DNA from: an uncultured Bacteroidota bacterium
Lineage (GTDB): Bacteria > Bacteroidota > Bacteroidia > Chitinophagales > Chitinophagaceae
Length of the DNA: 64,000 bases
Assembly (NCBI GenBank): GCA_903829015.1
Contig: CAIKOJ010000098.1
Span: forward strand, 1,773 to 65,772
Direction: 5' to 3'
Part shown: one piece after another, positions 1 to 64,000 of the stretch
How positions within the stretch are numbered: position 1 is the stretch's first letter
Layout: each line of letters opens with the position of its first letter
Translations under genes and position numbers: made by a program
The notes under the pieces: generated by a model
Seen by the model: only the letters and a program-made list of their open reading frames with translations
What the model was told of the DNA's origin: nothing
Database searches by the model: none

Positions 1-761
1 TGCTTGTTCATGCGCTTGTTCTCCTCTTTGATCATGCTGCTGTATATCTTTATCTTATCAGTGTCATGAATCACCTTCTCATTGGTAAGGGCATCTATAG
101 CGAGAGAAATCGTGGCAAGAGGTGTCTTAAGCTCATGCGTCATGTTATTGATAAAGTCAGACTTTATCTCTGATAGTTTTTTCTGGTTGAACAGTGTTCT
201 CACTGTTACAAAGAATGCCAGCACAATAATGGTAGTGAACACAATTGATGCAATGATCATCCAGAGCATCTCCCTGATGATCGCATTCTTATCTTCAAAA
301 ATGGCTAGGTATAATGTTTCATGGGAGCGAAGAGCATCATCCGGAGATAGCTCTATCTGCTTGTCTGAATGCAGATCCGCAATTTGAAAACCATCCGACT
401 GAAGGATATTGAAATGGTAAATGTTCTGAACACAAAATTCAAACGGCAATCTAATGTTATTCTGCGCTAATGCCTTTTCTATGATCGTCTCAATATCATC
501 TTTTGTAAAGGCTCCATCTACCCTGAAATTATTCTGTAGGAAAAACTGTCTTGACTCTTCATTCGGAAAGATCAGTTTCGAATCATAAGTAAACTTGCTG
601 TAAAGTGCTTCCTTAGTCTGCTTCAGTGAATTGTCTACCTCGCGCTGAAATTCCTCATGCTTCAGTTTAAGCGCATTGTTGATCCACGACATCTGGATAA
701 ACAGAATGCCTACTACCGACAACGTAATAAGGACAACAATAAGCGGGAAAATTTTCTTCAT
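1..761 (-). CDS. Membrane sensor histidine kinase, N-terminal part (runs off window start)
   Basis: Manual translation from ATG at 761: MKKIFPLIVVLITLSVVGILFIQ (TM), a second TM, then H-box KSDFINNMTHELKTPLATISLA; not in ORF track because it is truncated. Confidence 0.9.
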   Translation of the reverse strand, partial: MKKIFPLIVVLITLSVVGILFIQMSWINNALKLKHEEFQREVDNSLKQTKEALYSKFTYDSKLIFPNEESRQFFLQNNFRVDGAFTKDDIETIIEKALAQNNIRLPFEFCVQNIYHFNILQSDGFQIADLHSDKQIELSPDDALRSHETLYLAIFEDKNAIIREMLWMIIASIVFTTIIVLAFFVTVRTLFNQKKLSEIKSDFINNMTHELKTPLATISLAIDALTNEKVIHDTDKIKIYSSMIKEENKRMNK

Positions 762-888
762 CTCAGTTCAAAGGTAAAGAGGTGAAATATACAACAGCTT
801 TTGCAATATACGGTTTAACGCTGATTTAACTATCATTCTTCTGTACGAAGAGAGAGATCTGTCACTCATTTTTCAGAGGTTTATGATA

Positions 889-896
889 TACCTTTG
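889..896 (+). promoter_or_regulatory. Bacteroidota -7 promoter element for pcm
   Basis: TACCTTTG matches TAnnTTTG, 5 nt before the ATG at 902. Confidence 0.65.
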
Positions 897-901
897 CTGC
901 C

Positions 902-1573
902 ATGCAAAACAGGTTACCCCGGGAAGATAATTACCTGCACAAAGGAATGCGCAAACAGCTGGTACAGTTACTCCGGGAAAAGGGAATTAAGGATGAAAGG
1001 GTGCTCGGTGCCATAGAGGCTATTCCCAGGCATTTCTTTCTGGATAAGGCATTCGAAAGGCAGGCTTACGAAGACCGGGCTTTTCCCATCGCTGCCGGAC
1101 AAACCATATCCCAGCCCTATACCGTTGCCTGGCAGACCAACCTGTTGGACCTGAAAAAATACGACAAGGTGTTGGAAATCGGCACAGGCAGTGCTTATCA
1201 AGCCTGTGTTTTAGGAGAGCTGGGTATTTTCCTTTTTACCATTGAGCGCCAGAAAGAATTGTATGATCTGCAGGGCAAATTTGAATTGCTGAAAAAGTAT
1301 CCCAACATAAAAAGGTTTTATGGAGATGGCTTTGAAGGTCTGCCTTCCTATGGTCCGTTCGATAAAATACTCATTACCTGTGGCGCTCCATTTATACCCC
1401 CAAAACTATTGATGCAACTAAAGCCCGGAGGCATCATGGTCGTTCCGGTAGGTGATGATGGCAAACAAAAAATGCTCAGAGTTACTAAGGATGCCAACGG
1501 CACCATTACAGAAGAAGAAATGGGCGACTCCTTGTTTGTGCCCATGCTTCAGGGGCGCAGCACTACAGGCTAA
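902..1573 (+). CDS. pcm: Protein-L-isoaspartate(D-aspartate) O-methyltransferase
   Basis: GQTISQPY, VLEIGTGSAYQA and GPFDKILITCGA motifs. Confidence 0.95.
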   Translation: MQNRLPREDNYLHKGMRKQLVQLLREKGIKDERVLGAIEAIPRHFFLDKAFERQAYEDRAFPIAAGQTISQPYTVAWQTNLLDLKKYDKVLEIGTGSAYQACVLGELGIFLFTIERQKELYDLQGKFELLKKYPNIKRFYGDGFEGLPSYGPFDKILITCGAPFIPPKLLMQLKPGGIMVVPVGDDGKQKMLRVTKDANGTITEEEMGDSLFVPMLQGRSTTG

Positions 1574-1626
1574 AAATAAAAAAGGGATACCTAAGTACCC
1601 CCGTTTAGAAAAAATTGAGTTATCGA

Positions 1627-2058
1627 TTAATCTCGTGCATCGCCCTTGATGTACACAGTATACCTTTTTTCACCACGTGGGTTGTTCACCGCGTTCGACT
1701 GTATGTAAACTTCTTTATTAAAGATGCCATGTTGTTCCTCGGTTTTCAGACCCAGTTGAATTTTTCCTTTCTGGCCTGGCAATACAGGCGTTTTAGGCCA
1801 GTCTACATTTGTGCAGCCACATGATGGTGTCACATTCATGATGATCAATGGCTGGTCACCGGTATTAGTAAACTCAAAAGAATACATAGCAACAGGTCCA
1901 CGCTTCAACACACCAAAGTCGTGTGTTTCTCCTGTTTCAAATTTGAATTTTGCTCCTGGTGTATTCTGAGCAATAGCCTGTGTGGCGTTAATTGTTGTTG
2001 CCCCAACGCCTAATGCAAGGCCAAAAACTACAAGCAATATCTTTTTCATACAGTGCAA
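1627..2058 (-). CDS. DUF1573 domain secreted protein (paralog 3)
   Basis: Signal peptide; HDFG...F.FTNTGDQPLII..V.PSCGCT. Confidence 0.85.
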   Translation of the reverse strand: MHCMKKILLVVFGLALGVGATTINATQAIAQNTPGAKFKFETGETHDFGVLKRGPVAMYSFEFTNTGDQPLIIMNVTPSCGCTNVDWPKTPVLPGQKGKIQLGLKTEEQHGIFNKEVYIQSNAVNNPRGEKRYTVYIKGDARD

Positions 2059-2135
2059 TTTAGATACAAAAATGCTAAAGAAAAGTAAAGGTTATGATTA
2101 CAAAAATTGATTCGGTTTGGAAAGTAGTTCCGCTA

Positions 2136-2636
2136 TTAATCTTCAGGCACGGGTATCGGCGGTGCCGGTGGAACTACAAGTTTTTTGGTTTGTTCGGGTT
2201 TGGGTAAAATTATGCCGGTTAAGTGCAGCTTCACCTTGCTCTGCAGCGCATTCGAAGTAAGAAAGATATCCTTATCGATAGGGCCAACACGTCCGTACGT
2301 AGTATAGGTAACATGTATCACTCCCTTTCGTTTTGGCTGTATCGGTTCTGTTGGCCATTTGGCAACGGTACATCCACATGAGCCATGTGCTTCTGAAATA
2401 AGAATAGGACTTTTGCCGACATTCTTAAATTCGAAATCACATTCAGCCAACGGGCCCTCCATTATCTCGCCAAAGTCATGTGTTTCTTCTTCAAACCTGA
2501 ACTTGCCCGGCTCGTGTGTCTTTTTGCCCTGATTGTCTCCAGCCTCAGATTTGCCCTGCACCGTTTTACTATCCTGAGCTCTAAGAGCAAGCGCGCCTAT
2601 AGTTAGGTAGAATACAGTGATGCAAATTTTCTTCAT
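2136..2636 (-). CDS. DUF1573 domain secreted protein (paralog 2)
   Basis: Signal peptide; HDFGEI...FKNVGKSPILI..A.GSCGCT. Confidence 0.85.
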   Translation of the reverse strand: MKKICITVFYLTIGALALRAQDSKTVQGKSEAGDNQGKKTHEPGKFRFEEETHDFGEIMEGPLAECDFEFKNVGKSPILISEAHGSCGCTVAKWPTEPIQPKRKGVIHVTYTTYGRVGPIDKDIFLTSNALQSKVKLHLTGIILPKPEQTKKLVVPPAPPIPVPED

Positions 2637-2655
2637 CGTTTAAAATCAAAACTGA

Positions 2656-3180
2656 TTAGTTCGTTTTCAACATCGAAGAGTTCTCAGGCACAGATCCTGA
2701 CGGCGCTTTTTCTACATTGCCTTTGATCGTAAGCACCTTGGTGCCTGCGTTTGAAACCACAGAAATTGTTTTGGTAAACGGATTAGGTTTGCCCTTTGTA
2801 TGGTAAGCTACACTAATAGTTCCGGTTGCCCCTGGTGGTACAGGCTCCTTAGAGAATGAAGGCACCGTACAACCGCACGACGGTTGTGCTTTTTCTATAA
2901 TGATCGGCTCTTTGCCGGTATTCTTAAACGTAAATTCACATGTGGCATCCGGTCCTTCTGGCACAGTACCAAAATCGTGAGATAGGTCAACAAAAGCCAT
3001 ATTGTCAGCAGCTAATGATCCTGATGGCGTTGTAGTGTAGTTGCTGGCTGGTGGTGGGGTATTGGTAATAGTCTTCTTATTATCGTTGCCCGCATCGCCC
3101 TTCTTGTTTTTCTTTCCTTGAGCCATCGCAACTCCTGCACACAATACAATTAGTCCTAATGATAGAATGATCTTTTTCAT
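2656..3180 (-). CDS. DUF1573 domain secreted protein (paralog 1)
   Basis: Signal peptide; HDFGTV...FKNTGKEPIII..AQPSCGCT. Confidence 0.85.
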   Translation of the reverse strand: MKKIILSLGLIVLCAGVAMAQGKKNKKGDAGNDNKKTITNTPPPASNYTTTPSGSLAADNMAFVDLSHDFGTVPEGPDATCEFTFKNTGKEPIIIEKAQPSCGCTVPSFSKEPVPPGATGTISVAYHTKGKPNPFTKTISVVSNAGTKVLTIKGNVEKAPSGSVPENSSMLKTN

Positions 3181-3285
3181 TTTTATGATATTTTATAGTT
3201 TACTCAAGTATAGTAACAAATTTAGCACCAAAATCGCTAAAAAATTATTTTTTATTGTTAAAACCTTCCAAAAGCCATACAATCG

Positions 3286-3293
3286 TAGTTTTG
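3286..3293 (+). promoter_or_regulatory. Bacteroidota -7 promoter element for the GT9-tsaC pair
   Basis: TAGTTTTG, 8 nt before the ATG at 3302. Confidence 0.6.
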
Positions 3294-3301
3294 CAGTGGT
3301 G

Positions 3302-4312
3302 ATGCACAAATTCCTGATTATTCAAACCGCTTTTACCGGAGATGTAGTTCTGGCAACTGCGCTTATAGAAAAGCTGCATAACCACTTCCCGGATGCTCAG
3401 ATCGATTTTCTGCTGCGAAAGGGTAATGAGGGATTGCTTAAAGAGCACCCATACATTACCAACCTGCTCATCTGGGATAAGAAAAACGGCAAGAACAAGA
3501 ATCTGCTGAAACTGGCACTTCGGGTTCGCAGCGAAAAGTACACCCACGTTATCAATCCGCACCGTTTTGCAACCTCTGGCATAATTACTCTGCTCTCAGG
3601 GGCTGGTTACAAAGCCGGGTTTGATAAGAATCCGCTTTCCTTCTGTTACACAAAAAAAGTACACCACCAACTATCAGAGCCATACAGTCAGGATCCTGTT
3701 CATGAAACAGACCGGAACAACTTACTGATCAGCGAATTTACAGACGGCAATAAATCGTTTCCTAAATTATACCCCGCTCCCGCCGACTATCAGCTTGTGA
3801 AGCAATATCAGGTAACACCTTACATATGCATCGCTCCATCATCAGTTTGGTTTACCAAGCAATTCCCGGCATCCAAATGGGTTAGCCTGATCAATGAACT
3901 GCCTGCAGAATACAAGATCTACCTAATAGGTGCACCAACAGATAAAGAACTCGGTGATGGTATACTTAATGTTACCACCAATAAAAATGTCGACAACCTC
4001 TGCGGCAAACTCAATTTCCTACAGTCCGCTGCCTTGATGCAGCAGGCAGCTATGAACTATACAAACGATTCAGCACCGCTGCATTTCGCAACAGCTATGA
4101 ATGCGCCTGTTACTGCCGTATTTTGCTCCACTGTACCCGCATTCGGTTTCGGGCCACTCCGCGATAATGCGCTGGTTGTAGAGGTAAACGAAAGGCTTGC
4201 ATGCAGACCATGCGGGCTACACGGGCACAGGCAATGCCCCGAAAAACATTTCAGGTGTGCAATGGACATCACAAATCAACAACTGCTATGGTGGACTTCG
4301 AAAACGACATAA
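3302..4312 (+). CDS. Glycosyltransferase family 9 (LPS heptosyltransferase-like)
   Basis: IIQTAFTGDVVLAT, NDSAPLHFATA and CRPCGLHG motifs; start moved to ATG 3302. Confidence 0.9.
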   Translation: MHKFLIIQTAFTGDVVLATALIEKLHNHFPDAQIDFLLRKGNEGLLKEHPYITNLLIWDKKNGKNKNLLKLALRVRSEKYTHVINPHRFATSGIITLLSGAGYKAGFDKNPLSFCYTKKVHHQLSEPYSQDPVHETDRNNLLISEFTDGNKSFPKLYPAPADYQLVKQYQVTPYICIAPSSVWFTKQFPASKWVSLINELPAEYKIYLIGAPTDKELGDGILNVTTNKNVDNLCGKLNFLQSAALMQQAAMNYTNDSAPLHFATAMNAPVTAVFCSTVPAFGFGPLRDNALVVEVNERLACRPCGLHGHRQCPEKHFRCAMDITNQQLLWWTSKTT

Positions 4313-4860
4313 AGAATTGCGTTGCGGTTTTGCAAAACGGTGGCTCGATTCTCTATCCCACAGAAACTGTATGGGGTCTCGGCTGCGATGCTTTGAGTGA
4401 GCAGGCAGTGGAACAGATTTTTAGTTTAAAAAACCGCCCAAAGGAAAAATCTATGATCATCCTTCTGGCCGAAGCCCGCGATATTCTGCAGTATGTTGCA
4501 GCACCGCCACCAGATATCATTGCAATAGTAGAGTCTTTCGACCGCCCCACTACAGTCATCTACGATGGTGCCCTCGGCTTCCCCGACAATGTTGTTAACA
4601 AAGATGGCAGCATAGCCATAAGGGTCACCACCGATCCGTTTTGCAAGGCACTGATCAAGAGATACCGTAAGCCGATCATTTCTACTTCCGCCAATTTAAG
4701 CGGACAACCCACCCCTGCATTATATACCATGATAGAACAACCCATCATTAACGGGGTAGACTACGTGGTAAAGCACCGACAGGGCGATACCACACTTAAT
4801 CCTCCATCCAGAATAGTTCGGGTAAGCGATGATGGGGATATTGAAGTGATCAGGGGTTGA
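4288..4860 (+). CDS. tsaC: L-threonylcarbamoyladenylate synthase (TsaC/Sua5 family)
   Basis: YPTETVWGLGC, KNRPKEK (KxR) and ISTSAN motifs; start at ATG 4288 overlaps the GT9 end. Confidence 0.85.
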   Translation: MVDFENDIKNCVAVLQNGGSILYPTETVWGLGCDALSEQAVEQIFSLKNRPKEKSMIILLAEARDILQYVAAPPPDIIAIVESFDRPTTVIYDGALGFPDNVVNKDGSIAIRVTTDPFCKALIKRYRKPIISTSANLSGQPTPALYTMIEQPIINGVDYVVKHRQGDTTLNPPSRIVRVSDDGDIEVIRG

Positions 4861-4991
4861 TTGCAAGTGTAGTTGAGCGCAATCGCCACTTTACGAGATT
4901 GCGTTGTCCGCTAACAAGACACACGGAATAATCAAAGATTTTTCAGTAAGATAGTAGGGTGTAGTCCTTGTGAATAACCTCGCGTTAGTAC

Positions 4992-5825
4992 CTACATGAT
5001 TTTCCTTTTCGCCCATGCCCTGAAATTTTCCCACTGCATATGCGAGCCGGTAGGTTCGGTAAGCGGGCCGGTCCATGGCGTACCCCGGCGAATGTAGTAC
5101 TTGTTGTACGTCGACTGGTTAATGCCCCATTTCATCAGGAACTGTTTACGGCCGTTGTTCTTCTTTATACGCAGTGTAGATTTAGACTGGAAGTGATACA
5201 CCCTGCTTTTGCCAACACCCTTAAATATGCGGCAACCTGCAGCCCACATCTTCATAGAGAAGTCGTCATCGCTGCTCACGCCGGGGCTGAGCTCGATGCT
5301 GTAACCGCCGGTTATCAGCCAATACTTGCGGTGCACAATAGTGGGCGGCCAGGTCGATCCTGTCCAGTCTGCTTTTTCCATGGCCCCGCACTCGCTCAGC
5401 AATTGTTGTTCTTTAAAAGTTTCTATCGTTGTACCGTAGTCGCGCACTATCACACATGGATTATTGTGGTCGGTCGGTTCAATCATTGTCGATGACAGCA
5501 TGAAGCAATCAGTACCCAGCTTTTTGATCTCATCCATGATCGCAGTATCCCATCCCGGGCACACATACATGTCGTCGTTCATGTACACAACATAATCTGT
5601 AGTGGCAAGTCCCCCGGCTTCATTCACTGCTACGCAAATGCCTACGTTGTCAGGCGACCAGCTATGGTCTATGCCCTCATTCTTCGCCCATTGCAAAGTT
5701 CCGTCACTGCCGTCGTTTACGTGCAGTATTATCTGGTGATTGAATGCCGAGTTTTTGCGGATACTTTCAACACAAAGCTTTGCAAAAGCCAGGTTATTCC
5801 ATGTGGGTATGATGATTGAGAACAC
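4992..5825 (-). CDS. Glycosyltransferase family 2
   Basis: SIIIPTWN, VNDGSDGT, YMNDD and SSDDDF motifs; GTG start. Confidence 0.9.
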   Translation of the reverse strand: MFSIIIPTWNNLAFAKLCVESIRKNSAFNHQIILHVNDGSDGTLQWAKNEGIDHSWSPDNVGICVAVNEAGGLATTDYVVYMNDDMYVCPGWDTAIMDEIKKLGTDCFMLSSTMIEPTDHNNPCVIVRDYGTTIETFKEQQLLSECGAMEKADWTGSTWPPTIVHRKYWLITGGYSIELSPGVSSDDDFSMKMWAAGCRIFKGVGKSRVYHFQSKSTLRIKKNNGRKQFLMKWGINQSTYNKYYIRRGTPWTGPLTEPTGSHMQWENFRAWAKRKIM

Positions 5826-5990
5826 GCGTTGGTTGATAAATTTAAAATTGGTTTTTAGATAGTCAGTATTCAGTACGGCGTTTGTATTTACACCTATTTT
5901 CTATTTACACCTGATCTCCTATCAGTTTGTAAAACTACAAAATAGCTTCACTTAGCCCAATATGAATCGTATCTTTATGAAAATTTAGTT

Positions 5991-6602
5991 ATGTTGCTGC
6001 ATATCCATCCTGATAATCCTCAGGCAAGAAATATACAAACAGTTGTGGATTGCCTTAAAAAGGGAGGTGTCATAATTTACCCAACAGACACTATTTATGG
6101 CATTGGGTGCGATATTAACAATGCTGATGCAGTTACCCGAATTGCAAGGATCAAAAATATAGATGTAAAGAAAGCGCAGTTCTCCTTCATCTGTTCAGAT
6201 CTCAGCCACCTCAGCGACTATGCAAAAAGTGTGGATACCCCCATTTTCAGGTTATTGAAGGCTGCTTTGCCTGGACAGTATACTTTTATCTTACCGGCAA
6301 GCAAGCAGGTGCCTAAGATGATGAAAACGAAGAAAGATACTGTTGGTATTCGTATTCCTGATAACAAAATATGCCACGAGATTGTGAAGGCACTAGGCCA
6401 TCCCATTATGAGCGCTTCCTTGCCTATGGACGAAGACGTACCGTACCTTACGGATCCCGAGGTAATGCACGATGTTTTCGGCAATCTGGTGGATATTGTT
6501 ATCGATGGTGGTATTGGCAACACGCTTGCCTCTACAATTGTTGACTGTACCAGTGGTGCACCTGAGTTAATACGTGAGGGAGCCGGAAAGGTTATATGGT
6601 AA
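5991..6602 (+). CDS. Sua5/YciO family protein (YciO-like TsaC paralog)
   Basis: IYPTDTIYGIGC, TVGIRIPD; lacks KxR and has SASL instead of STSAN. Confidence 0.85.
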   Translation: MLLHIHPDNPQARNIQTVVDCLKKGGVIIYPTDTIYGIGCDINNADAVTRIARIKNIDVKKAQFSFICSDLSHLSDYAKSVDTPIFRLLKAALPGQYTFILPASKQVPKMMKTKKDTVGIRIPDNKICHEIVKALGHPIMSASLPMDEDVPYLTDPEVMHDVFGNLVDIVIDGGIGNTLASTIVDCTSGAPELIREGAGKVIW

Positions 6603-6699
6603 TACTTGGTTTCCGGGTATTTCATAAAATTCAGATAGATTTTATTGCATTTGTGGATTGGTGGTTTAGGGTTTATTTTCGCACCCTAAAACGACTTAA

Positions 6700-7581
6700 A
6701 TGAAGCATGCATATATTTTCCCGGGTCAGGGTGCGCAGTTTGTAGGGATGGGTAAAAACCTTTATGAGCAGAACGAAACAGCAAGAGCACTTTTCGAAAA
6801 AGCCAATGAAATTCTTGGATTCCGGATCACAGATATTATGTTCAATGGCACGGCCGATGAACTTAAGCAGACTAATGTAACACAGCCAGCCATTTTTTTG
6901 CATTCAGTAATACTGTTCGAAACCACGCCCGACCTGAAACCTGATATGGTTGCAGGGCATTCTTTGGGCGAATTCTCAGCTTTGATAGCCAATAAGGTTC
7001 TGTCTTTTGAAGACGGACTGAGGCTGGTGGCAAAACGTGCTGCCGCAATGCAACGCGCCTGTGAGATCAATCCATCAACCATGGCTGCTGTACTGGGGTT
7101 GGATGATGCAAGGGTAGAGGAAATTTGCAGGGAGTTTACTACCGAGGTGGTAGTAGCAGCTAACTATAACTGCCCCGGACAATTAGTGATCAGCGGCAGC
7201 AACGAAGGTGTAACCCAAGCTTGCGAAAAGCTGAAAGCTGCCGGTGCGAAACGTGCGTTGTTGTTGCAGGTAGGTGGCGCATTTCACTCTCCGCTCATGG
7301 AGCCGGCAAGGCAGGAACTGCAGGAAGCTATCGCAGCTACTCATTTCAATACGCCTACATGCCCCGTTTACCAGAACGTCGATGCAATGCCATATTCCGA
7401 TCCCCAGCTCATCAAACAAAATCTCATCAATCAGCTAACCTCACCTGTCCGCTGGACTCAGACTGTTTTGAAAATGGTAGAAGATGGAGCCACTCAGTTT
7501 ACTGAAGTAGGTCCGGGTAATGTCCTGCAGGGCTTGGTAAAGAAGATCAGCAAAGACGCACAGGCTGACGGGATTAGTTGA
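6700..7581 (+). CDS. fabD: Malonyl-CoA:ACP transacylase
   Basis: FPGQGAQ, GHSLGEFS and GAFHS motifs. Confidence 0.96.
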   Translation: MKHAYIFPGQGAQFVGMGKNLYEQNETARALFEKANEILGFRITDIMFNGTADELKQTNVTQPAIFLHSVILFETTPDLKPDMVAGHSLGEFSALIANKVLSFEDGLRLVAKRAAAMQRACEINPSTMAAVLGLDDARVEEICREFTTEVVVAANYNCPGQLVISGSNEGVTQACEKLKAAGAKRALLLQVGGAFHSPLMEPARQELQEAIAATHFNTPTCPVYQNVDAMPYSDPQLIKQNLINQLTSPVRWTQTVLKMVEDGATQFTEVGPGNVLQGLVKKISKDAQADGIS

Positions 7582-7635
7582 TTGGTTGATTGGTTGAATA
7601 GTTGATTAGTTGATTGGTTGATTGGTTGAATAGTT
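7572..7635 (+). repeat. Perfect 2x32-bp tandem repeat built of 8-mers (GATTAGTT/GATTGGTT/GATTGGTT/GAATAGTT)
   Basis: 7572-7603 is identical to 7604-7635; overlaps the last fabD codons and stop. Confidence 0.95.
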
Positions 7636-7696
7636 GGATAGTAGGATAGTTGTTGCAGTTTGTTTTTTTGATGTTTTCTTGATTTAATGCTGACTC

Positions 7697-8083
7697 ATGA
7701 GTGAATCAAATGCTCATCAAAGGTTTACTGACTTAAACGTTTGGAAACAAGCTAGGTTGCTGAAACTGGAGATTTATGAATTGATAAAGCAGTTTCCGAA
7801 TGAGGAAAAGTACGATTTGGTAAGCCAACTCAGGCGATCTGCCAGATCTGTCTGCAGTAATATTGCTGAAGGGCATGGCCGGTTCACCTATAAAGATCAA
7901 CTTCATTTTTGCATTCAGTCTCGTGGTTCATTGTCAGAAGTACTGAATCACCTGATCGATGCACATGACTGCAATTACGTTGACGAAACGAAGCTTAAAA
8001 ATTTTGAGGAAAAGATAGTATCTGTTGGGAAACTGCTAAACGGATACATCACATTTCTCCGCAATGCCGCCAACCAAAAATAA
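7697..8083 (+). CDS. Four helix bundle protein (23S rRNA IVP / S23-like family)
   Basis: FTDLNVWKQA...FPNEEKYDLVSQLRRSARSVCSNIAEGHGR...SRGSLSEV signature. Confidence 0.92.
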   Translation: MSESNAHQRFTDLNVWKQARLLKLEIYELIKQFPNEEKYDLVSQLRRSARSVCSNIAEGHGRFTYKDQLHFCIQSRGSLSEVLNHLIDAHDCNYVDETKLKNFEEKIVSVGKLLNGYITFLRNAANQK

Positions 8084-8120
8084 TGTCAGGCGCAAAAAAC
8101 AGCCCACTGGGATTCCCTCC

Positions 8121-8149
8121 CCAACCCATCAACTACTCAACCAATCAAC
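8121..8149 (-). repeat. Inverted copy of the 8-mer arm downstream of the four helix bundle gene
   Basis: Reverse complement GTTGATTGGTTGAGTAGTTGATGGGTTGG matches 7585-7613 at 25/29 positions. Confidence 0.85.
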
Positions 8150-8156
8150 AAAGTAC

Positions 8157-8810
8157 TCACCTTAAATCCACCGTTTCAACCCCTGGATGTTCCTTGGGAT
8201 TCCAGGCAAAATAAGTATCCGGGATATCTGTATTTGGTTTGTAATTGCTGATTGCAATTTTGTATTTATTACCGTTCTTCTCCCAGTAGTTGCCACCAAT
8301 GATCGTGGATGATGATTTTTCCACCATCAGCTCGATCTTTACCAGTTGCTTGCTTTTGTCGTTGGGTATCAGTTCTATAAGGTCACAGTTTTTGCCTGCT
8401 TCTTTTATGTCGCCTTTGTACGAATATTTATATTCCTTGTCGTAAAAGTTGGTAAATAGTTTGGCCGGAGACATAGACTGCTCCTGAGGGTTGTAGTTGG
8501 TTATCTGCACCTCTTTGGCTTCTTTATTGTACGTCCATACGGTTTTGGCATCACAGATTATTTCCTGCCCTGCTATCAGCACATGGTATTTCTGACCTTT
8601 CAGAGATACCGATCCTTTTTTAGAATCATTTACTTTGCCTCCTTTGCCCCCGGTAAGTGTCAGTGCAAAATTGGCTTTCAAAGATTTAAGCGCATTAATC
8701 TTCTTGCTTACACCCTCCAGTATTGTTTTTGCTTTAGTATCGTTCTGTGCAAAAACAGGCTGAACCATACTACACAAAGCGACCGCACTAACTGCTAATA
8801 ATTTTCTCAT
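8157..8810 (-). CDS. lolA: Outer membrane lipoprotein carrier protein LolA family
   Basis: Signal peptide, KTVWTYN..KEVQI motif, usual position downstream of ftsK. Confidence 0.85.
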   Translation of the reverse strand: MRKLLAVSAVALCSMVQPVFAQNDTKAKTILEGVSKKINALKSLKANFALTLTGGKGGKVNDSKKGSVSLKGQKYHVLIAGQEIICDAKTVWTYNKEAKEVQITNYNPQEQSMSPAKLFTNFYDKEYKYSYKGDIKEAGKNCDLIELIPNDKSKQLVKIELMVEKSSSTIIGGNYWEKNGNKYKIAISNYKPNTDIPDTYFAWNPKEHPGVETVDLR

Positions 8811-8858
8811 GTTTTGTAACTTGAATTTAGCCCATTGGGCGATTTTGGGAGGGCAAAG

Positions 8859-11429
8859 TTAATTCAAAGAATGTAAAAACTCGTCCAATTCAGAGTCCGA
8901 TTTAAAATATACTTCACGTGGTTTACTACCGTTAGCTGGTCCTACCACACCTGCTGCTTCCAGTTGATCCATGATGCGACCTGCACGATTATAGCCCAGG
9001 TTCAGGCGGCGCTGCAGGTTCGACGTAGAGCCCGACTGCATCTGCACTACAAGGCGTGCGCAGTCATCAAATAGTTTATCACGGTTCTTAAGATCCACTG
9101 CTTTGCCGCCGCCATCTTCGTCGTCCATTTCAGGTTCCGGAAGCGGGTGGGCACTTGGATAGCCGCGCTGGTCACCAATAAAATTAACAATTTCTTCAAC
9201 CTCAGGTGTGTCAACAAAGGCGCACTGCAGGCGGAGTAATTCACTGCCATGAGAAACAAGCATATCGCCGCGACCAATGAGCTGCTCCGCACCTCCTATG
9301 TCCAGAATGGTACGAGAGTCCACCTTCGCCGATACCTTAAATGCTATGCGCGCTGGGAAGTTTGCTTTAATAGTACCTGTAATTACATTCACCGACGGGC
9401 GCTGGGTAGCTATGATCAGGTGAATACCCACAGCTCTTGCAAGCTGTGCAAGCCTGGCAATCGGCATTTCCACTTCTTTCCCTGCAGTCATGATCAGATC
9501 CGCAAACTCATCTATTACCAGCACGATGAACGGAAGGTATTTATGCTCAGCCGGATTTTTGATCTTCCTGTTAACTATTTTTTCATTGTACTCTTTAATA
9601 TTTCTTGCTCCCGCTTCTTTCAGCAATTCGTAGCGGTTGTCCATTTCATCGCATAGTGCTTTTAGGGTGTAGATGGCTTTCTTGGTATCTGTGATGATAG
9701 GTTCGGTTTCGTTGGGCAATTTTGCAAGGAAGTGCTTCTCGATTTTCTTGTAAATAGATAACTCAACCTTCTTAGGGTCTATCATCACAAATTTTAATTG
9801 CGACGGATGTTTCTTGTATAGCAATGACACCAGTATCGCATTAATTCCCACCGACTTACCCTGCCCAGTGGCACCAGCCATCAAAAGGTGAGGCATGGTA
9901 GCCAGATCCACAATGTAGTTTTCGTTGTCTATCTTCTTACCTAGCGCAATTGGCAGGCTCATTTTGTTATTCACAAACTTATCGCTCGATAGCAACGCGC
10001 GCATAGGCACTATCTGCTTGTTGGCATTAGGTACTTCAATTCCTATCGTGCCTTTGCCTGGTATCGGTGCAATGATACGTATGCCTAGTGCAGCAAGGTT
10101 TAGTGCTATATCGTCTTCCAGATTCCTGATCTTTGAAATACGCACACCTTCCGCCGGCACAATCTCATACAATGTTACTGTAGGCCCCACTGTTGCGGTG
10201 ATTGTCTTGATCTCTATCCCAAAACTTTTCAGCGTAGTGATGATCTGGTCTTTATTTCTTTCCAGTTCTTCTTTATTCAGCGAAATGGCTTCCTGTACAC
10301 GGTCTTCGAGCAGGTCAAGGGTCGGGTACTTGTAGCTCCGCAAACTTTCTTCAGGTGCAAAAGGTTCATTGTCTGCAATAGAAATATGATCGCCGTGTTT
10401 GATCATCGGCTCTTCTACTTGCTTTACAACGTAAGAAAATTCAAGATCGTCTGTCTCTGATTTTTTACGCTGTTCATTTAACTCTTGTTCTTTTTCTTCA
10501 AGAAATTTATTGTATGCTGCTTCGTCTTCCGATAATTCTTCCTCAGCTTCTTCTTCCTGTATTTCCGGCTCTGGCTCTTCCTGTTGTTTCTCGGCTATGG
10601 TCATATTCCATTGCTTGTGCGCATCCGGTATACTGCCTGCTTTTGATGGTATCGGTACGCCGCCATAGTTAATATGCTCAGCGGTCATTTCGCTGTCCGA
10701 AACTTCCGGTTCTGTTGCAGTTTCTTCAGTGTATGTTTCAGTTTCTGTACTTCCTGCATTACTATTTATTGCTACCGGCTCAGGAGTAAGTGCATCTGAT
10801 ATTTTATGTGCGTGCGAACGCATTTTGCGAAGTAGTGGTTTCAGGTCAAGTGCAAAAATGACAAACACAAAAAACAATATTGTAGAGAGCAGTAACATGG
10901 CCGTACCCATGTATCCAAGCAAGCCATTCATGTATTCAATACTTGTCTTTCCCAATGCACCACCTATAGGGAATGTGGAGTCGGGCATAAGAAAAGTAAG
11001 GGTAGGCGCCACTAGCAAAAGAACAATACACAACCAACGTAAGTACCTCAATACCGGAGCCGCTTTTTGGTCATATATCATGTGGGTGCCCAGCGCAGCG
11101 ATAGCAATACCGATTACTAGTGAGGCGATACCCGCACCTTTAAATACCAGTTGGTGAGAAAGTGCCGCACCTAGCCTGCCGCCCCAGTTGGCAACCGGAC
11201 TATGATCATGTAGTAAAAACTGCCACATCGATTGGCCGGCGATCAGGTTGCTTTGGTCTGTACTCCAGGTAAAACAGTAGCTTATTATGGAAAAACAAAT
11301 AAATACGCCCGTAAGCATGAAGAAAATTCCAAATCCTAGCTGAATCTGGCGTTGTCTGTCAGCATGCAGAGGCACTGATTCCTCAGGCGTTGGTGTATTC
11401 GACTTGGTATTTTTGGATGATTTGGCCAT
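8859..11429 (-). CDS. ftsK: DNA translocase FtsK
   Basis: N-terminal TMs, acidic linker, AGATGQGKS Walker A, VIDEFAD, ATQRPS, gamma domain LQRRLNLGYNRAGR; start likely ATG 11429. Confidence 0.96.
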   Translation of the reverse strand: MAKSSKNTKSNTPTPEESVPLHADRQRQIQLGFGIFFMLTGVFICFSIISYCFTWSTDQSNLIAGQSMWQFLLHDHSPVANWGGRLGAALSHQLVFKGAGIASLVIGIAIAALGTHMIYDQKAAPVLRYLRWLCIVLLLVAPTLTFLMPDSTFPIGGALGKTSIEYMNGLLGYMGTAMLLLSTILFFVFVIFALDLKPLLRKMRSHAHKISDALTPEPVAINSNAGSTETETYTEETATEPEVSDSEMTAEHINYGGVPIPSKAGSIPDAHKQWNMTIAEKQQEEPEPEIQEEEAEEELSEDEAAYNKFLEEKEQELNEQRKKSETDDLEFSYVVKQVEEPMIKHGDHISIADNEPFAPEESLRSYKYPTLDLLEDRVQEAISLNKEELERNKDQIITTLKSFGIEIKTITATVGPTVTLYEIVPAEGVRISKIRNLEDDIALNLAALGIRIIAPIPGKGTIGIEVPNANKQIVPMRALLSSDKFVNNKMSLPIALGKKIDNENYIVDLATMPHLLMAGATGQGKSVGINAILVSLLYKKHPSQLKFVMIDPKKVELSIYKKIEKHFLAKLPNETEPIITDTKKAIYTLKALCDEMDNRYELLKEAGARNIKEYNEKIVNRKIKNPAEHKYLPFIVLVIDEFADLIMTAGKEVEMPIARLAQLARAVGIHLIIATQRPSVNVITGTIKANFPARIAFKVSAKVDSRTILDIGGAEQLIGRGDMLVSHGSELLRLQCAFVDTPEVEEIVNFIGDQRGYPSAHPLPEPEMDDEDGGGKAVDLKNRDKLFDDCARLVVQMQSGSTSNLQRRLNLGYNRAGRIMDQLEAAGVVGPANGSKPREVYFKSDSELDEFLHSLN

Positions 11430-12094
11430 TTTGGCTATAACGAAGTAAAAATACAATATTATTAAACCTAAATAGCTAAACCTGCAGCGAACTGAAATAT
11501 ATTTTAGAATAGAGTCAAATACAATATGAGAAACTATATAGGTCTATTTTAATTTCTGGAGCTAGCAAACGTTTTTCCTTTTTCTACTGTCTTTTAATCG
11601 ATACGTTAGTCTTGGTTCCAAATCGGTTACCTGCGCGGAAATTAGTTTACAAGGTAGCATGTGATTACTGTTTTTTGAGTTTTAATTAGCATTTATAATA
11701 GTTACAAACTTAGACAATATATTTTAAAAATAACACAATTAAGGCGTTTCAAACGGTCGGTTTTAATGCGAGGTAGATTGAGTTTTTTTGTTTTTTTATG
11801 CTGGTCTGAATAATTTTAATGTTATCTGCGTAAATGACGAATTTAAAATTTTGAGGAAAAGCATTGCTATTTTGAATTATTTCAGTATTTTCAACCGTTG
11901 GGGGAAGTGTTTTTTAACCTTTTACGCCGTATTTTGGTGTAGACGAAGTAGATACAATCCCGTTCTGGAATGCTTTGGCCAGTGATGTAGCTTATGTATT
12001 AAAAGCTGCCTGCGCAGGAAAAATATTCCGAAAACGTGGAAACACAACATTAATAAAGTAATTTTACAACGATAAACGATAATTAATTAATAAA

Positions 12095-13156
12095 ATGATC
12101 AGGAGAAATCTCATTGCTCGTTTAAGTGTAGCGGCAGCGCTTTTGTTGGCAGCACCTATAGCTTATTCCCAGGACATTCATTTTAGTCAATTCGACATGC
12201 AGCCGTTGGTTATCAATCCTGCATTCACAGGTATGTTTGCAGGTAAAGTGCGTGCAGGAGCCATTTACAGGAATCAATGGGCTAGCGTAACTGTACCTTA
12301 TGTAACGTACGGTGGTTATGTCGATTTGCCTTTGTTAATTGAGCGCAATGGAGATTATTTGTCAACAGGTTTACAGTTGTACAAAGATCAGGCTGGTGAT
12401 GGAAATTTGTCCAATTTCACAGGTTTGGTTTCAGTTGCTTACCATAAGTATTTTGGTGGTTATGGTAGTGCTGGTGAAACTGGAAGTGATCTGGCATTTG
12501 GTATCCAGGGTGGCTATGCTCAAAAGAGTATAGACCTTTCAAAGTTGTATTTTGGTGATGAATATAGCAATGGTCAGTTTACTCCGGGTCTTTCTCAGGA
12601 GTATCATTTGGGCATCGGAAATTCGATCAATTATTACCTGATCAACGCAGGTATTTGCTTCTCGCATGGTAGCCCTACTTTTGGTTATACCATTGGTGCT
12701 GCGGCTAATAACATTAATCAGCCTAATGATGCCATTGAAAAGAAGAAGAACAGCAAAACCGGTCTCGATATGCGTTATACCGGTGAGATTGGTGTTAACT
12801 GGATCACTGGTCCACGCCTGAGTCTGCGTCCTGCATTACTTTATCAAAGTCAGGCTACGGCAAGTGAAATTATCGTTGGTAACGAATTCCATTATGAGGT
12901 GGGCGAGAATACTGGTTACAGCAATTTTTCTACTGCCGTATTTTTGGGTGCTTGGTACCGCACCGGAGATGCTACTATGATAAGTGCTGGTGTTGAATTT
13001 AAAGGAATCCGTATTGGCATTGCATATGATTATAATATATCCTCTCTGAACACTTCTAGCAATGGTAATGGAGGTATGGAAATAGCTATTAAATATATAG
13101 CGCCTTACCCACTTAAATTCGCTAAAAACAGGACTATTCCTTGCTCTAGATTCTAA
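12095..13156 (+). CDS. PorP/SprF family type IX secretion system membrane protein
   Basis: QDIHFSQF...INPAFTG, YRNQW and GIAYDYNIS motifs. Confidence 0.9.
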   Translation: MIRRNLIARLSVAAALLLAAPIAYSQDIHFSQFDMQPLVINPAFTGMFAGKVRAGAIYRNQWASVTVPYVTYGGYVDLPLLIERNGDYLSTGLQLYKDQAGDGNLSNFTGLVSVAYHKYFGGYGSAGETGSDLAFGIQGGYAQKSIDLSKLYFGDEYSNGQFTPGLSQEYHLGIGNSINYYLINAGICFSHGSPTFGYTIGAAANNINQPNDAIEKKKNSKTGLDMRYTGEIGVNWITGPRLSLRPALLYQSQATASEIIVGNEFHYEVGENTGYSNFSTAVFLGAWYRTGDATMISAGVEFKGIRIGIAYDYNISSLNTSSNGNGGMEIAIKYIAPYPLKFAKNRTIPCSRF

Positions 13157-13177
13157 GAAAAAAACAGATAATCAGGT

Positions 13178-13214
13178 GAAGGGCTAAAGATTTTTTTAAA
13201 AGCCCTTCTTTTTT
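13178..13214 (+). terminator. Rho-independent terminator-like hairpin between the porP-like and porE-like genes
   Basis: GAAGGGCT...AGCCCTTC stem followed by a T-run. Confidence 0.6.
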
Positions 13215-13260
13215 TTAAAACCAAGTTATACTTTTATATCCATTAACAACGCTCACGCAC

Positions 13261-15510
13261 ATGAGAAAAAATTGGCTGTTTATTATTTTTGTGACATTAC
13301 TTGTTGCTGCTCAATATGATTCTGTTGCGCAGACTCAAAATACCAGAAAGTATAGAAACAAGGCAAATGATCCAGTAGGAAAGTTATCTGATATCAGAAA
13401 ACTGAAGTGGGCCGATGATCTGTTCAGGCAGGGTAGTTATTTTAACGCCATCGATTATTATCAGCAGCTAAAAGCTAATGATGAAAGAAATCCTATGTTA
13501 ACTTATCAGCTCGCATATTGCTATAGGGCAACGCGTGACTATGTGCCTTCTGCGCATTACTATATGGAAGCATATGATCTGGGTAAGAAAATATATCCGC
13601 TGTCAGCGTATTATGCAGGCCAAATGCTTAAACAGCAAGGCGAGTATCAGCTGGCTATTGTGTGGTTCAATAAATTCCTGGAAGACAACAAAAAGATTTC
13701 TGCAGCAGGTGGAAACAAAGATGCAAATATTGATCCGGTTATCCTTAATAATGTAGACAGGACTCAGGCTCCTAAAACAATGAAGGATCTGAAGAAGAAA
13801 GCTAAAGTTGAGGTGGAAGGATGTCTTATGGCTATACAGTCAATTAAAAATCCTGAGGCCGTAACCATGTTAAATGCAGGTCCAAATGTAAACACTATTT
13901 ATACTGAACTTTCTCCGTTGCCACTTGGCGACTCTGCTCTGTTGTTTGCTACTATGGGTCGCAATGCCGTGATCGAAGCTAATATTTATGACAAGCTTCA
14001 TTATAAAGAGCATTTCCTGTATTCACACAAACAACCTGGTCCGGTTGTCGATTCTTTCCAATGGCCTTTACCTTTCTACGACGGAAATTTCAACGATCCT
14101 AATGAGCATACAGCGAACGGTTGTTTTGCACCTGGTGGAGATAGGTTCTATTTCTCAAAATGTAGTGAAGGAGATACAATGATTTTCACCTGCAGGATTT
14201 TTGTTTCTAAATTTGCAGCAGAACATTGGGGACCTGCAGAATTGGTTCCTGGTAACGTGAACGAAGAAGGATCATCAAACACAATGCCATGGATCGCTAA
14301 GGTGGGTAAGAAAGAAGTATTATTCTTCTCGTCTAACCGTAAGCTTCAAGGTAGGGGTGGATATGATATCTGGTACTCAGTTGTTGATCCTCGTAACGGT
14401 TCTTACCGTCGTCCTCAAAACTGTGGTAAGAAAATCAATACTACAGGCGATGAGATTACTCCATACTACGACTCTCGCGTAAACAAACTTTACTTCGCAA
14501 CAAATGGTTTGAAGTCTTTCGGTGGTTTTGATATTTATTCTGCTGATGGTGGTCCTTCACGTTATACTGCTGTAAACAATCTGGGTTATCCAATCAACAC
14601 ATCGGCCGATGAGTTGTACTATGTAAAAGATCCGGTTGGTAAACCAGATGCTTATGTGGTTTCTAACCGTATCGGTTCTTTTGCTTTGAAAAATCCTACC
14701 TGCTGTAACGATATCTGGAGGATTCAGAATGAACCTAAACTGACAATTATTGGTAAAGTACTGAGCAAGAAAACTCAGGACCTTATGCCACAGACAGTTG
14801 TTAAGATGACTGATCAGAAAGGAGAAATGAATACCTATAATTCAGAAGATGGTAATTTCATTTTCCATATTGCTCGTACACACTCTTATATCCTCACTGG
14901 CGATAAGCCAGGTTATACATCAACACGTGCATCTGTTAGCACAATGGAAATCAAGCGCTCTGATCCAGATGATACTGTAATTGTAACTATCTATCTGGAC
15001 AGCATCAAGAACAGCTTCAGCGTTCATAATATTTACTATGATTACGATAAAGCAACTCTTCGTCCGGAATCAGTAGCTTCATTGGATTCAGTTGTACATT
15101 TCCTCGCTGATAACCCATCGATCACTGTAGAAATTTATTCTTATACCGATTCAAAAGGTAAAGACGAATACAACCTCGCACTTTCTCAGCGTCGTGCACA
15201 GTCGGTGCTTGACTATCTGGAAAAAGGTGGTATAGACAGGAACAGGCTTACAGCAAAAGGATTTGGTGCTAAAAATGCTGCTGCGCCTAATGCAGTTGAA
15301 GGAAAGGATAATCCTGAAGGACGCCAGCTTAACCGTCGTACAGAATTCAGGATCATCACTGACGTACCAACAAGGCGTGTATTGTATAACAGTGCATTGA
15401 AGGGTACAATGGATGAACAACAGAAAAATCTGAGCGTAAATCCTGAAGAAGATGATGAGCCTGCTTCTCCTGGTAAAAAACCAGCTAAAGCAGACAATAA
15501 CGACGATTAA
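13261..15510 (+). CDS. OmpA-family protein with TPR, PD40 and OmpA_C domains (PorE-like)
   Basis: TPR-like N-terminus, FFSSNR..GRGGYDIW PD40 motifs, YTDSKG..YNLALSQRRA and NRRTEF; adjacent to the porP-like gene. Confidence 0.88.
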   Translation: MRKNWLFIIFVTLLVAAQYDSVAQTQNTRKYRNKANDPVGKLSDIRKLKWADDLFRQGSYFNAIDYYQQLKANDERNPMLTYQLAYCYRATRDYVPSAHYYMEAYDLGKKIYPLSAYYAGQMLKQQGEYQLAIVWFNKFLEDNKKISAAGGNKDANIDPVILNNVDRTQAPKTMKDLKKKAKVEVEGCLMAIQSIKNPEAVTMLNAGPNVNTIYTELSPLPLGDSALLFATMGRNAVIEANIYDKLHYKEHFLYSHKQPGPVVDSFQWPLPFYDGNFNDPNEHTANGCFAPGGDRFYFSKCSEGDTMIFTCRIFVSKFAAEHWGPAELVPGNVNEEGSSNTMPWIAKVGKKEVLFFSSNRKLQGRGGYDIWYSVVDPRNGSYRRPQNCGKKINTTGDEITPYYDSRVNKLYFATNGLKSFGGFDIYSADGGPSRYTAVNNLGYPINTSADELYYVKDPVGKPDAYVVSNRIGSFALKNPTCCNDIWRIQNEPKLTIIGKVLSKKTQDLMPQTVVKMTDQKGEMNTYNSEDGNFIFHIARTHSYILTGDKPGYTSTRASVSTMEIKRSDPDDTVIVTIYLDSIKNSFSVHNIYYDYDKATLRPESVASLDSVVHFLADNPSITVEIYSYTDSKGKDEYNLALSQRRAQSVLDYLEKGGIDRNRLTAKGFGAKNAAAPNAVEGKDNPEGRQLNRRTEFRIITDVPTRRVLYNSALKGTMDEQQKNLSVNPEEDDEPASPGKKPAKADNNDD

Positions 15511-15588
15511 TTTTTTCGATTATAGATTTCTCACAGAAATAAAGGTTGCACATTTGTGTAACCTTTATTGATTTAAACACATACAATT

Positions 15589-15843
15589 ATGCCGGAAATC
15601 TTAGTAATAATAATCATCGGAGCAATTGCTGGATGGCTTGCCGGAATGATAGTAAATTCAGACAGCAGCAGCCTGCTGCTGGATATTGTTATTGGAATTG
15701 TTGGAGGGTATATTGGGCAGAGGCTGTTCCATAATATGCTCAATATTACAGGCAATCACTGGATCAACCTGATCATTACCGCAACAGCCGGCGGCGCAAT
15801 TCTCGCGCTGGTAATTAAACTCATTAGAAGGGGAACCAGGTAG
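15589..15843 (+). CDS. GlsB/YeaQ/YmgE family (transglycosylase-associated) membrane protein
   Basis: IIGAIAGWLAG...DIVIGIVGGYIG pattern. Confidence 0.85.
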   Translation: MPEILVIIIIGAIAGWLAGMIVNSDSSSLLLDIVIGIVGGYIGQRLFHNMLNITGNHWINLIITATAGGAILALVIKLIRRGTR

Positions 15844-15863
15844 TACGGTTTCTCAACAAATAT

Positions 15864-16676
15864 ATGGTACATACCAAAGTAGTTTTCGCAGTAAACAGTG
15901 CGGAGCAGAGTGATATGCTGCTGGCCCAGTTGTTGACCCTTGGGTTCGATGGATTTGAGGAATCCGACGGGCGGTTATTGGCTTACATAGACAGTGTTCA
16001 ATTCGACGAATCAGCAATCAATTCGCTGGCAGCTGAATTGGGGATCAGTTTTGAGACCGAAGCTGTTCCATCTCAAAACTGGAACGAAGTTTGGGAATCT
16101 AACTTCTCACCGGTAGTTGTAGAAGGATTCTGTACCATCAGAGCCGATTTCCACGACATTAAGGTCGATACTCCCTACGAAATAGTCATTACGCCCAAAA
16201 TGTCTTTTGGTACAGGGCACCATGCTACTACGCAATTGGTGATGTTGATGATGAAGGACGTGCAGATGAAAGGGCTTTCGGTGCTGGACTTTGGTGCAGG
16301 TACCGGTGTATTGGCTATTATGGCCGAAAAATTAGGTGCCGGTCCGATAATGGCTATAGATAACGACGACTGGTGCGTTGAGAATGCAACTGAAAACATT
16401 GCTAGAAACAAATGCACCCAGATAATTGTTAAAAAAGGATCCCTGGAGATAGCGGATAATTACGATATGATATTAGCTAATATCAACAGGCACATTTTGC
16501 TGCAGTACATGCCCATGCTGGCTACTAAGTTAGTGCAAGGCGGACTGATCATTATGAGTGGTTTGCTTGTTGAGGACAGGGAAATTATCACCTCTTCAGC
16601 CGAAAATAATGGGTTTAAAAGCGCCAGATACATGGAGCAAAATGGCTGGATTGCCCTTGAATTTATTAAGTTGTGA
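15864..16676 (+). CDS. prmA: Ribosomal protein L11 methyltransferase
   Basis: PKMSFGTGHHATT, VLDFGAGTGVLAI and ILANINR motifs. Confidence 0.95.
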   Translation: MVHTKVVFAVNSAEQSDMLLAQLLTLGFDGFEESDGRLLAYIDSVQFDESAINSLAAELGISFETEAVPSQNWNEVWESNFSPVVVEGFCTIRADFHDIKVDTPYEIVITPKMSFGTGHHATTQLVMLMMKDVQMKGLSVLDFGAGTGVLAIMAEKLGAGPIMAIDNDDWCVENATENIARNKCTQIIVKKGSLEIADNYDMILANINRHILLQYMPMLATKLVQGGLIIMSGLLVEDREIITSSAENNGFKSARYMEQNGWIALEFIKL

Positions 16677-16791
16677 TTAATATTTAAATGTTAAAATTCC
16701 GGTCTAACGGATTCATAATTGTGAGTATTGGCATTAGGATATTTGAAAGGGAACGATTATTTTTGTTTTCCCCCATAATCAGCAAGCAGTA

Positions 16792-17436
16792 ATGACACTA
16801 GCAATTCTTCTAATTATAGCATATCTGATCGGCTCTATTCCAACTGCCGTTTGGGTAAGTAAGTGGGTTTTTGGTATAGACATCAGGGAGCATGGAAGTG
16901 GTAATTCAGGTGCTACAAATGCGTTCAGAATATTAGGTTCAAAAGCCGGCGCTGCAGTAATGACTATTGACATGTTCAAAGGGTTTATCGCGGTTAAATT
17001 AGCCCTATTCTCTTCCCTGGTACCTCAAAGCGAACCTTTTGTGAATCTTCAGATTTTCTTAGGGCTTATGGCTGTGCTTGGTCATATCTTCCCTATATGG
17101 GCAGATTTCCGTGGCGGTAAGGGAATTGCCTCGCTTTTCGGTATGATACTTTCAATACAGTGGAGTGTGGCTGTGAGCCTGGTGTTGGTGTTTCTACTAA
17201 TGCTCATTATTACACGCTACGTATCGTTAAGTTCTATCGCGGCTAGTATCGCATTCCCTTTGCTCATCTTGTCTATTTTCAGCGCTCATGCACAGGAACT
17301 GAGTTATCGGCTTTTTGCTATTGCGACAGCCTTTCTTGTAGTGCTTACGCATCACAAGAATATCAGCCGCCTGATAAGTGGTAATGAAAGTAAGGTGCCG
17401 CTGTTCCGCAGGCGCCGAACAAACGACGGTCATTAG
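16792..17436 (+). CDS. plsY: Glycerol-3-phosphate 1-O-acyltransferase
   Basis: GSGNSGATN, GHIFP..FRGGKG and HHKNI motifs. Confidence 0.95.
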   Translation: MTLAILLIIAYLIGSIPTAVWVSKWVFGIDIREHGSGNSGATNAFRILGSKAGAAVMTIDMFKGFIAVKLALFSSLVPQSEPFVNLQIFLGLMAVLGHIFPIWADFRGGKGIASLFGMILSIQWSVAVSLVLVFLLMLIITRYVSLSSIAASIAFPLLILSIFSAHAQELSYRLFAIATAFLVVLTHHKNISRLISGNESKVPLFRRRRTNDGH

Positions 17437-17592
17437 CGCTTCCGAAAGGCATTCATCACCTGCATTGTTTATTCCCTTTACACAACATAAAGTGAGCTTC
17501 CGGTTTCGTTGGATGCCCTCTGTTTTACTTTCCGTTCTTTAGTGTATTTTTGATCGATTCCTTCTTGCGTATTTAACTGATAGCGTATCAAC

Positions 17593-18243
17593 ATACCCGT
17601 ATATAAAAGACTGCTGAGTTACCTGTATCCTGTACCCTTAAGGCGCGGAGTCGGTGAGTACAACGAGCTGCTGGAAGTAAGCCTGTATTTTAACCAGTTT
17701 CAGCTCGCTGATAAGGATGCTTTATACTCCGACGGCGACAGGTATTTACCTGCGGTCCTGGCTTTAAAAGGGTTGAAGCAGCACCTTCCCAATATTAAGC
17801 AGGTACTTACTTTAGGATCCGGGCTGGCAAGCATTGTTCACGTCTTTGAAAGTAAAGGATACACGCCAAAATTCACCCTTGTAGAAAAAGACAAAGTAGT
17901 GCTGAACTGGGCAACTGAACTTATGCCTGCCGGGATGGCCGCTAGGGTTGTACCCATCTGCGCCGATGCCTCAGTATTCATGGAAAGGAACACCGATAAA
18001 TTTGACCTTATTTTTTGCGATATTTTTATTGGCAGGGTAGTGCCCGACTTCGTAATAACCGAGCAATTCTTTAGTCAGTGCAAAAACTCACTCAGCCCCG
18101 GTGGGCACATTGCCTTCAACTACCTGATAAATAATCCCGGCGAATGGGAAAAGGCGCAGCAGGTTTTTGCCTCCGTCTTTCCGGATCATATAGTACATAA
18201 GTCCGGAATGAACCGGGTGATTATTGGTTCGGCAAAAAGCTAA
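17593..18243 (+). CDS. Spermidine synthase-like class I SAM methyltransferase (start codon unresolved)
   Basis: VLTLGSGLAS, VEKD and FDLIFCDIF motifs; frame is open from 17584 and reads YKRLLSYLYP...YNELLEVSL, upstream of the ORF-track TTG at 17773. Confidence 0.75.
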   Translation: MPVYKRLLSYLYPVPLRRGVGEYNELLEVSLYFNQFQLADKDALYSDGDRYLPAVLALKGLKQHLPNIKQVLTLGSGLASIVHVFESKGYTPKFTLVEKDKVVLNWATELMPAGMAARVVPICADASVFMERNTDKFDLIFCDIFIGRVVPDFVITEQFFSQCKNSLSPGGHIAFNYLINNPGEWEKAQQVFASVFPDHIVHKSGMNRVIIGSAKS

Positions 18244-18245
18244 GA

Positions 18246-19208
18246 TCAGATGTGTAGCTTGGCGCTTTGTATGCGCAGTACCTTTCTGTTCTTTTTCTGA
18301 ACGCGCATTTTCTCTGGCACCAGCAACAGTATCTCATCCATTAGCGTTTGCAGGATGCTCATGCGTACAAAGTGGCCGTTGGTTACCAGGCTTACTTCGC
18401 GCACAGGTTCCGGATCTTCGAAGTATCTGATACGCTCTATCTGATCTTCAGTGAATTCCAGTGTAGCCAGCTCGGGCAGTACTGTCATACCGCCGTTCTT
18501 TTCTACCATGCGGCGCAGCGTTTCTACGTTGCTCGACTCGTAGCGGTAAGGGCGCTCTCCCTGCATTTTCTGTACCTGCTCGCTGCAAAGATTAATGATC
18601 TGATTGCGCATACAATGCCCCTCATTGAGCAACCAGATACGGTCTAGTGCTATATCATCTGGGGTGATGGTGCGTTTTTTCAAAGCTGGTTCGCCATCGG
18701 AAAAATAGCCTACAAATGTTTCGTAAAACAGTGGGTACTCTTTTATGTCTTTCTCTTCAAGCGGCGTACTCAGTAATGCAGCATCGATCTCGTTGTTGCG
18801 CAGTGCCAGTATAATCTGGTTGGTTTCCATCTCAGATGCATGCAACTTGATGGAAGGATATTTTTTAGAATAGTTCTCCAGCAGACCCGGTAAAATATTT
18901 GGTGCAACAGTTGGTATTGCCGCAAACCTAAACACCCCTGAGATTGCCTTTTGCTGTGTTTGTATGATCTCGTGGATACGCTCACACTCTGCAAGGGCAA
19001 TGCGTCCCTGCGCAACTATTAGTTCACCCATATCTGTGATAGCAATTGGATGCTTGTTACGGTCGAAGATCCTAACGCCAAGCTCATCCTCCAGTTTCTG
19101 GATCTGCATGCTCAATGTAGGCTGCGTAACAAAACATTTTTCTGCGGCAGCTACGAAACTTTTGTAGGTGGCCACTGCTACTACGTACTCAATCTGGGTG
19201 ATCGTCAT
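18246..19208 (-). CDS. oxyR: LysR family regulator, OxyR-like
   Basis: MTITQIEY...CFVTQPTLS HTH; LLNEGHCMRNQ..LC with the peroxide-sensing Cys pair; start ATG 19208. Confidence 0.85.
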   Translation of the reverse strand: MTITQIEYVVAVATYKSFVAAAEKCFVTQPTLSMQIQKLEDELGVRIFDRNKHPIAITDMGELIVAQGRIALAECERIHEIIQTQQKAISGVFRFAAIPTVAPNILPGLLENYSKKYPSIKLHASEMETNQIILALRNNEIDAALLSTPLEEKDIKEYPLFYETFVGYFSDGEPALKKRTITPDDIALDRIWLLNEGHCMRNQIINLCSEQVQKMQGERPYRYESSNVETLRRMVEKNGGMTVLPELATLEFTEDQIERIRYFEDPEPVREVSLVTNGHFVRMSILQTLMDEILLLVPEKMRVQKKNRKVLRIQSAKLHI

Positions 19209-19380
19209 GGAGGGAAATTTTGACAAATATACATTTATAAATGATATAGTCAAAATCTATAGCGAGCTTTTAACATTAAAATATTATCCGTCAAAACACA
19301 CATATTTCAATATGTGTTTTGCCCGGTAGCTTTATAGATACCTGAAAATCAATGGTATTTTCAAAAAGCTTCTAATCTTC

Positions 19381-19923
19381 TTAAAGACCTGGTGGCGGTG
19401 GCGGCGGCTCATGCTCGCCCCCGGGTGGCGGACCAGGTCGGTCGCCGGGAGGGCGGTTGTGGCCGCCGTTCATTTTCTTGATCACATCAGATAATATATT
19501 ATCAAGATCTTTTTTCTGGCTATCGGTGCAAAGCGCTCTGAGTTTGCCAAAGTGGGTATAAGTAACCATTTCGATCTCTTTCTGTTTGCCCGCAATAAGG
19601 GTGGCAACAGAATCAGTAAAATGAGTATCGGTTCTTTCTACATTCGAAAAAAGCATACCACGCAAACCGGCGGCACTCTGGCGAAGATCGCTCATAGACT
19701 GTTGGTGCTCTTTAATGAGCTGGTCGTATTTTGAGATCTGATCGTTATTGAGGTTGAGGTGCTCAATAACGAAATTTCTCGGTCCATGGCCACCCGGAGG
19801 AGGAGGTGGTGGTGGACAGGCTCTATTCGGGTTGTGCCAGATCGTAAACATCAGCCCTATATTGCAGATCACTAACAGCACCACCGTTACCAATAAAATA
19901 TAGAATGTTCTGTTGCTGTTCAT
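19381..19923 (-). CDS. Spy/CpxP-like periplasmic heavy-metal sensor family protein
   Basis: N-terminal TM, LNLNNDQ and LCTDSQK (LTxxQ-like) motifs, Pro-rich termini. Confidence 0.75.
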   Translation of the reverse strand: MNSNRTFYILLVTVVLLVICNIGLMFTIWHNPNRACPPPPPPPGGHGPRNFVIEHLNLNNDQISKYDQLIKEHQQSMSDLRQSAAGLRGMLFSNVERTDTHFTDSVATLIAGKQKEIEMVTYTHFGKLRALCTDSQKKDLDNILSDVIKKMNGGHNRPPGDRPGPPPGGEHEPPPPPPGL

Positions 19924-19925
19924 GA

Positions 19926-20231
19926 TTAGTAATTGTAAGTTGTTGAAGCCTCTATCGATTCAGCTATTGGGTTTTCGTTGCCAATGGAAGCTACCGCCTG
20001 TTGCTTTGTCGATGAATAGTAATACACGGAAGCAAGATTTAATGCCAGCAATATTACAGCCGCCGCTACCCATTTTATAACAGGGATTTCGTGACCGCCA
20101 GATGTACCTACTTTTGTGGCCCGCTGCATAATACGACCGAAATGACCATCCAGCGGTTGTGCCCGGGAGATACCCTGAGTGCTGGTGAGGACATTTGAGA
20201 TCCAATCTTCTTTTGGTGTGTTATTTTCCAT
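19926..20231 (-). CDS. Small single-pass membrane protein, putative anti-sigma factor
   Basis: WVAAAVILLALN TM segment; lies between the ECF sigma and Spy-like genes. Confidence 0.6.
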   Translation of the reverse strand: MENNTPKEDWISNVLTSTQGISRAQPLDGHFGRIMQRATKVGTSGGHEIPVIKWVAAAVILLALNLASVYYYSSTKQQAVASIGNENPIAESIEASTTYNY

Positions 20232-20251
20232 AACGCTTATTTAGATGTTGT

Positions 20252-20896
20252 TTAATTATTTTTCCTTCGGTCGTAAACATCCGATAACTTTTTTCTGAGA
20301 TTAATTTTTGCCCTTTGCAGTAGCGACTCAACTGCCTTGAGCGATATATTCATTATCTCTGCTATGTCTTTTTGCGGCAATTCCTCAATATGTGCCAGTA
20401 CAAAAACTGTTTTCTGATTGTCGGGCAGCGTCTCAATCGCGGCAAACAAAAAGCGGGCGTTTTCGCGCTGCTCCAGTTTAATACCGGGATGGTCGAAGCT
20501 GGGCGCGCCGGATACCGGCTCACCCGTATCGGCACTGAAGAGCGAGCTGAAAATGCCTCTCTTTTTCCGCGACCGTGCTCTCAGATGGTCCAGGCATTTA
20601 TTTACCGTGATACGGTATATCCATGTGGAAACAGACGACTGCGCATTAAAGGTGAGTATAGACTTGAATACAGTTACAAATACTTCCTGCGCAATATCCT
20701 CGGCCATGCCATGGTCCTGCACCATGCTTATAGCGGTATTGAACACTTTTTCCTGATAGTCTTCTACCAGTTTTTTAAATGCCCCTTGGTCGCCCGACCT
20801 AAGCTGAGAAATGAATGCCTCGTTGATTACGGATTCTTTGATTGCTAAATTAGGGAAATACCAAATTGCAGTACATAGTAACTTTAAATAGGGCAA
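20252..20896 (-). CDS. ECF RNA polymerase sigma factor (start uncertain)
   Basis: GDQGAF..LVE.YQ, AEDIAQEVF, TWIYRITVN.CLD and region 4 EIMNISLKAVESLLQRA. Confidence 0.92.
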   Translation of the reverse strand: MPYLKLLCTAIWYFPNLAIKESVINEAFISQLRSGDQGAFKKLVEDYQEKVFNTAISMVQDHGMAEDIAQEVFVTVFKSILTFNAQSSVSTWIYRITVNKCLDHLRARSRKKRGIFSSLFSADTGEPVSGAPSFDHPGIKLEQRENARFLFAAIETLPDNQKTVFVLAHIEELPQKDIAEIMNISLKAVESLLQRAKINLRKKLSDVYDRRKNN

Positions 20897-20902
20897 TTAA
20901 CT

Positions 20903-22798
20903 TTACGAAACATACTCACTCAGTTCCAGCCAGCGTAGTTCTTTTGTTTCGAGCTCGCTGGTGATGAAAACAATACGATTACTGAGCTGTTGTATCTCGT
21001 CGTAATTCAGATTGGGATTCATCATTTTCTCTGTGATCACGGTTTTCTCTGCTTCCAGAGCGGCTATGTCTTTTTCCAGTTGGTCGTACTCCCGCTTGTC
21101 TTTGAAAGAGAATTTCTTTTTCTCAGGTGCCGGTTTCGGAGTTTCAGCTTTTGGCTTTTCGGCTTCGGGCTTTTCTGAATTTTTTTTCGGTTCTTTTTCT
21201 TTGGCTCTTTCCTCTATACGGTAGTTGCTGTAGTTGCCCGGGAAATCGCGTACTACACCATCGCCCTCAAACACAAACAGATGGTCTACCAGCCTGTCCA
21301 TAAAATAACGGTCGTGAGATACGATGAGCAGGCAACCCGGAAAATCGGTAAGGAAATTCTCTAACACCGAAAGGGTGGGGAGGTCGAGATCGTTGGTAGG
21401 TTCATCGAGTATCAGGAAGTTGGGATTGGTGAATAGTATGGACAACAACTGCAGCCTTTTCTTCTCACCACCACTGAGTTTGGATAGGTAGGTATACTGC
21501 TGTTCCGGCGGAAACAGGAATAATGTAAGGAACTGGGAGGCGCTCAAAGTACTGCCATCGGCGAGCGGGAAATTCTCTGCAATATTCTTTACAAATTCTA
21601 TGATCCGCATATCCTCCTTGATCACCAGCCCATGCTGCGAGAAGTTGCCAAATACTACTGTATCGCCAATGTTTATTTTGCCGCTGTCTTGTGCCTCAAG
21701 GCCCTGCAGCATCTGCAGGAAGGTGCTCTTGCCTGCACCATTCTTACCTATAATACCCAGGCGCTCCCCTTTTTTGAAAGTATAGTCGAAGCCCTTTAGT
21801 ATCACTTTATCGCCATAGCTTTTGTATACCTTTTTCAGCTCGGCCACCTTGCCGCCCATTCGGCTCATTTTCATTTGCAGTTCTACCTGCAGGTCCACTA
21901 CCTTTTGTTTGGCTTTGCCTTCAATTTCATAAAAGTTATCCTGCCGGCTTCTCGACTTTGTGGTGCGGGCTCTGGGCTGTTTGCGCATCCATTCCAGTTC
22001 TTTACGGTACTGGTTGCGCGCCTTGTCTATATTGGCGATTGTGTTTTCAATACGTGCGGCTTTTTTCTCCAGATACTCGCGGTAGTCGCCTCTGTAGGTA
22101 AACAGATTTTCTTCATCGAGCTCCCATATTTCATCACACACATCTTCCAGAAAGTACCTATCGTGGGTAACCATGAGCAGTGTTACTTTTTCGTGGTTCA
22201 GGTAGTTTTCCAGCCACTCTACCATAGTTACATCGAGGTGGTTGGTAGGCTCATCCATGATCAGCAGTACGTGCTTATGCTCAAAGCCAATATCGATAAG
22301 CACCTGCGCAAGCGCCACACGTTTACGCTGGCCGCCCGATAGTGTTTTTACCTTCTGATCGAGGTTGTCAATATTGAGCTTGTTGAGTATCTGGTGCACT
22401 TTGGCTTCAAAATCCCATGCACCCAGTTCGTCTATTCTTGCCAGCGCGGCAGACAGCTCGTTATGGTCTTTAGACCCTTCCGCAAGTATTTTTTCGTAGT
22501 TGCGCATGGCCTCGGCCACGGGGTGCTTGTAATGAAATATATTATCCAGTACCGATAATTCTTCGGCAAACTGCGGCTCCTGCTCAAACAGCGCTACAGT
22601 TACATCTTTATGTATCCATATGGTGCCTTCGTCTACGGTGTCTTTGCCGGCCAGTATTTTCAGCAGGGTACTTTTGCCACTGCCGTTGCGGGCAATAAGG
22701 GCTATTTTATCGCCCTCGCTGATGTGGAAGGTGATATCTGTGAACAGGGGCTTGATACCATATGACTTGCTGATCTTGTCGGCTGAAACGTAATGCAT
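20903..22798 (-). CDS. ABC-F family ATP-binding protein (Uup-like)
   Basis: Two ABC domains (RNGSGKS/LSGGQ, KNGAGKS/LSGGE), no TM, C-terminal coiled coil; start ATG 22798. Confidence 0.93.
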   Translation of the reverse strand: MHYVSADKISKSYGIKPLFTDITFHISEGDKIALIARNGSGKSTLLKILAGKDTVDEGTIWIHKDVTVALFEQEPQFAEELSVLDNIFHYKHPVAEAMRNYEKILAEGSKDHNELSAALARIDELGAWDFEAKVHQILNKLNIDNLDQKVKTLSGGQRKRVALAQVLIDIGFEHKHVLLIMDEPTNHLDVTMVEWLENYLNHEKVTLLMVTHDRYFLEDVCDEIWELDEENLFTYRGDYREYLEKKAARIENTIANIDKARNQYRKELEWMRKQPRARTTKSRSRQDNFYEIEGKAKQKVVDLQVELQMKMSRMGGKVAELKKVYKSYGDKVILKGFDYTFKKGERLGIIGKNGAGKSTFLQMLQGLEAQDSGKINIGDTVVFGNFSQHGLVIKEDMRIIEFVKNIAENFPLADGSTLSASQFLTLFLFPPEQQYTYLSKLSGGEKKRLQLLSILFTNPNFLILDEPTNDLDLPTLSVLENFLTDFPGCLLIVSHDRYFMDRLVDHLFVFEGDGVVRDFPGNYSNYRIEERAKEKEPKKNSEKPEAEKPKAETPKPAPEKKKFSFKDKREYDQLEKDIAALEAEKTVITEKMMNPNLNYDEIQQLSNRIVFITSELETKELRWLELSEYVS

Positions 22799-22807
22799 AA
22801 GAGGCGG

Positions 22808-22815
22808 CAAAGGTA
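22808..22815 (-). promoter_or_regulatory. Bacteroidota -7 promoter element for the ABC-F gene
   Basis: TACCTTTG on the minus strand, 9 nt before the ATG. Confidence 0.65.
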
Positions 22816-22835
22816 GGTTGATAAGTTGAATGGTG

Positions 22836-23023
22836 GTTAGTAGATAGTCGTTAGTAGATAGTAGATGGTCGGGAGGCGTTAGTAGATAGTCGTTAGTAGA
22901 TAGTAGATGGTCGGGAGTAGTTGGTATTTAGTAGCCCTCCTTCGCTACAGCCGCCGTTGAAACTATGGCTGTTAATAAAAAAAGCTACGGCGGGTAAAAT
23001 AGTAGATAGTAGATGGTCGGGAG
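22836..23023 (+). repeat. 40-bp unit GTTAGTAGATAGTCGTTAGTAGATAGTAGATGGTCGGGAG, two perfect copies plus one partial
   Basis: Copies at 22836-22875 and 22878-22917, partial at 23000-23023; internal 7-nt periodicity. Confidence 0.93.
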
Positions 23024-23137
23024 GGGATTGGGAATTTCCCATTTTTAGCGATAAGTTGTAAAAGTGCGTAACTGATTGGTAATCAGGTTAATTGCCTGGA
23101 AAAATTTCTCAAAAACTACCCAAGTGGGAAGATCAGG

Positions 23138-23159
23138 ACCTGCCTGCCGGCAGGCAGGT
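23138..23159. repeat. Perfect 22-bp palindrome ACCTGCCTGCCGGCAGGCAGGT (REP-like)
   Basis: Sequence equals its own reverse complement. Confidence 0.9.
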
Positions 23160-23399
23160 TTAGGGATTTTAGGATTTTCAGAATGCTCTACTTTATATTA
23201 TAAAATATTTTACCGCAAGATTTTTAAAAGGTTCACAAAGGATAGATTGTTATAAAATCAACCGGAAGCAAACTTCCGTTTCACTTCCGGTTTCTTCCGG
23301 TGGCGGAAATGCCGAAAATGACGTAACTTATTGATAATCAATTGTATTTTGTAGTAATTGCGGGTTCGGTTGAAAAACCTGGATACCGGAAGCCGCAAA

Positions 23400-23449
23400 C
23401 CCCAAACCCCCGCCTGCGGTGAAGCTTCGGCGCAGGCCTAAAGGGGCTT
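23400..23449. repeat. REP-like hairpin GCCTGCG...CGCAGGC nested within CCCC/TAAAGGGG
   Basis: Stem 23412-23418 pairs with 23431-23437. Confidence 0.7.
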
Positions 23450-23662
23450 CCCCATATTAAGTAATCCGAAAAAATGAATTACCGATAGAGTCGCGTAAAT
23501 ATCGGATATGGACAGGAAATGGCAAAATCAAAAATCTATGATAGGACGTATGCTGCCAGTGATGGGACGGAGGGGGCCTATGATGGGAAAAAGTTTGAGG
23601 TGATATGCAATATTCTAAATTTGAATTTTTTGTTTATTTTTAGGTTGAGCGTGGTGCATTCG

Positions 23663-23709
23663 CCAGTCGGAGACTGGTAACAACGAAACCGTAGGCGGAG
23701 ACTACGGTT
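23663..23709. repeat. Pair of REP-like hairpins sharing a CGGAGACT core
   Basis: CCAGTC-GGA-GACTGG at 23663-23677 and AACCGTAG-GCGGAGA-CTACGGTT at 23687-23709. Confidence 0.75.
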
Positions 23710-23776
23710 AACGGGGATTTTTTATAGAAAATAGTTAGATTGTCGAAATAATCTATTTTCGCATTAAATTTTATTT

Positions 23777-24304
23777 ATGAACCGAAAAATAACACTATTA
23801 TTAGCTTTTTTGATTTGCATAATTTCTGCTGACTCTTTTGCGCAAAAATGTAGATTTGAAAAAGATGAAATAGATGGCTTTACAAAAGAGCGTTTTAGGT
23901 TGGCACCGCGTTTACCAATAAGCAAATCACCACCCTGGTGGGTGCAAATGGAACAAAAAAAAGACAAGTTCTTTTTCAATATTCAGATTTTTGTGCTGGG
24001 TGAGGTGCGTGTTCGCATGGAGCAGGGCAACAAGATTCTTGCAAAATTGGAAGATGGATCCATTATTGAACTTGTTGCGGACAAGGAGGTCACCCCAAAA
24101 TTTGATTTGTATGCAAATAGTGTCTCCACAGAGTGGGCTATTCACATATCTATTTCAGAAGATGATATGAAAAAATTCAGCTTGTCTCCAATACAACTTA
24201 TGCGAACAACTATAGGAGGAACTGAATACAACATGCCTGATGCAGGCCCCAGGTACACTGCAAAAATTACAGAAATGGCAGCATGTATGCTAAAAAAAGA
24301 TTAA
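23777..24304 (+). CDS. Hypothetical secreted protein
   Basis: 175-aa ORF with a classical signal peptide (…ADSFAQ). Confidence 0.7.
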   Translation: MNRKITLLLAFLICIISADSFAQKCRFEKDEIDGFTKERFRLAPRLPISKSPPWWVQMEQKKDKFFFNIQIFVLGEVRVRMEQGNKILAKLEDGSIIELVADKEVTPKFDLYANSVSTEWAIHISISEDDMKKFSLSPIQLMRTTIGGTEYNMPDAGPRYTAKITEMAACMLKKD

Positions 24305-24372
24305 AGGAATTGGATATAGTATGTGGTTCCGCAGAGCCATTTGTAGATGGAAAGATAGCCAATTCCGCCGCC

Positions 24373-24599
24373 GTTGGTGTTCCTCACCATCAGCATCGCG
24401 CAGGGCTATAAATAACACGGCTTCACAAAATCCCACACATGGATTGTGGCTGTAAAGAATATTAGATCGTATTTGCTTGATGAAGCCAATGCCGGAGCCG
24501 TTCAATCAAAGATAGCTATCAGCTTTTATTAGTTCATTTCGGCTTTTTCGCCGGCCTGCTTTTCCCGGCGCGAGCTTGTTGGTGAAGAACACCAACAAG
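24373..24599. repeat. Inverted pair of REP-like elements TGGTGA(G/A)GAACACCAAC
   Basis: 24373-24389 is the reverse complement of 24580-24596 (16/17); perfect 10-bp stem at 24575-24599. Confidence 0.75.
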
Positions 24600-24711
24600 G
24601 GCGAAAAAAGGAGTTTTATCAGAAGTTCCGGATATAGTTCCCGAACAACGTGGCCAATTTATTATAAGAGTTATTTACTTTTGGTAATTTCAGTTAAAAT
24701 ATTTTTAAATA

Positions 24712-25215
24712 ATGAACTTCAAAATAAAAATTACCTCTTCTGACTATATACGATTAATGTTCTTGCTTCGATATAGAAAACCATATTCGATTTTTGTAAC
24801 AATTCTTGGTTTTGTTATGCTCGCATTATCAATTCGTTCTTTTTCAGGTGAAGATAACTATGTACAGCAACCGGTTATCCTTATGGTGTTTTGTTTAATG
24901 ATTATAATAGGTGTTCCTATTTCTTTATATTTAACATCAAAGAGAAACTTCAATTCCAACTATCGGTTGCAGGAGGAGATTGAATGCGAATTATCTAATG
25001 ATAATATGAAAATGAGAGGTGAAACATTTAATACTGAGAGTGATTTGAACCAAACCTATAAAATTGAAGAATTGAAGAATTGGTTCTTATTATTTCAAAA
25101 CAGGACTATTTTTAATCTAATACCTAAAAAAGGCATGACCGTTGAAGAAATTAATACTGCTAGAAATATTTTCCGCAACGTCAAAAACAATCGTACGATA
25201 TTAAAATTGAAATGA
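24712..25215 (+). CDS. YcxB family membrane protein
   Basis: Two TM segments followed by a YKIEELKNWFLLF...LIPK-type C-terminal domain. Confidence 0.75.
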   Translation: MNFKIKITSSDYIRLMFLLRYRKPYSIFVTILGFVMLALSIRSFSGEDNYVQQPVILMVFCLMIIIGVPISLYLTSKRNFNSNYRLQEEIECELSNDNMKMRGETFNTESDLNQTYKIEELKNWFLLFQNRTIFNLIPKKGMTVEEINTARNIFRNVKNNRTILKLK

Positions 25216-25224
25216 AATTTCATT

Positions 25225-25504
25225 GTCTCCACCCAGTGTCCTTTTTCAGGCACTCGGGGGCATAAGAGCACTGAAGTTGAAATGTTTTCTTCACCTGTTA
25301 CTATCTAGCTACGTCCCGGCATCGGTCGCTACAGTACTTTACCTGATCCCAAACCTTTTCCCATTTTTTTCGCCAAACAAATGGTCGCTGGCATACTACA
25401 CATATTTTGGTAGGCAGGTCGCTTTTTTTTACTGTTTTGTTATTATGCTTCATCTTCGTTTGTGCGTTACCCCGTCTCCACAGAGTGTTCTATTTCAGGC
25501 ACTC
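25225..25504 (+). repeat. 31-bp imperfect direct repeats flanking the DUF2256 gene
   Basis: 25225-25255 vs 25474-25504 match at 27/31 (GTCTCCAC..AGTGT.CT.TTTCAGGCACTC). Confidence 0.85.
25301..25453 (-). CDS. DUF2256 domain small protein (50 aa, missed by the ORF track)
   Basis: Manual translation [50 protein letters not shown]. Confidence 0.88.
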
Positions 25505-25690
25505 AGCGGCATTAAAGGATGTATAAAGAATTACTTGAACTCCATTGAGTGATACTAGCTAGTGCCAAAGAAAAGCCAAGGTTTGTTGGAGGGCCCGTGT
25601 AAGATAAATTAAGTCGCGCTGTAAGCATACCTCTTTTCTCCCCAAAATAGTTATTTTTAACCCTATATTTTTTCTCCAACCAATAAGCAG

Positions 25691-27670
25691 ATGAATAGAT
25701 TTATACCCACTTTTTTAGCAATATTGTTTTGTTCTTTTTGCTCAATGGCACAGGTCGATACTTCTATTGGTCTTACTGCCCCTAAGAGCGCAACCGGTAA
25801 TTATAAAGAACTCGCCCACTTTCTCTGCGACGGTCTCACCGGCGAAAAACAAAAAGCCAATGCCATTTACAACTGGATCACACACAATATCAGTTACGAT
25901 GTAAAGTCGCTCGTAAAAAAAACGCTAAAAAGCTACACTGAAGATGAAAAAATAAAAAGGGCGCTGAAAAGCAGGGTGGCATTTTGCGAGGGCTATGCAA
26001 TGCTCTTTACCGCCATGTGCCGCGAAGCAGGTCTTAAAGCAGTAAATATTGATGGCTATGCGAAAGACTGGATATTCGACGATGGCGATAGTCTGTACAT
26101 ACCCCGCCATATGTGGAGCGCCGTTAGGATAGACGGCAAATGGTGGCCGGTAGAGCCAACATGGGGCGCAGGTGGATTGGTGCAGTCGCCCAGCATGATC
26201 CGCAAAATAATGAATAAGGTGCTGAGGCAAAAGATCATGTATGCCAACAAGCTGAAATTTAAATTTCAGTACAAGCCTGAGTATTTCATGCAGGATCCCG
26301 AAAAGTTCATTCTGAAACACCTCCCTACCGACCCCCTGTGGCAACTCGCTGATACTACTATGCCGCTTGCAGTATTCGAAGCCGGGGATAGTGCCATCAG
26401 GCAATTTATAGATCTATATACCAAGCCGGTACAAACTAGTACCAAACTAGATGAGATCAGCATGCTGAATGAACCCATGCGTGTGTTTGAGTCGGCTGAC
26501 AGGGCTTACAAATTCAATCCGAGATACCCTGTAGTGCTTGCATTAAAACAAGCCTACCGCGCCGAATCGCAGGTGATAAAGGCTTTCACCGATAGTACGG
26601 TGCAGAATGGCCTGCTCTTGATTAATGATGCTTCTGAAGGTCTGCGTAAATCAGAAATTTATGTCAAAGAACAGAAAAAATCCTTTCCATCGGAGTACAG
26701 CCGACTGAAAAAGAAGAACACTACAAAGAATCAGGAAGCTAAGAAATGCATTACGCAGATAAAAACGGACAACAAAAGGCTGGTTTCAGAATCGAAGAAG
26801 TACAGCAAATCGGCTACCAACAAAGGCAACAAGCTCAAACCTAAATATGCGGCTGTTAAGAAAAAAGCCCAGGCTATAGACCCTAACAAACTCAACAAAC
26901 AGAAACCATCTAAAATTCAGAAAAAACCGGGCTCACCCGAACTCAGAGAATTGAAAGACTCCATTGCGGCACGTAATATGCGGATAAATTATCTGAAATC
27001 TTCGATCGCCGATAAAATGGATACAGTAAAGACGCTGCAGGACCAAAATGGTGCGCGCCTCGATTCACTGGGCAAATACCTGGTTACTGCCGATTCGATC
27101 TTAGTTCAGGAAGCGATTGCCCGTATTAATATGCACGACGACTACGATAACGAAGTAATCATGCTCACAAGGCTATTTAAAGAACTTAAGTACCACCAGG
27201 GCGACAGTATGCAGAAGAATTATCTGGTAGCCTACGACACCATTCTGGCAAAGCACGAGTGCCTGCAAAAGCTACAGAATGCAGAGATGGACTTGTATAA
27301 AAAGAACCTGCGCAGCATGGAGCAATACGCTAAATGGAACAACAACGATACAGCCATAGTTGGCGAGTATGCAACCACTGTAAATGATTACCGTGCCTGC
27401 TTAAATAGCTATATCGCAAGCCTATCGGGTTACAATGATTTTGTAAAAGGAAATAAGAAATTATTTACCGGTCTTGGTAAGCTCAGCACCAGACAGTTAA
27501 AAATATCGGGCTATATGGACAAAGTAGAAACCCGGCGTAAAAAACTGGAAACAAAAACCATAGAGGAAAACAAGGCTTTTGATATGAAGGAGAATGAAAA
27601 ACAACTGGCACAAATAAAGACCCTGCTCGACAAACTGCAGAAAATATCCGACAAAGTCTCAGCCAATTGA
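25691..27670 (+). CDS. Secreted transglutaminase-like domain protein with long coiled-coil C-terminus
   Basis: Signal peptide; AIYNWITHNISYD, AFCEGYA, RHMWSAV and VEPTWGAG motifs; Lys-rich helical tail. Confidence 0.8.
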   Translation: MNRFIPTFLAILFCSFCSMAQVDTSIGLTAPKSATGNYKELAHFLCDGLTGEKQKANAIYNWITHNISYDVKSLVKKTLKSYTEDEKIKRALKSRVAFCEGYAMLFTAMCREAGLKAVNIDGYAKDWIFDDGDSLYIPRHMWSAVRIDGKWWPVEPTWGAGGLVQSPSMIRKIMNKVLRQKIMYANKLKFKFQYKPEYFMQDPEKFILKHLPTDPLWQLADTTMPLAVFEAGDSAIRQFIDLYTKPVQTSTKLDEISMLNEPMRVFESADRAYKFNPRYPVVLALKQAYRAESQVIKAFTDSTVQNGLLLINDASEGLRKSEIYVKEQKKSFPSEYSRLKKKNTTKNQEAKKCITQIKTDNKRLVSESKKYSKSATNKGNKLKPKYAAVKKKAQAIDPNKLNKQKPSKIQKKPGSPELRELKDSIAARNMRINYLKSSIADKMDTVKTLQDQNGARLDSLGKYLVTADSILVQEAIARINMHDDYDNEVIMLTRLFKELKYHQGDSMQKNYLVAYDTILAKHECLQKLQNAEMDLYKKNLRSMEQYAKWNNNDTAIVGEYATTVNDYRACLNSYIASLSGYNDFVKGNKKLFTGLGKLSTRQLKISGYMDKVETRRKKLETKTIEENKAFDMKENEKQLAQIKTLLDKLQKISDKVSAN

Positions 27671-27808
27671 TGGGAAGTATATGATTATCTGAAATTTGCC
27701 CTGAGTATAACCCCTCCTTTTTACATTTCACTGACAATTCAGCGGCTACGGTCAGATGTAATCTATGGGTGTTGAACTAGTTTTGCAGCTCATAATTGAC
27801 ATATTAAA

Positions 27809-28888
27809 ATGACTGCCATTTCTACTCAATCCATAGCTACTGCATTATTATTGTCTGTATCACTTTTGTCCAGGGCACAGGATAAAACCCCACTGGCCTA
27901 TCCGGATGAAAAGCATTTTAAAAACATGCGCCAGCTTACCAACGGCGGAGACAATGCAGAGGCGTATTTTGGATTTGACAATGAGCATGTAACTTTTCAG
28001 CGCACCAACCCCAAAGAGGGTGTGGACTGCGATCAGATATTTTATGGTACAATTCCAAAATCAGCAACAGGTAAATTTGATTACAAGAAGGTAAGCACAG
28101 GTAAGGGTAGAACTACATGTGCCTACCTGATGCCCGACAAAAAGCATTTTTTGTACGCATCGACCCACAAGGCCGCAGATACCTGTCCGCCCACACCAGA
28201 CAGAAGCAAGATCAAGAAATATGTATGGCCTATTTACGACAGCTATGATATTTATGTAGCTGACTTTAACGGCAAGATCACCAAGCAACTGACCAATACT
28301 CCGGGCTATGATGCCGAGGGTACTGTATCGCCAAAGGGAGATAAGATCATCTTCACTAGTATGCGCAATGGTGATATAGACCTGTACACCATGAACCTGG
28401 ACGGCACCAATGTAAAGCAGATCACCAACACGCTGGGTTATGATGGTGGTGCGTGTTTCTCGCCCGATGGTAAGAAAATAGTATGGCGTGCAAGCAGACC
28501 GCAAACAGAAGCCGATGCAAAGGAGTATAAAGAATTGCTGGCACAGGGGCTGGTAATGCCTACCAAAATGGAATTGTTTATAGCCAATGCAGATGGTACA
28601 GATGCGCATCAGGTAACACACCTGGGTAAGGCTAACTGGGCACCAGCTTTTACACCAGATAGTAAGAGGCTGATCTTCGCATCGAACCACGAATACGAAA
28701 GAGGTTTTCCGTTTAATCTATACCTGGTGAATTTTGACGGTACCGGACTGGAGCGCATTTCTCATGACGGCAGTTTCGATGCCTTCCCAATGTTCTCGCC
28801 AGATGGTAAGAAGCTGATCTTCAGTTCTAACCGCAACAACAACGGCGGGCATGATACCAATGTATTTATTTGTGATTGGGTGGAGTAG
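27809..28888 (+). CDS. TolB-like PD40 beta-propeller secreted protein
   Basis: Repeated SPDGKK..F.S motifs, GYDAEGTVSPKG, signal peptide. Confidence 0.85.
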   Translation: MTAISTQSIATALLLSVSLLSRAQDKTPLAYPDEKHFKNMRQLTNGGDNAEAYFGFDNEHVTFQRTNPKEGVDCDQIFYGTIPKSATGKFDYKKVSTGKGRTTCAYLMPDKKHFLYASTHKAADTCPPTPDRSKIKKYVWPIYDSYDIYVADFNGKITKQLTNTPGYDAEGTVSPKGDKIIFTSMRNGDIDLYTMNLDGTNVKQITNTLGYDGGACFSPDGKKIVWRASRPQTEADAKEYKELLAQGLVMPTKMELFIANADGTDAHQVTHLGKANWAPAFTPDSKRLIFASNHEYERGFPFNLYLVNFDGTGLERISHDGSFDAFPMFSPDGKKLIFSSNRNNNGGHDTNVFICDWVE

Positions 28889-28893
28889 GATCG

Positions 28894-29436
28894 CTATAGT
28901 TTCCAACTGTCCTGAACATAGAACCAGAGTGAAACCAAAGCGACGTTAATAAAGCTGGTAAGGAAAATCTTTGCAACAAGATTTGCTCTGTGAGTTTTGG
29001 AAAATTGTATTTTCCAAATAATAAACGTGAACATTATTGATGCCAGGTATGGAAAGCCTAATCCTTGTTTGTCTCGTACCTCACCATAATAGAAGGTTGA
29101 TCCATAATACAATTCAAACCAAGCTAAGAAGCCAATTGTAAAGGCAGAAAAAAGGCAAATTACTTTTGCAAATTTCTTCTCTCTAAAGGTCATTAAATAA
29201 AAAGAAATTAGGAAAATACTTCTGGCAATAAATCCAATCGCAAATGTAATTAGGATACCAGTGTTTGTATAATAAGCTTTGAAGGGATTTTCATTTGGCA
29301 AAGAATAGTTGAGAAAAACGCCTATGCAATAACCCAGCAAACTAAGAAGAGTTAGAGTTGCTATACAGAGTTCAAAATAATTGTTTGCGCGACGATTATG
29401 TGCCTCTGAGATATTATGGGTTATATATCTATTCAT
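28894..29436 (-). CDS. Hypothetical multi-pass membrane protein
   Basis: 180-aa AT-rich ORF with about five hydrophobic segments. Confidence 0.6.
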   Translation of the reverse strand: MNRYITHNISEAHNRRANNYFELCIATLTLLSLLGYCIGVFLNYSLPNENPFKAYYTNTGILITFAIGFIARSIFLISFYLMTFREKKFAKVICLFSAFTIGFLAWFELYYGSTFYYGEVRDKQGLGFPYLASIMFTFIIWKIQFSKTHRANLVAKIFLTSFINVALVSLWFYVQDSWKL

Positions 29437-29553
29437 AAAAGCCCTTTAAGTAAATGTAGTAAAATTCGTCTTGAGTAAATAGTGCACTTATAAACATTAC
29501 CAAAGAAATTCTTTTTCCAATTCCCTGCTACATCATACATTCGCAGCCTTAAG

Positions 29554-31812
29554 ATGGAAACTATAGATTATGCAGGCGGCGTTGCCGCTAAACTGAATTT
29601 AAGACAGAAGGATGTATTGGTGGTGCTGGAACTGCTGGCCGAAGGAGCTACAATTCCGTTCATAGCACGATACCGGAAAGACAAGACAGGTGCGCTGGAT
29701 GAGGTGCAGATACAGCAGATACAGGACGAGGCGAATTTTCAGAAGGAGTTTGCGGAGCGCAAAGCTTTTATTGAAAAGACTATTGCGGAGCAGGGCAAGA
29801 TGACCGAAGAACTGCAGGCGAAAATAAACGCAGCAACAACCATTGCCGGACTGGAAGATCTGTATCTACCTTACAAACCTAAACGTAAAACAAAGGCACA
29901 AACTGCCAGAGAAAACGGACTGGAGCCGCTCGCAATTCTGCTGTTGGAGCAACGCAATATTGATATAAGTAAGGAAGCGTCTGCCTTTGTAAATGAGCAG
30001 GTGAAATCTGCTGATGATGCACTGCAGGGAGCCAGGGATATAATTGCCGAACAGGTGAATGAACATGCAGAGGTGCGCACACGCATCCGTAATCTGTTTG
30101 AAAAGCAGGCGACGGTGCAGAGTAAGGTGCTGGCTGATAAAGAACAGGAAGGCATAAAGTATAAAGACTACTTTGATTTTTCGGAGCCGATATCCAAGAT
30201 ACCATCGCACCGTATGCTGGCTATCATGCGTGGGTTTATGGATGGTATGCTGCGTATGGCGATTTCGCCGGTGGAAGAAGATGCATTGGTGTTGATAGAA
30301 GATCAGTTCATCAAGGCAGACAACGAGGCTGCGGCACAGGTGAAAAAGGCGATCAAAGATTCGTGGCGCAGGCTGCTACTGCCGGGGCTGGAAAGTGAAT
30401 TCAGGGCGGTACTTAAGGCAAAGGCAGATGAAGAAGCGATCAATGTATTTGCGGAGAATCTGAGGCAATTGCTGTTGAGTTCGCCATTGGGCAGTAAGCG
30501 GATACTGGCCATAGATCCGGGTTACCGCACAGGCTGCAAGGTGGTATGCCTTGACGAGCAGGGGGCACTTATAAAGACGGGGCTGATATACATACACGAG
30601 CCTGGCAGGCTAATAGATGCCGAGCATAAAATACGATCATTAGTAAAGGAGCACAACATACAGGCCATATCTGTAGGTGATGGCACGGCAGGGCGGGAGA
30701 CGGAGCAGTTCGTGAAAAAACTAAATCTGGGTCTGCCTGTATTTCTGGTAAACGAAGACGGAGCCTCGATTTATTCGGCATCGGAAACTGCAAGGGAGGA
30801 ATTTCCGAATGAGGATATAACTATACGTGGTGCAGTAAGTATAGGGAGGAGGCTGATGGACCCGCTGGCCGAACTGGTTAAAATAGATCCGAAGAGTATT
30901 GGCGTAGGGCAGTATCAGCACGATGTAAATCAGGTGAGGCTTAAGGAGCGCCTTGATCAGACAGTGGTGAGTTGTGTAAATACGGTAGGTGTAAATCTCA
31001 ACACAGCCAGCAAGCATCTGCTGAGTTATGTGAGTGGTATAGGGCCTTCTATTGCTGAGAATATTATCGCACACAGAAATGAACTGGGCAGGTTCACATC
31101 GAGGAGGCAGCTGATGAAAGTGCCACGGCTGGGTAACAAGGCATATGAACAGTGTGCAGGGTTCCTGCGTATCAAGGACGGGGATGATCCGCTGGATGCC
31201 AGTGCTGTGCACCCTGAAGCGTATAAGGTAGTTGCTGCAATGGCTACAGATATTGGTGTTGATGTGAAGACACTAATAGGCAATGATGAGTTGATCAAGA
31301 AGCTGGAGCCGAAAAAATACATCACACCCGAAACCGGTGAACTGACGCTGAAGGATATAATCAACGAGTTGAAGAAACCCGGACTTGACCCACGTAGTGA
31401 AGTACAGACTTTTGAGTTTGCCGCCATCTATGGAATTGAGGATGTGAAAGTAGGGATGGTGGTACCGGGCTCAGTAACCAACATTACGAGGTTTGGCGCA
31501 TTCATTGATATCGGTGTAAAGCAGGATGGGTTGGTACACGTGTCGGAGATAGCGCATAAATATATTACCGACCCGAATGAGGTGCTTAAACTGAATCAGA
31601 AAGTAACGGTTGTGGTTACAGAGGTAGATATAGCGCGCAAACGCATAGCATTGTCAATAAAGCAGGCACAGGATCCGCCTGCAGGCAAAGACAAGCAGCA
31701 GCCAAGGACGGCTAAACCACAAAAGGATTTTAACAAGCCCAAAGAGAAGGAACCCAAAGAGCTAAGTATGAACGATGCGCTGAGTTTGCTGAAGAACAGG
31801 TTTGGGAAGTAG
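29554..31812 (+). CDS. tex: Tex family RNA-binding transcriptional accessory protein
   Basis: [31 protein letters not shown], HhH and C-terminal S1 domain. Confidence 0.95.
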
Positions 31813-31922
31813 GGGGATTGGGAATTGGGAATTGGGAATTGAGAATTTGGGATTTGGGAATTTGGAGTTGGGGATTTGGGAGTTGGGGATTGGGAATTTG
31901 GAATTGGTAATTGGGAATTGGG
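31812..31922 (+). repeat. G-rich heptamer array (GGGAATT-like units) starting at the tex stop codon
   Basis: GGGAATT/GGGATTT/GGAGTT units over about 110 bp. Confidence 0.95.
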
Positions 31923-31970
31923 TTTGTGCGGAAATTTGTATTTTGTACGCCGTAGGGATGTGCCTCGCAG

Positions 31971-32001
31971 ACTTACGACTCATAACTTACGACTCTCAAC
32001 T
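31971..32001 (+). repeat. A/C-rich heptamer array (ACTTACG ACTCATA ACTTACG ACTCTCA ACT) abutting the crcB ATG
   Basis: Read directly from the sequence; ATG at 32002. Confidence 0.85.
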
Positions 32002-32373
32002 ATGTTACGATCCTTATTATTGGTAGGTGCCGGTGGGGCGGCGGGCAGTATGGTCAGGTATGGAGCAAGCCTGATCATTGGCAGGCTGTTTGCTAGTCCT
32101 ATCAATTATACGGCTACGTTTTTCATTAATGTTTTGGGTTGTTTGCTTATTGGTTTGCTGTTTGGTTTTTTGAGTAAGCAGCAAATGTCTGATGGTACGT
32201 GGCTGATCCTGGCTACAGGGTTTTGTGGTGGGTTCACTACGTTTTCCACGTTCGCACTGGAGAATGTGAACCTGATGCAAAAAGGACAAACGGTGACCGC
32301 AATCATATATACCGGTGCGAGTGTGGTGGTGGGGTTATTGCTTTGCCGTGTTGGGATTTGGTTGGCAGGGTAG
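32002..32373 (+). CDS. crcB: Fluoride efflux channel CrcB/FluC
   Basis: [21 protein letters not shown] and [12 protein letters not shown] motifs; true start ATG 32002. Confidence 0.95.
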
Positions 32374-32474
32374 TAATACACGCATATCAGATATTGGAAA
32401 ATAATGCACTCCGGCATTGGGAAATAATGTGATTGATATATTAAATCTCAATACCAATCGCCTCATTTCACGTA

Positions 32475-32491
32475 TAACTTTGGTAATTTTG
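32475..32491 (+). promoter_or_regulatory. Tandem -7 promoter elements for sucB
   Basis: TAACTTTG at 32475-32482 and TAATTTTG at 32484-32491. Confidence 0.6.
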
Positions 32492-32515
32492 CGGCCATAA
32501 GAAAAATATATTTTC

Positions 32516-33736
32516 ATGATAGATATTGTGGTGCCTACGGTTGGTGAGTCGATCAGTGAAGTGAGTTTGGTGAAATGGCTGAAAAAGGAAGGCGATTATG
32601 TGAACAGAGACGAGGTTTTGTGTGAACTGGAGTCGGAGAAGGCGACGTTTGAACTGAATGCAGAGCAGGCGGGTGTGCTGAATATTGTGGCTCAGGAAGG
32701 AACCACACTCAATATTGGTGACCTTGTGTGTAAGATAGACGAAACTGCTGCAAAGCCTGCGGGGACTCCTGAAAAAGAAGTGTCTGCCGCAAAAGCAGCA
32801 ACTGCGCAACCGGAACCTAAAAAGGAAACAACTAAAGACGCTCCCAAAAGTGAACTGAAGGCTACCCCTGTTGCCGCAGCAATAATGACCGACAAGCAAG
32901 TGAAGCATACCGAAGTAAAGGGTTCGGGACCTAAAGGAAGAATATTGAAGCATGATGTGCTGGAGGCATTAGCTCATCCGGGCCGTAAGGGTGGTGATGA
33001 AGCTTTTAGCCGTGAAGTGAAAAAAGAAAAGATGAGCAATCTGCGCAAAACAGTTTCGCACAGGCTGGTAGAGGCTAAGAACAGCACTGCGATGCTCACT
33101 ACGTTTAATGAAGTGGATATGTCGCGTATCATGGAGATACGCAAACAGTATAAAGATACTTTTAAGGAGTCGCACGGTGTGAACCTGGGCTTTATGTCTT
33201 TCTTTGTTAAGGCATGTTGTATGGCGTTAACGGAGTATCCTGCAGTTAATGCGTATGTAGATGGTGAGTCGCTGATCTTCCACGATTACTGCGATATTTC
33301 GATTGCGGTTTCTGCACCCAAGGGGCTTGTAGTACCCATTATCCGTAATGCAGAGAGCCTGTCTATGGCCGATGTGGAGAAGAAGGTTGTGGAACTGGCA
33401 ACCAAGGCGCGGGAAAACAAACTGACCCCGGACGAAATGACCGGCGGCACTTTTACCATTACCAATGGAGGTGTGTTTGGCTCTCTGATGTCTACGCCTA
33501 TTCTCAATATCCCACAGTCGGCAATACTGGGTATGCACAAGATCCAGGACAGGCCAATGGCCATCAACGGGAAAGTGGAAATACGCCCCATGATGTATGT
33601 GGCACTCAGCTACGACCACCGTGTAATAGACGGACGTGAGTCGGTTGGATTTCTGGTACGTGTAAAAGAACTGCTGGAAAACCCTGAATTATTACTGATA
33701 GGAAAGGATCCGGTGAAGGCGTTGTTGGAGCTGTAG
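32516..33736 (+). CDS. sucB: 2-oxoglutarate dehydrogenase E2, dihydrolipoyllysine succinyltransferase
   Basis: Lipoyl domain ELESEKA, E3-binding domain, YDHRVIDG. Confidence 0.96.
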
Positions 33737-33750
33737 GTAAGGGGCTCAGG

Positions 33751-33933
33751 CTACTTTAACCATTTCTTTAGGCGTTTCTTTGCTTCTTCTTTTGAAGCAA
33801 CAAGCCCCGCGTCTGACTGTGCTATACCTAATCGTACTTTTTCAAGAAATACAATTTTCTCAATCGCTGTTTCCGCATTAAATTTTTCGGGTAGCAGTTT
33901 AATTGATTGCATCACCTCTTTCTTTGTCAGCAT
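33751..33933 (-). CDS. Small antitoxin-like protein (orphan, no adjacent toxin)
   Basis: MLTKKEV..I..LPEKF......IVFLEKV..G..Q...G...S.EEAKKRL.KW resembles Bacteroidota antitoxins that usually precede RelE/ParE toxins (recognition from memory). Confidence 0.55.
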   Translation of the reverse strand: MLTKKEVMQSIKLLPEKFNAETAIEKIVFLEKVRLGIAQSDAGLVASKEEAKKRLKKWLK

Positions 33934-34021
33934 AAACGACTGATTGTTTATTCAAGTTTAAGGAAAATATCTGAAAAACAGCTAACTTCAATAGACTGAA
34001 TTATTCGCGAAACATCACGAA

Positions 34022-34051
34022 GACCCGTTGAAGGCGTTGTTGGAAATTTAG
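34022..34051 (+). repeat. Degenerate duplicate of the sucB 3' end
   Basis: GACCCGTTGAAGGCGTTGTTGGAAATTTAG (DPLKALLEI*) vs 33707-33736 GATCCGGTGAAGGCGTTGTTGGAGCTGTAG (DPVKALLEL*). Confidence 0.85.
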
Positions 34052-34088
34052 ATAGTGGGGGTTAGGTCTGACGGTATAATTTGTGACC

Positions 34089-34808
34089 CTATTCTTTCAC
34101 CTTCAACACTTTCAGCGCATTTTGTGCTGCTACCTGGCCGGCTTCTTTTTTGTTGAAGCCGGTGCCTTCTGCAACGAGGTTACCATCTATCATGATGCCT
34201 ACTGTGAACATTTTTCTGGTGCCGTCCATTTTTTCGTCGAGGGTATCGAAGGTGAGTACTGAACTCTGGCGCTGTGCCCAACTGAGCAGCTGGTTTTTGT
34301 AGTTGGTATCTGTGCTCTCCATAGTATCCAGATCTATGTAGGCACGTATGATCTGGTTGAGGATGAACTTACGGGTCTTAATAAATCCCTGGTCTAGGTA
34401 AACCGCGCCTATCAAGGCTTCCAGCGCATTGCCAAAGATATGGCTGCGGCTCAGGCCACGGTCGTTTTGGTTGTACTGCACCATTTTATTGAGGCCCATG
34501 CGCAAAGCCACATTGTTCATCGTCTCCCTGCGCACTATGCGTGAGCGCAGCTCAGTCAGGTAACCTTCGGGCTGGTAGGGATATTTCTTGAACAGATATT
34601 CTGCTATGATCGCGCCCAGTATGGCATCGCCCAAAAACTCCAGACGCTCATTGCTGTTGTTGGCATCTTCAGGTTTTGACCTGTGCATGAATGCTAGCTG
34701 GTAATAGACCATATTACCGGGAGTGAATCCCAATAAGTGTTCTAGCTGCAGTAGTAACTGCCTGTCGGACGAATTTTTGTTTAAGATGCGATTGATCAGG
34801 CGCCGCAA
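34089..34808 (-). CDS. rnc: Ribonuclease III
   Basis: NERLEFLGDAIL signature and dsRBD. Confidence 0.96.
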   Translation of the reverse strand: MRRLINRILNKNSSDRQLLLQLEHLLGFTPGNMVYYQLAFMHRSKPEDANNSNERLEFLGDAILGAIIAEYLFKKYPYQPEGYLTELRSRIVRRETMNNVALRMGLNKMVQYNQNDRGLSRSHIFGNALEALIGAVYLDQGFIKTRKFILNQIIRAYIDLDTMESTDTNYKNQLLSWAQRQSSVLTFDTLDEKMDGTRKMFTVGIMIDGNLVAEGTGFNKKEAGQVAAQNALKVLKVKE

Positions 34809-34810
34809 AA

Positions 34811-36070
34811 CTAGTCGGATGGCTTTTTAAATATAACGGATGCATTATGCCCGCCAAAACCAAATGTGTTACTCAAAGCCGCATTCACCACTCTTTTCTG
34901 AGCAGTACCGAAAGTGAAGTTGAGTCGGGGATCAAATGAAGGATCGTCCGTAAAGTGATTTATGGTTGGTGGGATAATATCATGTACCGTAGCCATTATA
35001 CCTGCGATCGCTTCTATAGCACCAGCGGCACCGAGCAGGTGGCCAGTCATAGATTTGGTAGAACTGATGTTTACATTGTAAGCATGTTCTCCAAATACGC
35101 GCTGTATCGCTGTGACTTCGCTGATGTCGCCAAGAGGAGTGGATGTACCGTGTACATTGATGTAGTCAATGTCTTCCGGTTTCAGGCCAGCATCAGCAAG
35201 GGCATTTTTCATTACATTAAACGCACCCAGTCCCTCTGGATGGGGTGCTGTGAGGTGGTAAGCATCGGCACTCAGTCCGCCGCCGGCCACTTCTGCAATG
35301 ATATTTGCTCCTCTGCGCTTGGCATGTTCGTATTCTTCCAGAACTATAGCACCTGCACCTTCTCCCAGTACAAATCCGTCGCGATTTAAATCGAACGGAC
35401 GGCTGGCAGTTTGCGGGTCATCGTTTCTTTCAGAAAGAGCTTTCATTGCGTTGAAACCACCAATACCTGCTTCTGTAACAACTGCTTCTGAGCCACCGCA
35501 CACAAATGCATCGGCCTTACCGAGGCGGATGTAGTTTAATGCGTCGATGATGGCATTGGTAGAAGAAGCACAAGCACTTACACAGGAAAAGTTTGGTCCT
35601 CTGAATCCGTATTTCATAGAGATATGACCACCGGCTATATCTAATATGAGTTTAGGAATGAAGAAAGGATTAAACCTGGGGGTTCCATCTCCGGAGTTAT
35701 AATTCTTCATCTCTTCGATGAAAGTGATCATCCCTCCGATGCCCGATCCCCAAATAACGCCAACCCTGTCGTGGTCTATTCCTTCGTCAGTAAGCCTTGC
35801 AGACTTAACCGCTTCGTCAGCAGCCACTAGAGCTATCTGAGAAAAGCGGTCAAGTTTGCGGGCTTCTTTTCTATCGAAATAGTTTTCAGGATTGAAGTCC
35901 TTCAGTTCGCAAGCAAATTTTGTTTTGAACTTTGTAACATCAAACTGTTTAACAAAATCAGCACCTGAAACGCCATTAATCAAGCCTTCCCAGTATTCGG
36001 GAACAGTTTTGCCCAATGGCGTTACGGCACCAAGGCCCGTAACGACAACACGTTTTAACGTAATGTTCAT
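34811..36070 (-). CDS. fabF: Beta-ketoacyl-ACP synthase II
   Basis: SACASS, HGTSTPLGD, GHLLGAAG and SNTFGFGGHN motifs. Confidence 0.96.
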   Translation of the reverse strand: MNITLKRVVVTGLGAVTPLGKTVPEYWEGLINGVSGADFVKQFDVTKFKTKFACELKDFNPENYFDRKEARKLDRFSQIALVAADEAVKSARLTDEGIDHDRVGVIWGSGIGGMITFIEEMKNYNSGDGTPRFNPFFIPKLILDIAGGHISMKYGFRGPNFSCVSACASSTNAIIDALNYIRLGKADAFVCGGSEAVVTEAGIGGFNAMKALSERNDDPQTASRPFDLNRDGFVLGEGAGAIVLEEYEHAKRRGANIIAEVAGGGLSADAYHLTAPHPEGLGAFNVMKNALADAGLKPEDIDYINVHGTSTPLGDISEVTAIQRVFGEHAYNVNISSTKSMTGHLLGAAGAIEAIAGIMATVHDIIPPTINHFTDDPSFDPRLNFTFGTAQKRVVNAALSNTFGFGGHNASVIFKKPSD

Positions 36071-36102
36071 TTAACGATTTTCAGTTACAGATTTTGAGTA
36101 AA

Positions 36103-36339
36103 TTACTTTACATGTTCTTCCAGATAGGAAATAGCCTGGCCAACCGTAGTGATGGTTTCAGCCTGCTCATCAGGAATAGAGATGTTGAATTCTTTTTCGA
36201 ATTCCATGATTAATTCAACTGTGTCCAACGAGTCGGCGCCAAGGTCATTTGTAAAGCTGGCTTCCGGAGTAACCTCTGATTCGTCAACACCTAATTTGTC
36301 CACGATAATTTTCTTAACTCGATTTGCAATTTCAGACAT
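36103..36339 (-). CDS. acpP: Acyl carrier protein
   Basis: [11 protein letters not shown] phosphopantetheine attachment motif. Confidence 0.97.
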
Positions 36340-36366
36340 AGAATGATCCGTTTAAATTTTATGGTG

Positions 36367-36374
36367 CAAAAATA
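36367..36374 (-). promoter_or_regulatory. -7 promoter element for acpP-fabF-rnc
   Basis: TATTTTTG on the minus strand. Confidence 0.6.
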
Positions 36375-36605
36375 TACTTTTTGGGAGAATGGTAAAGGAT
36401 TATTTTACCGAAACGGCTTTTTTTTGCTAACACTCGCAAAAACTGAGCTTTATCGTTAACTATTTTATTGGATATATGCCCCTTTTTCACCCAAAATGCA
36501 GAAAGATCGGCGTCGAAGCAAAATGATCATCATTTATAAGCTGCTTACTGAGAAAGATGATCACTTATTAACGCCAAAGTTATGGGCATTATAAATGTTT
36601 ATTAT

Positions 36606-37817
36606 TTAAGGCTTTTTCCGTTTAAATTTATTGTATTTCTTTTTGCCCGCTGGCTTGGTGGCGCCCTCTTCGGGCGATGGTGCCTTACCAAATTGCTCGG
36701 GTACTGCCTGCCTGGTCACCTGCCTACCTATCAGCTGCTCTATTTTGTCGAACTTGTACAGTTCTTTGGGTACAACAAACGTATAGGCAGTTCCTTTGCT
36801 GGCGGCGCGGGCTGTTCGGCCTATTCTGTGGATATAGTCTTCGCCATCGTGCGGTACATCGAAATTGATAACGAGGTCTATATCCTCTATATCTATCCCC
36901 CGGCTTAGGATATCTGTAGCCACCAGGATCTTCAGTTTCTTACTTCTGAAATCCAGCAGTACCTGCTCTCTTTGTTCCTGTTCCAGATCGCTTTGTATCT
37001 GTCCCACAGGGAATTTGGCTCTCTTTAACTCCTCGCATAACTGTTTCACACTTTGTTTACTGGAGCAGAAAACCAGCACACTGCCGAATTCTTTCTGCTG
37101 CAGCACCCATTTTACCAATGGTATTTTCTGAGCATCGTATACCAGGAACATTTCCTGCACGATCTGCTCAGGTGGTTTTGATATGGCAATATTTATTTCG
37201 GCGGGGTTATGTAAAATAGTATTGGCTAGTTTGCGTATACCCGGCGGCATGGTAGCCGAAAACAACAGGTTCTGCCGCTGCTTGGGCATATAGGAAATGA
37301 TCTTGATGATGTCTTCATAAAATCCCATATCCAGCATGCGATCGGCCTCATCAAGTATCAAATACCTGAGTGCGTCCATCTTCACATAGCCCATGTTCAG
37401 GTGAGATATCATACGACCAGGTGTGCAGATAACGATATCTACGCCTGAGGTGAGTGCTTTCTTTTCGGCAGCGAACGAGGCGCCACCTGTGCCGCCATAC
37501 ACTTCTATAAAGCTCACATCGGTGTAATAGGAGATGCCTTCCAGCGTTTGCGATATCTGCACAGCCAGTTCGCGCGTAGGCACAATGATCATCGCATTAA
37601 TGTTGTGCGAGTCGTGGTGCTCAGAGAGCAGACGGTGGATCACCGGCAAAAGAAAAGCCGCTGTTTTACCGGTGCCGGTCTGCGCTGCAGCTATAATGTC
37701 TCTACCGGCTATTATGTGGGGTATTACCTGTTCTTGTACAGGTGTAGCGGTGCGGTATCCCATGGCATCAATGCCATCCATCAAATCGTCATCAAACCCA
37801 AAATCTATAAAATCCAA
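36606..37817 (-). CDS. DEAD/DEAH box RNA helicase (RhlE-like)
   Basis: AQTGTGKT, PTRELA, DEAD, SAT and HRIGRTAR motifs; TTG start. Confidence 0.93.
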   Translation of the reverse strand: MDFIDFGFDDDLMDGIDAMGYRTATPVQEQVIPHIIAGRDIIAAAQTGTGKTAAFLLPVIHRLLSEHHDSHNINAMIIVPTRELAVQISQTLEGISYYTDVSFIEVYGGTGGASFAAEKKALTSGVDIVICTPGRMISHLNMGYVKMDALRYLILDEADRMLDMGFYEDIIKIISYMPKQRQNLLFSATMPPGIRKLANTILHNPAEINIAISKPPEQIVQEMFLVYDAQKIPLVKWVLQQKEFGSVLVFCSSKQSVKQLCEELKRAKFPVGQIQSDLEQEQREQVLLDFRSKKLKILVATDILSRGIDIEDIDLVINFDVPHDGEDYIHRIGRTARAASKGTAYTFVVPKELYKFDKIEQLIGRQVTRQAVPEQFGKAPSPEEGATKPAGKKKYNKFKRKKP

Positions 37818-37940
37818 ACCAGTCTGTTTTACTTATGTATTTGAGTAAAGATAAGATAAAGTAACGAATACATGGTTTTGCCCGGAATAATACATACTCT
37901 GGCGTACGGCAACAGATAGGTTGGCTGCAGCCTTTGAAAC

Positions 37941-38612
37941 TTATTGTATCTCCCGTACGGTTATGGCAACCGGTTGGTCATTTTTATATGTAGTTCGTTT
38001 CAGCCAGTTGCCGTTTTTGTCGGTATTGTCGTAATCAAACGTAGTGGCGAACTTCAGGCTTTTGTGCGAATCGTATTCTTTGCTGGTTATCTCGTTGCCA
38101 TACTCATCAAATTTGGAATTGCATTTCAGAAAAAGAGCTCCAAACGAATTGTAGCTGTCTTTTACTATACGGTTGCCCTTGCCATCGTACTTCGACAATA
38201 CCTTCATAAACAAAGTGCCGTTGAAGTCATAATTGTACTCTTCAATTATGTTGCCCTTTTCGTCGTAGCGGCAGGTGGTCTTTACATTCAGTGTGCCATC
38301 GGCCTTGTACCTCAGTTCTTCCACCAGTTTATCGCTGTCGTTGTAAGAGAATGTGGTGCGTGAAAGTATGGCACCAGTTGGCGAATAGGTGACAAACTCT
38401 TTCATATTCCCTTTTTCGTTGAACTTAGAAACTGCTTTGAGTTTCATGCTGTCGCCTGCAGCATTGTATTCGGTTTCTGTGACCGTAGTTATGTTGCCTT
38501 TTAGTTTCTGGCGTTTCAGGTCGTTTTTGAAATGGTTATGAGTGCCGGTTGTTTGCGCGAAAAGGCAGATAGTGCCGGCTAAAAGTAAAAGTGACGTAAG
38601 CGATATTTTCAT
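37941..38612 (-). CDS. Secreted YD-repeat-like protein
   Basis: Signal peptide, LKGNIT, repeated YDEKGN/YDGKGN/FDEYGN turns. Confidence 0.75.
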   Translation of the reverse strand: MKISLTSLLLLAGTICLFAQTTGTHNHFKNDLKRQKLKGNITTVTETEYNAAGDSMKLKAVSKFNEKGNMKEFVTYSPTGAILSRTTFSYNDSDKLVEELRYKADGTLNVKTTCRYDEKGNIIEEYNYDFNGTLFMKVLSKYDGKGNRIVKDSYNSFGALFLKCNSKFDEYGNEITSKEYDSHKSLKFATTFDYDNTDKNGNWLKRTTYKNDQPVAITVREIQ

Positions 38613-38626
38613 TTTGCTTTCAGTAT

Positions 38627-39676
38627 TTAATAATAAGCTATTATTCTTTTTTCCACTCGTACAAGTTGATCATTGTAAAAAAAAGATTTTTTGTTCCAGT
38701 TACCCAGCTTGTCATAATCTTCATAATGAGCGCTTGACACAAATTCAATATTTCCAACAGGCCCGTATGTTGTCGTTTCCTCTTTCTTGAGCAGCGAAAT
38801 ACCATCTTTATCATGCCCATCATAAAAAAATATTGTCTTATTATAAATGCCACCTTCAGGCTTAAAAGCGATCACCTCCACCAAATCTGAATGCTCATTA
38901 TACTTGTATTTTTCTGGAAAATTGCCCGGCAAACACTCCTCAATTTTGTTACCTCTCAGGTCATATTTCCATGTTGAGAGCGAAGTACCTTTAAATGGGG
39001 TCATACTCCTTTCCTCCTGTACCTTTCTACCCTCCTCATATTTATAATGTGTACACAGCGAAAGCACATAGGATTCTCCATTATAACAATCATAATGCTG
39101 CTCTTCTATTACATTCCCCGCTGTATCGTGGCTGTAAATTTCACATTTCTGATAGCGCCACCGGGGTCCACCCAATAATACAGGTTCTTTTCCATTACAA
39201 GCCGGGAACAGGCCAATAAAAGAACGGGTATTCACCTCCGCAAGTCTGCCTTTACTGTCGTAGTGATACGTTGTTCACATAGGCCCACCCCTTATTCCTC
39301 CAGTATTATTCCTCCACTCTTCCACTTTCCTGTTTTTACTATCATATATATAAAACGTACAGCCTTCATCACGAGGCGGATGACAGCCACCTTGTCCATG
39401 GCCTATATAAAACTCTTTCATGAGGTTGCCAGCACTGTCATATTCCCATTCATGCTCAATGTTGCCATTACCGTAAAAAACAGGTTTGCCCCGTTCATCA
39501 AATAAAAATCTGTGTTCACTACGACTAACATCTTTAGTTAAAAGATCGTAATGAACAAAGTCCTCATCAATATACCTCACTTTCCCTTTTAAACTAACCC
39601 CAAATACATTTGTGCTCTCCTGTGCCGTACACAAAAAAGGAAAGAAAAAAACCAATAATAGAGGGAATATTTTCAA
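38627..39676 (-). pseudogene. Secreted YD-repeat-like protein interrupted by one in-frame TGA at 39275-39277
   Basis: The two ORF-track ORFs share a frame and are joined by …GGPM*TTYHYDSKGRLAEVNTRS…; paralogous to 37941-38612. Confidence 0.75.
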
Positions 39677-39728
39677 GCTGGCTTAATTATTTGTACCCAA
39701 ATTTACACCAGGATATGTAAATAAAATC

Positions 39729-40988
39729 TTAAACCAACTCGCTGAGCGCTTTCTCCAGCAGGGCAAGCATCTCCGGTATCTCGGATTTTACGCAGGTACC
39801 CACACTCAGCCTGTACCAGGGCGAATGGAATCCGGCACCAAACGCATAAAACGGTACAATAGCCAGCTTAGCTTTATCCAGAATGTACTCCGTGACCTCT
39901 ACCTGATTTTTAAGCGTTACTCCACCCGCAGTTTTCTTACCTACCAGATCCAGTTTAATGGTCAGATACATAGCAGCCTGCGGTACTATTGACTCAACGG
40001 GGAGCCCCTTCTTGTTGAGGATCACCAAGCCTTTGTAAATATCCTCCAGACGGACTTTCAGCTCGCTTTTGAAATTGAGCAAATGCTTTGAAACAGCTTC
40101 TTTCTGCACCAGGAAATTAGCAGTTGCTTTTTGCTCTGCCATGGGTGCCCATGCCCCAATGTGGCTGAGCAGTGCTCTCATTTTTCCCATCACATTTGCA
40201 GGCCCCATTGACCAGCCTACCCGCACTCCGGTTGCGGCAAAGGATTTGGAGATACCGTCTATGAAAATAGTATAGTCCTTCATTGCCGGGCGCAGTGCCA
40301 CAGGGTTGTAATGTACGGTGTCGTTATATGTAAGTAACGCATACATCTGGTCAAACATCAGGTATAATTTCTTCGTTGTTCCGGTGCGCTTTTTATTTTC
40401 TTCCAGTATCAGGTTACATATGCCTTCCAGCGTTTCTTTCGACATGGTGGTGCCGGTTGGATTCTGCGGTGTGCAGATACAAACCAGTGCCGCGCCAGCT
40501 ATGTGTGGCTGAATATCTGCAACTGTAGGCATGAAATTATTTTCGGGGTGGGCATCAATGGTACAGTGAACGCCATGGTTCATTGCCGTATAGTGGTTGT
40601 TGTTCCACGAAGGCACTGCATAGATCACCCTATCATCTTTGTCAACAATAGCCTTAAACGTAGCATATATCAATGGGCGCCCGCCTGATGCTACCTGAAT
40701 TTCGTTGGGCAGGTAATGTACTTTAGCATGGTCCTGTATGAAATCAGAAATGGCAGTCCTTAATTCCGGCAGGCCATCGGCAGGTGGGTAATTTGTATAA
40801 TGCGCTTTATAACACTGTATTATTTCCTCTTCCAGTTCTGTGGGTATCGGGAAAATTCCGGGATCAAAATCGCCTATTGTGAAGTTATAAATTTTTTCTC
40901 CCTCGCGTACTCTCTTGCTGATCTCATTACCTAGTTTTACGATTTCCGATCCTATCAAAGATTCTGCAAGCTGGCTCAACGTACTCAT
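39729..40988 (-). CDS. Class I PLP-dependent aminotransferase (aspartate aminotransferase-like)
   Basis: CTPQNPTG, FDQMY and GISKSFAATGVRVGW motifs. Confidence 0.92.
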   Translation of the reverse strand: MSTLSQLAESLIGSEIVKLGNEISKRVREGEKIYNFTIGDFDPGIFPIPTELEEEIIQCYKAHYTNYPPADGLPELRTAISDFIQDHAKVHYLPNEIQVASGGRPLIYATFKAIVDKDDRVIYAVPSWNNNHYTAMNHGVHCTIDAHPENNFMPTVADIQPHIAGAALVCICTPQNPTGTTMSKETLEGICNLILEENKKRTGTTKKLYLMFDQMYALLTYNDTVHYNPVALRPAMKDYTIFIDGISKSFAATGVRVGWSMGPANVMGKMRALLSHIGAWAPMAEQKATANFLVQKEAVSKHLLNFKSELKVRLEDIYKGLVILNKKGLPVESIVPQAAMYLTIKLDLVGKKTAGGVTLKNQVEVTEYILDKAKLAIVPFYAFGAGFHSPWYRLSVGTCVKSEIPEMLALLEKALSELV

Positions 40989-41168
40989 AACATCCTTATT
41001 TTGACAGAGAAAGATAAGAATTTATTTGCAAAATGATGCCTAGAGCTTTGATGTTCAAGTGAATGCATGTGGTGTGGCTTTTCCTTAAAGCCGATCCCAG
41101 ACCATTTGTGGTCATAGCCTAAAGCTCCTTTAAAAGAGTTATGGTTAAGCGCCGAATTGTCTAATTGT

Positions 41169-41684
41169 TCAATTGTCGCATCTTAGCCATTTTTTCATTG
41201 CCGGATACGTGAATTCGTCTGCTTCTATGCCAATTTTGGGCTCTTTAGTGAGTCCCATCCACTGTAGCAGCGGTACGCCCAGATAGTGTCCTTCGCTGAA
41301 ATTTTCAATTAGGTTTGCCGAGCCGTCTTTGTATCCTTCTTCGTGGAAAAGCACTTCGGCAGGCAGCTGTAAGTGCTTCAACGCTGCCCACGACCATGCG
41401 ATTGCGCCCATTTCTGCACCACCAGGGTCCATACTGCCGCTTATGTTATCTGGCCCTGCCACTTTTCTTTCATCAGGTATTATGACAGCAAGGTGACCGG
41501 CCTCATGTATCAGATCGCCCGGATGTTTTACTAGGTCATAATTGTAAGTTATGCAACCATTTTCTATGTGCATGCCCGGCAGAAAGGTGTCTTCAGGTAT
41601 TTCGCCTTCCACGCATACCAGCCCAATATCATTAATGAAAGTGGTAATTTTGCTAATAAGTTCTTTTTTGTTCGGATATTCCAT
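41169..41684 (-). CDS. Hypothetical protein with HExxH motif (zincin-like)
   Basis: PGDLIHEAGHLAV followed by a downstream Glu in AEMGAIAWSWAA; start likely ATG 41684. Confidence 0.7.
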   Translation of the reverse strand: MEYPNKKELISKITTFINDIGLVCVEGEIPEDTFLPGMHIENGCITYNYDLVKHPGDLIHEAGHLAVIIPDERKVAGPDNISGSMDPGGAEMGAIAWSWAALKHLQLPAEVLFHEEGYKDGSANLIENFSEGHYLGVPLLQWMGLTKEPKIGIEADEFTYPAMKKWLRCDN

Positions 41685-41909
41685 AATTGACTTTCTGTTG
41701 AATGCGGGCAATATGCCGCCTTGATAGAAACTGTATTTTGTAAAAATAATAAAGTCGGATAATATCCGATAGATTGGTTATTAACGGTTGTTTCTTAATA
41801 TTCTGTTTGGGGCTATACATACAAACAACATTCGTTTTTTAACCTTCCATTCACTTTCCCATAAATAAGACTATTTGAAAAATAGGTATCTTCCGTTTTT
41901 ATTATCAGG

Positions 41910-43187
41910 ATGGTGGCTATGAGATCAAGGTTTTTATTGCTTTTTATTTTTGCTTCGTTTATTGTTCAAACCAGTGGCTTTGCTAATAAGCTGTTCATTC
42001 CGATGGATGCAGATGGTCAGCGCAACCATCTGAAAGCCTATGGTGTTGCCTATGCTGCACTTAAGCTGAATATCACTGTAGATTGGCTGCTGAATTACAA
42101 GGGAGGCAGTTTTTGCATGGAATATACTGAGACTATGGTGCGCCTTTGCAAACTTAGGGGCGTAAGCTATGAGGTTATAGGCGATGGTCAGTATGGCGGG
42201 ATACTCAATGAAATTGCCAATCCGGATTTTAACGGTGATATTATAAAACTGGAAAAGGCTCCGAGGATTGCGGTATATACACCACCTAACAAGGAGCCAT
42301 GGGATGATGCGGTGACAATGGTGCTTACCTACGCAGAGATTCCGTTTGATAAAATTTATGATGATGAATTGCTGGCCGATGCACTTGCCAAGTACGACTG
42401 GTTGCACCTGCACCACGAAGACTTTACCGGCCAGTATGGTAAGTTTTGGGGCCAATACAGGCTGGCTGCGTGGTACCAGAATGACCAGAAGTCGGCAGAG
42501 GCGATGGCTGCAAAGCACGGTTTCAAAAAGGTATCTCAGTTAAAACTTGCTATTGCAAAAAAGATCAAGGATTTTGTTGCAGGCGGTGGTTATATGTTCG
42601 CCATGTGCTCTGCTACAGACAGTTATGATATTGCGCTTTCGGCAGAAGGTGTTGATATCTGTGATGTGCCATTTGATGGGGATGCGATGGATCCGAATGC
42701 GCAGTCTAAATTAGAATACGCCAACACATTTGCTTTTAAAGACTTCAGGTTAGTGACAAACCCTGTTGAGTACGAATACTCCAATATCGATAACACAAAC
42801 TTCCGCAGAGTGGATATGCGAGTGGATTATTTCACACTTTTTACTTTTTCGGCCAAGTTTGATCCGGTGCCATCTATGCTCACGCAAAACCACACCACTA
42901 CCATTAAAGGATTTATGGGGCAGACCACTTCGTTCCGTAAAGAAGTTCTTAAGTCGGGCGTACTGGTAATGGGCGATTTTAAACTGGCCAATGAGGCGCG
43001 CTATATTCATGGGGAGTATGGTAAAGGCACATGGACATTCTATGGTGGCCACGATCCGGAAGACTATCAGCACATGATCTATGATCCGCCAACTGACCTG
43101 GACCTGCATCCCAGTTCTCCGGGTTACCGGCTGATACTCAACAATGTACTTTTTCCGGCGGCTAAGAAAAAGCCAAGGAAAACCTGA
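41910..43187 (+). CDS. Conserved Bacteroidota secreted protein (often auto-labelled asparagine synthetase B), GATase-I-like fold
   Basis: Signal peptide, QRNHLKAYG, LHLHHEDFTGQYGKF, FAMCSATD and FYGGHDPEDYQH; no AsnB N-terminal Cys or PP-loop. Confidence 0.75.
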   Translation: MVAMRSRFLLLFIFASFIVQTSGFANKLFIPMDADGQRNHLKAYGVAYAALKLNITVDWLLNYKGGSFCMEYTETMVRLCKLRGVSYEVIGDGQYGGILNEIANPDFNGDIIKLEKAPRIAVYTPPNKEPWDDAVTMVLTYAEIPFDKIYDDELLADALAKYDWLHLHHEDFTGQYGKFWGQYRLAAWYQNDQKSAEAMAAKHGFKKVSQLKLAIAKKIKDFVAGGGYMFAMCSATDSYDIALSAEGVDICDVPFDGDAMDPNAQSKLEYANTFAFKDFRLVTNPVEYEYSNIDNTNFRRVDMRVDYFTLFTFSAKFDPVPSMLTQNHTTTIKGFMGQTTSFRKEVLKSGVLVMGDFKLANEARYIHGEYGKGTWTFYGGHDPEDYQHMIYDPPTDLDLHPSSPGYRLILNNVLFPAAKKKPRKT

Positions 43188-43232
43188 TCGTGAGGGCATT
43201 ATTTTCCTGAAAAATCTGCTAATTTTACCTTT

Positions 43233-43685
43233 ATGTCTTCAGAGAACAAAAAGCCATTCGCGCTCACTGCAATGTTTACAATGAAATGCCCTAGCTGCAG
43301 GAAGAGTAATGTGTTTGTTAACAAAAGTATGTTCCCGCTTGAAAAACTGGTTGTTTTGAAAGATGAATGCGAGGTGTGTGGTGAGCGACTGAAATCAGAA
43401 AAAAATAATGGAGGCGGAATTAATTATGCACTCACCATGATCTTGTTTTTTCTTAACCTCTTGTGGTATTGGCCAGTATTCGGATTGTCGTACAAAGATG
43501 AGCCAGGGGTATTGGGGGGCGCTAACAGTATTTTCTATTACCTGGTTATCAGCACAGCAATTGTGTTGCTGGCACAACCTTATCTGATGCGGCTTTCGCG
43601 CATGATGTACCTGTATCTATATATAGGTTTTGGCCACTCAAAAAGAGTAGACACGACGCCCAATTCTTCCTCCGATACAATCTGA
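43233..43685 (+). CDS. DUF983 domain membrane protein
   Basis: CPSC...CEVCG zinc-ribbon pair, two TMs, PYLMRLSR. Confidence 0.8.
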   Translation: MSSENKKPFALTAMFTMKCPSCRKSNVFVNKSMFPLEKLVVLKDECEVCGERLKSEKNNGGGINYALTMILFFLNLLWYWPVFGLSYKDEPGVLGGANSIFYYLVISTAIVLLAQPYLMRLSRMMYLYLYIGFGHSKRVDTTPNSSSDTI

Positions 43686-43856
43686 TATTTTTAATCTTCA
43701 CGTTTTTTTAACAGCCTGATGCAATACTGCAGCGGCTTTCGGCGTTTAATCTATGCAGTGGATGGTGTTTACCGTTAAAACAATTCCACTCACCGATTTT
43801 TAATTTTTGTCTAACAGTTGGCACGATATTTTTGTACCAATAAAAAATGAGACGCT

Positions 43857-44075
43857 ATGGAAAACAACACAAATCAGCACAACAACGTTTTTAGTTTCAC
43901 ATTTGCAGGAGCATTACTCTTCGTTGCAGCATTTGCTTTTACAATGGCCTACTTTTCAAAACTAGTGATGTTTGAATTTTCGTACATGGCTATTGCTGCT
44001 GCATTAATGGCATCTTCCGTTTCTTTGATTTACAGAGCGGTGAAAAATGACCGTTACCGGCTTGAGCATGTGTAA
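43857..44075 (+). CDS. Small hypothetical two-TM membrane protein
   Basis: 72-aa ORF with two hydrophobic helices. Confidence 0.55.
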   Translation: MENNTNQHNNVFSFTFAGALLFVAAFAFTMAYFSKLVMFEFSYMAIAAALMASSVSLIYRAVKNDRYRLEHV

Positions 44076-44159
44076 CAGTGTTGGGTGCTTTGGTTCTGCT
44101 AAAACGGCAGGATTGATGCCGCAATAACAGCAAAATACCGCTATATTTGAGGAGTCAGT

Positions 44160-45416
44160 ATGAGCGGTAAACAACTCGAAACTTCAGTGATCATTATAGG
44201 AGCCGGCCCGGCGGGTGCAGGCTCCTCTTTTTTTCTATCCAAATACGGAATTCCCCACGTAATCATTGATAAAGAAACCTTTCCGCGTGATAAAGTTTGT
44301 GGCGATGCCTGCAGCGGAAAGACAGCGTTGGTGATCAACAGGGCGAACCAGGAATGGCTTAGTGAAATACTCAATGATGCACAAACGTTTATGCCATCGT
44401 GGGGTATTACTTTTATAGCGCCCAACGGCAAGCCACTGGATATTCCGTTTACTACCAACCGCACAGCTACCACCAAGGCGCCAGGATTTACGGTGTCGCG
44501 GATGGTGTTTGATAATTTTTTATTCAGTAAGATCGCCTCTCCATATGCATCTGTTTATCAGGGAGCAACTGTTACAGATATTGATAAAAAAGGTGACAAG
44601 GTGGTAGTGCATATGCTGCATAACAATGTAGAATATTCCATCAATGCGCCTATTATTATCGGAGCAGATGGTGACAAAAGCATGGTCAGGAAAAAGTTCC
44701 TGAGCGAACATACCACAGCAAAAACATCGGCGATTGGTTTGCGGGCCTATTACGAGGGTGTTACGGGCATGCACCACGAGAATTTTATTGAACTCCATTT
44801 TCTAAAGGAAGTATTGCCGGGATATCTTTGGATATTCCCTCTGCCCAACGGGCAGGTAAATGTTGGAGTGGGGGTGCTTTCGGAGCGTATACGCGAAAAG
44901 AAAATAAATCTGCGTCAGCAGATGTTGGATGCTATCACAAATAACCCGCAGATCGCGCCGCGGTTTGCGAATGCCCGGTTGGTGGGTAGTATTCAGGGTT
45001 GGGGTTTGCCATTGGCTATGCACAGGCAGCCCATGTCGGGCGAAAACTTTGTATTGGTGGGTGATGCTGCCAGTTTGGTTGATCCGTTTAGCGGTGAGGG
45101 AATAGGAAATGCTTTGTACAGCGGTATGCTGGCTGCCGCAGCCATTAAGGATGCGGTTGAAAAAGGTGATTACTCGGGCTCTTTTTTTAGCAGTGCATAT
45201 GACGATGTACTGTATAAACGACTGGGTGATGAGTTCAGGATCAGTACCATACTGCAAAAGCTGTGTAACTATCCCCGTTTATTCAATCTGGTGGTGAACA
45301 AGGCCTACAAAAGTGAGTCGTTGCGCAATACTATCAGCAGTATGTTTACTGATATGGACCTGAGGGCGCAGTTGAGCAAGCCTTCGTTTTATCTTAAAAT
45401 ACTGTTGAACAAGTAA
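44160..45416 (+). CDS. Geranylgeranyl reductase family FAD-dependent oxidoreductase
   Basis: IIGAGPAG, FPRDKVCGD, GADG, YLWIFP and LVGDAA...GEGI motifs. Confidence 0.9.
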   Translation: MSGKQLETSVIIIGAGPAGAGSSFFLSKYGIPHVIIDKETFPRDKVCGDACSGKTALVINRANQEWLSEILNDAQTFMPSWGITFIAPNGKPLDIPFTTNRTATTKAPGFTVSRMVFDNFLFSKIASPYASVYQGATVTDIDKKGDKVVVHMLHNNVEYSINAPIIIGADGDKSMVRKKFLSEHTTAKTSAIGLRAYYEGVTGMHHENFIELHFLKEVLPGYLWIFPLPNGQVNVGVGVLSERIREKKINLRQQMLDAITNNPQIAPRFANARLVGSIQGWGLPLAMHRQPMSGENFVLVGDAASLVDPFSGEGIGNALYSGMLAAAAIKDAVEKGDYSGSFFSSAYDDVLYKRLGDEFRISTILQKLCNYPRLFNLVVNKAYKSESLRNTISSMFTDMDLRAQLSKPSFYLKILLNK

Positions 45417-45561
45417 CATCGGGATTCACAGAATGATCCTTAGGTCAAAAGCAATTGAATTATTTTTAAGAAACGCACTAACTTGACTTCTGAATCAATT
45501 CGTAAATAATAGACGAGTTAAATTCTGGTTACTTAGTTACCTTTGTGTCAATGACAAAACT

Positions 45562-46659
45562 ATGACAAAATACAGCAATGTACGAGCAATGCGAGCCCTG
45601 GTAACGGCAAGCCTGCAAGCCATTTTTAAAACACCCTCTGCGATATTTTTTGCATTTGCGTTCCCGCTTGTGTTTATACTGGTATTTGGTACTATGGGTA
45701 ATGGCTCAGGTTTCAGCATCAGGGTAGCCAATGCGCCGGGATGCGATACCACGAGCAGCCTCTATGCGATACTGCACCGTGAGCCTGCGCTAAAATGGGT
45801 AGCAAAAGATACCACAGAGATCAAAAGAATGCTGAAAGACGGTGATATTGTTGCTACAATTGATATTCACAAACAGCCTGACGGAGTCAAACCTGAGTAT
45901 AATATTTTGATAAATGCTGCCTCTTCAGAACGAGATAAGGCAGGGCAACTGAAAAATATTCTAACTGAGATCATTACCCGGCAAGACCCAGAAGTAAGAA
46001 AACGTGTTGCAGAACTGGTAGAGGTGAACATACATGAATCTAAGGTGCGGGAATACAAGACCATTGATTTTATATTGCCTGGTCAGTTGAGTTTTTCTTT
46101 GCTGGCCTCGGCTGTTTTTGGAACTGCTTTTGTTTTCTACAACCTCAGGCAGACATTGGTATTGAAGCGTTTCTTCGCTACTCCGGTGCGCAAGGAGATA
46201 ATTGTAATAAGTGAAGCAGTGGCTCGCATGGTGTTTCAGTTGATGAGTGTGATTGTGATAATAGGTGTAGGTTATTTTGCATTCGGTTTTACACTGAACA
46301 ATGGGTTTGCCACGTTCATGGATATGTTTTTAGTGAGTGCGCTTTCTATTATGATATTTATGGGCTTCGGATTTATTATCAGCGGTGTAACCAAGAGTGA
46401 TGCGTCCATTCCGGTATTCTCGAACCTGATAGTGATGCCGCAGATGCTGTTGGCGGGTACCTTCTTTTCTATAGACGTATTCCCTAAATGGATACAGCCT
46501 TTTTGCCGTGCGCTGCCGCTGTCTTACTTAAACGATGCTTTTCGTAAGATATCGTTTGACGGAGCAGGGTTATGGGAGGTGAAGACCGATATATTTGCGC
46601 TGCTGGTATGGGGTGTGGTTGTATACGCCATAGCAGTGAAAACTTTTAAATGGGAATAA
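45562..46659 (+). CDS. ABC-2 type transporter permease
   Basis: N-terminal TM, soluble loop, five C-terminal TMs, GTFFSI..FPKW..P..ALPLSY; TACCTTTG promoter at 45538-45545. Confidence 0.88.
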   Translation: MTKYSNVRAMRALVTASLQAIFKTPSAIFFAFAFPLVFILVFGTMGNGSGFSIRVANAPGCDTTSSLYAILHREPALKWVAKDTTEIKRMLKDGDIVATIDIHKQPDGVKPEYNILINAASSERDKAGQLKNILTEIITRQDPEVRKRVAELVEVNIHESKVREYKTIDFILPGQLSFSLLASAVFGTAFVFYNLRQTLVLKRFFATPVRKEIIVISEAVARMVFQLMSVIVIIGVGYFAFGFTLNNGFATFMDMFLVSALSIMIFMGFGFIISGVTKSDASIPVFSNLIVMPQMLLAGTFFSIDVFPKWIQPFCRALPLSYLNDAFRKISFDGAGLWEVKTDIFALLVWGVVVYAIAVKTFKWE

Positions 46660-46718
46660 CACCCGACGCTTCCATAAACGTGGATTTTACTTTTTAATTT
46701 TACTTTTTAACTTAGCAT

Positions 46719-47171
46719 ATGTCTCAGCTTGTGATATATACCGATGGTGCTGCAAGAGGCAATCCGGGGCCGGGTGGCTATGGTGCTGTGCTGCATTGGG
46801 GCAACACGATCAAAGAGATATCGGGCGGATTTAAACATACTACCAATAACCGTATGGAGCTTGTGGCGGCCATTGAGGCTCTTAAGCTTTTGAAGCGCGA
46901 CGGGCTTGACATAACTATCTACAGCGACTCGGCTTATGTAGTAAACTCCGTTGAAAAAAGGTGGGTGTTCAACTGGGCGAGAACAGGCTACAAAGGCAAG
47001 AAAAATGCCGATCTGTGGGCACTGTACCTGCAGCTACACAAGAAGCACAAAATCAAGTTTGTATGGGTAAAGGGTCATGCCGATAATCAATGGAATAACC
47101 GCTGTGACATACTCGCTACCTCTGCCGCCGATGGTCGCGATCTGAAAGAAGATACAGGGTTCGAGGGCTGA
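46719..47171 (+). CDS. rnhA: Ribonuclease HI
   Basis: YTDGAARGNPGPGG, TNNRMEL, SDSAYV and WVKGHAD..WNNRCD motifs. Confidence 0.96.
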   Translation: MSQLVIYTDGAARGNPGPGGYGAVLHWGNTIKEISGGFKHTTNNRMELVAAIEALKLLKRDGLDITIYSDSAYVVNSVEKRWVFNWARTGYKGKKNADLWALYLQLHKKHKIKFVWVKGHADNQWNNRCDILATSAADGRDLKEDTGFEG

Positions 47172-47185
47172 ATTAAAGCTGAGCC

Positions 47186-48736
47186 TTATTTCTTCTCGGG
47201 TGTCTCCGTTTTTTCGGGAGGAGTCTCGGTTTTCTCAGCAGGCGGTGTTTCGGGCTTGTCTTTGTTTTCCGGTTGTTCCGGTGCCGGTTTTTCGTCTTTT
47301 GCCTTACGTTTTGCCTCTCTCTTTTCTTCTTTTTCCTTACGCCGTTTTTCTTTCTTCGACATTTCAGGCGCCTTTGGTTCTTCAGGCTTTACCTCTGGTT
47401 CTTTCTTTTCGGCGGGAGCATCCGGTTGTTTAACCTCAGGCTGTGGCTGATCGGGAGCCTTTATTTCGGGCTCTTTTGTTTCAGGTGCTTTGGGTTCATC
47501 GGGATTAACCAATGGAGCCATTGCATTGGAATCTACAGGTGTTTCAGTCTTTGGTCCTTCCAGTGCCTTCTTTTCCTTTTCTTTCTTTTCGGCTTTTTTC
47601 TTCTTCCGCAATTCGCGCTTGCTCAGGTGCTCTGGGGCGGGCTTGCCGGCATTGGTATCAACTACGATCAGTGTACTGTCTCCGCTTACGAAATTACCGG
47701 CGCTGTCGAGCGTTATAAACACATTGTTATTAATACTGTCTTCTGATAAAATATTGAACGGATGGTCTTTTCTGTATTGTTTTTCAACAATATCCATGAA
47801 CTCGGGCACCTCGCCTATGCCGTTAGTAACCAGTGAATCTTCTCCAGATCCCGTCTTGATCTTCTTCTTCCTGATCTTGCGGCCTATCTCGTCTTTGTGC
47901 TGATAGAACGGAAGCATAGTAACAATCTTACGTTCTTTATAAAACAGTGTGTTGTACTTAGTAGTAGGCAATGCCACACCAATACTACCTACAACCGAAT
48001 AGATATTCAGGTTTTGATCGGCGGTGCCGTTATATATTTTCAGGCCACTGAAAGCGGCGTAGTTGTATTTGCCGGCGATCTCTACAAATCCATAACGGTA
48101 CAAAGTAGTTCTGATGGCCATTTCGCCGCCGAGCGTCCAGCCGCTCCATTTAAACTGCGGATTATCAACAGGGTTTACAGGAATACTGCTGGTGAAATGC
48201 GGCAACGCGGGCCCAACACCTGCTTTGCCCAGAATGTCTACGCGAACGCTTTTGGCATTGTTCTTAAAGATCTGGTAGCGCTTAACAAAGCTCATCATGA
48301 ACAGATTGGCTCCACTAAAATGGTAGTAAGAGCCAGTTGCGGATGACATGAGCAATGTGCTGTTGACACCGATAGTATTGTTGTAAGTGCCTTTTATCTT
48401 CACCAACTGGTTGTCGGCTATGGCGTAGTTAAAAGGATCGAAGCTCACTTCAAGGGCAATTGTCTGGCGGTCATCGAAAAAGTAGCCTAGTCTGTAGTTG
48501 AGTTGTGTTGCAGAAATGGCAGTGTTGGTTTTGTTATTCCCCTTCACACCGGTCATGGAGTAGCTGTTACCTATCTCGCCCTGCTCTATACGGATGCTGC
48601 TTTTGCTGTACCACGACTTATTGTATCCGGCGCTTAAATAAAACGAACCCCATTGTGCTGATGAGGTGAACGGAAGTATTTCACATAGCAAAAAAAACGA
48701 AAGTAAAAAAGCAATAAAGTTGTTCTTTAACCCCAT
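47186..48736 (-). CDS. Hypothetical outer-membrane beta-barrel-like protein with K/E/P-rich C-terminal tail
   Basis: Signal peptide, alternating Gly/aromatic strands to about residue 260, then low-complexity charged tail. Confidence 0.65.
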   Translation of the reverse strand: MGLKNNFIAFLLSFFLLCEILPFTSSAQWGSFYLSAGYNKSWYSKSSIRIEQGEIGNSYSMTGVKGNNKTNTAISATQLNYRLGYFFDDRQTIALEVSFDPFNYAIADNQLVKIKGTYNNTIGVNSTLLMSSATGSYYHFSGANLFMMSFVKRYQIFKNNAKSVRVDILGKAGVGPALPHFTSSIPVNPVDNPQFKWSGWTLGGEMAIRTTLYRYGFVEIAGKYNYAAFSGLKIYNGTADQNLNIYSVVGSIGVALPTTKYNTLFYKERKIVTMLPFYQHKDEIGRKIRKKKIKTGSGEDSLVTNGIGEVPEFMDIVEKQYRKDHPFNILSEDSINNNVFITLDSAGNFVSGDSTLIVVDTNAGKPAPEHLSKRELRKKKKAEKKEKEKKALEGPKTETPVDSNAMAPLVNPDEPKAPETKEPEIKAPDQPQPEVKQPDAPAEKKEPEVKPEEPKAPEMSKKEKRRKEKEEKREAKRKAKDEKPAPEQPENKDKPETPPAEKTETPPEKTETPEKK

Positions 48737-49008
48737 TTTTTGATATTAGTTGCCAAAAATAATGTTTTATCAAGTATGAATTACAAAAGCGGGTAAACAG
48801 AATAGCTATATCTATCAACATTAACAGATAAATAATACCCGCAAAAAACGGGTATCATTAAATATCATGTTGTTAATAAGCTGTAAAGATATATTTTTTC
48901 ATCCTATTTTCCTACAGTGTACATAAGTACGGCATATAATTAATTATGCCTTTACTCTACTTACCACAATCTGGTAACAGGAATACAAAAACCGTGCTAA
49001 CCTCTGAA

Positions 49009-50253
49009 CTACTCGTAGCGCAGCGCTACGATAGGATCGAGCTTGGAAGCTTTTATGGCGGGGTAGATACCGGAGATAACACCTACTATGCCGCAAACGC
49101 TCACCCCCATAATGATCCAGACCCACGGAACAACAAAGCCCGTTTTGAAGAACAGGCCTACAATATTGCCCACCAGCATGCCCATGATAACACCAACGCC
49201 GCCACCCATAAGGCTGATCATTACCGACTCGGTAAGGAACTGCCGTTTGATGGTAGAGGAGCGCGCACCCAAAGCCTTGCTCACGCCAATCTCTCTGGTG
49301 CGCTCGGCTACAGATACCAGCATAATATTCATAAGCCCAATAACCGACCCCAGCAGGGTAATGATACCAATTATAACAGCTGCCCAGCGGATATAGCGGG
49401 TAACATCGAGCAGAACGCTGATGACTTCGTTGTTTTGGGTAATGGTAAAGTTGTTCTCAGAACCCAGGGGTACTTTTCTTATGGTTCTAAACAGCCCCTC
49501 TGATTCTTCGACGGCTATGTCTTTCATCTTTACATCGTGTACCAGTACGGTAAGCAAGTAGCCGTTGTTGCCACCATAAACCGCCCGAGCCAGATCTATT
49601 GGCATCAGCACCACATTGTCGGCATTCATCATCATACTGCCGCCTTTGGATTCCATGATGCCGATAACGCGGCACTTGGTGTTGCCCACAGATATTACCT
49701 CGTTGATGCCCTGGCTTTGCTTTTTCTTAAACAGCTTTTGTGCAACCGCCGACCCCAGAATACAAACAGGGGAGCCTGACTGCATCTCGGAAGCTGAGAA
49801 ATTGCGCCCGTAGGTGAGTTTGGTATCAGATACGGTGAGGTAGGTTTCTTCTACGCCTGAGACACGGATATTGGGGTTGGTTTTTTCTGACCGGAACTGC
49901 ACCGTGGATACCGAATTGCCGGTAAACGAAATACCAATTGTGGCAGGATAGGTAAACCGCTCCTTGAACGCCTTCGCTTCATCGAAAGTGATATCCTTAC
50001 CCTCGGAAACACTTAGATGAACGCCCTTGCCTGCTTTTTTTCTTTTAATAATATCGCTGGTGACCTGGAATGAGTTGGCACCCAGACTGCTGAAATTAGA
50101 GCTGACCCCAGCTTTCATTACCTCTATAGAAGTAAGAATGCCTACCAGTGCAGTTATACCCAATGCAATGATAACAATGGTAAGCACCGACCGCAGGCGG
50201 TTGGTACGTATGGCCCTAAATGCCAGGGTAAGATTAAAAAACAATTGCATCAT
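49009..50253 (-). CDS. MacB/FtsX-family ABC transporter permease
   Basis: RSVLTIVIIALGI and VAERTREIGVSKALGA...P..ALRYE motifs. Confidence 0.9.
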   Translation of the reverse strand: MMQLFFNLTLAFRAIRTNRLRSVLTIVIIALGITALVGILTSIEVMKAGVSSNFSSLGANSFQVTSDIIKRKKAGKGVHLSVSEGKDITFDEAKAFKERFTYPATIGISFTGNSVSTVQFRSEKTNPNIRVSGVEETYLTVSDTKLTYGRNFSASEMQSGSPVCILGSAVAQKLFKKKQSQGINEVISVGNTKCRVIGIMESKGGSMMMNADNVVLMPIDLARAVYGGNNGYLLTVLVHDVKMKDIAVEESEGLFRTIRKVPLGSENNFTITQNNEVISVLLDVTRYIRWAAVIIGIITLLGSVIGLMNIMLVSVAERTREIGVSKALGARSSTIKRQFLTESVMISLMGGGVGVIMGMLVGNIVGLFFKTGFVVPWVWIIMGVSVCGIVGVISGIYPAIKASKLDPIVALRYE

Positions 50254-50310
50254 TGCGATTCAAAGGTAGTGGAAAAGCGAACGTAGTAAAAGCAATTTTT
50301 GTGATTCAAC

Positions 50311-51252
50311 TCACCCCAACATCATCTTTTTCATTTTCCAGAGGAGGGAGTCGTTTTTGTAGAGCACGATGTAGAGATTTCTTTGTCCGCCGAAGTTGCG
50401 GAAGAAGCGCTCTACGCCTTCATCCATACTGCCTTCGAGGTCGAAGGTGTGGTGTCCCATTTTTTTGGCCTCTTTCATGGCATGCCATAAAAGTAACGAC
50501 ATTGATTTATAGCCGCTGGCTTCGGGGTTTTGTCCGCCCATAAAGTAGTAACTGCAATGGTCGTCGAAAACCTGCCAAATTATAGCTTCAGTGGTTTTGC
50601 CGTTTTTGGCTACCCAAAGGCGCGCAGCATTATTTGCAGTACAAGCCTGCATGATGCGTTCCAGATCGGCAAGGGTATAGGGTATTTCATTACCTTTTTT
50701 TGAAAGGGTCTGTTTATGAAACGCAAACAGTTCAGGTAATGCAGCGGTTGATTCAGTGATGGTAATCTCGCCAGCAGTCTGCTTGAGATTGCGGCGCATG
50801 GTGTCCTTCATGTCGGACAGTAGAACTGATTCGTCCTTATTCAGTGCCAGCGTGAAGGTTTGCTGCACCTGAGGACGGAGGCCATATTTTTTGAACAGTC
50901 CTACCTGCTTTATACCTGGCTCAACTGCCAGGTGCCACACTTTGAATGTAGGCAGTTGTTTCATGAGGTCGGCAATGGTATCGTGCTCATGACTGTCGAG
51001 TTTGCTTTCTTTCAGGTCGTCGGGGTAAAAAACATGAGGGCCCAGGTAGGGAGTAAGCAGGGGAGTGCGCAGCATATTCACACCCATTTTATGCTCTACA
51101 GGGTATGGCCATATACCTGTAACCAGATCGCCCTTAGTGGCTACAGCAGCATCCCACTCGGTACAAACGGCATCGAGCCACCAGGGCTGCATGAACAGCG
51201 GTATGCCCTTGTGCTTTTTACAGATGTCGATATACCGGTTCTTTTTAGTCAT
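50311..51252 (-). CDS. GNAT/FemAB-like acyltransferase
   Basis: PLFMQPWWLDAVC, LLLWHAM..A......FDLEGSM.EGVERFFRNFGG; start ATG 51252. Confidence 0.8.
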   Translation of the reverse strand: MTKKNRYIDICKKHKGIPLFMQPWWLDAVCTEWDAAVATKGDLVTGIWPYPVEHKMGVNMLRTPLLTPYLGPHVFYPDDLKESKLDSHEHDTIADLMKQLPTFKVWHLAVEPGIKQVGLFKKYGLRPQVQQTFTLALNKDESVLLSDMKDTMRRNLKQTAGEITITESTAALPELFAFHKQTLSKKGNEIPYTLADLERIMQACTANNAARLWVAKNGKTTEAIIWQVFDDHCSYYFMGGQNPEASGYKSMSLLLWHAMKEAKKMGHHTFDLEGSMDEGVERFFRNFGGQRNLYIVLYKNDSLLWKMKKMMLG

Positions 51253-51315
51253 AAGTCGCAATTAGTACATAGTAATTAGTACATAGTAATTAGTCGTAAG
51301 TATATCCTGAGTCGT
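51251..51315 (-). repeat. Heptamer array overlapping the GNAT start (AATTAGT/ACATAGT units; AGTCGTAAGT)
   Basis: 14-mer AATTAGTACATAGT at 51260-51273 and 51274-51287, then AATTAGTCGTAAGT. Confidence 0.85.
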
Positions 51316-51340
51316 TTTTTTTGTTCTTTTGTTTTCCTTG

Positions 51341-52567
51341 TTACTTAAACTGCAGCACCTTTGCGGGTTGTATACTGCGAATATACAAAGCGGGCAGCCA
51401 CATGCAAAATACGCACAACCCCAGCGTAACACAATCTATTGCCGCTACCTGCCACCATTCGATTCTTATAGGTGCATACTTCATGTAATAAATATCCTCA
51501 GGTAACTTTATGAAACCGAAATGCACTTGCAGCCAACACAAGCCCAAACCAATGAAGTTGCCGAACAGGATACCGGCTGTGCCGATCAATGCAGCGATAC
51601 CGAGGAAAATATTGCGGGTACTCTGGAAAGGCATACCCAGTGCTTTGAGCAGGCCTATCATTCTGGCCCGGTCGACCATGAGTATAACCAGCACAGCGCC
51701 CATGTTAATGATCGCCACTATTGCCATAATAGTTAGCAGAATGGTACTGTTCATACCCTGCAATTCCAGCCAGTCGAAAATGGATGCATAGTTGTCGCGG
51801 GTAGTATATGCTTCTAGTGGTGCTTTGATGAGGTTGTAGTGAATGAAGTCTGCCACAGAGTCGGCATAATGCTCGCTGGTGAGGTCGAGCTGGAAACCGT
51901 TGATGCTATCTGCCGGCCAGTTGTTGATGCGCTGTAGCAATCTGATGTCGCAGATGCCAAAGTATTTATCTACCTCTTCCATGCCGCTATGGTACAGTCC
52001 GGATACTTTTACCCGGCGGATCCGTGGCACACCGGCCTCAATGAAATTGAGTTGTACGGTATCGCCTATATTTATGTTCAGGCGGTCGGCGGTGGTTTGT
52101 GAGAGCAGAATTTGTTTGGAGTAGGAGGTGTCGGCGTAATCAATACTGGCACCGGTAGTTGTGATGCCACTGAGGAAGTGATAATCTTTCTGAACACCCT
52201 TGAGCCTTAAACCCTCCATGCCGCCATGCGCCTGCACAATAACCGGCCGGTCTGCAAAAGGGTAAACGGCGCTTACGTGGGGGATCTGCTTCATTGAATC
52301 AACCAAATGACGGTTGTAGTAAATAGGTTCATTAAAGGAGAGGGAGTTCGACCGGGTTTCATCGAAAGGGATCACATGTACATGACCCATAAAACCGTAT
52401 AGTTTTTCGGTAACAGAGTATTTGAAGCCGGTAACCACTGCAATAGCCACGATCATAACCGCTACGCTGAGTGCGGTGGCTATGATGGCCAGTCTGATGA
52501 TAAACGAAGAGAAAGTACCCTTTTGTTTGATCAGGTATCGGCGTGCTATGAAAAAAGGCAGATTCAA
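51341..52567 (-). CDS. Lipoprotein-releasing ABC transporter permease (LolC/E family)
   Basis: FIARRYL..KGTFSSFI.RLAI, MVDRARMIGLLKALG and YYM..AP motifs; TTG start. Confidence 0.88.
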   Translation of the reverse strand: MNLPFFIARRYLIKQKGTFSSFIIRLAIIATALSVAVMIVAIAVVTGFKYSVTEKLYGFMGHVHVIPFDETRSNSLSFNEPIYYNRHLVDSMKQIPHVSAVYPFADRPVIVQAHGGMEGLRLKGVQKDYHFLSGITTTGASIDYADTSYSKQILLSQTTADRLNINIGDTVQLNFIEAGVPRIRRVKVSGLYHSGMEEVDKYFGICDIRLLQRINNWPADSINGFQLDLTSEHYADSVADFIHYNLIKAPLEAYTTRDNYASIFDWLELQGMNSTILLTIMAIVAIINMGAVLVILMVDRARMIGLLKALGMPFQSTRNIFLGIAALIGTAGILFGNFIGLGLCWLQVHFGFIKLPEDIYYMKYAPIRIEWWQVAAIDCVTLGLCVFCMWLPALYIRSIQPAKVLQFK

Positions 52568-52816
52568 ATTAAAATACCGAGGACTTTATGCTCAGCGTAA
52601 AAGTAAATCTTTTACCGATGGGCATACCCAAAAAGTAATTGCGACTTTTTGTTAAGGCCGAATTGAAACCGAAATGAAGAAAAGGTGTTTTGAACCTATG
52701 GCCATTATTTTTTGACCACTGGAACCAAAACAGGTTTTGGCTGAGCCAGAAATATTCTGCGAAATGCTAAAATAGAAAGTATGATGATCATTTGGAATGG
52801 TTAAAGGGTATAAGAA

Positions 52817-53059
52817 TTATTGGGCAAAAGCTTTTGATTTGATGGTATTGTTGAGAGCTATGGAGTAAGTTCCTTTGTTAACAACGTTGTTAAGAACAAT
52901 AGCATCTCTGGAAACATATGAAGGCAGATAAGCCCGTACGATAATACCATCTACGATCTCATAATTGCTTAAAGTGCGCCTGATAGCTTCTTTGGGAGAC
53001 TTAACCAGCATTTGTGCCTGTTTTTGTCTGCACTCTGATTTTCTTGTTACTAATTTCAT
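52817..53059 (-). CDS. Small hypothetical protein (80 aa)
   Basis: ATG at 53059 with a TACTTTTG -7 element at 53075-53082 on the same strand; no recognisable family. Confidence 0.45.
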   Translation of the reverse strand: MKLVTRKSECRQKQAQMLVKSPKEAIRRTLSNYEIVDGIIVRAYLPSYVSRDAIVLNNVVNKGTYSIALNNTIKSKAFAQ

Positions 53060-53283
53060 GCCACAACGTTTTTTCAAAAGTAGCGTTAACTTCTGAATAA
53101 CAAAAGCAATTTTGGAACATTAACAAATGTAATAATAATCCGAATTGTTAATCAGCTAAGAATTCAAATGGGAGCCGGAAATGAAATGTTACGTTTATTT
53201 ATTACGTTCGATGTAATCACAGCCATCTGTTGCTGCGATTTTAATTTTTTGTTATGTACTGTATTATCTCTACTTTTGAATAT

Positions 53284-54360
53284 ATGAAACAAATAGCTAC
53301 TCTCGTTTTATTCTTAGCGGCATTTAGTACAGTTAATGCCCAGATAACAATTACCGCTGCGGATATGCCAGTTAATGGTGACACTCTTAGGTACAGCTTT
53401 GCGAGTCCGGTTGGTTCAACCATCAATTTAAGTGATACGGGTACGGGAGTAACCTGGAGTTATAGTTTTACGCCTATCAGGCAGGGGGTGGATACCTACC
53501 GCAATGCACTGTCGGTTAATTTTGCCTATGCTTTGATAGGTCTTACAGCGTACGGATACAAGGTAGCAGACAGTTTCCCATTGCCACTGCCCGGAATTTC
53601 GATACAGCAGGTGTATACTTTTTTTGAAAAGAAAACATCTCCCAGCAGGTATCAGGCACAGGCATTTGCTGCACAGATTTCAGGTATACCGACACCTATC
53701 AATTACACTACTCCTGATGTATGGTACTTTTTTCCGCTTAATTATTTAAACATAGACAGCTCTAATTACAAACTGAATATTGCGCTGCCTACGATAGGCG
53801 GCATCAAGCAGGTGGGGTACCGGAAAAGCAGGGTGGACGCGTGGGGAACGATCACTACTCCGTTTTATACCACGCCCACAAATTGTATCAGGGTAAGGTC
53901 TGAGATACATGAGATTGATTCTATTCAGTTCGGTACATTCCCTGCGATCGGTTTCCCAAGAAATTCTGTAGAATATAAATGGCTTGTGAATGGAGACCAT
54001 TATCCGGCGCTTTGGGTTACCACCAATATGATGCCCGGTGGTACTGAGACCATCAGCAACATCAGATACAGAGACAATAAGATGCCGGATACTACGGTGG
54101 TTGATAACCATGTGGGTGAGGTAAAGAATAATATTGCGGTGATCAACGCATATCCTAATCCATCAGTAGGTGGTATTTACGAGCTGGACATTCCACAGGA
54201 ATGGCAGAATTACACGATCGAAGTGTATGATATGCTATCTAAGGAGGCGGCTGTATTTAAGAATCAAAAGAAAATTGATATCAGCTACCTGCCATCTGGC
54301 CGGTATATGGGTCGAATCACATCTGAAGAAGGGGTTGGTTATGTGCAGTTGGTGAAGTAA
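53284..54360 (+). CDS. T9SS type A sorting domain-containing secreted protein
   Basis: Signal peptide; C-terminal AYPNPS.G...IDISYLPSGRY CTD; start ATG 53284. Confidence 0.88.
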   Translation: MKQIATLVLFLAAFSTVNAQITITAADMPVNGDTLRYSFASPVGSTINLSDTGTGVTWSYSFTPIRQGVDTYRNALSVNFAYALIGLTAYGYKVADSFPLPLPGISIQQVYTFFEKKTSPSRYQAQAFAAQISGIPTPINYTTPDVWYFFPLNYLNIDSSNYKLNIALPTIGGIKQVGYRKSRVDAWGTITTPFYTTPTNCIRVRSEIHEIDSIQFGTFPAIGFPRNSVEYKWLVNGDHYPALWVTTNMMPGGTETISNIRYRDNKMPDTTVVDNHVGEVKNNIAVINAYPNPSVGGIYELDIPQEWQNYTIEVYDMLSKEAAVFKNQKKIDISYLPSGRYMGRITSEEGVGYVQLVK

Positions 54361-54565
54361 CGCTCAAAAGGGGCTTTAACTGAGAGTTCCTGATTTTGTT
54401 TTTTTTAGAGTTTTTGAAATAAAATAATGCCTGAGTATGTATTTATTTTTCAATGCAATTGCATTCGAATAATATATTTATATATAACTAGGATTTAAGT
54501 ATTTAATTCTATACTTTTAAGCAAGAATATTTTTTTATAGTAGGTAAGATCTAAACGGTATTGAA

Positions 54566-57500
54566 ATGAAATGTAAATTTTTACTTTTTTGTTTTGTCAT
54601 GTTAATGACGGGGATGTTCCAAAACGGATATGCCCAGGTGGAATTGATCTCGACTATTTCGGGTGGTGCCAGTGGATTTGCAGGTGACGGGAGTCCAGCG
54701 AGTGCTGGTCGTTTTAACCAGAATTATATGATCACTACTGATGCTGCGGGTAATCTGTATATCGCTGATAACGGTAACGCACGTATCAGAAAGATCACAG
54801 CATCTACCGGTATCATCACAACAATAGCAGGAAGTGCAACAACAGGATCAGGAGGTGATGGTGGGCCAGCAACAGCAGCACTGTTGGGTGGTGTTGGTGG
54901 ACCGAATCCCGGTGTAGTAGGTGTTGCAGTGGATGCGGCGGGCAACGTTTATATATCAGACGGTACCAATCACCGAATCAGAAAAGTAGATGCCAGTACG
55001 GGTATTATCACAACTATTGCCGGGACTACAGCGGGATATTCAGGAGACGGATCGAGTGCTATGACCGCTCAGTTGAACGGACCAAGGGGCATTTGCGTAG
55101 ACGCCGCAGGTAATATTTACATTGCTGATGGCGGCAATCAGAGGATCCGGAAAGTTAACGGATTGACGGGTATGATCACTACAGTGGCGGGTAATGGAAC
55201 TGGGGGATATGTAGGCGATAACGTGGTTGCAACAAACACAAGGATCAACAACCCAAGAAGTGTGGCTATAGATGCTGCGGGTTACTTGTATATAGCGGAT
55301 ATGACCAACAGCCGTATACGCAGAGTTGATCTGGCTACTGATACAATAATTACTGTTGTAGGTACTGGTACTGCTGGTTTTTCAGGAGACGGAGGTGCAG
55401 CGGCAACAGCACAGGTTAATCTGCCTACGGATATGAAGTTTGATGTAGCAGGCAATATGCTTATTGCAGACGTGAGTAATAACCGTGTGAGAATGGTTAC
55501 CCCTGGCGGAATTATTTCTACAGTGGCCGGTGGCGGCGGTTTTGCAGGTTTTGCCGGAGATGGTTCTCCAGCTACCTCGGCGAGTGTAAGAATGTCGTCG
55601 CCGACTTCGATTGCGCCAACGTCTAACCCTAATTATTTTTATATTTCGGACAGAGGCAATAACAGGATCAGGTATGTGAAGCCAAACAGTATCCCCTATT
55701 TTACAGGTGGTACAACAATGCCTTTTGTTGTTTGTCAGAATTCAATTGGTGACACTATCAATACCTTGTTGCAGGTTAGGGACACTGACCTTGCTCAGAC
55801 ACTTACATGGAGTGTAGTTACACCTGCCAATCATGGTGCATTGGTAGGTAGCGCACTTGCAACGTCGAATGGTGGTGCGGTTACGCCTACAGGGTTGTAT
55901 TATACACCTACAACGGGATACAGTGGACTTGATACGTTTGTAATCCAGATTTCTGATGCATACAATACTTCTACAGCTACCGTTTATGTAACAGTGAATC
56001 CATTACCAGTGGTTGCTGCAATCGGAGGATCGAACACAGTATGTTTAGGAGGCACTACCACACTTACGGATGCAACCGGTGGTGGAACGTGGAGCGCCAC
56101 CAATGCTAATGCATCTGTTGCATCTGGAGTTGTGACAGGATTAATTCTTGGTGTGGATACAATTAATTATGCATTGACTAATGCTTGTGGTACAACAACA
56201 GTATCGAAAGTGGTGACGGTGATCACTACTCCCGCCATACCTGCGGCAATAACCGGACCGACTTCGGTTTGTGCAGGCAGCGGAATCATATTGAACGATG
56301 CTACGACAGGAGGTGTATGGACCAGCAGTGCAACAGGTATTGCAACAGTTGGTTCGCTGACCGGTGGTGTGACAGGTGTAACGGCAGGTACTGCAAATAT
56401 ATCTTATACTGTTACAAATGCCTGTGGCAGTGCATTTGTATTTAGCACAGTTACTGTAAATGTTGCTCCCGGAGCCATCAGTGGTTCGGCAATATCTTGC
56501 GTTGGTGCTTCCAATTCATTGACCAGTTCACCAGGAGGTGGCACATGGACGAGCAGCAACACTGCCGCAGCAACTATAGGTTCTTTAACAGGTTCTGTGA
56601 CCGGAGTAGGTGTTGGTAACTCCACAATATCTTATACGCTAGGTAACGGTTGTTTTTCAACACTGCCGGTAACTGTAAATGCGCCTCCCGCATCAATCAC
56701 AGGTTCCCTGAACGTTTGTGTTGGCGGAACTACTACTTTAACTGATGGCGGTGGTGGAACATGGACTTCGGGTACTCCGGGTGTAGCAACTATCGGGTCT
56801 TCTACTGGTGTTGTAACGGCAATAGCTCCCGGCACATCGGTCATCACTTATGCTGTTGGCGGCTGCTCAGTAACAGCAACTGTAACAGTAGCGGCCAATC
56901 CGGCGGCAATAACTCCGGCTACGCCAGTAAATATTTGTGTAGGCGCTACAGCATCTTTAGGTGATGTAACACCTGCCGGTGTTTGGTCGAGCGGCGCTAC
57001 TGGTATAGCTACGGTGGGTACCTCGGGTACTGTTACCGGTGTATCGGCAGGCTCTGCAACAATTTCATATACTGTTTCCGGTTGTTCTTCAATTAAGACG
57101 GTAACTGTGTTGCCAACTCCAACTGCGCTTTCTCCGGTATCGGCACGCATTTGTGTAGGTCTTACAGCAACATTCACTGAATCTGTGGCGGGTGGTATAT
57201 GGTCTAGCAGTGCATCAGGTACGGCAAGTGTAGTAGGTGGTGTTGTTACTGGCGTTGCAGCAGGTACTGCTACTATTTCATATGCGATCGGTACGTGCTC
57301 GGTTACAGCACCGGTTACAGTTGTTGCGAATCCTGCTGCTATAACTCCGGCTGGTGGACTTAATATTTGTGTGGGCTCAACAGGAAGCCTGGCTGATGCT
57401 ACTCCGGGTGGAGTATGGAGCAGTGGCGCTACTGGCATAGCAACAGTTGGTACCTCTGGTACAGTAACAGGTGTGGGTTCTGGTGTAGCTGCAATATCAT

Positions 57501-60500
57501 ACACAGTTGGCGGATGTTCTTCGCTTTCGTCCGTAACAGTAAACGTTGTTCCGGCAGCAATCTCGCCGACAACGGCAACGGTTTGTCCGGGAAGTACAGT
57601 TACTCTGACTGATGCTACTCCGGGTGGAACCTGGACCAGCACAGCACCATCAGTTGCTACTGTAGTGGGCGGTGTGGTGACAGGTGTAACAGCAGGTACA
57701 ACAACAATTTCTTATGCTTTAGGTATCTGTGCAGTTTCGGCAACGGTAACAGTAAACCCTGCACCAAATGCAGGAACGATCTCCGGACCGAATACAGTTT
57801 GTACAGGTTTGACGATCTCATTGACAGATGCTACTTCAGGCGGTGTTTGGAGCAGCAGCAATCCGGGTGTGGCTACAGTAGGCACTACGGGCATTGTAAC
57901 CGGCGTTAGTTTTGGGTCTGTGACTATTTCTTATTCAGTAACCAACAGTTGTGGAACAGCAGTTGCAACGTATGGTGTTACGGTTAGTGCGGCGGCAAGT
58001 GCCGGTGTTATTTCAGGATTAAGCTCATTGTGCGCAGGCACATTTACAATAATGACCGAAACTGTGACAGGTGGTGTATGGAGCGTTACAAATACAAATG
58101 CAAGTGTTACCGGAACTGGTGTTGTTACCGGTATTACTCCGGGTATTGATACTGTAAAATATACCGTTACCAATGCATGCGGATCTGTTTCGGCAGTACA
58201 TCCTATCAACATTGGACCTTTCCTTACAGCTGGTACTATAACCGGGGCTTCAACGGTATGTCAGGGTTCAACAATAACATTGGCTGACGCGACTCCGGGG
58301 GGCGTTTGGAGTTCGAGTTCTACAGGTGTGGCCACTATAAGTTCGGGTGGCGTGGTGACAGGTGTGAGCGGCGGAACGACAACAATATCTTATACAGTAA
58401 CCAGCAGCTGTGGCAGTATATCGGCTACAAAAATCGTGAATGTTACCCCAACTCCAATTGCAGGTTCTATTTCCGGCTCAACAACGATTTGTGAAGGAAT
58501 GACCGGGTTATATACGGATGCAGCTCCGGGCGGTACATGGAGTGTAACGAACGGTAATGCTACAATCTCCGGCGGTGGATCGCTGACAGCTATTACAGCC
58601 GGCGTTGATACTGTTGTATACACGGTTACCAACTCTTGTGGTACGGCTACAGCTATGTTAGAAGTTACAATAGGAGCGGCAATTACAGCGGGATCTATTT
58701 CGGGCTCTACAACAGTTTGCGAAGGTGCTTCGATTACATTGACAGACGGAACACCAGGTGGTGTGTGGAGCGCAAGTAATACCAATGCTACAGTTGTGGG
58801 TGGTATTGTAACCGGGGTGTCTGCGGGCATCGTGGATATCTCTTATACTGTAACCAGTGCGTGCGGTTCAGCTTCAGCAGTTGTAACTATATTGGTTGAT
58901 CCATTGCCGGATCCGGGTACGATTGCCGGACCATCTGTAGTATGTGTGGGTACTTCGATCACGCTTACAGATGCAGCATTGGGTGGTGTATGGAGCGCCA
59001 GCAATGCTAATGCTACGGTAGTTGGTGGTGTGGTTACCGGTATTAGTTCTGGAACTGACGATATCTCTTATACAGTAACGAACGGATGTGGTACTGCATC
59101 GGCAGTTAGTACAATATTAATATCTGTAACTCCTTTTGCAGGAACGATCTCTGGTCCATCGAATGTTTGTCCGGGTGCATCAATTACATTGACAGATGCG
59201 GCACCAGGCGGAACATGGAGTGCCAGCAATACAAATGCTACAGTAGCCGGAGGAATTGTAACCGGTGTTACAGCAGGTACTGTTGATATATCTTATACCG
59301 TGACTACAGGTTGTGGTACGGCATCTACATCAGTAACAATTGTTGTCGATCCATTGCCTGACGCAGGTACAATAACCGGCCCAACCAACGTTTGTATAGG
59401 TGCTACAATAACACTTACAGATGCAGCACCAGGTGGTGTTTGGAGTGCAAGCAATACGAATGCAACCGTTTCGGGTGGTGTGGTTACAGGTGTTACTGCA
59501 GGCACCGACGATATCAGTTATACAGTAACCAACGTTTGTGGTACTGCAAGTGCAATTAGCACCATCAGCATAGATCCTTTGCCAGATGCAGGCGCAATTA
59601 CTGGTATTCCTTTTGTTTGTGTGGGTACAACAACCATATTGGCAGATGCTGCACCGGGTGGTGTATGGAGTGCGAGCAATGCAAATGCCACTGTATCTGG
59701 TGGTGTTGTTACAGGCGTTAGTGCAGGAACTGTTGACATTTCTTATTCAGTAACCAATAGTTGCGGAACTGCAGTGGCGTCAGCTACTATTACAGTAAAT
59801 GATCCGCCTACAGTGGGTGCTATAAGCGGACCGACAACTGTTTGCAAGACCAGCACCATAACGCTTACCAATGGAACAGCAGGTGGCGTATGGAGTGCTA
59901 CTAACAGCCGCGCTACAGTAACTTCAGCCGGTTTGGTAACTGGTGTTGCTACCGGTATTGATACGATAAAGTACACAGTATCGAATGCGTGCGGAAGTGT
60001 TTCTGCGATGAAGGCAATAACAGTTATACAGACACCAAGCCCTGGTACAATTACAGGCGCTTCTACGGTATGTGAAGGTGCAACAATTATATTGACTGAT
60101 CCGGTGACCGGTGGTGCATGGAGCAGCAGCAGTACTTCAACAGCAACAGTTTCGGGTGGAGTTGTAACAGGTGTTGCTACCGGATCGGCAACTATATACT
60201 ACACTGTTTCTAACGTGTGCGGTACCAGATCGGCCACTCATGCTGTTACCGTGCTTTCGGCTTCTGATTGCAGTGCTGCAGTAAAAACTACGGCTGCTGT
60301 GCAGGATGAGCTGAAAGTATATCCTAATCCTAATAAAGGCGTATTCAGTATGAATCTGATAGCTGAAAATGAAGAGCAGGTAAATGTTGTGATCACCAAT
60401 ATTATTGGTAAGAAAGTAAAAGAATTCAACACTGCTACCAACAGAGCGAATGAAATACAAATGAATGTAGCTCCTGGTATCTATCTGCTGACTGCAACTA

Positions 60501-60541
60501 CAGTGAATGGCAGGTATGTGACCAAGGTTACCATTGAATAG
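54566..60541 (+). CDS. Large T9SS-secreted adhesin-like protein: NHL repeats, cadherin/Big-like domain, 19 Ig-like repeats, type A CTD
   Basis: GFAGDG/GNLYIAD.GN.RIRK NHL repeats; 19 units of xCxGxTxxLxDxxxGGxWSxxNxxATVxGxVTGVxxGxxxISY; KVYPNPNKG CTD. Confidence 0.9.
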   Translation: MKCKFLLFCFVMLMTGMFQNGYAQVELISTISGGASGFAGDGSPASAGRFNQNYMITTDAAGNLYIADNGNARIRKITASTGIITTIAGSATTGSGGDGGPATAALLGGVGGPNPGVVGVAVDAAGNVYISDGTNHRIRKVDASTGIITTIAGTTAGYSGDGSSAMTAQLNGPRGICVDAAGNIYIADGGNQRIRKVNGLTGMITTVAGNGTGGYVGDNVVATNTRINNPRSVAIDAAGYLYIADMTNSRIRRVDLATDTIITVVGTGTAGFSGDGGAAATAQVNLPTDMKFDVAGNMLIADVSNNRVRMVTPGGIISTVAGGGGFAGFAGDGSPATSASVRMSSPTSIAPTSNPNYFYISDRGNNRIRYVKPNSIPYFTGGTTMPFVVCQNSIGDTINTLLQVRDTDLAQTLTWSVVTPANHGALVGSALATSNGGAVTPTGLYYTPTTGYSGLDTFVIQISDAYNTSTATVYVTVNPLPVVAAIGGSNTVCLGGTTTLTDATGGGTWSATNANASVASGVVTGLILGVDTINYALTNACGTTTVSKVVTVITTPAIPAAITGPTSVCAGSGIILNDATTGGVWTSSATGIATVGSLTGGVTGVTAGTANISYTVTNACGSAFVFSTVTVNVAPGAISGSAISCVGASNSLTSSPGGGTWTSSNTAAATIGSLTGSVTGVGVGNSTISYTLGNGCFSTLPVTVNAPPASITGSLNVCVGGTTTLTDGGGGTWTSGTPGVATIGSSTGVVTAIAPGTSVITYAVGGCSVTATVTVAANPAAITPATPVNICVGATASLGDVTPAGVWSSGATGIATVGTSGTVTGVSAGSATISYTVSGCSSIKTVTVLPTPTALSPVSARICVGLTATFTESVAGGIWSSSASGTASVVGGVVTGVAAGTATISYAIGTCSVTAPVTVVANPAAITPAGGLNICVGSTGSLADATPGGVWSSGATGIATVGTSGTVTGVGSGVAAISYTVGGCSSLSSVTVNVVPAAISPTTATVCPGSTVTLTDATPGGTWTSTAPSVATVVGGVVTGVTAGTTTISYALGICAVSATVTVNPAPNAGTISGPNTVCTGLTISLTDATSGGVWSSSNPGVATVGTTGIVTGVSFGSVTISYSVTNSCGTAVATYGVTVSAAASAGVISGLSSLCAGTFTIMTETVTGGVWSVTNTNASVTGTGVVTGITPGIDTVKYTVTNACGSVSAVHPINIGPFLTAGTITGASTVCQGSTITLADATPGGVWSSSSTGVATISSGGVVTGVSGGTTTISYTVTSSCGSISATKIVNVTPTPIAGSISGSTTICEGMTGLYTDAAPGGTWSVTNGNATISGGGSLTAITAGVDTVVYTVTNSCGTATAMLEVTIGAAITAGSISGSTTVCEGASITLTDGTPGGVWSASNTNATVVGGIVTGVSAGIVDISYTVTSACGSASAVVTILVDPLPDPGTIAGPSVVCVGTSITLTDAALGGVWSASNANATVVGGVVTGISSGTDDISYTVTNGCGTASAVSTILISVTPFAGTISGPSNVCPGASITLTDAAPGGTWSASNTNATVAGGIVTGVTAGTVDISYTVTTGCGTASTSVTIVVDPLPDAGTITGPTNVCIGATITLTDAAPGGVWSASNTNATVSGGVVTGVTAGTDDISYTVTNVCGTASAISTISIDPLPDAGAITGIPFVCVGTTTILADAAPGGVWSASNANATVSGGVVTGVSAGTVDISYSVTNSCGTAVASATITVNDPPTVGAISGPTTVCKTSTITLTNGTAGGVWSATNSRATVTSAGLVTGVATGIDTIKYTVSNACGSVSAMKAITVIQTPSPGTITGASTVCEGATIILTDPVTGGAWSSSSTSTATVSGGVVTGVATGSATIYYTVSNVCGTRSATHAVTVLSASDCSAAVKTTAAVQDELKVYPNPNKGVFSMNLIAENEEQVNVVITNIIGKKVKEFNTATNRANEIQMNVAPGIYLLTATTVNGRYVTKVTIE

Positions 60542-60562
60542 TAGTTGAGCTTATTAAGTTAA

Positions 60563-60597
60563 AAAACGGGGCTGTTCTTACTGAACAGCCCCGTTTT
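60563..60597 (+). terminator. Rho-independent terminator (15-bp perfect stem)
   Basis: AAAACGGGGCTGTTC-TTACT-GAACAGCCCCGTTTT. Confidence 0.88.
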
Positions 60598-60791
60598 CAT
60601 TTCGGGTAAAAGGTATGTGGAAAAACAGCTTATGCGGTTGGGCACTGTTTTTGCAGGTTGGGAATTTACCTGACTTACCAACAATTTTTGGTCAAAAACG
60701 GGCTCTAATCCTTTACAGCAAAGGGTTTGGCCGGTTCCGAAAATTGTGGATATCTTCTTTTTGAAAATAGAAATCGTGTGTTTTTTTCAGC

Positions 60792-60799
60792 TAATTTTG
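60792..60799 (+). promoter_or_regulatory. -7 promoter element for recA
   Basis: TAATTTTG, 11 nt before ATG 60811. Confidence 0.6.
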
Positions 60800-60810
60800 G
60801 TAAAAGATTT

Positions 60811-61824
60811 ATGGCTAAAACAGCAAGTAATATGGCAGACGATAAATTAAAAGTTTTGAAACTGGCGCTCGACAAGATCGAGAAAGATTACGGAAAGGGT
60901 TCTGTAATGATGCTTGGAGACAAGCAAAACGAAAAGATGGATGTGATCAGCACAGGCTCAATAGGGCTTGATGTGGCACTGGGAGTAGGCGGATTGCCAT
61001 GTGGCAGGATCGTAGAGATATACGGTCCGGAATCATCTGGTAAAACGACGGTAGCTATACATACAATTGCACAGGCACAAAAGAAAGGCGGTATATGTGC
61101 TATTATAGATGCGGAACACGCATTTGATGCCAGCTATGCACGCAAGCTAGGTGTAGACGTTGATAACCTTATTATATCGCAGCCCGACTACGGTGAGCAG
61201 GGGCTTGAGATCGCTGATCGCCTGATATCATCTGGTGCGGTGGATGTGGTGGTTATTGACTCTGTTGCTGCACTTGTGCCGAAGGGAGAACTGGACGGTG
61301 AAATGGGTGAAAGCAAAATGGGTCTGCAGGCGCGCCTAATGAGCCAGGCACTCAGAAAGCTTACGGCTACTATATCAAGAACAGGCTGCTGCTGTATATT
61401 CATTAATCAGCTCAGGGAGAAAATTGGTGTGATGTTTGGCAATCCGGAGACTACTACGGGTGGTAATGCGCTTAAGTTTTATGCTTCAGTGCGTTTGGAT
61501 ATACGTCGTATCAGTCAGATAAAAGATGGAGATGTAGCCAGCGGTAACCGTACAAGGGTGAAAGTGGTGAAAAACAAAGTGGCACCGCCATTCAGGCAGG
61601 TGGAATTTGATATCATCTTTGGAGAAGGTATCAGCAAAATGGGAGAGATCATTGATATGGGTGTAGAACTGGGTATTCTGCAGAAGAGCGGATCCTGGTT
61701 CAGCTACAACGATAGTAAAATAGGTCAGGGCAGGGATTCTGTAAAACAGTTCCTTACCGACAACCCGGAGATGAGCGATGAGATCGAGAAAAAGATCAGG
61801 GAATCGCTGCTGGTGGTTGCATAA
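60811..61824 (+). CDS. recA: Recombinase A
   Basis: [16 protein letters not shown] and [12 protein letters not shown] motifs; start ATG 60811 (alternative 60832). Confidence 0.98.
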
Positions 61825-61854
61825 GAGAGAGTTTGTTTAGTTGGTTTAGTACAC

Positions 61855-61886
61855 AAGTGCCATGCGTGAAGTATGGCACTTTTTTT
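61855..61886 (+). terminator. Rho-independent terminator after recA
   Basis: AAGTGCCAT…ATGGCACTT stem followed by a T-run. Confidence 0.8.
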
Positions 61887-62055
61887 GTGCTATTGGAATG
61901 ATGATTATTCTTCATTTTTATTTGGAACGGACGAAAATCAAAACCGAGTAAATTCAAATAACTACGCACTTTACTCATTTGTAAAGAGGAGCAGCCGGTA
62001 CTTGTTTCCAAAAACTACGGCATGATAGTCAATTGAAACGAATTTGACTTAATGG

Positions 62056-62449
62056 CTACTGATTCCATACTGTAGATACAAACTTTGACGCTATTATTTT
62101 GGGATCATTTGTAATTAAAGGATACCCATGCACTCTGCCGGAGGCGGCAATAATGCGGTCATGTAATTCAGGAATATCAGTTATTTCAAAGGTGCTATTT
62201 ATCACTTCAATATCGATAGCATGAACGGGAATGTTGTGCTTTTTCAAATAAGCCAAGGTATCTGGCAATGTAAGGTCAATTTTTTTTCTTTTCAGATAAG
62301 TAGCCTATTTCTGCAAGTACCATTGCAGGAACATAAAGTTTTACTTCATTTTTTTCTGCTTTGGCAAATAACGTTTTGACATTTTGCGGCATCGTTCGTT
62401 TTTCCAACCAAAGAATTACTGCCATTGTATCTGCGATAAACCCATCCAT
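62056..62449 (-). pseudogene. PIN-domain (VapC-like) toxin with +1 frameshift in an A8 tract at 62280-62287
   Basis: MDGFIADTMAVILW…VPAMVLAEIGYLSEKKK, then in the shifted frame IDLTLPD…ELHDRIIAASG..GYPLITND; A7 gives a 130-aa protein. Confidence 0.85.
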
Positions 62450-62453
62450 AATA

Positions 62454-62672
62454 TTACTCGTGGGGATAAGCGATTTTGTAATCAATGAATTCTTCTTCAA
62501 GATGGGTGATTTCTGAAGTATCAAGCTCAGTCAACCCGCTTTGAACGGAAGTAAGAGTTCCAGCTTTTTTTAACTTCAGAAATTGAATAAAATCCAGCAC
62601 TTCCTGTAGTATATCTACTGGAAGCCCTTTTGAACTTTGGATGATCTGATTTTCAATTTGCGATGCCGTCAT
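62454..62672 (-). CDS. DUF2281-like putative antitoxin
   Basis: LP.DILQEVLDFIQFLK pattern; directly upstream of the PIN gene. Confidence 0.75.
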   Translation of the reverse strand: MTASQIENQIIQSSKGLPVDILQEVLDFIQFLKLKKAGTLTSVQSGLTELDTSEITHLEEEFIDYKIAYPHE

Positions 62673-62882
62673 ATACGTCTGAATTACTAATACAAATATA
62701 AGAAAAATAGTTCTCTACTGCTTCCTTCGGAAAAGATGTGCGACTGGAAGCCCATTAGTCAGGTGTGTATGGTTCAGCTGGCTGATTCCAGTTTTCTGAG
62801 TACAGAAAGAAGGTGGATGCCTATGTAGAAATGGTGGATTTATGCTTATTTTTGGCTTTTCTGATACTTACCACTCAATAGT

Positions 62883-63722
62883 ATGATGTCACCCGAACAG
62901 TTCTTTGAACTGATGATTAAAGAATTGGAAGTGCATACCGAAATGCAGCCCTATTATAAGTTTTTGGGTAATCAGTCGTCCTGGCATTTCAGGCGGAATT
63001 ACTTTTTGCAAAGGCTCAGATATATTAAAAAGCAACTGGTAGATTCGCCTGATGCGGATAAATACAGAAAAGATCTGTCGATATGGGACTGCGGCTGCGG
63101 CTATGGTACTACCTGCCTGTTTCTGGCTATGAATGGCATCAAGACCTTCGGGACAACGCTAGAGTTTTATTTTGAGACCATCAATAAACGTAAAGAGTAC
63201 TGGAGCAAGTACGGAGATACGTCTTTATTCACGTTTACGTACGAAAATCTATTTGATAATAAACCAGCGGCTAACAGTTATGACTGGATCATAGTGCAGG
63301 ACACGCTGCACCATCTGGAGCCGATAAACGATGCGCTAAAAATATTTAATGAGAGCCTACGCAAGGGAGGCAGGATTTTATCGATTGAAGAGAATGGTAA
63401 CAACATTATCCAGAGGATAAAACTGTATAAATACAGGGGCAATAAGCGCATCATCACCTTCTACGATGAGAAACTGAAAAAGGACATACTGATAGGTAAC
63501 GAGAACATACGTAGCCTGGCTAGCTGGGATACGCTGTTTAAAAATAACGGGTTCAGTATACCAGATAATACGGTACAGTACGTACGCTATTACCTGCCCT
63601 ATCAGTACAAAAATGCCGACCCTGAAAAATTGCTGCAGCAGGAAGAGCAAATACAATCGACCAAAGGCTTCCGCCGCGAATACCTATTCTTCGGATTGAA
63701 TTTTATAGCCCAAAAGAATTAA
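62883..63722 (+). CDS. Class I SAM-dependent methyltransferase
   Basis: IWDCGCGYGT, YDWIIVQDTLHHL and LRKGGRILSIE motifs. Confidence 0.85.
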   Translation: MMSPEQFFELMIKELEVHTEMQPYYKFLGNQSSWHFRRNYFLQRLRYIKKQLVDSPDADKYRKDLSIWDCGCGYGTTCLFLAMNGIKTFGTTLEFYFETINKRKEYWSKYGDTSLFTFTYENLFDNKPAANSYDWIIVQDTLHHLEPINDALKIFNESLRKGGRILSIEENGNNIIQRIKLYKYRGNKRIITFYDEKLKKDILIGNENIRSLASWDTLFKNNGFSIPDNTVQYVRYYLPYQYKNADPEKLLQQEEQIQSTKGFRREYLFFGLNFIAQKN

Positions 63723-64000
63723 GCGTCACCATTATTCTTTTACTACTCTATTTCTGACTTGATTTCGAGCAGGGTCGTCTTTTTTGTCCAAATATCTGAG
63801 ATACTTATTGAACCCAATTCTTTCACGCCAGTGGCAAAACGCTGGCTGCAAAATCTGCATTATGTTTATGCACTACTGCCGTTTGCGGACAATAACAGGA
63901 TTGATAAGGTTGATAAGAATAAACGCCGGAAAGCATTCGGAGAAGATAACAGTAGGGTTCGGGAAGAGTGGTTTGTTTTCATAGCGGTTCGATTTCTAGG

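What the first reader, a model, noticed from the sequence alone, without database searches (positions are those of the whole stretch)
7572..8149. Four-helix-bundle gene packaged as a mini-cassette between inverted 8-mer periodic arms at the fabD stop
Seen: a perfect 2x32-bp array of GATT(A/G)GTT-type 8-mers starts inside the last fabD codons and supplies its TGA. A 128-aa four-helix-bundle ORF follows, then a 29-bp inverted copy of the arm (25/29) just before the convergent lolA stop. Known: this family was first found in excised 23S rRNA intervening sequences, which have long terminal stems cut by RNase III, and is structurally related to DGR Avd. Inference: the arms could fold the transcript into an IVS-like stem, or mark a transposase-less mobile cassette that targets gene 3' ends.
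Basis: partly seen in the sequence, partly recalled or inferred. Interest (0 to 1): 0.78.

Follow-up and report, generated by a model that had tools for sequence, protein, structure and literature searches.

The report
Gene cassette with periodic inverted arms
A small gene of the "23S rRNA intervening-sequence protein" family sits between fabD and lolA inside two inverted arrays of 8-base repeats. The same gene-in-a-hairpin design flanks this gene family at many sites in at least three bacterial phyla, and I found no description of it in the papers I could search.

Summary
Positions 7572-7635 are a perfect 2x32-bp array of 8-mers that supplies the fabD TGA. A 128-aa PF05635/TIGR02436 ORF follows. 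An inverted arm (27/31 complementary) ends 5 nt before the lolA stop.

This is not a local oddity. In 75 non-redundant related loci, 73% have inverted flanks, against 2.5% of 688 control genes. The arms are arrays of a conserved GTTGA core every 8 nt upstream and TCAAC downstream.

Cyanobacterial, Gemmatimonadota and Flavobacteriia family members have the same design with other 7-8-nt units. These resemble STRR repeats.

The cassette always points the same way as the upstream host gene. It often sits inside operons (paaB-paaC, cas10/cmr2-cmr3). It is present or absent among close relatives: a strain with an identical LolA has only a 148-nt spacer. ORF-less arm pairs also exist. No target-site duplication was found, and no transposase was looked for.

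Best reading: an intervening-sequence-like selfish cassette whose arms pair, probably in the host transcript, and loop the insert out. RNA pairing, RNase III cutting and the mobility mechanism are inferred, not shown. G.U wobble statistics do not favour the sense strand. At paaC the downstream arm is translated.

Rated as a new variant of a known kind, of high interest.

The parts
6700..7581 (+). fabD (malonyl-CoA-ACP transacylase), the upstream host gene. Its last codons ATT AGT and its stop TGA lie in the first arm unit.
   Evidence: ORF. Pfam Acyl_transf_1 E=3e-46. The C-terminus ..DGIS is kept in relatives without the cassette, which use TAA.
7572..7652 (+). Upstream arm: about 10 units of 8 nt with core GTTGA (GATTAGTT/GATTGGTT/GAATAGTT). 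7572-7635 is a perfect 2x32-bp duplication. The arm has no C and carries stop codons in all three frames.
   Evidence: Across loci, 35 of 36 such arms have stops in all frames.
7653..7696 (+). T-rich leader between the arm and the start codon. No promoter-like site was found.
   Evidence: Sequence. The sigma-70-type scan found none. I also saw no Bacteroidetes-type TAnnTTTG motif by eye.
7697..8083 (+). Cargo gene: a 128-aa four-helix-bundle protein of the PF05635 / TIGR02436 family ('23S rRNA intervening sequence protein', 'S23 ribosomal protein').
   Evidence: AlphaFold model pLDDT 90.8 with four helices. Foldseek best matches are 2GSC (TM 0.85/0.96), 2RLD, then bAvd 4DWL.
8106..8125 (-). 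Terminator-like hairpin plus T-run on the lolA strand. It lies inside the cassette, between the downstream arm and the cargo stop.
   Evidence: This is a consensus scan only.
8121..8152 (+). Downstream arm: about 4 units with core TCAAC (CCCATCAACTACTCAACCAATCAACAAA). It is the inverted copy of the upstream arm and has no G.
8157..8810 (-). lolA, the convergent downstream host gene. Its stop is 5 nt from the arm.

Best explanation
Positions 7572-8152 are one copy of a stereotyped, widespread cassette. It consists of a promoterless four-helix-bundle (PF05635/TIGR02436) gene nested between two inverted arrays of a short periodic repeat. Here the arrays are (GTTGAnnn)~10 upstream and (nnnTCAAC)~4 downstream.

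The cassette fills the whole spacer between the fabD stop and the lolA stop. It is transcribed by read-through from fabD.

I think the arms most likely act on the host transcript. They pair and loop the insert out, as the terminal stems do in ORF-bearing 23S rRNA intervening sequences and in cyanobacterial STRR hairpins. This would make the insertion tolerable between, and inside, host operons. It would also place the upstream stop next to the downstream start.

The stop-rich arms end incoming translation from either side. The arrays grow and shrink by slippage. The cassette is gained, copied locally and lost at the DNA level by an unknown route, plausibly recombination within arrays.

Shown: the anatomy, its generality, the co-orientation, the presence/absence polymorphism, and the retention of arms at a vertically inherited site.

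Inferred: pairing in RNA, any RNase III processing, the coupling role, and the way it moves.
For: 1. Family-wide association.
- An inverted-flank score of 14 or more is found in 73% of 75 non-redundant loci, against 2.5% of 688 control genes.
- 146 of 171 (GTTGAnnn)3 arrays in 1.07 Mb sit as the upstream or downstream arm of such a gene, in the expected orientation.

2. Same design with other units in other lineages.
- GTTTATTn in L066.
- GGAGATAA, GGGTGTA, GGTTCAAG and GGGCAGGA on cyanobacterial, Riemerella and Gemmatirosa plasmids.
- About 12 of 15 non-redundant loci on viral contigs.
- The two arms differ between lineages but stay complementary to each other.

3. Locus-specific complementarity beyond the shared core.
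- A locus's own arm pair scores 20.5 against 15.8 for cross-locus pairs.
- 17 of 55 loci beat 95% of cross pairs.
- Duplex energy is -59.8 for own pairs, -52.8 for cross pairs and -39.8 for shuffled partners.
- For the window, z = -4.3. The minimum-free-energy and centroid folds both pair the arms.

4. The cargo points the same way as the upstream gene in 38 of 38 scored loci. The same holds for the five annotated plasmid loci (L183 has no annotation). No promoter was found.

5. At paaB-paaC the cassette is shared by about 35 species and the arms are retained. The paaC frame is kept open through the downstream arm in 32 of 35 loci, against 11 and 14 for the other two frames. Cassette-less junctions have no arms.

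6. Gain and loss.
- A contig with an identical LolA has a 148-nt fabD-lolA spacer and no such gene.
- Relatives carry the cassette upstream of fabD, or on both sides of it.
- L091 keeps only arm remnants at the upstream site.
- ORF-less arm pairs occur in L150 and L166.
- Cargo protein similarity follows the host clade, not the site.

7. Precedents.
- The Coxiella intervening sequence has a 28-bp terminal stem cut by RNase III (PMC4990558).
- STRR hairpins between hupS and hupL have been proposed to stabilise transcripts or couple translation (PMC2670836).

8. Arrays of this type are abundant in metatranscriptome contigs.
Against: - There are no RNA data for this locus. Run X9 is too thin.
- Mismatches between arms are A:C plus C:A 78 against G:T plus T:G 44.
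- The antisense duplex is slightly more stable than the sense one, -62.3 against -59.8, p=0.05. So the complementarity is not tuned to the sense RNA and could equally be a DNA-level property.
- Within Bacteroidota the 5-nt core GTTGA is invariant while the 3 variable bases pair only moderately. This looks like a recognition motif rather than a pure stem.
- At paaB-paaC the downstream arm is translated, so cleavage of a stem there would destroy the paaC message.
- One locus (L083) has a divergent upstream gene. Some members lack arms: the paaA-paaB copy, L188, L205 and the upstream side in PCC 7120.
- About half of the 75 loci are the single paaB-paaC site, so they are not independent insertions.
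Confidence: 0.5

Rival explanations
1. The arms are terminal inverted repeats of a non-autonomous DNA element. An enzyme encoded elsewhere recognises the periodic motif, or a folded single-stranded hairpin, and moves the cassette. Any RNA pairing is a by-product.
For: - The cassette sits at eight or more unrelated sites in the GTTGA class.
- There is an empty site in a strain with an identical LolA.
- ORF-less arm pairs resemble miniature derivatives.
- Array depth is 10-15 times the flanks in metagenomes.
- The complementarity is strand-symmetric.
- Each lineage has its own arm unit.
- Identical copies sit on two PCC 7120 plasmids.
- One copy sits next to an integrase gene in Calothrix.
Against: - There is no target-site duplication: own flanks share 3.38 nt against 3.48 for cross pairs.
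- No transposase or recombinase travels with the cassette.
- Arm length varies from 3 to 16 units, and the arms have no unique terminal sequence.
- The arms are retained at a site inherited vertically across many species.
- Orientation relative to host genes is not random (38 of 38).
Confidence: 0.2
2. The arms are arrays of binding sites for the cassette's own pentameric four-helix-bundle protein, on RNA or on DNA. Binding would serve autoregulation or formation of an Avd-like ribonucleoprotein. The inverted symmetry follows from binding at both ends. This is compatible with either of the other two readings.
For: - The GTTGA core is invariant at a fixed 8-nt phase while the neighbouring bases vary.
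- Different protein subfamilies have different cores.
- The nearest characterised fold is bAvd, a pentamer that holds structured RNA in the DGR ribonucleoprotein (8UB7).
- The family pI is about 8.4.
- The median is 4-5 units per arm.
Against: - There is no binding data.
- Unit and protein could co-vary simply because each cassette lineage descends as a unit.
- Orphan arrays and ORF-less pairs persist without the protein nearby.
- The charge is only mildly basic.
Confidence: 0.2
3. The arms are generic low-complexity intergenic repeats of this genome and lie beside the gene by chance.
For: The window has other short-period arrays without such a gene: 22836-22920, 31813-31926 and 51260-51294. 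L005 has a 270-nt orphan array.
Against: - The GTTGA-type array occurs in the window only at the two arms.
- Enrichment is 73% against 2.5%.
- 85% of arrays are in the expected place and orientation.
- The orphan arrays have no inverted partner.
Confidence: 0.02

Closest known systems
ORF-bearing 23S rRNA intervening sequences (Leptospira, Coxiella burnetii IVS with S23p)
   Same: The cargo family is the same (PF05635). The size is similar: 581 bp here against 428-444 nt in Coxiella. The ORF sits in the loop of a roughly 30-bp terminal inverted repeat. Both are transcribed as part of a host RNA. The distribution is sporadic (PMC4990558).
   Different: This copy is not in rRNA (there is no rRNA in the window). 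It lies between protein-coding genes. Its arms are tandem arrays of a 7-8-nt unit. I could not check whether the rRNA-borne intervening sequences have periodic stems. RNase III excision is untested here and would be harmful at the paaC site.
Cyanobacterial STRR (short tandemly repeated repetitive) sequences
   Same: Both are tandem 7-8-nt units in intergenic spacers. Inverted sets form hairpins between co-transcribed genes. The function is unknown, with transcript stability or translational coupling proposed (PMC2670836). STRRs are also reported inside the RNase P RNA gene (reference). The cyanobacterial cassettes found here have heptamer arms of this type.
   Different: In the papers I could search, STRRs are described as repeats without cargo and without a link to four-helix-bundle genes. 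Here the unit is 8 nt, the host is a Bacteroidota bacterium, and the arrays enclose a gene.
DGR accessory protein Avd (bAvd)
   Same: Same four-helix-bundle fold (4DWL, TM 0.76/0.90). bAvd is a pentamer that binds RNA in the DGR ribonucleoprotein.
   Different: The sequence score is far below the Avd family cutoff: 23.5 against 80 bits. There is no reverse transcriptase and no template or variable repeat next to it. The neighbours are fabD and lolA.
MITE-, REP- or BIME-type small intergenic repeats
   Same: Inverted repeats, intergenic location, many copies, no enzyme of their own, and ORF-less miniature forms.
   Different: This element carries a conserved gene. Its arms are periodic arrays of variable length. 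It has no target-site duplication. Its orientation relative to host genes is fixed.

Membership tests
PF05635 / TIGR02436 four-helix-bundle protein family (the cargo) | Profile score above the curated cutoff | tested here: met
   PF05635 124.5 bits against 33.8. TIGR02436 111.4 bits against 24.
PF05635 / TIGR02436 four-helix-bundle protein family (the cargo) | Four-helix-bundle fold like Xcc0516 (2GSC) and BT_0352 (2RLD) | tested here: met
   AlphaFold model pLDDT 90.8 with four helices. Foldseek 2GSC TM 0.85/0.96 and 2RLD TM 0.75/0.88. Pentamer formation was not tested.
DGR Avd | Score above the NF033474 cutoff | tested here: not met
   23.5 bits against a cutoff of 80. PF22296 bAvd 23 bits against 40.
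DGR Avd | Encoded next to a reverse transcriptase with template and variable repeats | tested here: not met
   The immediate neighbours are fabD and lolA. The only repeats are the periodic arms.
23S rRNA intervening sequence (IVS) | Inserted in a 23S rRNA helix | tested here: not met
   No Rfam family, including rRNA, matches in the window. The cassette lies between two protein-coding genes.
23S rRNA intervening sequence (IVS) | Terminal inverted repeats that can form a long stem enclosing the ORF | tested here: met
   31 nt at 87% complementary. The arms pair in the minimum-free-energy and centroid folds. Duplex energy -37.8 kcal/mol, z = -4.3.
23S rRNA intervening sequence (IVS) | Excised from the host RNA by RNase III | not testable with these tools
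   No RNA runs hold this locus. Older runs are kept as contigs only and show no ends.
STRR-type repeats | Tandem arrays of a short (7-nt) unit in intergenic DNA, able to form hairpins between co-transcribed genes | tested here: met
   Period 8 here and period 7 in cyanobacterial relatives. ORF-less hairpins between co-directional genes in L150 and L166.
STRR-type repeats | Heptamer units in heterocyst-forming cyanobacteria, as originally defined | tested here: not met
   The window is Chitinophagaceae-like Bacteroidota and the unit is 8 nt.
TIR transposon or MITE | Target-site duplication flanking the inverted repeats | tested here: not met
   Longest shared string in own flanks is 3.38 nt against 3.48 for cross-locus pairs, n=42. 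Arm boundaries are fuzzy, so very short duplications cannot be excluded.
TIR transposon or MITE | Copies at unrelated sites, with empty sites in relatives | tested here: inconclusive
   Several unrelated sites and a 148-nt spacer in a strain with an identical LolA. No DNA was available for that contig, and many loci are one vertically inherited site.

The most novel reading that the evidence does not exclude
The four-helix-bundle protein is the specificity factor of a previously unrecognised, phylum-spanning class of hairpin-borne mobile cassette. As a pentamer it binds its own periodic arms. Like Avd with the DGR reverse transcriptase, it recruits a polymerase or recombinase supplied in trans, which copies the cassette into new spacers and into helices of structured RNA genes. 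This would unite three long-unexplained things: ORF-bearing 23S intervening sequences, cyanobacterial STRR repeats, and the very large 'S23 ribosomal protein' family (25,568 clusters at 50% identity).
Probability: 0.12. Interest if true: 0.92.

Novelty: new variant of a known kind. Interest (0 to 1): 0.8.

Why it matters
PF05635/TIGR02436 is a very large family: 25,568 clusters at 50% identity match at E<=0.001. No function is known for members outside DGRs. STRR repeats and ORF-bearing rRNA intervening sequences have been unexplained since the early 1990s.

A gene-in-periodic-hairpin design shared across Bacteroidota, Cyanobacteriota and Gemmatimonadota ties the three together and makes them testable as one system.

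The cassettes sit inside operons of practical interest, namely phenylacetate degradation, type III CRISPR-Cas and fatty-acid synthesis. They alter host gene ends by supplying stop codons and by adding N-terminal extensions to PaaC. This matters for annotation, start-codon calling and assembly, because contigs break at the arrays.

If the arms act on RNA, they are a natural device for inserting a gene into an operon without polar effects.

Tried and rejected
- Empty site in species genomes. The single genome-contig scan with FabD gave 80 loci. The best was 80% identical and none was syntenic with Sua5 or lolA, so no true empty site could be compared. Only L066 had a family member beside fabD.
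- Empty site in reads. Metagenome contigs of runs X1-X7 showed no joint skipping the cassette, only assembly breaks and a 10-15-fold depth spike at the arm.
- DNA of the informative contigs. The empty-site contig (ERZ1426728) and the P0003/P0004 contigs are not held.
- RNA evidence. No RNA run holds the cassette. X9 is too thin. Peat metatranscriptomes show only that such arrays are present in RNA contigs.
- Sense-strand RNA selection. Neither the wobble spectrum nor the duplex energies favour the sense strand.
- Target-site duplication: none.
- Rfam: no hit in the window.
- Sigma-70-type promoters: none. This scan is not suited to Bacteroidota.
- PADLOC defence models: no hit.
- Site-specific orthology of the copies upstream and downstream of fabD: rejected, because similarity follows the host clade.
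- Stop-codon insulation as a universal reason for the arm polarity: rejected, because several G-rich arms in other phyla contain no stop codons.
- Inverted partners for the window's other arrays: none.
Full report
**1. The observation**

- Positions 7572-7635 are a perfect 2x32-bp duplication built from 8-nt units (GATTAGTT, GATTGGTT, GAATAGTT). Two more degenerate units follow, out to 7652.
- fabD (6700-7581, Acyl_transf_1 E=3e-46) ends with ATT AGT TGA inside the first unit.
- A 128-aa ORF (7697-8083) scores 124.5 bits on PF05635 and 111 bits on TIGR02436.
- An inverted arm at 8122-8152 is 27/31 complementary to 7582-7612. It ends 5 nt before the stop of the convergent lolA (8157-8810).
- The pattern (GTTGAnnn)3 is found 10 times in the window against 0.13 expected. 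Eight of those are in the two arms.
- The arm-arm duplex (-37.8 kcal/mol) beats all 500 shuffles (mean -19.9, lowest -33.6; z = -4.3). It also beats all 1,543 other 41-mers of the window.
- The whole-region fold pairs the arms in both the minimum-free-energy and centroid structures. The overall z-score is only -1.5.

**2. Relatives at and around fabD**

The organism is a Chitinophagaceae-like member of Bacteroidota.
- A 95%-identical cargo sits at the same fabD-lolA site. Its upstream arm is shorter, 6 units instead of about 10 (L001).
- In relatives with 74%-identical cargo, the gene lies on the other side of fabD, between Sua5 and fabD. Their fabD-lolA spacer is about 98 nt.
- L089 and L090 carry two cassettes, one on each side of fabD. 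The two cargo proteins are 79% identical.
- Every one of these copies has the same arms.
- L091 has the downstream cassette. At the upstream site it keeps only one upstream unit plus an intact downstream arm.
- A contig encoding a LolA identical to the window's has a fabD-lolA spacer of 148 nt and no such gene.
- FabD identities define two host clades: {window, L001, L002} and {L088, L089, L091}. Cargo similarity follows these clades and not the site. This implies copying or gene conversion between the two spacers, followed by differential loss.
- The FabD C-terminus ..DGIS is the same with and without the cassette. Only the stop changes, from the native TAA to an arm-supplied TGA.

**3. Generality within Bacteroidota**

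A metagenome scan gave 80 loci.
- Among 75 non-redundant loci with both flanks, 73% have an upstream/downstream inverted-repeat score of 14 or more. Only 2.5% of 688 control genes in the same DNA do.
- The arms share an invariant core. It is GTTGA every 8 nt on the sense strand upstream and TCAAC downstream, with three variable bases per unit.
- Of 171 (GTTGAnnn)3 arrays in 1.07 Mb, 146 are in the expected place and orientation beside such a gene.
- The median cassette is 505 bp, with 4-5 units per arm.
- Caveat: about 35 of these loci are one syntenic site, paaB-paaC. They are therefore not independent insertions. The other loci add at least about seven further sites.

**4. The paaB-paaC site**

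Here the cassette lies inside the phenylacetyl-CoA oxygenase operon. The cultured Panacibacter ginsenosidivorans has it too.
- The upstream arm starts right after the paaB stop.
- The paaC start codon lies -3 to +11 nt from the cargo stop. Four loci have an ATGA overlap.
- The paaC frame stays open through the whole downstream arm in 32 of 35 loci. The other two frames are open in 11 and 14.
- The arm is therefore translated as an N-terminal extension (..STNQLINY..). This extension is visible in about a quarter of PaaC homologues.
- Cassette-less junctions have 25-79-nt spacers, no arms and a short native N-terminus.
- This site therefore looks like one old insertion inherited vertically. The arms have been retained over a divergence at which the cargo is only 55-68% identical. 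That argues the arms are functional and not relics.
- It also argues against simple RNase III excision at this site, which would cut the paaC message.

**5. Other phyla**

A tblastn search of plasmids gave mainly cyanobacterial hits. Six were fetched first and three more afterwards.
- The gene is wedged between co-directional genes: cas10/cmr2 and cmr3, cas6 and cas4, after an integrase gene, and after an iron-sulfur cluster assembly accessory gene that follows lepA.
- It is flanked by inverted periodic arrays with lineage-specific units:
  - GGAGATAA/TTATCTCC
  - GGGTGTA/TACACCC
  - GGTTCAAG/CTTGAACC
  - GGGCAGGA/CTCCTGCC
  - CAGGAGT
- A scan of viral contigs with a broader alignment gave the same result in about 12 of 15 non-redundant loci, all with 7-nt units.
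- In every case the upstream arm is G- or purine-rich and C-poor on the sense strand. The downstream arm is C-rich and G-poor. I cannot explain this fixed polarity.
- In the GTTGA class the polarity gives stop codons in all three frames for anything reading inward: 35 of 36 upstream arms and 47 of 47 downstream arms on the opposite strand. Several arms in other phyla contain no stops, so this is not the general reason.
- Exceptions exist. The paaA-paaB copy has no arms. The PCC 7120 copies lack the upstream arm. L188 and L205 have none.

**6. RNA or DNA?**

- The cargo is co-oriented with the upstream gene in 38 of 38 scored loci and in the five annotated plasmid loci. L083 is an exception. 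No promoter was detected. So the arms are most likely in the host transcript.
- Locus-specific complementarity exists. Own pairs score 20.5 against 15.8 for cross pairs, and 17 of 55 loci beat 95% of cross pairs. Duplex energy is -59.8 for own pairs, -52.8 for cross pairs and -39.8 for shuffled partners.
- There is no sense-strand signature. A:C plus C:A mismatches (78) outnumber G:T plus T:G (44). The antisense duplex is slightly the more stable.
- There is no target-site duplication. I did not search for a recombinase. The immediate neighbours of the cassette are ordinary host genes at the sites I examined.
- Arrays are many-fold over-represented in metagenome and metatranscriptome contigs.
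- The data therefore establish a conserved paired-arm design. They do not decide at which level the pairing acts.

**7. The protein**

- The model is a confident four-helix bundle.
- It is closest to Xcc0516 (2GSC) and BT_0352 (2RLD), then to bAvd and the DGR ribonucleoprotein.
- It is not an Avd by sequence (23.5 against 80 bits), and no reverse transcriptase is adjacent.
- The family is mildly basic, pI about 8.4.
- The family is very large: 25,568 clusters at 50% identity match at E<=0.001.

**8. Comparison with what is known**

- The Coxiella intervening sequence is 428-444 nt. It has a 28-bp terminal stem and an S23p ORF, and RNase III excises it. Its origin as a mobile element has been proposed but never shown (PMC4990558).
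- STRR heptamer arrays form hairpins between hupS and hupL. They are suggested to stabilise transcripts or couple translation (PMC2670836). [quoted passage not shown]
- Searches for the family names, for the arm sequences, and for STRR together with the family found no paper that links periodic arms to this gene family. The library is incomplete, so this is absence of evidence only.

**9. Verdict**

It is the local instance of a general and, as far as I could find, undescribed architecture. I file the cargo as a member of PF05635/TIGR02436. I do not file the element as an Avd, an rRNA intervening sequence or a transposon. It works most like an intervening sequence or an STRR hairpin that carries a gene. 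The mechanism is inferred: a transcript-level stem that makes the insert tolerable, with DNA-level gain and loss through the arrays. The main rivals are DNA-level terminal repeats and protein-binding arrays.

Noticed in passing
window 31813-32001: (GGGAATT)x15 starts directly at the stop codon of the upstream + strand gene. A second array, (ACTTACGACTCACA)x2.2, follows just before the next ATG (32003). There is no ORF between them and no inverted partner. The first array is G-rich, C-free and G-quadruplex-like.
   Followed up: partly
window 22815-23470: A gene-free stretch of about 650 nt lies upstream of the ABC-F-type gene on the - strand. It begins with two GTTGA-type units. A perfect 2x42-bp array (GTTAGTAGATAGTC...) follows, part of which recurs at 23000-23025. 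Several GC-rich palindromes follow, e.g. 23133-23160 and 23412-23437.
   Followed up: partly
window 51260-51294: (AATTAGTACATAGT)x2.5, perfect, lies next to the start of a - strand gene.
   Followed up: no
L005 4880-5330: In a MAG with 75%-identical FabD, the fabD stop is followed by a 270-nt orphan array of GTTGAAcn/GTTTAATC 8-mers. A second array (TACTCCCTATA-like) follows. There is no four-helix-bundle ORF.
   Followed up: partly
L124 2116-2514: A second, more distant four-helix-bundle gene is packed between paaA and paaB. Its spacers are only 10 and 4 nt, and it has no arms.
   Followed up: partly
L178 1198-1554; L181 1192-1551: On cyanobacterial plasmids the cassette is inserted inside CRISPR-Cas operons: between cas10/cmr2 and cmr3, and between cas6 and cas4.
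   Followed up: partly
PaaC homologues P0138, P0146-P0149 and others: A third class of PaaC N-termini (..SSKVPPSEGFREAY..) adds about 15 residues before the conserved LHLAD. This may reflect a different insertion upstream of paaC.
   Followed up: no
L184 and L185 (Nostoc PCC 7120 plasmids gamma and alpha): The identical four-helix-bundle protein (WP_010994075.1) is encoded on both plasmids, with a (CTCTGCC)n downstream arm. On gamma it lies next to the 3' end of an ISL3 transposase gene. The two loci share two aligned blocks (91-94% identical), one upstream of the gene and one covering it and its downstream arm. The stretch where an upstream arm would be is not shared.
   Followed up: partly
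window 8106-8125 (- strand): A terminator-like hairpin with a T-run for lolA lies inside the cassette. lolA transcription would therefore read through the downstream arm first.
   Followed up: no
window 4168-4857: A second Sua5/YrdC-like ORF (26% identical to the one at 5991-6602) lies just upstream of the glycosyltransferase gene.
   Followed up: no
window 7601-7607, run X1: The assembly of the run that holds the window breaks at the upstream arm. Depth there is 10-15 times that of the flanks. The arrays fragment metagenome assemblies.
   Followed up: no

Follow-up and report, generated by a model that had tools for sequence, protein, structure and literature searches.

The window, by which is meant the whole 64,000 nt stretch of DNA from an uncultured Bacteroidota bacterium, has tandem arrays (called by TRF) at the boundaries of several open reading frames (Table 1). 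Between fabD and lolA two of them face each other across a four-helix-bundle gene (4HB) of the 23S-rRNA-IVS family, and others lie after tex and recA and before crcB and the genes for an ABC-F and a GNAT protein. The arrays are strand-asymmetric short tandem repeats with units of 7-8 nt, one strand being G-rich and C-free and the other C-rich and G-poor, and they belong to a class known from Xanthomonas, Nostoc, Beggiatoaceae and Flexibacter.

Table 1. Positions of the arrays and of the parts of the fabD-lolA cassette in the window
Feature	Position (nt)	Strand	Description
5' arm (G arm) of cassette	7572-7652	+	By TRF, sequence and composition; about ten 8-nt units, C-free, G+T 0.77
Unit variants of 5' arm		+	GATTAGTT, GATTGGTT, GAATAGTT; 8 nt each
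T-rich spacer, G arm to 4HB start	7653-7696	+	
4HB cargo gene in hairpin loop	7697-8083	+	Matches TIGR02436, PF05635 and 2GSC
3' arm (C arm) of cassette	8121-8152	+	G-free; 87% complementary to 7582-7612
ABC-F leader array	22836-22920	-	By TRF; periods of 7/14/21/42 nt; 25 nt upstream of start 22810
ABC-F array, second piece	22999-23025	-	Split off by a 78-nt insert
tex trailer array	31813-31926	+	GGGAATT x ~15, C-free; begins one base past TAG stop 31810-31812
crcB leader array	31971-32001	+	ACTTACG/ACTCATA (ACTnnnn) heptamers; last base directly before ATG 32002
Additional array	46684-46710	+	G-free 13-nt unit x 2, ATTTTACTTTTTA; 8 nt before start 46719
GNAT leader array	51256-51310	-	ACTAATT/ACTATGT heptamers; 3-7 nt upstream of start 51252 (Acetyltransf_6)
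recA trailer tract	61825-61850	+	Weak, G/T-rich; 9-nt period, 2.3 copies, TRF score 35

The arrays of the window are genuine and beyond chance. Five intergenic arrays with a score of at least 40 were observed against 0.29 expected (200 dinucleotide shuffles, maximum 2), in the coding DNA of the window there is no excess at a score of at least 30 (8 against 8.2 expected), and tandem units of the 7-nt type are enriched in the intergenic DNA only, with coding DNA at expectation. The units are head-to-tail and spacerless, and are thus not the 25-40-nt repeats with unique spacers of a CRISPR; the window gave no match to Rfam or in a tRNA scan and contains no rRNA.

A preliminary description of the window had held that such arrays are G/T-rich after stop codons and A/C-rich before start codons. 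This wording suits the arrays at the stops of fabD and tex and, on the coding strand, those before crcB (A+C 0.65, G 0.06) and ABC-F (A+C 0.67, G 0.04-0.06). The GNAT array is periodic as was claimed but is not A/C-rich, being A/T-rich with slightly more C than G (A+C 0.50, C 0.17, G 0.12). The weak recA tract, which follows the stop at 61822-61824 and is itself followed by a hairpin that resembles a terminator and has a T run (61856-61886), has a score at which chance would account for about 3 of the 15 intergenic arrays; it is identical in the related strain X2. The additional array at 46684-46710, which had not been listed, obeys a rule of G against C although not the A/C-rich wording.

The cassette between fabD and lolA

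The last codons of fabD and its TGA stop (7579-7581) lie inside the 5' arm, which has 4-5 stop codons in each of the three frames. The read depth of this arm is ~20x, and it is therefore multicopy; in the related strains X2 and X5 it is 50-64 nt shorter. The spacer that follows is devoid of a TAnnTTTG promoter motif. The gene in the loop is an ORF of the S23p/23S_rRNA_IVP family (TIGR02436, E 2.4e-32, 111 bits where the cut-off is 24), PF05635 matches the identical 4HB gene of locus L001, and the closest solved structure is 2GSC (XCC0516; E 1.4e-12). As judged by a dN/dS of 0.05 against L003 the gene is under purifying selection. PADLOC defence models matched the protein with no family at E <=0.01 and no enzymatic motif is known in it. 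The 3' arm is without start codons and ends 4 nt from the lolA stop (8157-8159, minus strand), so that on the lolA strand the sequence past that stop is again G-rich.

These arms are the sole complementary pair of the window, as had been described (7582-7612 with 8122-8152, 31 nt at 87%), and they enclose the whole of the 4HB gene. In the minimum-free-energy fold of the RNA they are predicted to pair and close the loop (z -2.5), the solo arrays are predicted to be unstructured (z ~0), and the transcript-level structure that had been offered as an option accords with the paired arms but not with the solo arrays. The cassette appeared in none of the RNA runs searched, where one metatranscriptome gave three uninformative fragments.

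The preliminary description could not match the repeat-flanked cassette to a named system, but it can be named, as the fabD-lolA site is an IVS-like cassette. In the 23S IVS of Coxiella an S23p ORF lies in sense, RNase III cuts a terminal stem of 28 bp, and the ORF is preceded by tandem heptamers whose number varies among strains (PMC4990558). The cassette resembles this IVS and that of Leptospira in the protein family encoded by the loop, in an ORF that runs in the same sense as the host transcript, in terminal inverted repeats that form a stem of ~30 bp (here predicted) and in tandem 7-nt repeats of strain-dependent number ahead of the ORF (PMC4990558). It differs in its site, which is the fabD-lolA mRNA spacer rather than helix 9, 25 or 45 of 23S rRNA, in arms that are tandem 8-nt arrays with a strong G/C asymmetry and in a protein under purifying selection, whereas that of Coxiella is decaying. 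The IVS is regarded as a selfish element and is known to be cut by RNase III, a step that is proposed for the present cassette.

The family was sampled through 80 loci picked via the 4HB gene, many of them with one junction in common (16 of 82). Most 4HB genes sit in the loops of such hairpins: 57 of the 77 scored have inverted flanks that exceed the 95th percentile of a control of 1276 other genes, bearing out the claim of a family of repeat-flanked micro-cassettes with several arm types, and arms occur at 36 of 43 independent 4HB junction types, with the G arm first in 33 of 35. In 67 of 70 cassettes the 5' arm has more G than C, the median distance from arm to ATG is 33 nt (70 cassettes) and in 69 of 82 cases the 4HB gene has the same direction as the gene upstream of it. 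Cargo other than 4HB is rare in the loops; the GxxExxY and toxin-antitoxin genes that had been suggested as further cargo were not seen there, and RAYT-like genes score high in the inverted-flank test at other loci only.

The window and L003 have a cassette at fabD|lolA, where L004 is empty, and three relatives (L004-L006) have one at sua5|fabD, where both the window and L003 are empty. Comparison of orthologous junctions, which the preliminary description had proposed, therefore shows presence/absence of the cassette at both, along with array lengths that differ among strains. Arm sequences vary among lineages yet stay complementary within each cassette. As a test for selection at the level of RNA, arm mismatches were scored for G-U compatibility on the sense strand, of which there is no excess (96 vs 118), so the complementarity could be kept at the level of DNA.

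It is possible to suggest how such an insertion would be tolerated. The cassette would be transcribed by read-through from fabD, its arms would pair in the RNA as a stem of ~30 bp and, by analogy with the IVSs of 23S rRNA, RNase III, a gene for which lies in the window at 34089-34808, may cut this stem. The cut would free the loop RNA and probably make the insertion harmless inside operons.

Orientation of the arrays

Inside the window alone the rule of orientation has too few cases to be tested (4 of 4 scorable arrays fit, p=0.12), and it was followed in 2.2 Mb of related sequence, consisting of two independent sets selected by 4HB or by Tex. The original marker of G+T against A+C gives no significant rule away from 4HB genes (p=0.17) because many arrays are A/T-rich, and it was replaced by G minus C. 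On the coding strand, arrays that abut a stop have no C and those that abut a start have little G, and within ~15 nt of an ORF boundary, with genes called by a crude longest-ORF heuristic, 54 arrays fit against 12 that do not. Beyond ~15 nt the rule fails (27 vs 23). Thus the polarity claimed in the preliminary description stands as one of G against C near boundaries, where orientation is not random relative to genes, and fails both as G/T against A/C and at greater distance. Away from 4HB genes the rule is obeyed by 50 of 74 arrays in the 4HB-selected loci, and by 31 of 42 in the Tex-selected loci, with the start side weak in this unbiased set (12 vs 7). On the stop side 26 of 46 G arms overlap the stop codon, and 24 of 46 begin between -4 and +1 nt from its end.

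Both halves of the rule are one, in that an array abutting a boundary runs its G-rich strand 5' to 3' away from the ORF, at a stop or a start alike. It follows that the two wordings, G behind a stop and C ahead of a start, are equivalent and that arrays which face each other are complementary and make a hairpin of one fixed handedness, with a G/U-rich 5' arm and an A/C-rich 3' arm whichever strand is read. A partner arm lies 3' of the G strand in 92 cases against 8 in the 4HB-selected loci and 10 against 0 in the independent Tex-selected loci (102 vs 8 in total), and the handedness is identical on both strands and independent of the orientation of the neighbours.

It might be thought that chance, base composition or gene calling produces this pattern, as the window holds only 4-7 arrays, the recA tract does not exceed chance and, unless distance to the boundary is counted, almost any array between two genes would satisfy the original wording of the rule. 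The shuffles, the bias near boundaries in two independent sets of sequence, the side of the partner arm and the independent report of the same rule in other phyla (PMC4692102) make this highly improbable, and it was rejected by the tests of this analysis. A replication-strand bias can be rejected by logic, because paired arms, and stop-side and start-side arrays, carry opposite G strands at one place.

A further candidate for the cause of the handedness is Rho, which prefers C-rich, G-poor RNA. If the C-rich, G-poor arm were made first it would load Rho, whilst with the G/U arm first the C arm would be paired as it emerges. A handedness that is equal on both strands and independent of neighbours is what this model requires, but the solo C-rich arrays are exposed in leaders and the loss of the bias beyond 15 nt from ORF boundaries is not predicted by Rho, which makes it a rather improbable cause. 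The handedness may instead reflect what each strand places against a gene, the G strand having stops in three frames and the C strand being without starts, with few or no stops, and unable to fold. Only this handedness would set harmless sequence against the ends and the starts of ORFs alike. A separate observation concerns the G-first arms that start just past an intact stop, which selection of this kind alone leaves unexplained.

Solo arrays

The solo arrays are variable between closely related strains. In X2 the tex array is ~49 nt longer with a 5-nt insertion after the stop, AAA is inserted ahead of the crcB ATG, the ABC-F array has one 42-nt unit fewer and the insert at 22921-22998, which bears a GC-rich hairpin, is 32 nt shorter. 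The ABC-F array consists on the coding strand of ACTATCT/ACTAACG heptamers in 42-nt super-units, and neither this nor the crcB array has start codons. The crcB array is partly complementary to that of GNAT. In X2, which is 93% identical, 57 nt at the GNAT array are swapped for 77 unrelated nt; arrays of the GNAT type are present at other loci of X2, X8 and X9. Exact look-up of the GNAT protein gave matches from the same population only, and that of the ABC-F protein gave no record. The tex array has no partner arm and no significant fold. At GT2|sua5 the window has one unit where L003 has an array of 80 nt, an indication that arrays expand or contract in place.

It has been proposed for the TAACTGA repeats that such arrays act in cis on the adjoining genes (MacGregor 2015, PMC4679880). 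The leaders, being G-free ACTnnnn repeats, would then be unstructured translation enhancers independent of SD or sites for S1- or Csp-type proteins, and the GGGAATT trailers would be G-quadruplexes of the 3' UTR. The crcB and GNAT arrays end 0-7 nt from the start codons, C-rich leaders including that of ABC-F are predicted to be unpaired, array-free leaders in these genomes are G-depleted too (C 0.17, G 0.12-0.14) and G4 formation in vitro was found by Rehm 2015 (PMC4692102). The arrays are however unconserved, as with that of GNAT in X2, and differ in unit number between strains, the tex array is missing after tex in all relatives with 64-77% identical Tex, the adjoining genes have no function in common and array-free trailers have no G excess. 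At the tex|crcB orthologous junctions of metagenome relatives synteny is not kept and there are no arrays. A G3N4 quadruplex-type sequence motif occurs in the tex array only, the 8-nt and ACTnnnn arrays being free of it. A role in cis is therefore possible, though we hold it to be unlikely.

The preliminary description took solo arms to be scars of excised cassettes or landing pads for repeat-flanked micro-cassettes. In agreement with this, solo arrays share unit types with cassette arms within lineages, cassettes occupy different junctions beside fabD among relatives and solo arrays are weakly complementary to sequence on the expected partner side (60 vs 27, Wilcoxon p ~1e-4), a difference which may be compositional, between spacer and coding DNA. 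Empty orthologous sites, such as fabD|lolA of L004, however have no array, which speaks against landing pads. Against scars, a six-frame search of the window found no decayed 4HB gene beside any solo array, 54 arrays occur in 1.03 Mb devoid of 4HB genes and the GT2|sua5 array suggests growth in place. We regard either origin as doubtful.

The reading we prefer, with a probability of roughly 0.55, is that of polar repeats, some of which bear an IVS-like 4HB cassette as a hairpin that RNase III would cut in a read-through transcript, with a handedness set by what each strand places against a gene and with solo arrays as partnerless repeats. The tex, crcB, ABC-F and GNAT arrays would be members of the same repeat class that lack a partner and probably change length in place by slippage.

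Relation to other repeats

The polarity itself is already published (Rehm 2015, PMC4692102; MacGregor 2015, PMC4679880). The GGGNATC repeats of Xanthomonas and Nostoc are also intergenic 7-nt tandem units (GGGAATC there, GGGAATT here), carry their G strand on the coding strand where they overlap a stop or lie within 50 nt downstream of one and on the non-coding strand within 50 nt upstream of a start, form convergent inverted pairs and vary in length among strains (PMC4692102). They differ in phylum, and most units here (GATTAGTT, ACTnnnn) are without G3 tracts, thus a quadruplex cannot be the common factor. Those repeats were not tied to 4HB genes in that paper, despite repeat #15 in the authors' own table abutting XCC0516, the crystallised four-helix-bundle protein (PMC4692102). 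The TAACTGA repeats, found in some Bacteroidetes, are likewise heptamers of one orientation that end a few nt before starts, are reversed just past a stop, have an ACT phase similar to the crcB, GNAT and ABC-F leaders and were proposed as the site of a translational regulator (PMC4679880); there are no TAACTGA arrays here, the units being ACTTACG, ACTCATA, ACTAATT and ACTATCT. A link between the repeats and IVS-type cassettes, with 4HB genes outside rRNA, was not found in the searchable literature, which is not proof that it is unpublished.

REPs and REPINs with their RAYT are also multicopy, short intergenic hairpin elements with a small gene between inverted copies. REPs however are unique palindromes whilst the arms here are tandem short repeats, and RAYT, whose cutting mechanism is known, is a Y1 transposase whilst the cargo here is a 4HB protein. 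Avd, the accessory protein of DGRs, is distantly related in its four-helix-bundle fold (NF033474, E 5e-5), at a score of 23.5 bits where the family cut-off is 80, and unlike Avd the 4HB gene has no reverse transcriptase or TR/VR beside it, its neighbours being fabD, lolA and ftsK. A far broader conjecture, which we consider improbable, is that the polar repeats of many phyla (cyanobacterial heptamers, GGGNATC, TAACTGA, Bacteroidota 8-mers) and the 23S rRNA IVSs are one system of hairpin cassettes, each encoding an Avd-like 4HB protein that makes, maintains or mobilises the arms, and that empty hairpins and solo arrays are non-autonomous members which depend on this protein in trans, much as REPINs depend on RAYT.

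Short-read assemblies are interrupted by the arrays, with contigs ending inside them, and the arrays may account for the reported "CRISPR association" of 23S_rRNA_IVP genes. To our knowledge no explanation has been given for the polar heptamer and octamer repeats reported from several phyla, and we know of no function or mobility mechanism for the 23S rRNA IVSs and their S23p ORFs. If both are one kind of hairpin cassette then each puzzle informs the other: the repeats would acquire a candidate protein partner, and the IVS protein would acquire a nucleic-acid context outside rRNA, in culturable Bacteroidota and under purifying selection.

Arrays of the window and the fabD-lolA cassette

The intergenic arrays lie where the preliminary description had placed them, as found with Tandem Repeats Finder and as is visible directly in the sequence, and its gene names all stand (table below). 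Five intergenic arrays in the window score at least 40 when 0.29 would be expected (no more than 2 in any of 200 dinucleotide shuffles), and 15 score at least 30 with 3.1 expected from such shuffles, thus the strong arrays are real; in the coding DNA of the window, arrays scoring at least 30 match expectation. The tract after recA, put forward as a weak array, scores 35 and by itself is not significant, and the leader of the GNAT gene had been called A/C-rich but its A+C reaches just 0.50. The coding strand of the fabD and tex arrays is devoid of C, the 3' arm of the cassette (8121-8152) has no G, and the leader arrays of crcB and the ABC-F gene have 4-6% G, with an additional G-free array, absent from the earlier list, preceding the start at 46719. 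The proposed polarity, G/T-rich after stops and A/C-rich before starts, is real, although its marker is G versus C; G+T versus A+C was rejected as the discriminating variable as it gives no significant rule away from four-helix-bundle (4HB) genes.

Coordinates of the named genes in the window
Gene	Position	Strand
fabD	6700-7581	
4HB gene (TIGR02436)	7697-8083	
lolA	8157-8810	minus
ABC-F gene	20903-22810	minus
tex	29554-31812	
crcB	32002-32373	
RNase III gene (Ribonuclease_3 + dsrm)	34089-34808	minus
GNAT/FemAB-like gene	50311-51252	minus
recA	60727-61824	

The array at the end of fabD is made of 8-nt units, starts within the last fabD codons and provides the fabD stop. A T-rich spacer of 44 nt separates it from the 4HB gene (128 aa), the product of which has Xanthomonas XCC0516 (2GSC) as its best solved relative. 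The G-free 3' arm begins 37 nt past the 4HB stop, matches the first arm with 87% complementarity and stops 4 nt short of the lolA stop. In the minimum-free-energy RNA fold the arms enclose the whole 4HB gene in a loop (z -2.5, 20 shuffles); this closure is missing from the centroid structure. Comparison with L003, the locus of the closest relative, gives a dN/dS of 0.05, so the 4HB gene is under purifying selection.

The solo arrays of the window (tex, crcB, ABC-F, GNAT) had been suggested to be scars or landing pads of such cassettes. No partner arm was found for them, their RNA folds gave no significant structure and they adjoin no decayed 4HB gene. We take them to belong to the class of repeats that forms the cassette arms, evolving in place, and not to be demonstrated scars or landing pads.

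Several smaller features accompany the arrays. The ABC-F leader array is broken by a 78-nt insert (22921-22998) with a GC-rich hairpin (CCGCCGT...ACGGCGG) and picks up again at 22999; in X2, a related strain, this insert has 32 nt less. At 23018-23040, GGGGATTGGGAATTTCCCA is a single GGGAATT-type unit followed at once by its complement, and resembles the hairpin handedness reduced to one unit. The long spacer upstream of the ABC-F gene (23100-23600) has palindromes (ctgcctgccggcaggcag at ~23140) and CCGGAAG-type repeats, and with a contig depth of ~5x baseline and many joints in X2 it probably contains multicopy small elements. The sua5-fabD spacer, without a cassette in the window (6650-6690), has a C-free tract, GTGGATTGGTGGTTTAGGGTTT, the end of which base-pairs with ACCCTAAAAC within the conserved leader of fabD, giving a small hairpin with the same handedness as the cassette arms that is identical in L003.

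The genome belongs to Bacteroidota and stands close to Chitinophagaceae; its nearest GTDB representative is 'Sphingobacteriales bacterium AM_0832', and genes of T9SS, PorP/SprF and LolA1_Flavo types are present. The protein encoded at 54566-60541 (1991 aa) has NHL and Big_2 domains and a T9SS C-terminal sorting domain, with the 3' half of its gene formed by ~225-nt (75-aa) tandem domain repeats of 60-79% identity. The final 38 nt (33707-33744, stop codon included) of the 2-oxoacid dehydrogenase E2 gene (32516-33736) recur with 79% identity 315 nt downstream at 34022-34059. A 43-nt inverted repeat (24363-24405/24564-24606, 77% complementary, spacing 158 nt) brackets a small ORF region flanked by the genes at 23777 and 24712, and the RNase III gene adjoins a ketoacyl synthase gene.

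Handed arms around four-helix-bundle genes

Scanning the 4HB protein against GTDB genomes gave 80 loci. In nearly all of them an array of short period precedes the 4HB gene and the reverse complement of that array follows it. Unit sequence varies by lineage (GATTAGTT, GTTAAAGG, GGAATTG, GATTAAT, TAGT and others, with (TAGT)n forming the arms in Chryseobacterium), and the lineages include Bacteroidota, Patescibacteria and one PVC bacterium. The inverted-flank score exceeds the 95th percentile of 1276 other genes for 57 of 77 4HB genes; high scores were otherwise reached by additional 4HB paralogues, by RAYT-like transposases that have REP-type flanks and by a few ordinary genes whose brackets have the opposite sense. 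The 82 cassettes represent 43 junction types, 36 of them with arms, and the G-rich arm is upstream in 33 of 35; the 4HB gene is co-directional with the gene upstream of it in 69 of 82 cases, and about seven copies are truncated. Complementary, handed arms enclose a selected, sense-oriented 4HB gene. At 6408-7213 L003 also has a RAYT-like (IS200-type Y1) transposase gene between 34-nt inverted REP-like sequences, where the window (4865-4990) has a short spacer alone.

Polarity after stops and before starts is a single property of handed inverted pairs. A pair with a top-strand G-rich left arm reads G arm (C-free) then C arm (G-poor) on either strand, so an outside gene that ends there has G after its stop and one that starts there has C before its start, with the reverse for a gene inside, independent of gene orientations. 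The partner arm lies 3' of the G strand in 92 versus 8 cases at the 4HB-selected loci, and in 10 versus 0 in 1.03 Mb selected through Tex and lacking any 4HB gene. Replication-strand bias is excluded as the cause, since within a pair, at a single place, the G strand of one arm is opposite to that of the other.

Away from 4HB genes, orientation was scored by G minus C with respect to the closest ORF boundary, the boundaries coming from longest-ORF heuristic gene calls. The rule is obeyed by 50 of 74 arrays lying >300 nt away from every 4HB gene in the first set, itself picked through the 4HB gene, and by 31 of 42 in the Tex-selected set, where the start side is weak (12 versus 7). Polarity is local, with 54 versus 12 within 15 nt of an ORF boundary and 27 versus 23 farther out. 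G arrays keep to stop codons, as among 46 beside 4HB genes 26 overlap the stop codon and 24 start -4 to +1 nt from its end. Array-free flanks have mildly G-depleted leaders, and trailers without G excess, so the stop-side bias is specific to arrays.

Turnover between relatives and strains

Cassettes turn over between junctions, and array length changes are of the slippage type. Comparison of filled and empty orthologous junctions, which the preliminary description had proposed, finds presence/absence at both fabD-lolA and sua5-fabD. The former is filled in the window and L003 (fabD 98% identical) and empty in L004 (fabD 84% identical), with no array left there, whilst the latter holds a related cassette in L004, L005 and L006 and is empty in the window and L003; the 4HB proteins of the two junctions are mutual closest relatives in GTDB (69-74%).

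In X2, ~92% identical to the window, the G arm at the fabD end is shorter by 50 nt, the ABC-F array lacks one 42-nt unit, the tex array is ~49 nt longer and 77 unrelated nt replace the GNAT array. The 8-nt array at the fabD end reaches ~20x baseline depth in metagenomes and is thus multicopy. In the spacer between GT2 and sua5 (5836-5928) the window has a single unit, GTTGGTTGAT, where the divergent GT2-sua5 spacer of L003 (8059-8249) has an 80-nt 8-mer array together with AATTCCC-type heptamers around a small palindrome, each of them C-rich when read on the strand of its adjoining gene. Elsewhere in X2 the block 23300-27874 has a different, opposite-strand joint and 1215 other nt stand instead of the gene 28894-29436; both look like accessory segments within otherwise syntenic DNA.

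Possible mechanism and published repeats

The cassette may be transcribed by read-through, with no TAnnTTTG motif found upstream of the window 4HB gene. The arms would then form a ~30-bp stem in the transcript that, by analogy with rRNA IVSs, could be processed by RNase III, and the window itself encodes the enzyme that would do so. Arm mismatches have no sense-strand wobble bias (96 versus 118), thus pairing could matter at the DNA level. A tolerance filter is favoured as the cause of handedness: the G strand has stops in every frame, the C strand lacks start codons, has at most a few stop codons and is predicted to be unpaired, and such a filter would fit a bias limited to arrays touching an ORF boundary.

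The observation behind the polarity rule was largely right, is better stated as G/C handedness at ORF boundaries, and is already published for other phyla. GGGAATC and GGGGAYT heptamers of Xanthomonas and Nostoc have the same polarity, can overlap stop codons, vary in length and form 70-75 convergent inverted pairs (Rehm et al. 2015, PMC4692102). The text of that paper has no mention of 4HB genes, yet its supplementary table places repeat #15 six nt past bccP, covering the start of XCC0516, which is a crystallised 4HB protein. TAACTGA heptamers end a few nt upstream of starts, Flexibacter included (MacGregor 2015, PMC4679880). In the Coxiella 23S IVS an S23p ORF lies in sense, preceded by tandem heptamers of strain-variable number, and RNase III cuts the 28-bp terminal stem (PMC4990558). 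23S_rRNA_IVP genes have been reported within cas operons and CPR rRNA insertions. Literature searches found no published link between polar repeats and 4HB cassettes; what is added here is the tie of polar repeats to IVS-type 4HB cassettes, which is well supported as a statistical association.

Follow-up and report, generated by a model that had tools for sequence, protein, structure and literature searches.

The SDR1-8 repeats of Nostocaceae cyanobacteria, about 20-27 nt in length, are said to have been presented by Elhai et al. in 2008 as 'very small mobile repeated elements', and to our knowledge no transposase has been linked to them. One of these repeats, SDR5, inserts between the third and the fourth bases of HIP1 (PMC4390886; the description of SDRs used here also draws on PMC3116915). 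Another group of small repeats comprises REPs together with their BIME and REPIN-RAYT arrangements, which are short, GC-rich, imperfect intergenic palindromes (PMC3333891, PMC2817692, PMC3116915, PMC3337134, PMC3733652). There are reports of REPs situated within other palindromes (PMC3733652), and palindromic singlets 20-28 bp long are known to arise as by-products when REPINs are excised (PMC3337134). The E. coli TnpA-REP enzyme acts on single-stranded REP DNA, which it cleaves with little specificity, and is capable of strand transfer (PMC3333891).

Here, we analyze a stretch of 64,000 nucleotides (the window; C98:1773-65772) from an uncultured Bacteroidota bacterium of the Chitinophagaceae, whose genome (G000) amounts to 3.99 Mb in 225 contigs with a GC content of 43.7%. 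A preliminary description of this DNA had proposed that hairpin elements are inserted into other repeats at three places between positions 22935 and 23449. These elements are ultra-small repeats, a kind about which little is understood, and SDRs and REP/BIME mosaics are their closest described counterparts. Four units are distinguished throughout the text: P, defined as CCTGCCTGCCGGCAGGCAGG, that is (CCTG)2CCGG(CAGG)2; O, defined as AAACCCCAAACCCC-TAAA-GGGGCTT; M, defined as CCYKCCTDCGCW-loop-GCTWCGGCRGG; and I, defined as ACAGCCGYCGTTGAAACTATGGCTGT. The repeat units are short GC-rich palindromes that are present in multiple copies (7 to ~40) and are mainly intergenic.

By description, the units resemble SDRs in their size, which is far below that of MITEs (20, 26 and 28 nt here, ~20-27 nt for SDRs), in being placed precisely within other repeats or palindromes, nesting included, and in their presence or absence at matching sites in relatives, seen here for two tRNA genes. 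They differ from SDRs in the phylum (Bacteroidota), in the perfect palindromic nature of P, which is conserved letter for letter far beyond the genus and in viral contigs, as well as in the insertions into tRNA-gene loops and the recurrent link to a mini GIY-YIG cassette. With the REP, BIME and REPIN-RAYT systems they share the general type of palindrome and the mosaic clusters in which palindromes stand in fixed order with other motifs; recurrent collinear palindromic units with short motifs in intergenic DNA, typical of BIMEs, are found here as well. In addition, the genome has a RAYT gene with flanking REP doublets, and one such doublet lies in the region studied. In contrast to REPs, P is perfect, whereas a perfect palindrome abolishes the binding of E. 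coli TnpA-REP (PMC3333891). Furthermore, P, M and I stand as lone or nested single hairpins and not as the inverted doublets of REPINs; they do not flank Y1 genes, and their co-occurrence with these genes appears weak. A GTAG (or CGTC) tag, conserved at one end of REP palindromes, is not shared by the sequences flanking the P, M and O copies, and the only M preceded by GTAG is that of the window.

Several further systems were compared. IS1397, ISKpn1 and ISPpu9 likewise aim their insertion at the hairpin of another repeat (PMC1525189, PMC12288879), but they are kilobase-sized and carry genes, whereas the insert here is a hairpin of 20-28 nt. Rickettsia palindromic elements and organellar GC or palindromic clusters (for example, the LIMPs of Lobosphaera mitochondria, PMC4524435) also place palindromes in genes, RNA genes and repeats and also have no known enzyme, but they are larger (~100-150 nt for the Rickettsia elements), occur in other hosts and show no sequence relationship. 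MITEs differ in their size (~100-400 bp), their terminal inverted repeats and their target-site duplication, none of which applies to the present 20-28-nt units inserted without duplication. PATEs derived from IS200/IS605 insert without duplication, 3' of a fixed tetra- or pentanucleotide. For the units described here, no duplication is seen and no fixed target word was found; the empty site has C followed by T in about half of the context classes.

Anatomy of the locus, its empty and filled sites

The nestings occupy a divergent intergenic gap of about 966-980 bp. The gap is bordered on the left by a minus-strand gene for an ABC-F ATPase (20903-22810), the product of which is best matched by proteins from uncultured Bacteroidetes and Chitinophagaceae MAGs; in the closest relative (ABC-F protein 88% identical), other genes are found upstream. 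On the right, it is bordered by a plus-strand ORF of 175 aa (23777-24304). This ORF was considered as a possible transposase and rejected, as it has no Pfam hit, no similarity to RAYT and a signal-peptide-like N-terminus. Two independent ENA metagenome assemblies contain the region 22751-23830 with 100% identity; the nestings are therefore not an assembly artefact. The few comparable assemblies of the population revealed no site at which P, M or I is present in one and absent in another, and the window locus is invariant among them; the differences seen were one 21-nt array unit at the C120 locus and one cassette swap elsewhere.

All three proposed nested hairpins, at 22947-22972, 23139-23158 and 23411-23438, were confirmed at exactly these positions. 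The leftmost insert, ACAGCCGCCGTTGAAACTATGGCTGT (22947-22972, plus strand), is the I hairpin, a 26-nt near-palindrome. It separates CCCTCCTTCGCT (22935-22946) from TAATAAAA and AAAGCTACGGCGGG (22973-22994), thereby interrupting the apical loop of an M-family hairpin unit (22935-22994, plus strand) with the left arm CCCTCCTTCGCT and the right arm AGCTACGGCGGG. The middle insert is P itself (23139-23158, no strand assigned), a perfect 20-nt palindrome with a predicted hairpin energy of -8 kcal/mol. It lies between GATCAGGA and TTTAGGGATTTTAGGATTTTCAGAAT in a plus-strand array of 8-mers, GATC(AGGATTTN)n (23131-23184), which is interrupted after the first AGGA. The rightmost insert, CGCCTGCGGTGAAGCTTCGGCGCAGGCC (23411-23438, plus strand), is an M-type hairpin of 28 nt, its 7-bp stem enclosing a GCTTCGGC core, and is predicted to fold as a DNA hairpin at -11.3 kcal/mol (z = -3.4). 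It is located between AAACCCCAAACCCC and TAAAGGGGCTT, and its host is an O hairpin unit (23397-23455, plus strand) divided into AAACCCCAAACCCC and TAAAGGGGCTTCCCCAT. This last junction is ambiguous by 1-2 bases because both insert and host have C residues at the boundary.

Removal of the inserts had been suggested to restore the outer units, and for all three of them uninterrupted paralogues were indeed found genome-wide. Likewise, every inner hairpin turned out to be multi-copy rather than single-copy. The mapped insertion junctions are single precise points without target duplication, and both empty and filled copies are observed across the genome. The word AAGCTWCGGCG, noted earlier as common to the inner element of the rightmost nesting and the outer element of the leftmost one, is real and is explained by both belonging to one family (M).

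The uninterrupted O word, CCCCTAAAGGGG, is present in 18 exact copies compared to 0.26 expected from base composition. About 11 further copies of O are filled, always at the same point. Eight or nine of the inserts in O are M units of 26-33 nt, and two are M containing I; besides the window, M-type inserts in O are found at C26, C35, C55, C58, C141 and C187, and nests of three levels (I within M within O) at C151:56026 and C187:22749. O copies lie mostly away from long reading frames, with 25 of 32 located outside ORFs of at least 120 aa, even though such ORFs make up 87% of the genome. There is no fixed direction of O with respect to neighboring genes, and this inconsistent orientation led us to reject O as a promoter or terminator.

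The M family has about 22 copies, which occur inside and outside O; 7 of these have I and about 15 do not. The CCCTCCTTCGCT...AGCTACGGCGGG unit lacking an insert is present in at least nine copies (e.g. C141:21929, C170:15315, C169:7945 and C209:4211), and AAAGCTACGGCGGG has 5 occurrences compared to 0.016 expected. The arms of M come in two subtypes, either of which can contain I. As for I, each of its 7 copies in G000 resides in an M loop, and no copy of I was encountered away from an M-like context. It is present in 10 of 53 congeners, and in several species it is found in the apical loop of M. I is predicted to fold as a DNA hairpin, and an alignment of 20 copies from eight genomes revealed three outer stem pairs that vary on both sides (ACAGCC/GGCTGT, ATAGCC/GGCTAT, ACTGCC/GGCAGT, GAAGCC/GGCTTC and CCCGCC/GGCGGG). 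Overall, double-sided changes affect four pairs and 18 cells, and 89.5% of the cells are paired; none of 500 shuffles scored as high, and slid controls were all far lower. The 9-nt arms of P are the arms of the M2 subtype (CCTGCCTGC...GCAGGCAGG), and the arms of I are similar to the right arm of M. Judging from these similarities, P, M and I look like related families of ultra-small, single-hairpin DNA elements.

The three nestings are embedded in a mosaic of further repeats. Almost every 20-base stretch of the gap is found again elsewhere in the genome, nine loci contain three or more of its modules in matching order, and the copy number of a single module is as high as 20. The gap is one member of a BIME-like family of ~10-20 collinear mosaics. 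It includes a plus-strand tandem array of 21/42-nt period (TAGTAGATAG...GATGGTCGGGAG, 22836-22925; family D1, five copies), which forms the left flank of the M unit containing I. This array has an extra unit at 23000-23023 and is found at seven loci genome-wide; a sister array shows a 21-nt copy-number difference between two assemblies. Next come, all on the plus strand, the module 'aaaaatttctcaaaaactacccaagtggga' (23096-23134; 11 copies, collinear with other modules), a module of CTTCCGG repeats (23258-23312; 15 copies) and module F, consisting of three direct repeats (C)TRTGAYRGGA at 21-nt spacing (23495-23600; 20 copies). The last module is a REP doublet, GCCAGTCGGAGACTGG...CCGTAGGCGGAGACTACGG (23662-23707, plus strand), of the type that flanks the RAYT gene of this genome. 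Copies of module F mostly face diverse genes, many of which code for secreted proteins; the genes facing the mosaics in general are also diverse, with many secreted or T9SS proteins among them.

Insertion into tRNA genes and the distribution of P

The polarity of the P nestings was established from tRNA genes. In tRNA-Arg(TCT) (C139:509-604) and tRNA-Gly(CCC) (C184:17878-17971), P or its close variant is located exactly between nucleotides 38 and 39, and ARAGORN calls these interrupted genes as 94-96-nt tRNAs. Both genes, filled in G000, are uninterrupted in G081, G048 and G156, and within G000 an intact tRNA-Arg paralogue without P lies 350 bp from the filled copy. If the 20 nt are removed, the tRNA-Arg gene is restored exactly; the tRNA-Gly gene differs by one extra C-to-G substitution immediately after the insert. 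No base is duplicated at the P junctions in the tRNA genes. Because relatives have the same genes uninterrupted, the polarity is that of insertion. Consequently, the view that small palindromes were inserted into pre-existing DNA is borne out for P, and it is for P alone that insertion polarity and lack of duplication are proven. By analogy, and considering the combinations of empty and filled units, M in O and I in M would also be insertions.

The same tRNA-Arg site is filled by P in G194, G209, G012 and G002. Further copies of P lie in the D-loops of tRNA-Arg, tRNA-Leu(CAG) and tRNA-Leu(CAA), a viral tRNA-Met contains P in its variable region, and a spare copy of tRNA-Arg(CCT) at C169 is broken by two M-type hairpins. 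All these insertion points are within or at the edge of cloverleaf loops, and for P they represent at least six unrelated positions. As the tRNA sites share no homology, they were reached de novo. We also considered P as a bacterial tRNA intron, either of group I or with a bulge-helix-bulge motif. The insert, however, is a bare 20-nt palindrome at 38/39 and not at 37/38. This reading was rejected as the main one because the copies in G000 are degenerate in their acceptor and T stems and intact paralogues exist, one of them adjoining the tRNA-Arg copy.

The exact P 20-mer occurs in G000 in three copies plus variants, compared to ~0 expected. Empty GATC(AGGATTTN)n arrays number at least 12, and one of them, at C176:4479, has the upstream module of the window. 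In the P-filled 8-mer arrays (the window, C120:27901 and, with a shortened P, C169:7984), P always stands between GATCAGGA and TTT. The nearest empty relatives of these arrays, as judged by their flanks, all differ: the window array is closest to C176, the C120 array to C221 and the C169 array to C127.

Beyond G000, the copy number of P ranges from 0 to 58 among 25 congeners, G007 and G001 being among those with many copies, and the reversed control sequence gives 0. P also occurs in three other families of the order, and the exact 20-mer is present in 35 IMG/VR viral-contig stretches, mostly within short-period arrays. The sites of P in G002 include (TTACGAC)n and other 7-8-mer arrays, O hairpins, one tRNA gene and two further repeat families; in its O hairpins, the 20-nt P form is found at the spot occupied by M in G000. 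In G016, P is nearly always found in one hairpin context, between CCTCTCC..GAGAGG and GYCGGGGAGAGG. Taken together, the hosts of P in G002, G016 and viral contigs are 7-8-mer arrays, O hairpins and other palindromes.

The preliminary description had also stated that the small palindromes prefer other repeats as targets. Since P is found mostly in arrays and other repeats across genomes and viral contigs, the statement holds descriptively, in G000, in two congeners and in viral contigs. Part of the pattern may nevertheless be due to better survival of the elements in neutral DNA, to hitch-hiking of composites or to gene conversion between repeat copies. No common target sequence for insertion was found among the context classes. 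We tried a rule requiring C followed by T, as for E. coli TnpA-REP, and rejected it, given that the empty site conforms to it in roughly half of the classes.

Insertion, copying or loss of the hairpins

We lean moderately towards the explanation that P, M and I were inserted as DNA hairpins into single-stranded or hairpin-prone places by an enzyme acting in trans. The reaction would be of a cut-and-join type guided by DNA structure, and its targets would be hairpin loops, short-period arrays and tRNA-gene loops. Three modules of the window would have been interrupted in this way: the apical loop of M by I, the (AGGATTTN)n array by P after its first AGGA, and O by an M-type hairpin between CCCC and TAAA. 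The inserted hairpins would subsequently also multiply passively whenever the host repeat is copied, and the insertions at the window locus would be old and fixed. In this account, the targeting of structure or single strands and the action in trans are inferred, as is the insertion polarity of I and M at this locus.

Many of the filled copies may stem from only a few events, through duplication of composite units or gene conversion. In its strongest form, this explanation holds that there were very few primary insertions, that composites (array with P, O with M, M with I) were copied thereafter, and that the repeat preference is illusory. Such copying would be consistent with the region being one of ~10-20 collinear mosaics, with I always residing within M (M with I at 7 sites), with the nearly invariable context of P in G016 and with the lack of population polymorphism in the assemblies compared. 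However, homology cannot account for the many unrelated hosts of P, nor for its no fewer than six unrelated positions in tRNA genes; in addition, the three P-filled arrays are each nearest to a different empty array, I is found in M of either subtype, and some M copies lie within O and others outside it. On balance, we consider copying with hitch-hiking as the main explanation unlikely. The opposite polarity, in which nesting is the ancestral state and empty units result from precise loss of a palindrome by replication slippage or hairpin processing, seems to us quite improbable. Palindromes are prone to deletion, short C-runs do border the insert in O, and I is confined to M-like contexts; yet the tRNA genes set the polarity of P as insertion, the inner units are found in many other hosts, and empty O copies outnumber filled ones (18 versus ~11) and form the more uniform class. 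For M in O and for I in M, a longer ancestor may nonetheless have lost its inner palindrome.

The mosaics might also represent functional structured RNA or regulatory DNA, for example, a transcribed leader or a small RNA whose helices tolerate extensions, with no mobility involved. The core of M does correspond to the C(UUCG)G or C(UACG)G tetraloop motif, the stem of I has compensatory changes, and the mosaics often face genes. On the other hand, an Rfam search of 22000-24500 (E <= 1) returned no match, the orientation of O relative to genes is not fixed, and the same units break tRNA genes and occur in unrelated hosts and viral contigs. We therefore regard a purely functional RNA or regulatory role as very unlikely.

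Candidate enzymes and implications

For insertion in trans, two kinds of enzymes are candidates: Y1 HUH transposases, either RAYT or IS200-like, and the mini GIY-YIG nuclease encoded by cassettes at tRNA genes. Mobilization by RAYT/IS200-type Y1 enzymes, the mechanism initially suggested, is not supported, as Y1 genes are flanked by other hairpins and their co-occurrence with the elements is weak. G000 codes for one bona fide RAYT (C141:21151-21702, NF047646, 98 bits) and two IS200-like TnpA proteins (C72 and C120). Each of these genes has its own, different inverted hairpins on both sides, and a check for RAYT or TnpA genes flanked by the units found none with O, M, I or P. The RAYT gene at C141 is bracketed by REP doublets like the one at 23662-23707, in inverted orientation. 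P or I was found at none of 32 Y1 loci in G000 and 40 relatives; the only copy of O with M near a Y1 gene is ~230 bp downstream of the C141 RAYT. O-like matches that flank RAYT-1 orthologues (L097 and L099; G002 and G017) are the REPs of those genes themselves (GCCCCnnnnGGGGCTA). These RAYT-1 REPs were considered as the ancestor of O and rejected: their shape is similar, but they have just 4-6 copies, none of them with an insert.

The copy number of P correlates weakly with the number of Y1 genes (Spearman rho 0.05-0.35, p >= 0.09, in MAGs with genes possibly missing), and the same is true of its correlation with GIY-YIG gene counts. By class, rho is 0.32-0.35 (p ~0.1) when all Y1 hits or the strong ones are counted and 0.05 when the RAYT-type hits are, again in MAGs that may lack genes. 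P is present in the absence of any Y1 hit in G005, G020 and G024, and eight genomes have Y1 genes and no P; since the relatives are mostly MAGs, gene absence is uncertain.

A different arrangement recurs around tRNA genes. Mini GIY-YIG proteins are encoded at C139, C169, C183, C151 and C94. At C139 and C169 of G000, the mini GIY-YIG gene is preceded by a spare tRNA broken by P or M hairpins, and the intact tRNA lies on its other side. The same layout is present in G194, G209, G012, G002, G007, G025 (a member of another family) and one viral contig. At C139, the GIY-YIG ORF extends into the tRNA, and its stop codon is a TAG in the D-loop. All six genomes with a C139-type GIY-YIG gene (at least 55% identity) also have P (p = 0.006), an association that is partly circular because the cassette itself contains P. 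G016 has 22 copies of P and no C139-type GIY-YIG gene. We put forward only tentatively, and with low confidence, that P, M and I are non-autonomous partners of mini (~80-90 aa, Slx1-like) GIY-YIG cassettes lodging at tRNA genes. Here, a structure-specific nuclease would recognize extruded hairpins, and a bare hairpin of 20-30 nt would be driven into hairpin loops, slipped arrays and tRNA genes. If true, this would amount to a system of the REP/RAYT kind with a GIY-YIG enzyme at its core and to the smallest known mobile DNA unit, one common to several phyla and viruses.

The elements also have a bearing on annotation. Insertions of this kind add pseudo 'long variable arm' genes to tRNA predictions, and the elements build complex intergenic mosaics that resemble regulatory RNA.

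How repeats far below MITE size spread has been a question since the cyanobacterial SDRs, and it is also unsettled for single REPs. The lineage described here provides a clean system in this respect: a 20-nt perfect palindrome with its polarity set by tRNA genes and no target duplication. It also offers clear structural targets (loops and arrays), large copy-number contrasts between congeners and two concrete candidates for the enzyme, both amenable to expression and to assays with oligonucleotides.

Mini GIY-YIG genes at tRNA loci and elsewhere

Spare copies of tRNA genes disrupted by the 20-nt palindrome P or by hairpins of the M family occur in a recurrent cassette order, in which the disrupted copy is followed by a mini GIY-YIG gene and then by the intact tRNA. 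The genome containing the window (G000) has such cassettes at C139:159-604 (L086) and C169:4512-5050 (L228), and we found further ones at L088, L087, L188, L189, L187, L186 and L221. The gene product is about 77–90 residues long, and the tRNAs concerned are tRNA-Arg(TCT), Arg(CCT), Leu(CAG) and Leu(CAA). The same arrangement is also found in another family of the same order and in one viral contig. At C139 the GIY-YIG reading frame extends into the tRNA, and its stop codon is the TAG of the tRNA D-loop.

Another mini GIY-YIG gene of G000 (C94:100-800) is flanked by direct repeats of ~85 nt (tttcgtgaggttgcttcgatgcg...catctcgcaa.gacac). No tRNA is close to this gene; the unit looks like a cassette. 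We also observed one chromosomal site with two different contents. In G000 (C151:53560-54190, L226) it holds a GIY-YIG gene between inverted repeats (GCCGTCATTTCGAA / TTCGAAATGACGCC), whereas the matching site of another strain (L230:1773-2690) holds a HicB-HicA pair between direct repeats (GCGTGAGGCGGCT..TCGTGCCTCGCCGTGACCCGT), one with a precise 20-nt insertion of P and the other empty.

The palindrome P in pseudo-tRNA units and viral contigs

In a related genome (G012 C1:179900-180500, L085), tRNA-Arg-like pseudo-units are repeated in tandem every 138 bp. These units have lost the 5' acceptor strand, and each is closed by a terminator-like hairpin. P is present between nucleotides 38 and 39 (38/39) in three of them, and one partial unit is empty.

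The exact 20-nt palindrome was also identified in 35 stretches of IMG/VR viral contigs (L190-L224), many of them GC-rich, usually within tandem arrays of 7–8-mers. One copy, in L214, is located within the variable region of a tRNA-Met; a truncated homologous stretch of L191 has the palindrome at the same position.

Y1 transposase genes, module F and array turnover

Three genes of G000 code for Y1 transposases (C141:21067-21780, C72:16077-16740 and C120:35100-35930), namely a RAYT, which has REP doublets, and two enzymes of the IS200-like type. Each gene is flanked by its own inverted hairpins. The word GTCGGGAG from the REP of the RAYT recurs in the tandem array of the window (GATGGTCGGGAGG).

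Module F, found at 23495-23600 of the window and at 19 other loci, consists of three direct repeats (C)TRTGAYRGGA at 21-nt spacing and looks like a protein-binding iteron. Of the 20 copies, 14 face an ORF downstream; secreted or T9SS proteins are encoded by many of those ORFs.

Two assemblies of this population (L225 versus L229) differ across 4 kb solely in one 21-nt unit of a TAGTAGATAGTCGTGAGTAGT tandem array (G000 C120:~28143). Thus, arrays vary in copy number over short times, while the hairpins remain fixed.

Follow-up and report, generated by a model that had tools for sequence, protein, structure and literature searches.

Foreign DNA carrying a lone antitoxin-like gene between two copies of the sucB 3' end in a Chitinophagaceae bacterium

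Insertion with long target duplication has been described for restriction-modification (RM) gene units (Nobusato et al. 2000, Gene 259:99; Furuta, Abe and Kobayashi 2010, PMC2853133). The criteria used in the later study are a flanking repeat of more than 30 bp which aligns to one copy in a related genome, an insert of less than 20 kb, the lack of any other mobile element, and a cargo of restriction and modification genes; double-strand breakage was suggested by its authors as the origin. Among the cases reported there (PMC2853133) are H. influenzae loci whose 46-bp repeats reach into the ends of the genes HI0105 and HI1589. A duplicated gene end also accompanies e14 and phage 21 in the 3' end of the E. 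coli icd gene, where the terminus in use after integration comes from the element (PMC6379469). Orphan antitoxins, left by the decay of toxin-antitoxin (TA) systems, and the idea that they serve against addiction are well documented in a survey of the Klebsiella pneumoniae complex (PMC7192599).

The locus described here is the sucB-rnc junction of a Chitinophagaceae bacterium, contained in a window (the whole stretch of DNA analysed) of 64,000 nt. Foreign DNA is inserted between the two genes and carries only the antidote gene of a TA pair (Table 1). As in the RM cases, this is a small selfish unit with no mobility gene, and the repeat that flanks it is unique in the genome. The two repeats, T1 (67 nt) and T2 (71 nt), both exceed 30 bp and align to just one copy in a relative with an empty site (L051 6192-6229; the site is empty in L051-L055 and G053); the insert between them is 245 nt long, contains one 60-aa ORF and holds no other mobile element. 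The repeat overlaps the 3' end of the neighbouring gene, as it does in H. influenzae. The locus differs from the RM cases in its cargo, a type II TA remnant from which the toxin is gone, and in its repeats, which are ~80% identical and include a replaced patch, whereas most published repeats are near-identical. Because the cargo is a toxin-antitoxin remnant this is not an RM case; by analogy, the locus seems to work like the RM class while carrying another type of addiction module.

Table 1. Features of the sucB-rnc junction, numbered from the first nucleotide of the window
Feature	Position	Strand	Remarks
sucB (2-oxoglutarate dehydrogenase E2, 406 aa)	32516..33736	+	Pfam PF00198, PF00364, PF02817; intact, clade-typical C-terminus
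T1, gene-proximal copy used by sucB	33684..33750	+	last 53 nt of sucB plus 14-nt trailer
Toxin-frame stub ATGGTTAAAGTAGCCTGA (MVKVA, stop)	33746..33763	-	alignment with intact pairs L056 and L057
Orphan antitoxin gene, putative, ParE-associated family, 60 aa, full length	33751..33933	-	partners of homologues are PF05016
Cassette upstream region TTTCCTTAAACTTGAATAAAC (relatives: TTTCGTAAACTTGTATAAA)	33934..33978	-	conserved with intact TA loci
17-nt junction segment	33979..33995	.	no match to cassette relatives, sucB or rest of genome
T2, displaced rnc-side copy (relic)	33996..34066	+	in frame TELFAKHHEDPLKALLEI, stop; continues directly into ancestral spacer
16-nt patch CGCGAAACATCACGAA in T2, replacing 13 nt ACTGATAGGAAAG	34006..34021	+	T1/T2 comparison
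Remainder of ancestral sucB-rnc spacer	34067..34088	.	homologous to L051 spacer
rnc (RNase III, 239 aa), convergent with sucB	34089..34808	-	Pfam PF14622, PF00636, PF00035

The initial annotation of this DNA had noted that the end of sucB recurs ~315 bp downstream, DPVKALLEL-stop reappearing as DPLKALLEI-stop, and both pattern counts and alignment bear this out. The gene ends in CTGAATTATT ACTGATAGGAAAG GATCCGGTGAAGGCGTTGTTGGAGCTGTAG, and the second copy, situated 312-315 nt downstream of the first, reads CTGAATTATT CGCGAAACATCACGAA GACCCGTTGAAGGCGTTGTTGGAAATTTAG (33996-34051). The composite pattern CTGAATTATT-N(10-20)-GAYCCGKTGAAGGCGTTGTTGGA has exactly two occurrences in the 64-kb window and none across 100 shuffles, and a local alignment between the left and right flanks of the insert reaches z = 12.5 against shuffles. 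The upstream sequence previously seen to be shared at 33684 and 33996 is the 10-nt CTGAATTATT. The duplication is thus real, and its extent is larger than was first described, since it runs ~14 nt beyond the stop codon into the trailer. Outside the patch T1 and T2 are ~80% identical, with a longest exact run of 16 nt; within it the 13 nt at 33694-33706 of T1 have become a dissimilar 16 nt in T2. The reading frame of T2 is still open, with two in-frame indels, conservative changes (V to L, L to I) and an F codon that may be compared with the LFGK tails of other members of the genus. No further occurrence of the duplicated repeat and insert was detected in the rest of the genome.

That the two copies bracket an insertion, as originally proposed, was confirmed by an empty site in the three closest lineages. 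The nearest sucB proteins are 97% (P0002) and 91% (P0003, P0004) identical to that of the window. The set examined for the empty site comprised five contigs and the closest species genome (G053), which together represent three lineages: L051, with a sucB identity of 97% to the window; L052-L054 with G053, at 91%; and L055, also at 91%. In every one of these the sucB stop is followed by 35-37 nt and then by the rnc stop, with no ORF and no repeat, and common to all three lineages is a neighbourhood in which tex-crcB-sucB is convergent with rnc-fabF-acpP. Using BLAST, L051 6192-6229 aligns to both copies in the window, and T2 passes into a spacer homologous to that of L051. Since the relatives have a single-copy empty site and T2 is continuous with the ancestral spacer, the 312 nt from 33751 to ~34066 are a lineage-specific gain. 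Relatives had been expected to show either an empty site or a larger island at this junction: the former was found, and no larger island with the relic was present in 29 genomes of the genus. A recombination breakpoint at the junction was also considered and discarded, as identity to L051 (87-95% in sucB, ~94-95% in rnc and 97-99% in fabF) shows no sharp switch and tracks the conservation of the genes.

In the wider genus (L003-L021) the gene that follows sucB varies by species: many have a glyoxalase/VOC-like gene there, with icd behind it, and the remainder have unrelated genes. Direct adjacency of sucB and rnc is restricted to the small clade to which the window belongs, the two genes usually not being neighbours in the rest of the genus. 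Several species possess a hairpin of the CCCC-TAAA-GGGG type directly after the sucB stop. The rnc homologue at G017:C22:50438-51148 (L064) is reported with one in-frame TGA.

Which of the two termini is ancestral can be judged from the same relatives, and the gene-proximal T1 proved ancestral-looking and the rnc-side T2 degenerate. T1 matches L051 at 50 of 53 coding positions (3 differ), and its C-terminal tail is identical to those of L051-L055. Most of the derived changes are held by T2, namely V to L, L to I, the trailer changes and the patch; T2 also retains two ancestral bases (GAC, GAA) that are altered in T1. Judged by position, T2 is the original end, since the old spacer and rnc lie next to it; judged by sequence, T1 is the conserved copy. 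Both copies read GTTGTTGG, where L051, L052 and L055 have GTTGCTGG, that is, a derived T is common to T1 and T2. Taken jointly, this shared base and the unbroken passage of T2 into the host spacer speak for a descent of T1 and T2 from the lineage's own sequence, and against T2 as a terminus brought in by an element.

The patch is a separate matter. With a divergence from L051 of only about 5-10%, it cannot be the product of decay by point mutation and needs an extra event, which counts against the history that we favour below. Its sequence is absent from the rest of the genome, and the exact 22-mer is absent from metagenome contigs. Nor was the peptide pattern KHHEDPxKALLE encountered in the genome contigs of ~185,000 species (one genome each). 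A foreign sucB terminus was rejected, the searches with the pattern, with the 22-mer and in the bacterium's own genome all having come back empty. One possibility, by analogy, is short-patch illegitimate replacement, as described for Acinetobacter in a preprint (bioRxiv 10.1101/2023.11.22.568220).

The insert contains 35% G+C compared to 44% for the window, and the sole ORF between the two copies lies on the minus strand. This protein matched nothing in Pfam or NCBIfam and no PDB sequence, and a profile built from 32 family members likewise matched nothing in PDB or Pfam. The AlphaFold (AF2) model consists of three helices (pLDDT 82), with no Foldseek match at E <= 0.001. An hhalign comparison of the family with a PF09720 member of the same genome was negative or sub-threshold. 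The C-terminal part of NCBIfam NF050811 gave weak matches in six of 10 distant members (13-17 bits against a cut-off of 60). In common with the NF050811 ParD/RelB-type antitoxins, the family lies upstream of, and overlaps, a PF05016 ParE gene; it differs from them in having only 60 aa with three predicted helices, no ribbon-helix-helix N-terminus and no PDB fold match.

Gene context is more informative. In a 5.8-billion-protein collection the two closest homologues (L056 and L057) are 80% and 78% identical, and each is followed, with a 13-nt overlap, by a 104-aa gene recorded as PF05016 ParE_toxin; when we scanned the L056 partner against Pfam ourselves, it matched at E = 2.5e-16. The same antitoxin/ParE pair is found at five loci in other species of the genus (L024, L026, L027, L029 and L030), and a 94-96-aa ParE-like ORF follows each of eight more distant homologues in the genus (27-37% identical). 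Across homologues from 80% down to 31% identity, the usual position is directly upstream of a PF05016 ParE gene with the 13-nt overlap. The family is a large one without a name: an exhaustive profile search yielded 2012 cluster representatives at E <= 0.001 and 306 at E <= 1e-10 in a 1.8-billion-protein library. Because its homologues are consistently paired with PF05016 toxins, we therefore read the 60-aa ORF as a probable ParE-type type II antitoxin, from gene context and not from homology to a named family. The initial annotation, which had called the ORF antitoxin-like, is upheld on these terms: its basis is the pairing with ParE, and the PDB, Pfam, NCBIfam and fold searches with the protein of the window were without match.

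All 16 invariant residues of the family alignment are kept in the window, and the ~45 nt upstream of the antitoxin ATG are homologous to the same region of intact cassettes; 33934-33978 is presumably the promoter or operator of the antitoxin cassette. A promoter and terminator scan, which does not model Bacteroidota promoters, gave no signal beyond the chance level. At the ends of the insert, the only inverted repeats or hairpins were short pairs of the kind expected by chance. The synonymous sites of the antitoxin gene are saturated, so that dN/dS says nothing on selection since the loss of a toxin.

In the intact pairs the toxin ATG lies inside the last codons of the antitoxin gene, and the window retains this overlap as a 5-codon stub; similarity to the toxin genes ceases right at the antitoxin stop codon. 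The earlier view that the antitoxin is orphaned was substantiated. There is no toxin between the copies, and tblastn with four partner toxins against the 92.6%-complete genome gave no hit below E = 0.1. The suggested search for unpaired toxins also turned up none: each of the four PF05016 genes of the genome is situated behind its own, different antitoxin gene, leaving no unpaired toxin available for the antitoxin of the window.

Toxin loss is frequent in the family (L022, L023, L025, L028 and L031). At L025 and L028 toxin stubs of 40-55 nt persist, and at L023 a broken toxin; L031 is a pseudogene, and at L022 there is no toxin. L022 (G062) and L023 (G003) are orthologous, with antitoxin genes that are ~99% identical, and the ParE gene of G003 survives in broken form. 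At L022, 146 unrelated nt stand in place of the toxin region and begin exactly at the antitoxin stop, which makes this pair a second case of the sharp boundary seen in the window. The locus resembles the orphan antitoxins of the Klebsiella survey (PMC7192599) in possessing an intact antitoxin without its toxin, a product of TA decay that could protect against incoming toxins; it differs in that the family is without a Pfam or NCBIfam model and its putative antitoxin role is assigned by context only.

The history that we favour, with a probability of roughly 0.6, is the insertion of a ParE/antitoxin cassette with a long target duplication and without a recombinase, followed by deletion of the toxin. 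After the split from the closest sampled relative, a small AT-rich type II TA cassette, consisting of promoter, 60-aa antitoxin and ParE toxin, would have entered the short sucB-rnc spacer. No recombinase would have taken part, and ~67 nt or more of the target (53 nt of sucB and 14 nt of trailer) would have ended up on both sides. Selection would then have maintained the normal C-terminus in the copy attached to sucB, while the rnc-side copy, being non-coding, would have decayed, the 13-to-16-nt replacement patch included. A deletion extending to the antitoxin stop would have removed the toxin, and perhaps the inner end of T1 as well, leaving an intact antitoxin gene with its upstream region. 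At present this gene is most likely either a neutral remnant or a protection against incoming cognate ParE modules; the initially suggested action in trans or as an anti-addiction module is speculative. The repeats now share at most 16 identical nt, so that homologous recombination between them would presumably remove the insert only seldom. Several observations besides the patch count against this history. An intermediate of the form T1-toxin-antitoxin-T2 was not found. The breakpoint lies 0-3 nt from the antitoxin stop, a coincidence of ~1% for a random deletion in a 315-nt gene. No flanking duplication was found around other cassettes of the antitoxin family, so that within the family this mode is seen at only this locus.

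A one-step capture of a foreign fragment with no more than the antitoxin gene and its promoter, through illegitimate or homology-facilitated illegitimate recombination with joints staggered by ~67 nt, would dispense with the toxin at this site altogether. It fits almost as well as the two-step history, given that the cassette begins exactly at the antitoxin stop without any toxin-derived base, that other bacteria often have orphan antitoxins between unrelated flanks (PMC7192599), and that the 10-nt CTGAATTATT at the T2 boundary could be a microhomology. A captured fragment that ends exactly on a stop codon is, however, just as coincidental as a deletion breakpoint there, and the closest homologues are all in full pairs or derived from them; on balance we regard this capture as possible and rather unlikely. 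A chimeric join in the assembly, of two strains or of two loci, has in its favour that the genome is a metagenome-assembled genome (MAG) in 225 contigs. Common assembler word lengths exceed 16 nt. Because the repeats share 16 exact nt at most, which renders a false join through them improbable, and three independent relatives are collinear with the locus on either side, such an artefact is hardly credible.

The island proposed initially, a large integrative element that used a site-specific recombinase to enter the 3' end of sucB, brought a replacement terminus and was later reduced by deletion to the antitoxin, would make the two copies attL and attR. A duplicated gene 3' end around foreign DNA is indeed what such elements leave (PMC6379469), and an imported terminus would suit the open frame of T2 with its two in-frame indels, conservative changes and LFGK-like F codon. 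Here, as with e14 and phage 21, a duplicated 3' end brackets foreign DNA, the gene is intact and a pseudo-terminus stands at the far side. Yet e14 is a prophage that has an integrase and a fixed att site, whereas the sucB insert lacks a recombinase, its site does not serve repeatedly and sucB uses the host-like copy. No recombinase was found in or near the insert or in larger versions at the same site, and the 245 nt of the insert hold neither an integrase nor any other element gene. In a scan of sucB loci from genus, genome and metagenome collections, 0 of 177 others had a downstream copy of their own sucB 3' end above background; as only the window stood out among the loci scanned, sucB was rejected as a recurrent integration site. 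Likewise 0 of 29 rnc loci in other genus members had a relic beside them, and the genes between sucB and rnc in G001, G004 and G017 are unrelated and without a relic. The host-like copy is proximal to the gene and the odd copy distal, the opposite of the e14/icd arrangement; a derived base is common to both copies; and KHHEDPxKALLE is encoded by none of the genomes searched. For nothing but an intact gene to remain, such an element would moreover need two precise deletions, or a single one if the cassette lay at the extreme margin of the island. With no recombinase, no relic at other loci, a host-like T1 and the shared derived base all standing against it, the island with an element-borne terminus is very unlikely, and insertion of a TA cassette with long target duplication is the reading that we retain.

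The empty site in a 97%-identical relative makes this a clean natural example. On the favoured history it would show a selfish TA module entering a 35-nt spacer between housekeeping genes without a recombinase and with damage to neither gene, and then losing a toxin that it would once have carried; insertion with long target duplication would thereby be extended beyond restriction-modification genes. A widespread small protein family without a Pfam model gains a probable role through gene context only. The function of sucB and rnc is unaffected, and taken alone the finding is a modest one. More speculatively, and with considerable doubt on our part, TA cassettes, those of this 60-aa antitoxin/ParE family included, may spread in compact chromosomes without a recombinase by the RM-like route of long target duplication, landing at gene ends and leaving the genes unbroken; two independent loci (the window, and G062 compared to G003) at which the loss of the toxin begins exactly at the antitoxin stop would hint at a recurrent, perhaps selected, route to free-standing anti-addiction genes.

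Two other intervals of the window also contain small genes. Between a PD40/Tricorn-like gene and tex, the region 28889-29490 holds a 180-aa membrane-protein ORF (28894-29436, minus strand). The corresponding place in L051 (770-1984) is occupied by two small two-gene modules, one with a PF05016 ParE toxin. Comparison of the two indicates a quick turnover of small accessory genes in the spacers of this clade. At 25224-25510, just past the stop of a plus-strand gene, lies a 50-aa ORF (25301-25453, minus strand) flanked by ~40-nt direct repeats (25224-25262 and 25471-25510) with a spacing of ~247 nt, a layout like that beside sucB. This unit is present in the closest species genome (G053) at 84% identity and is therefore older.
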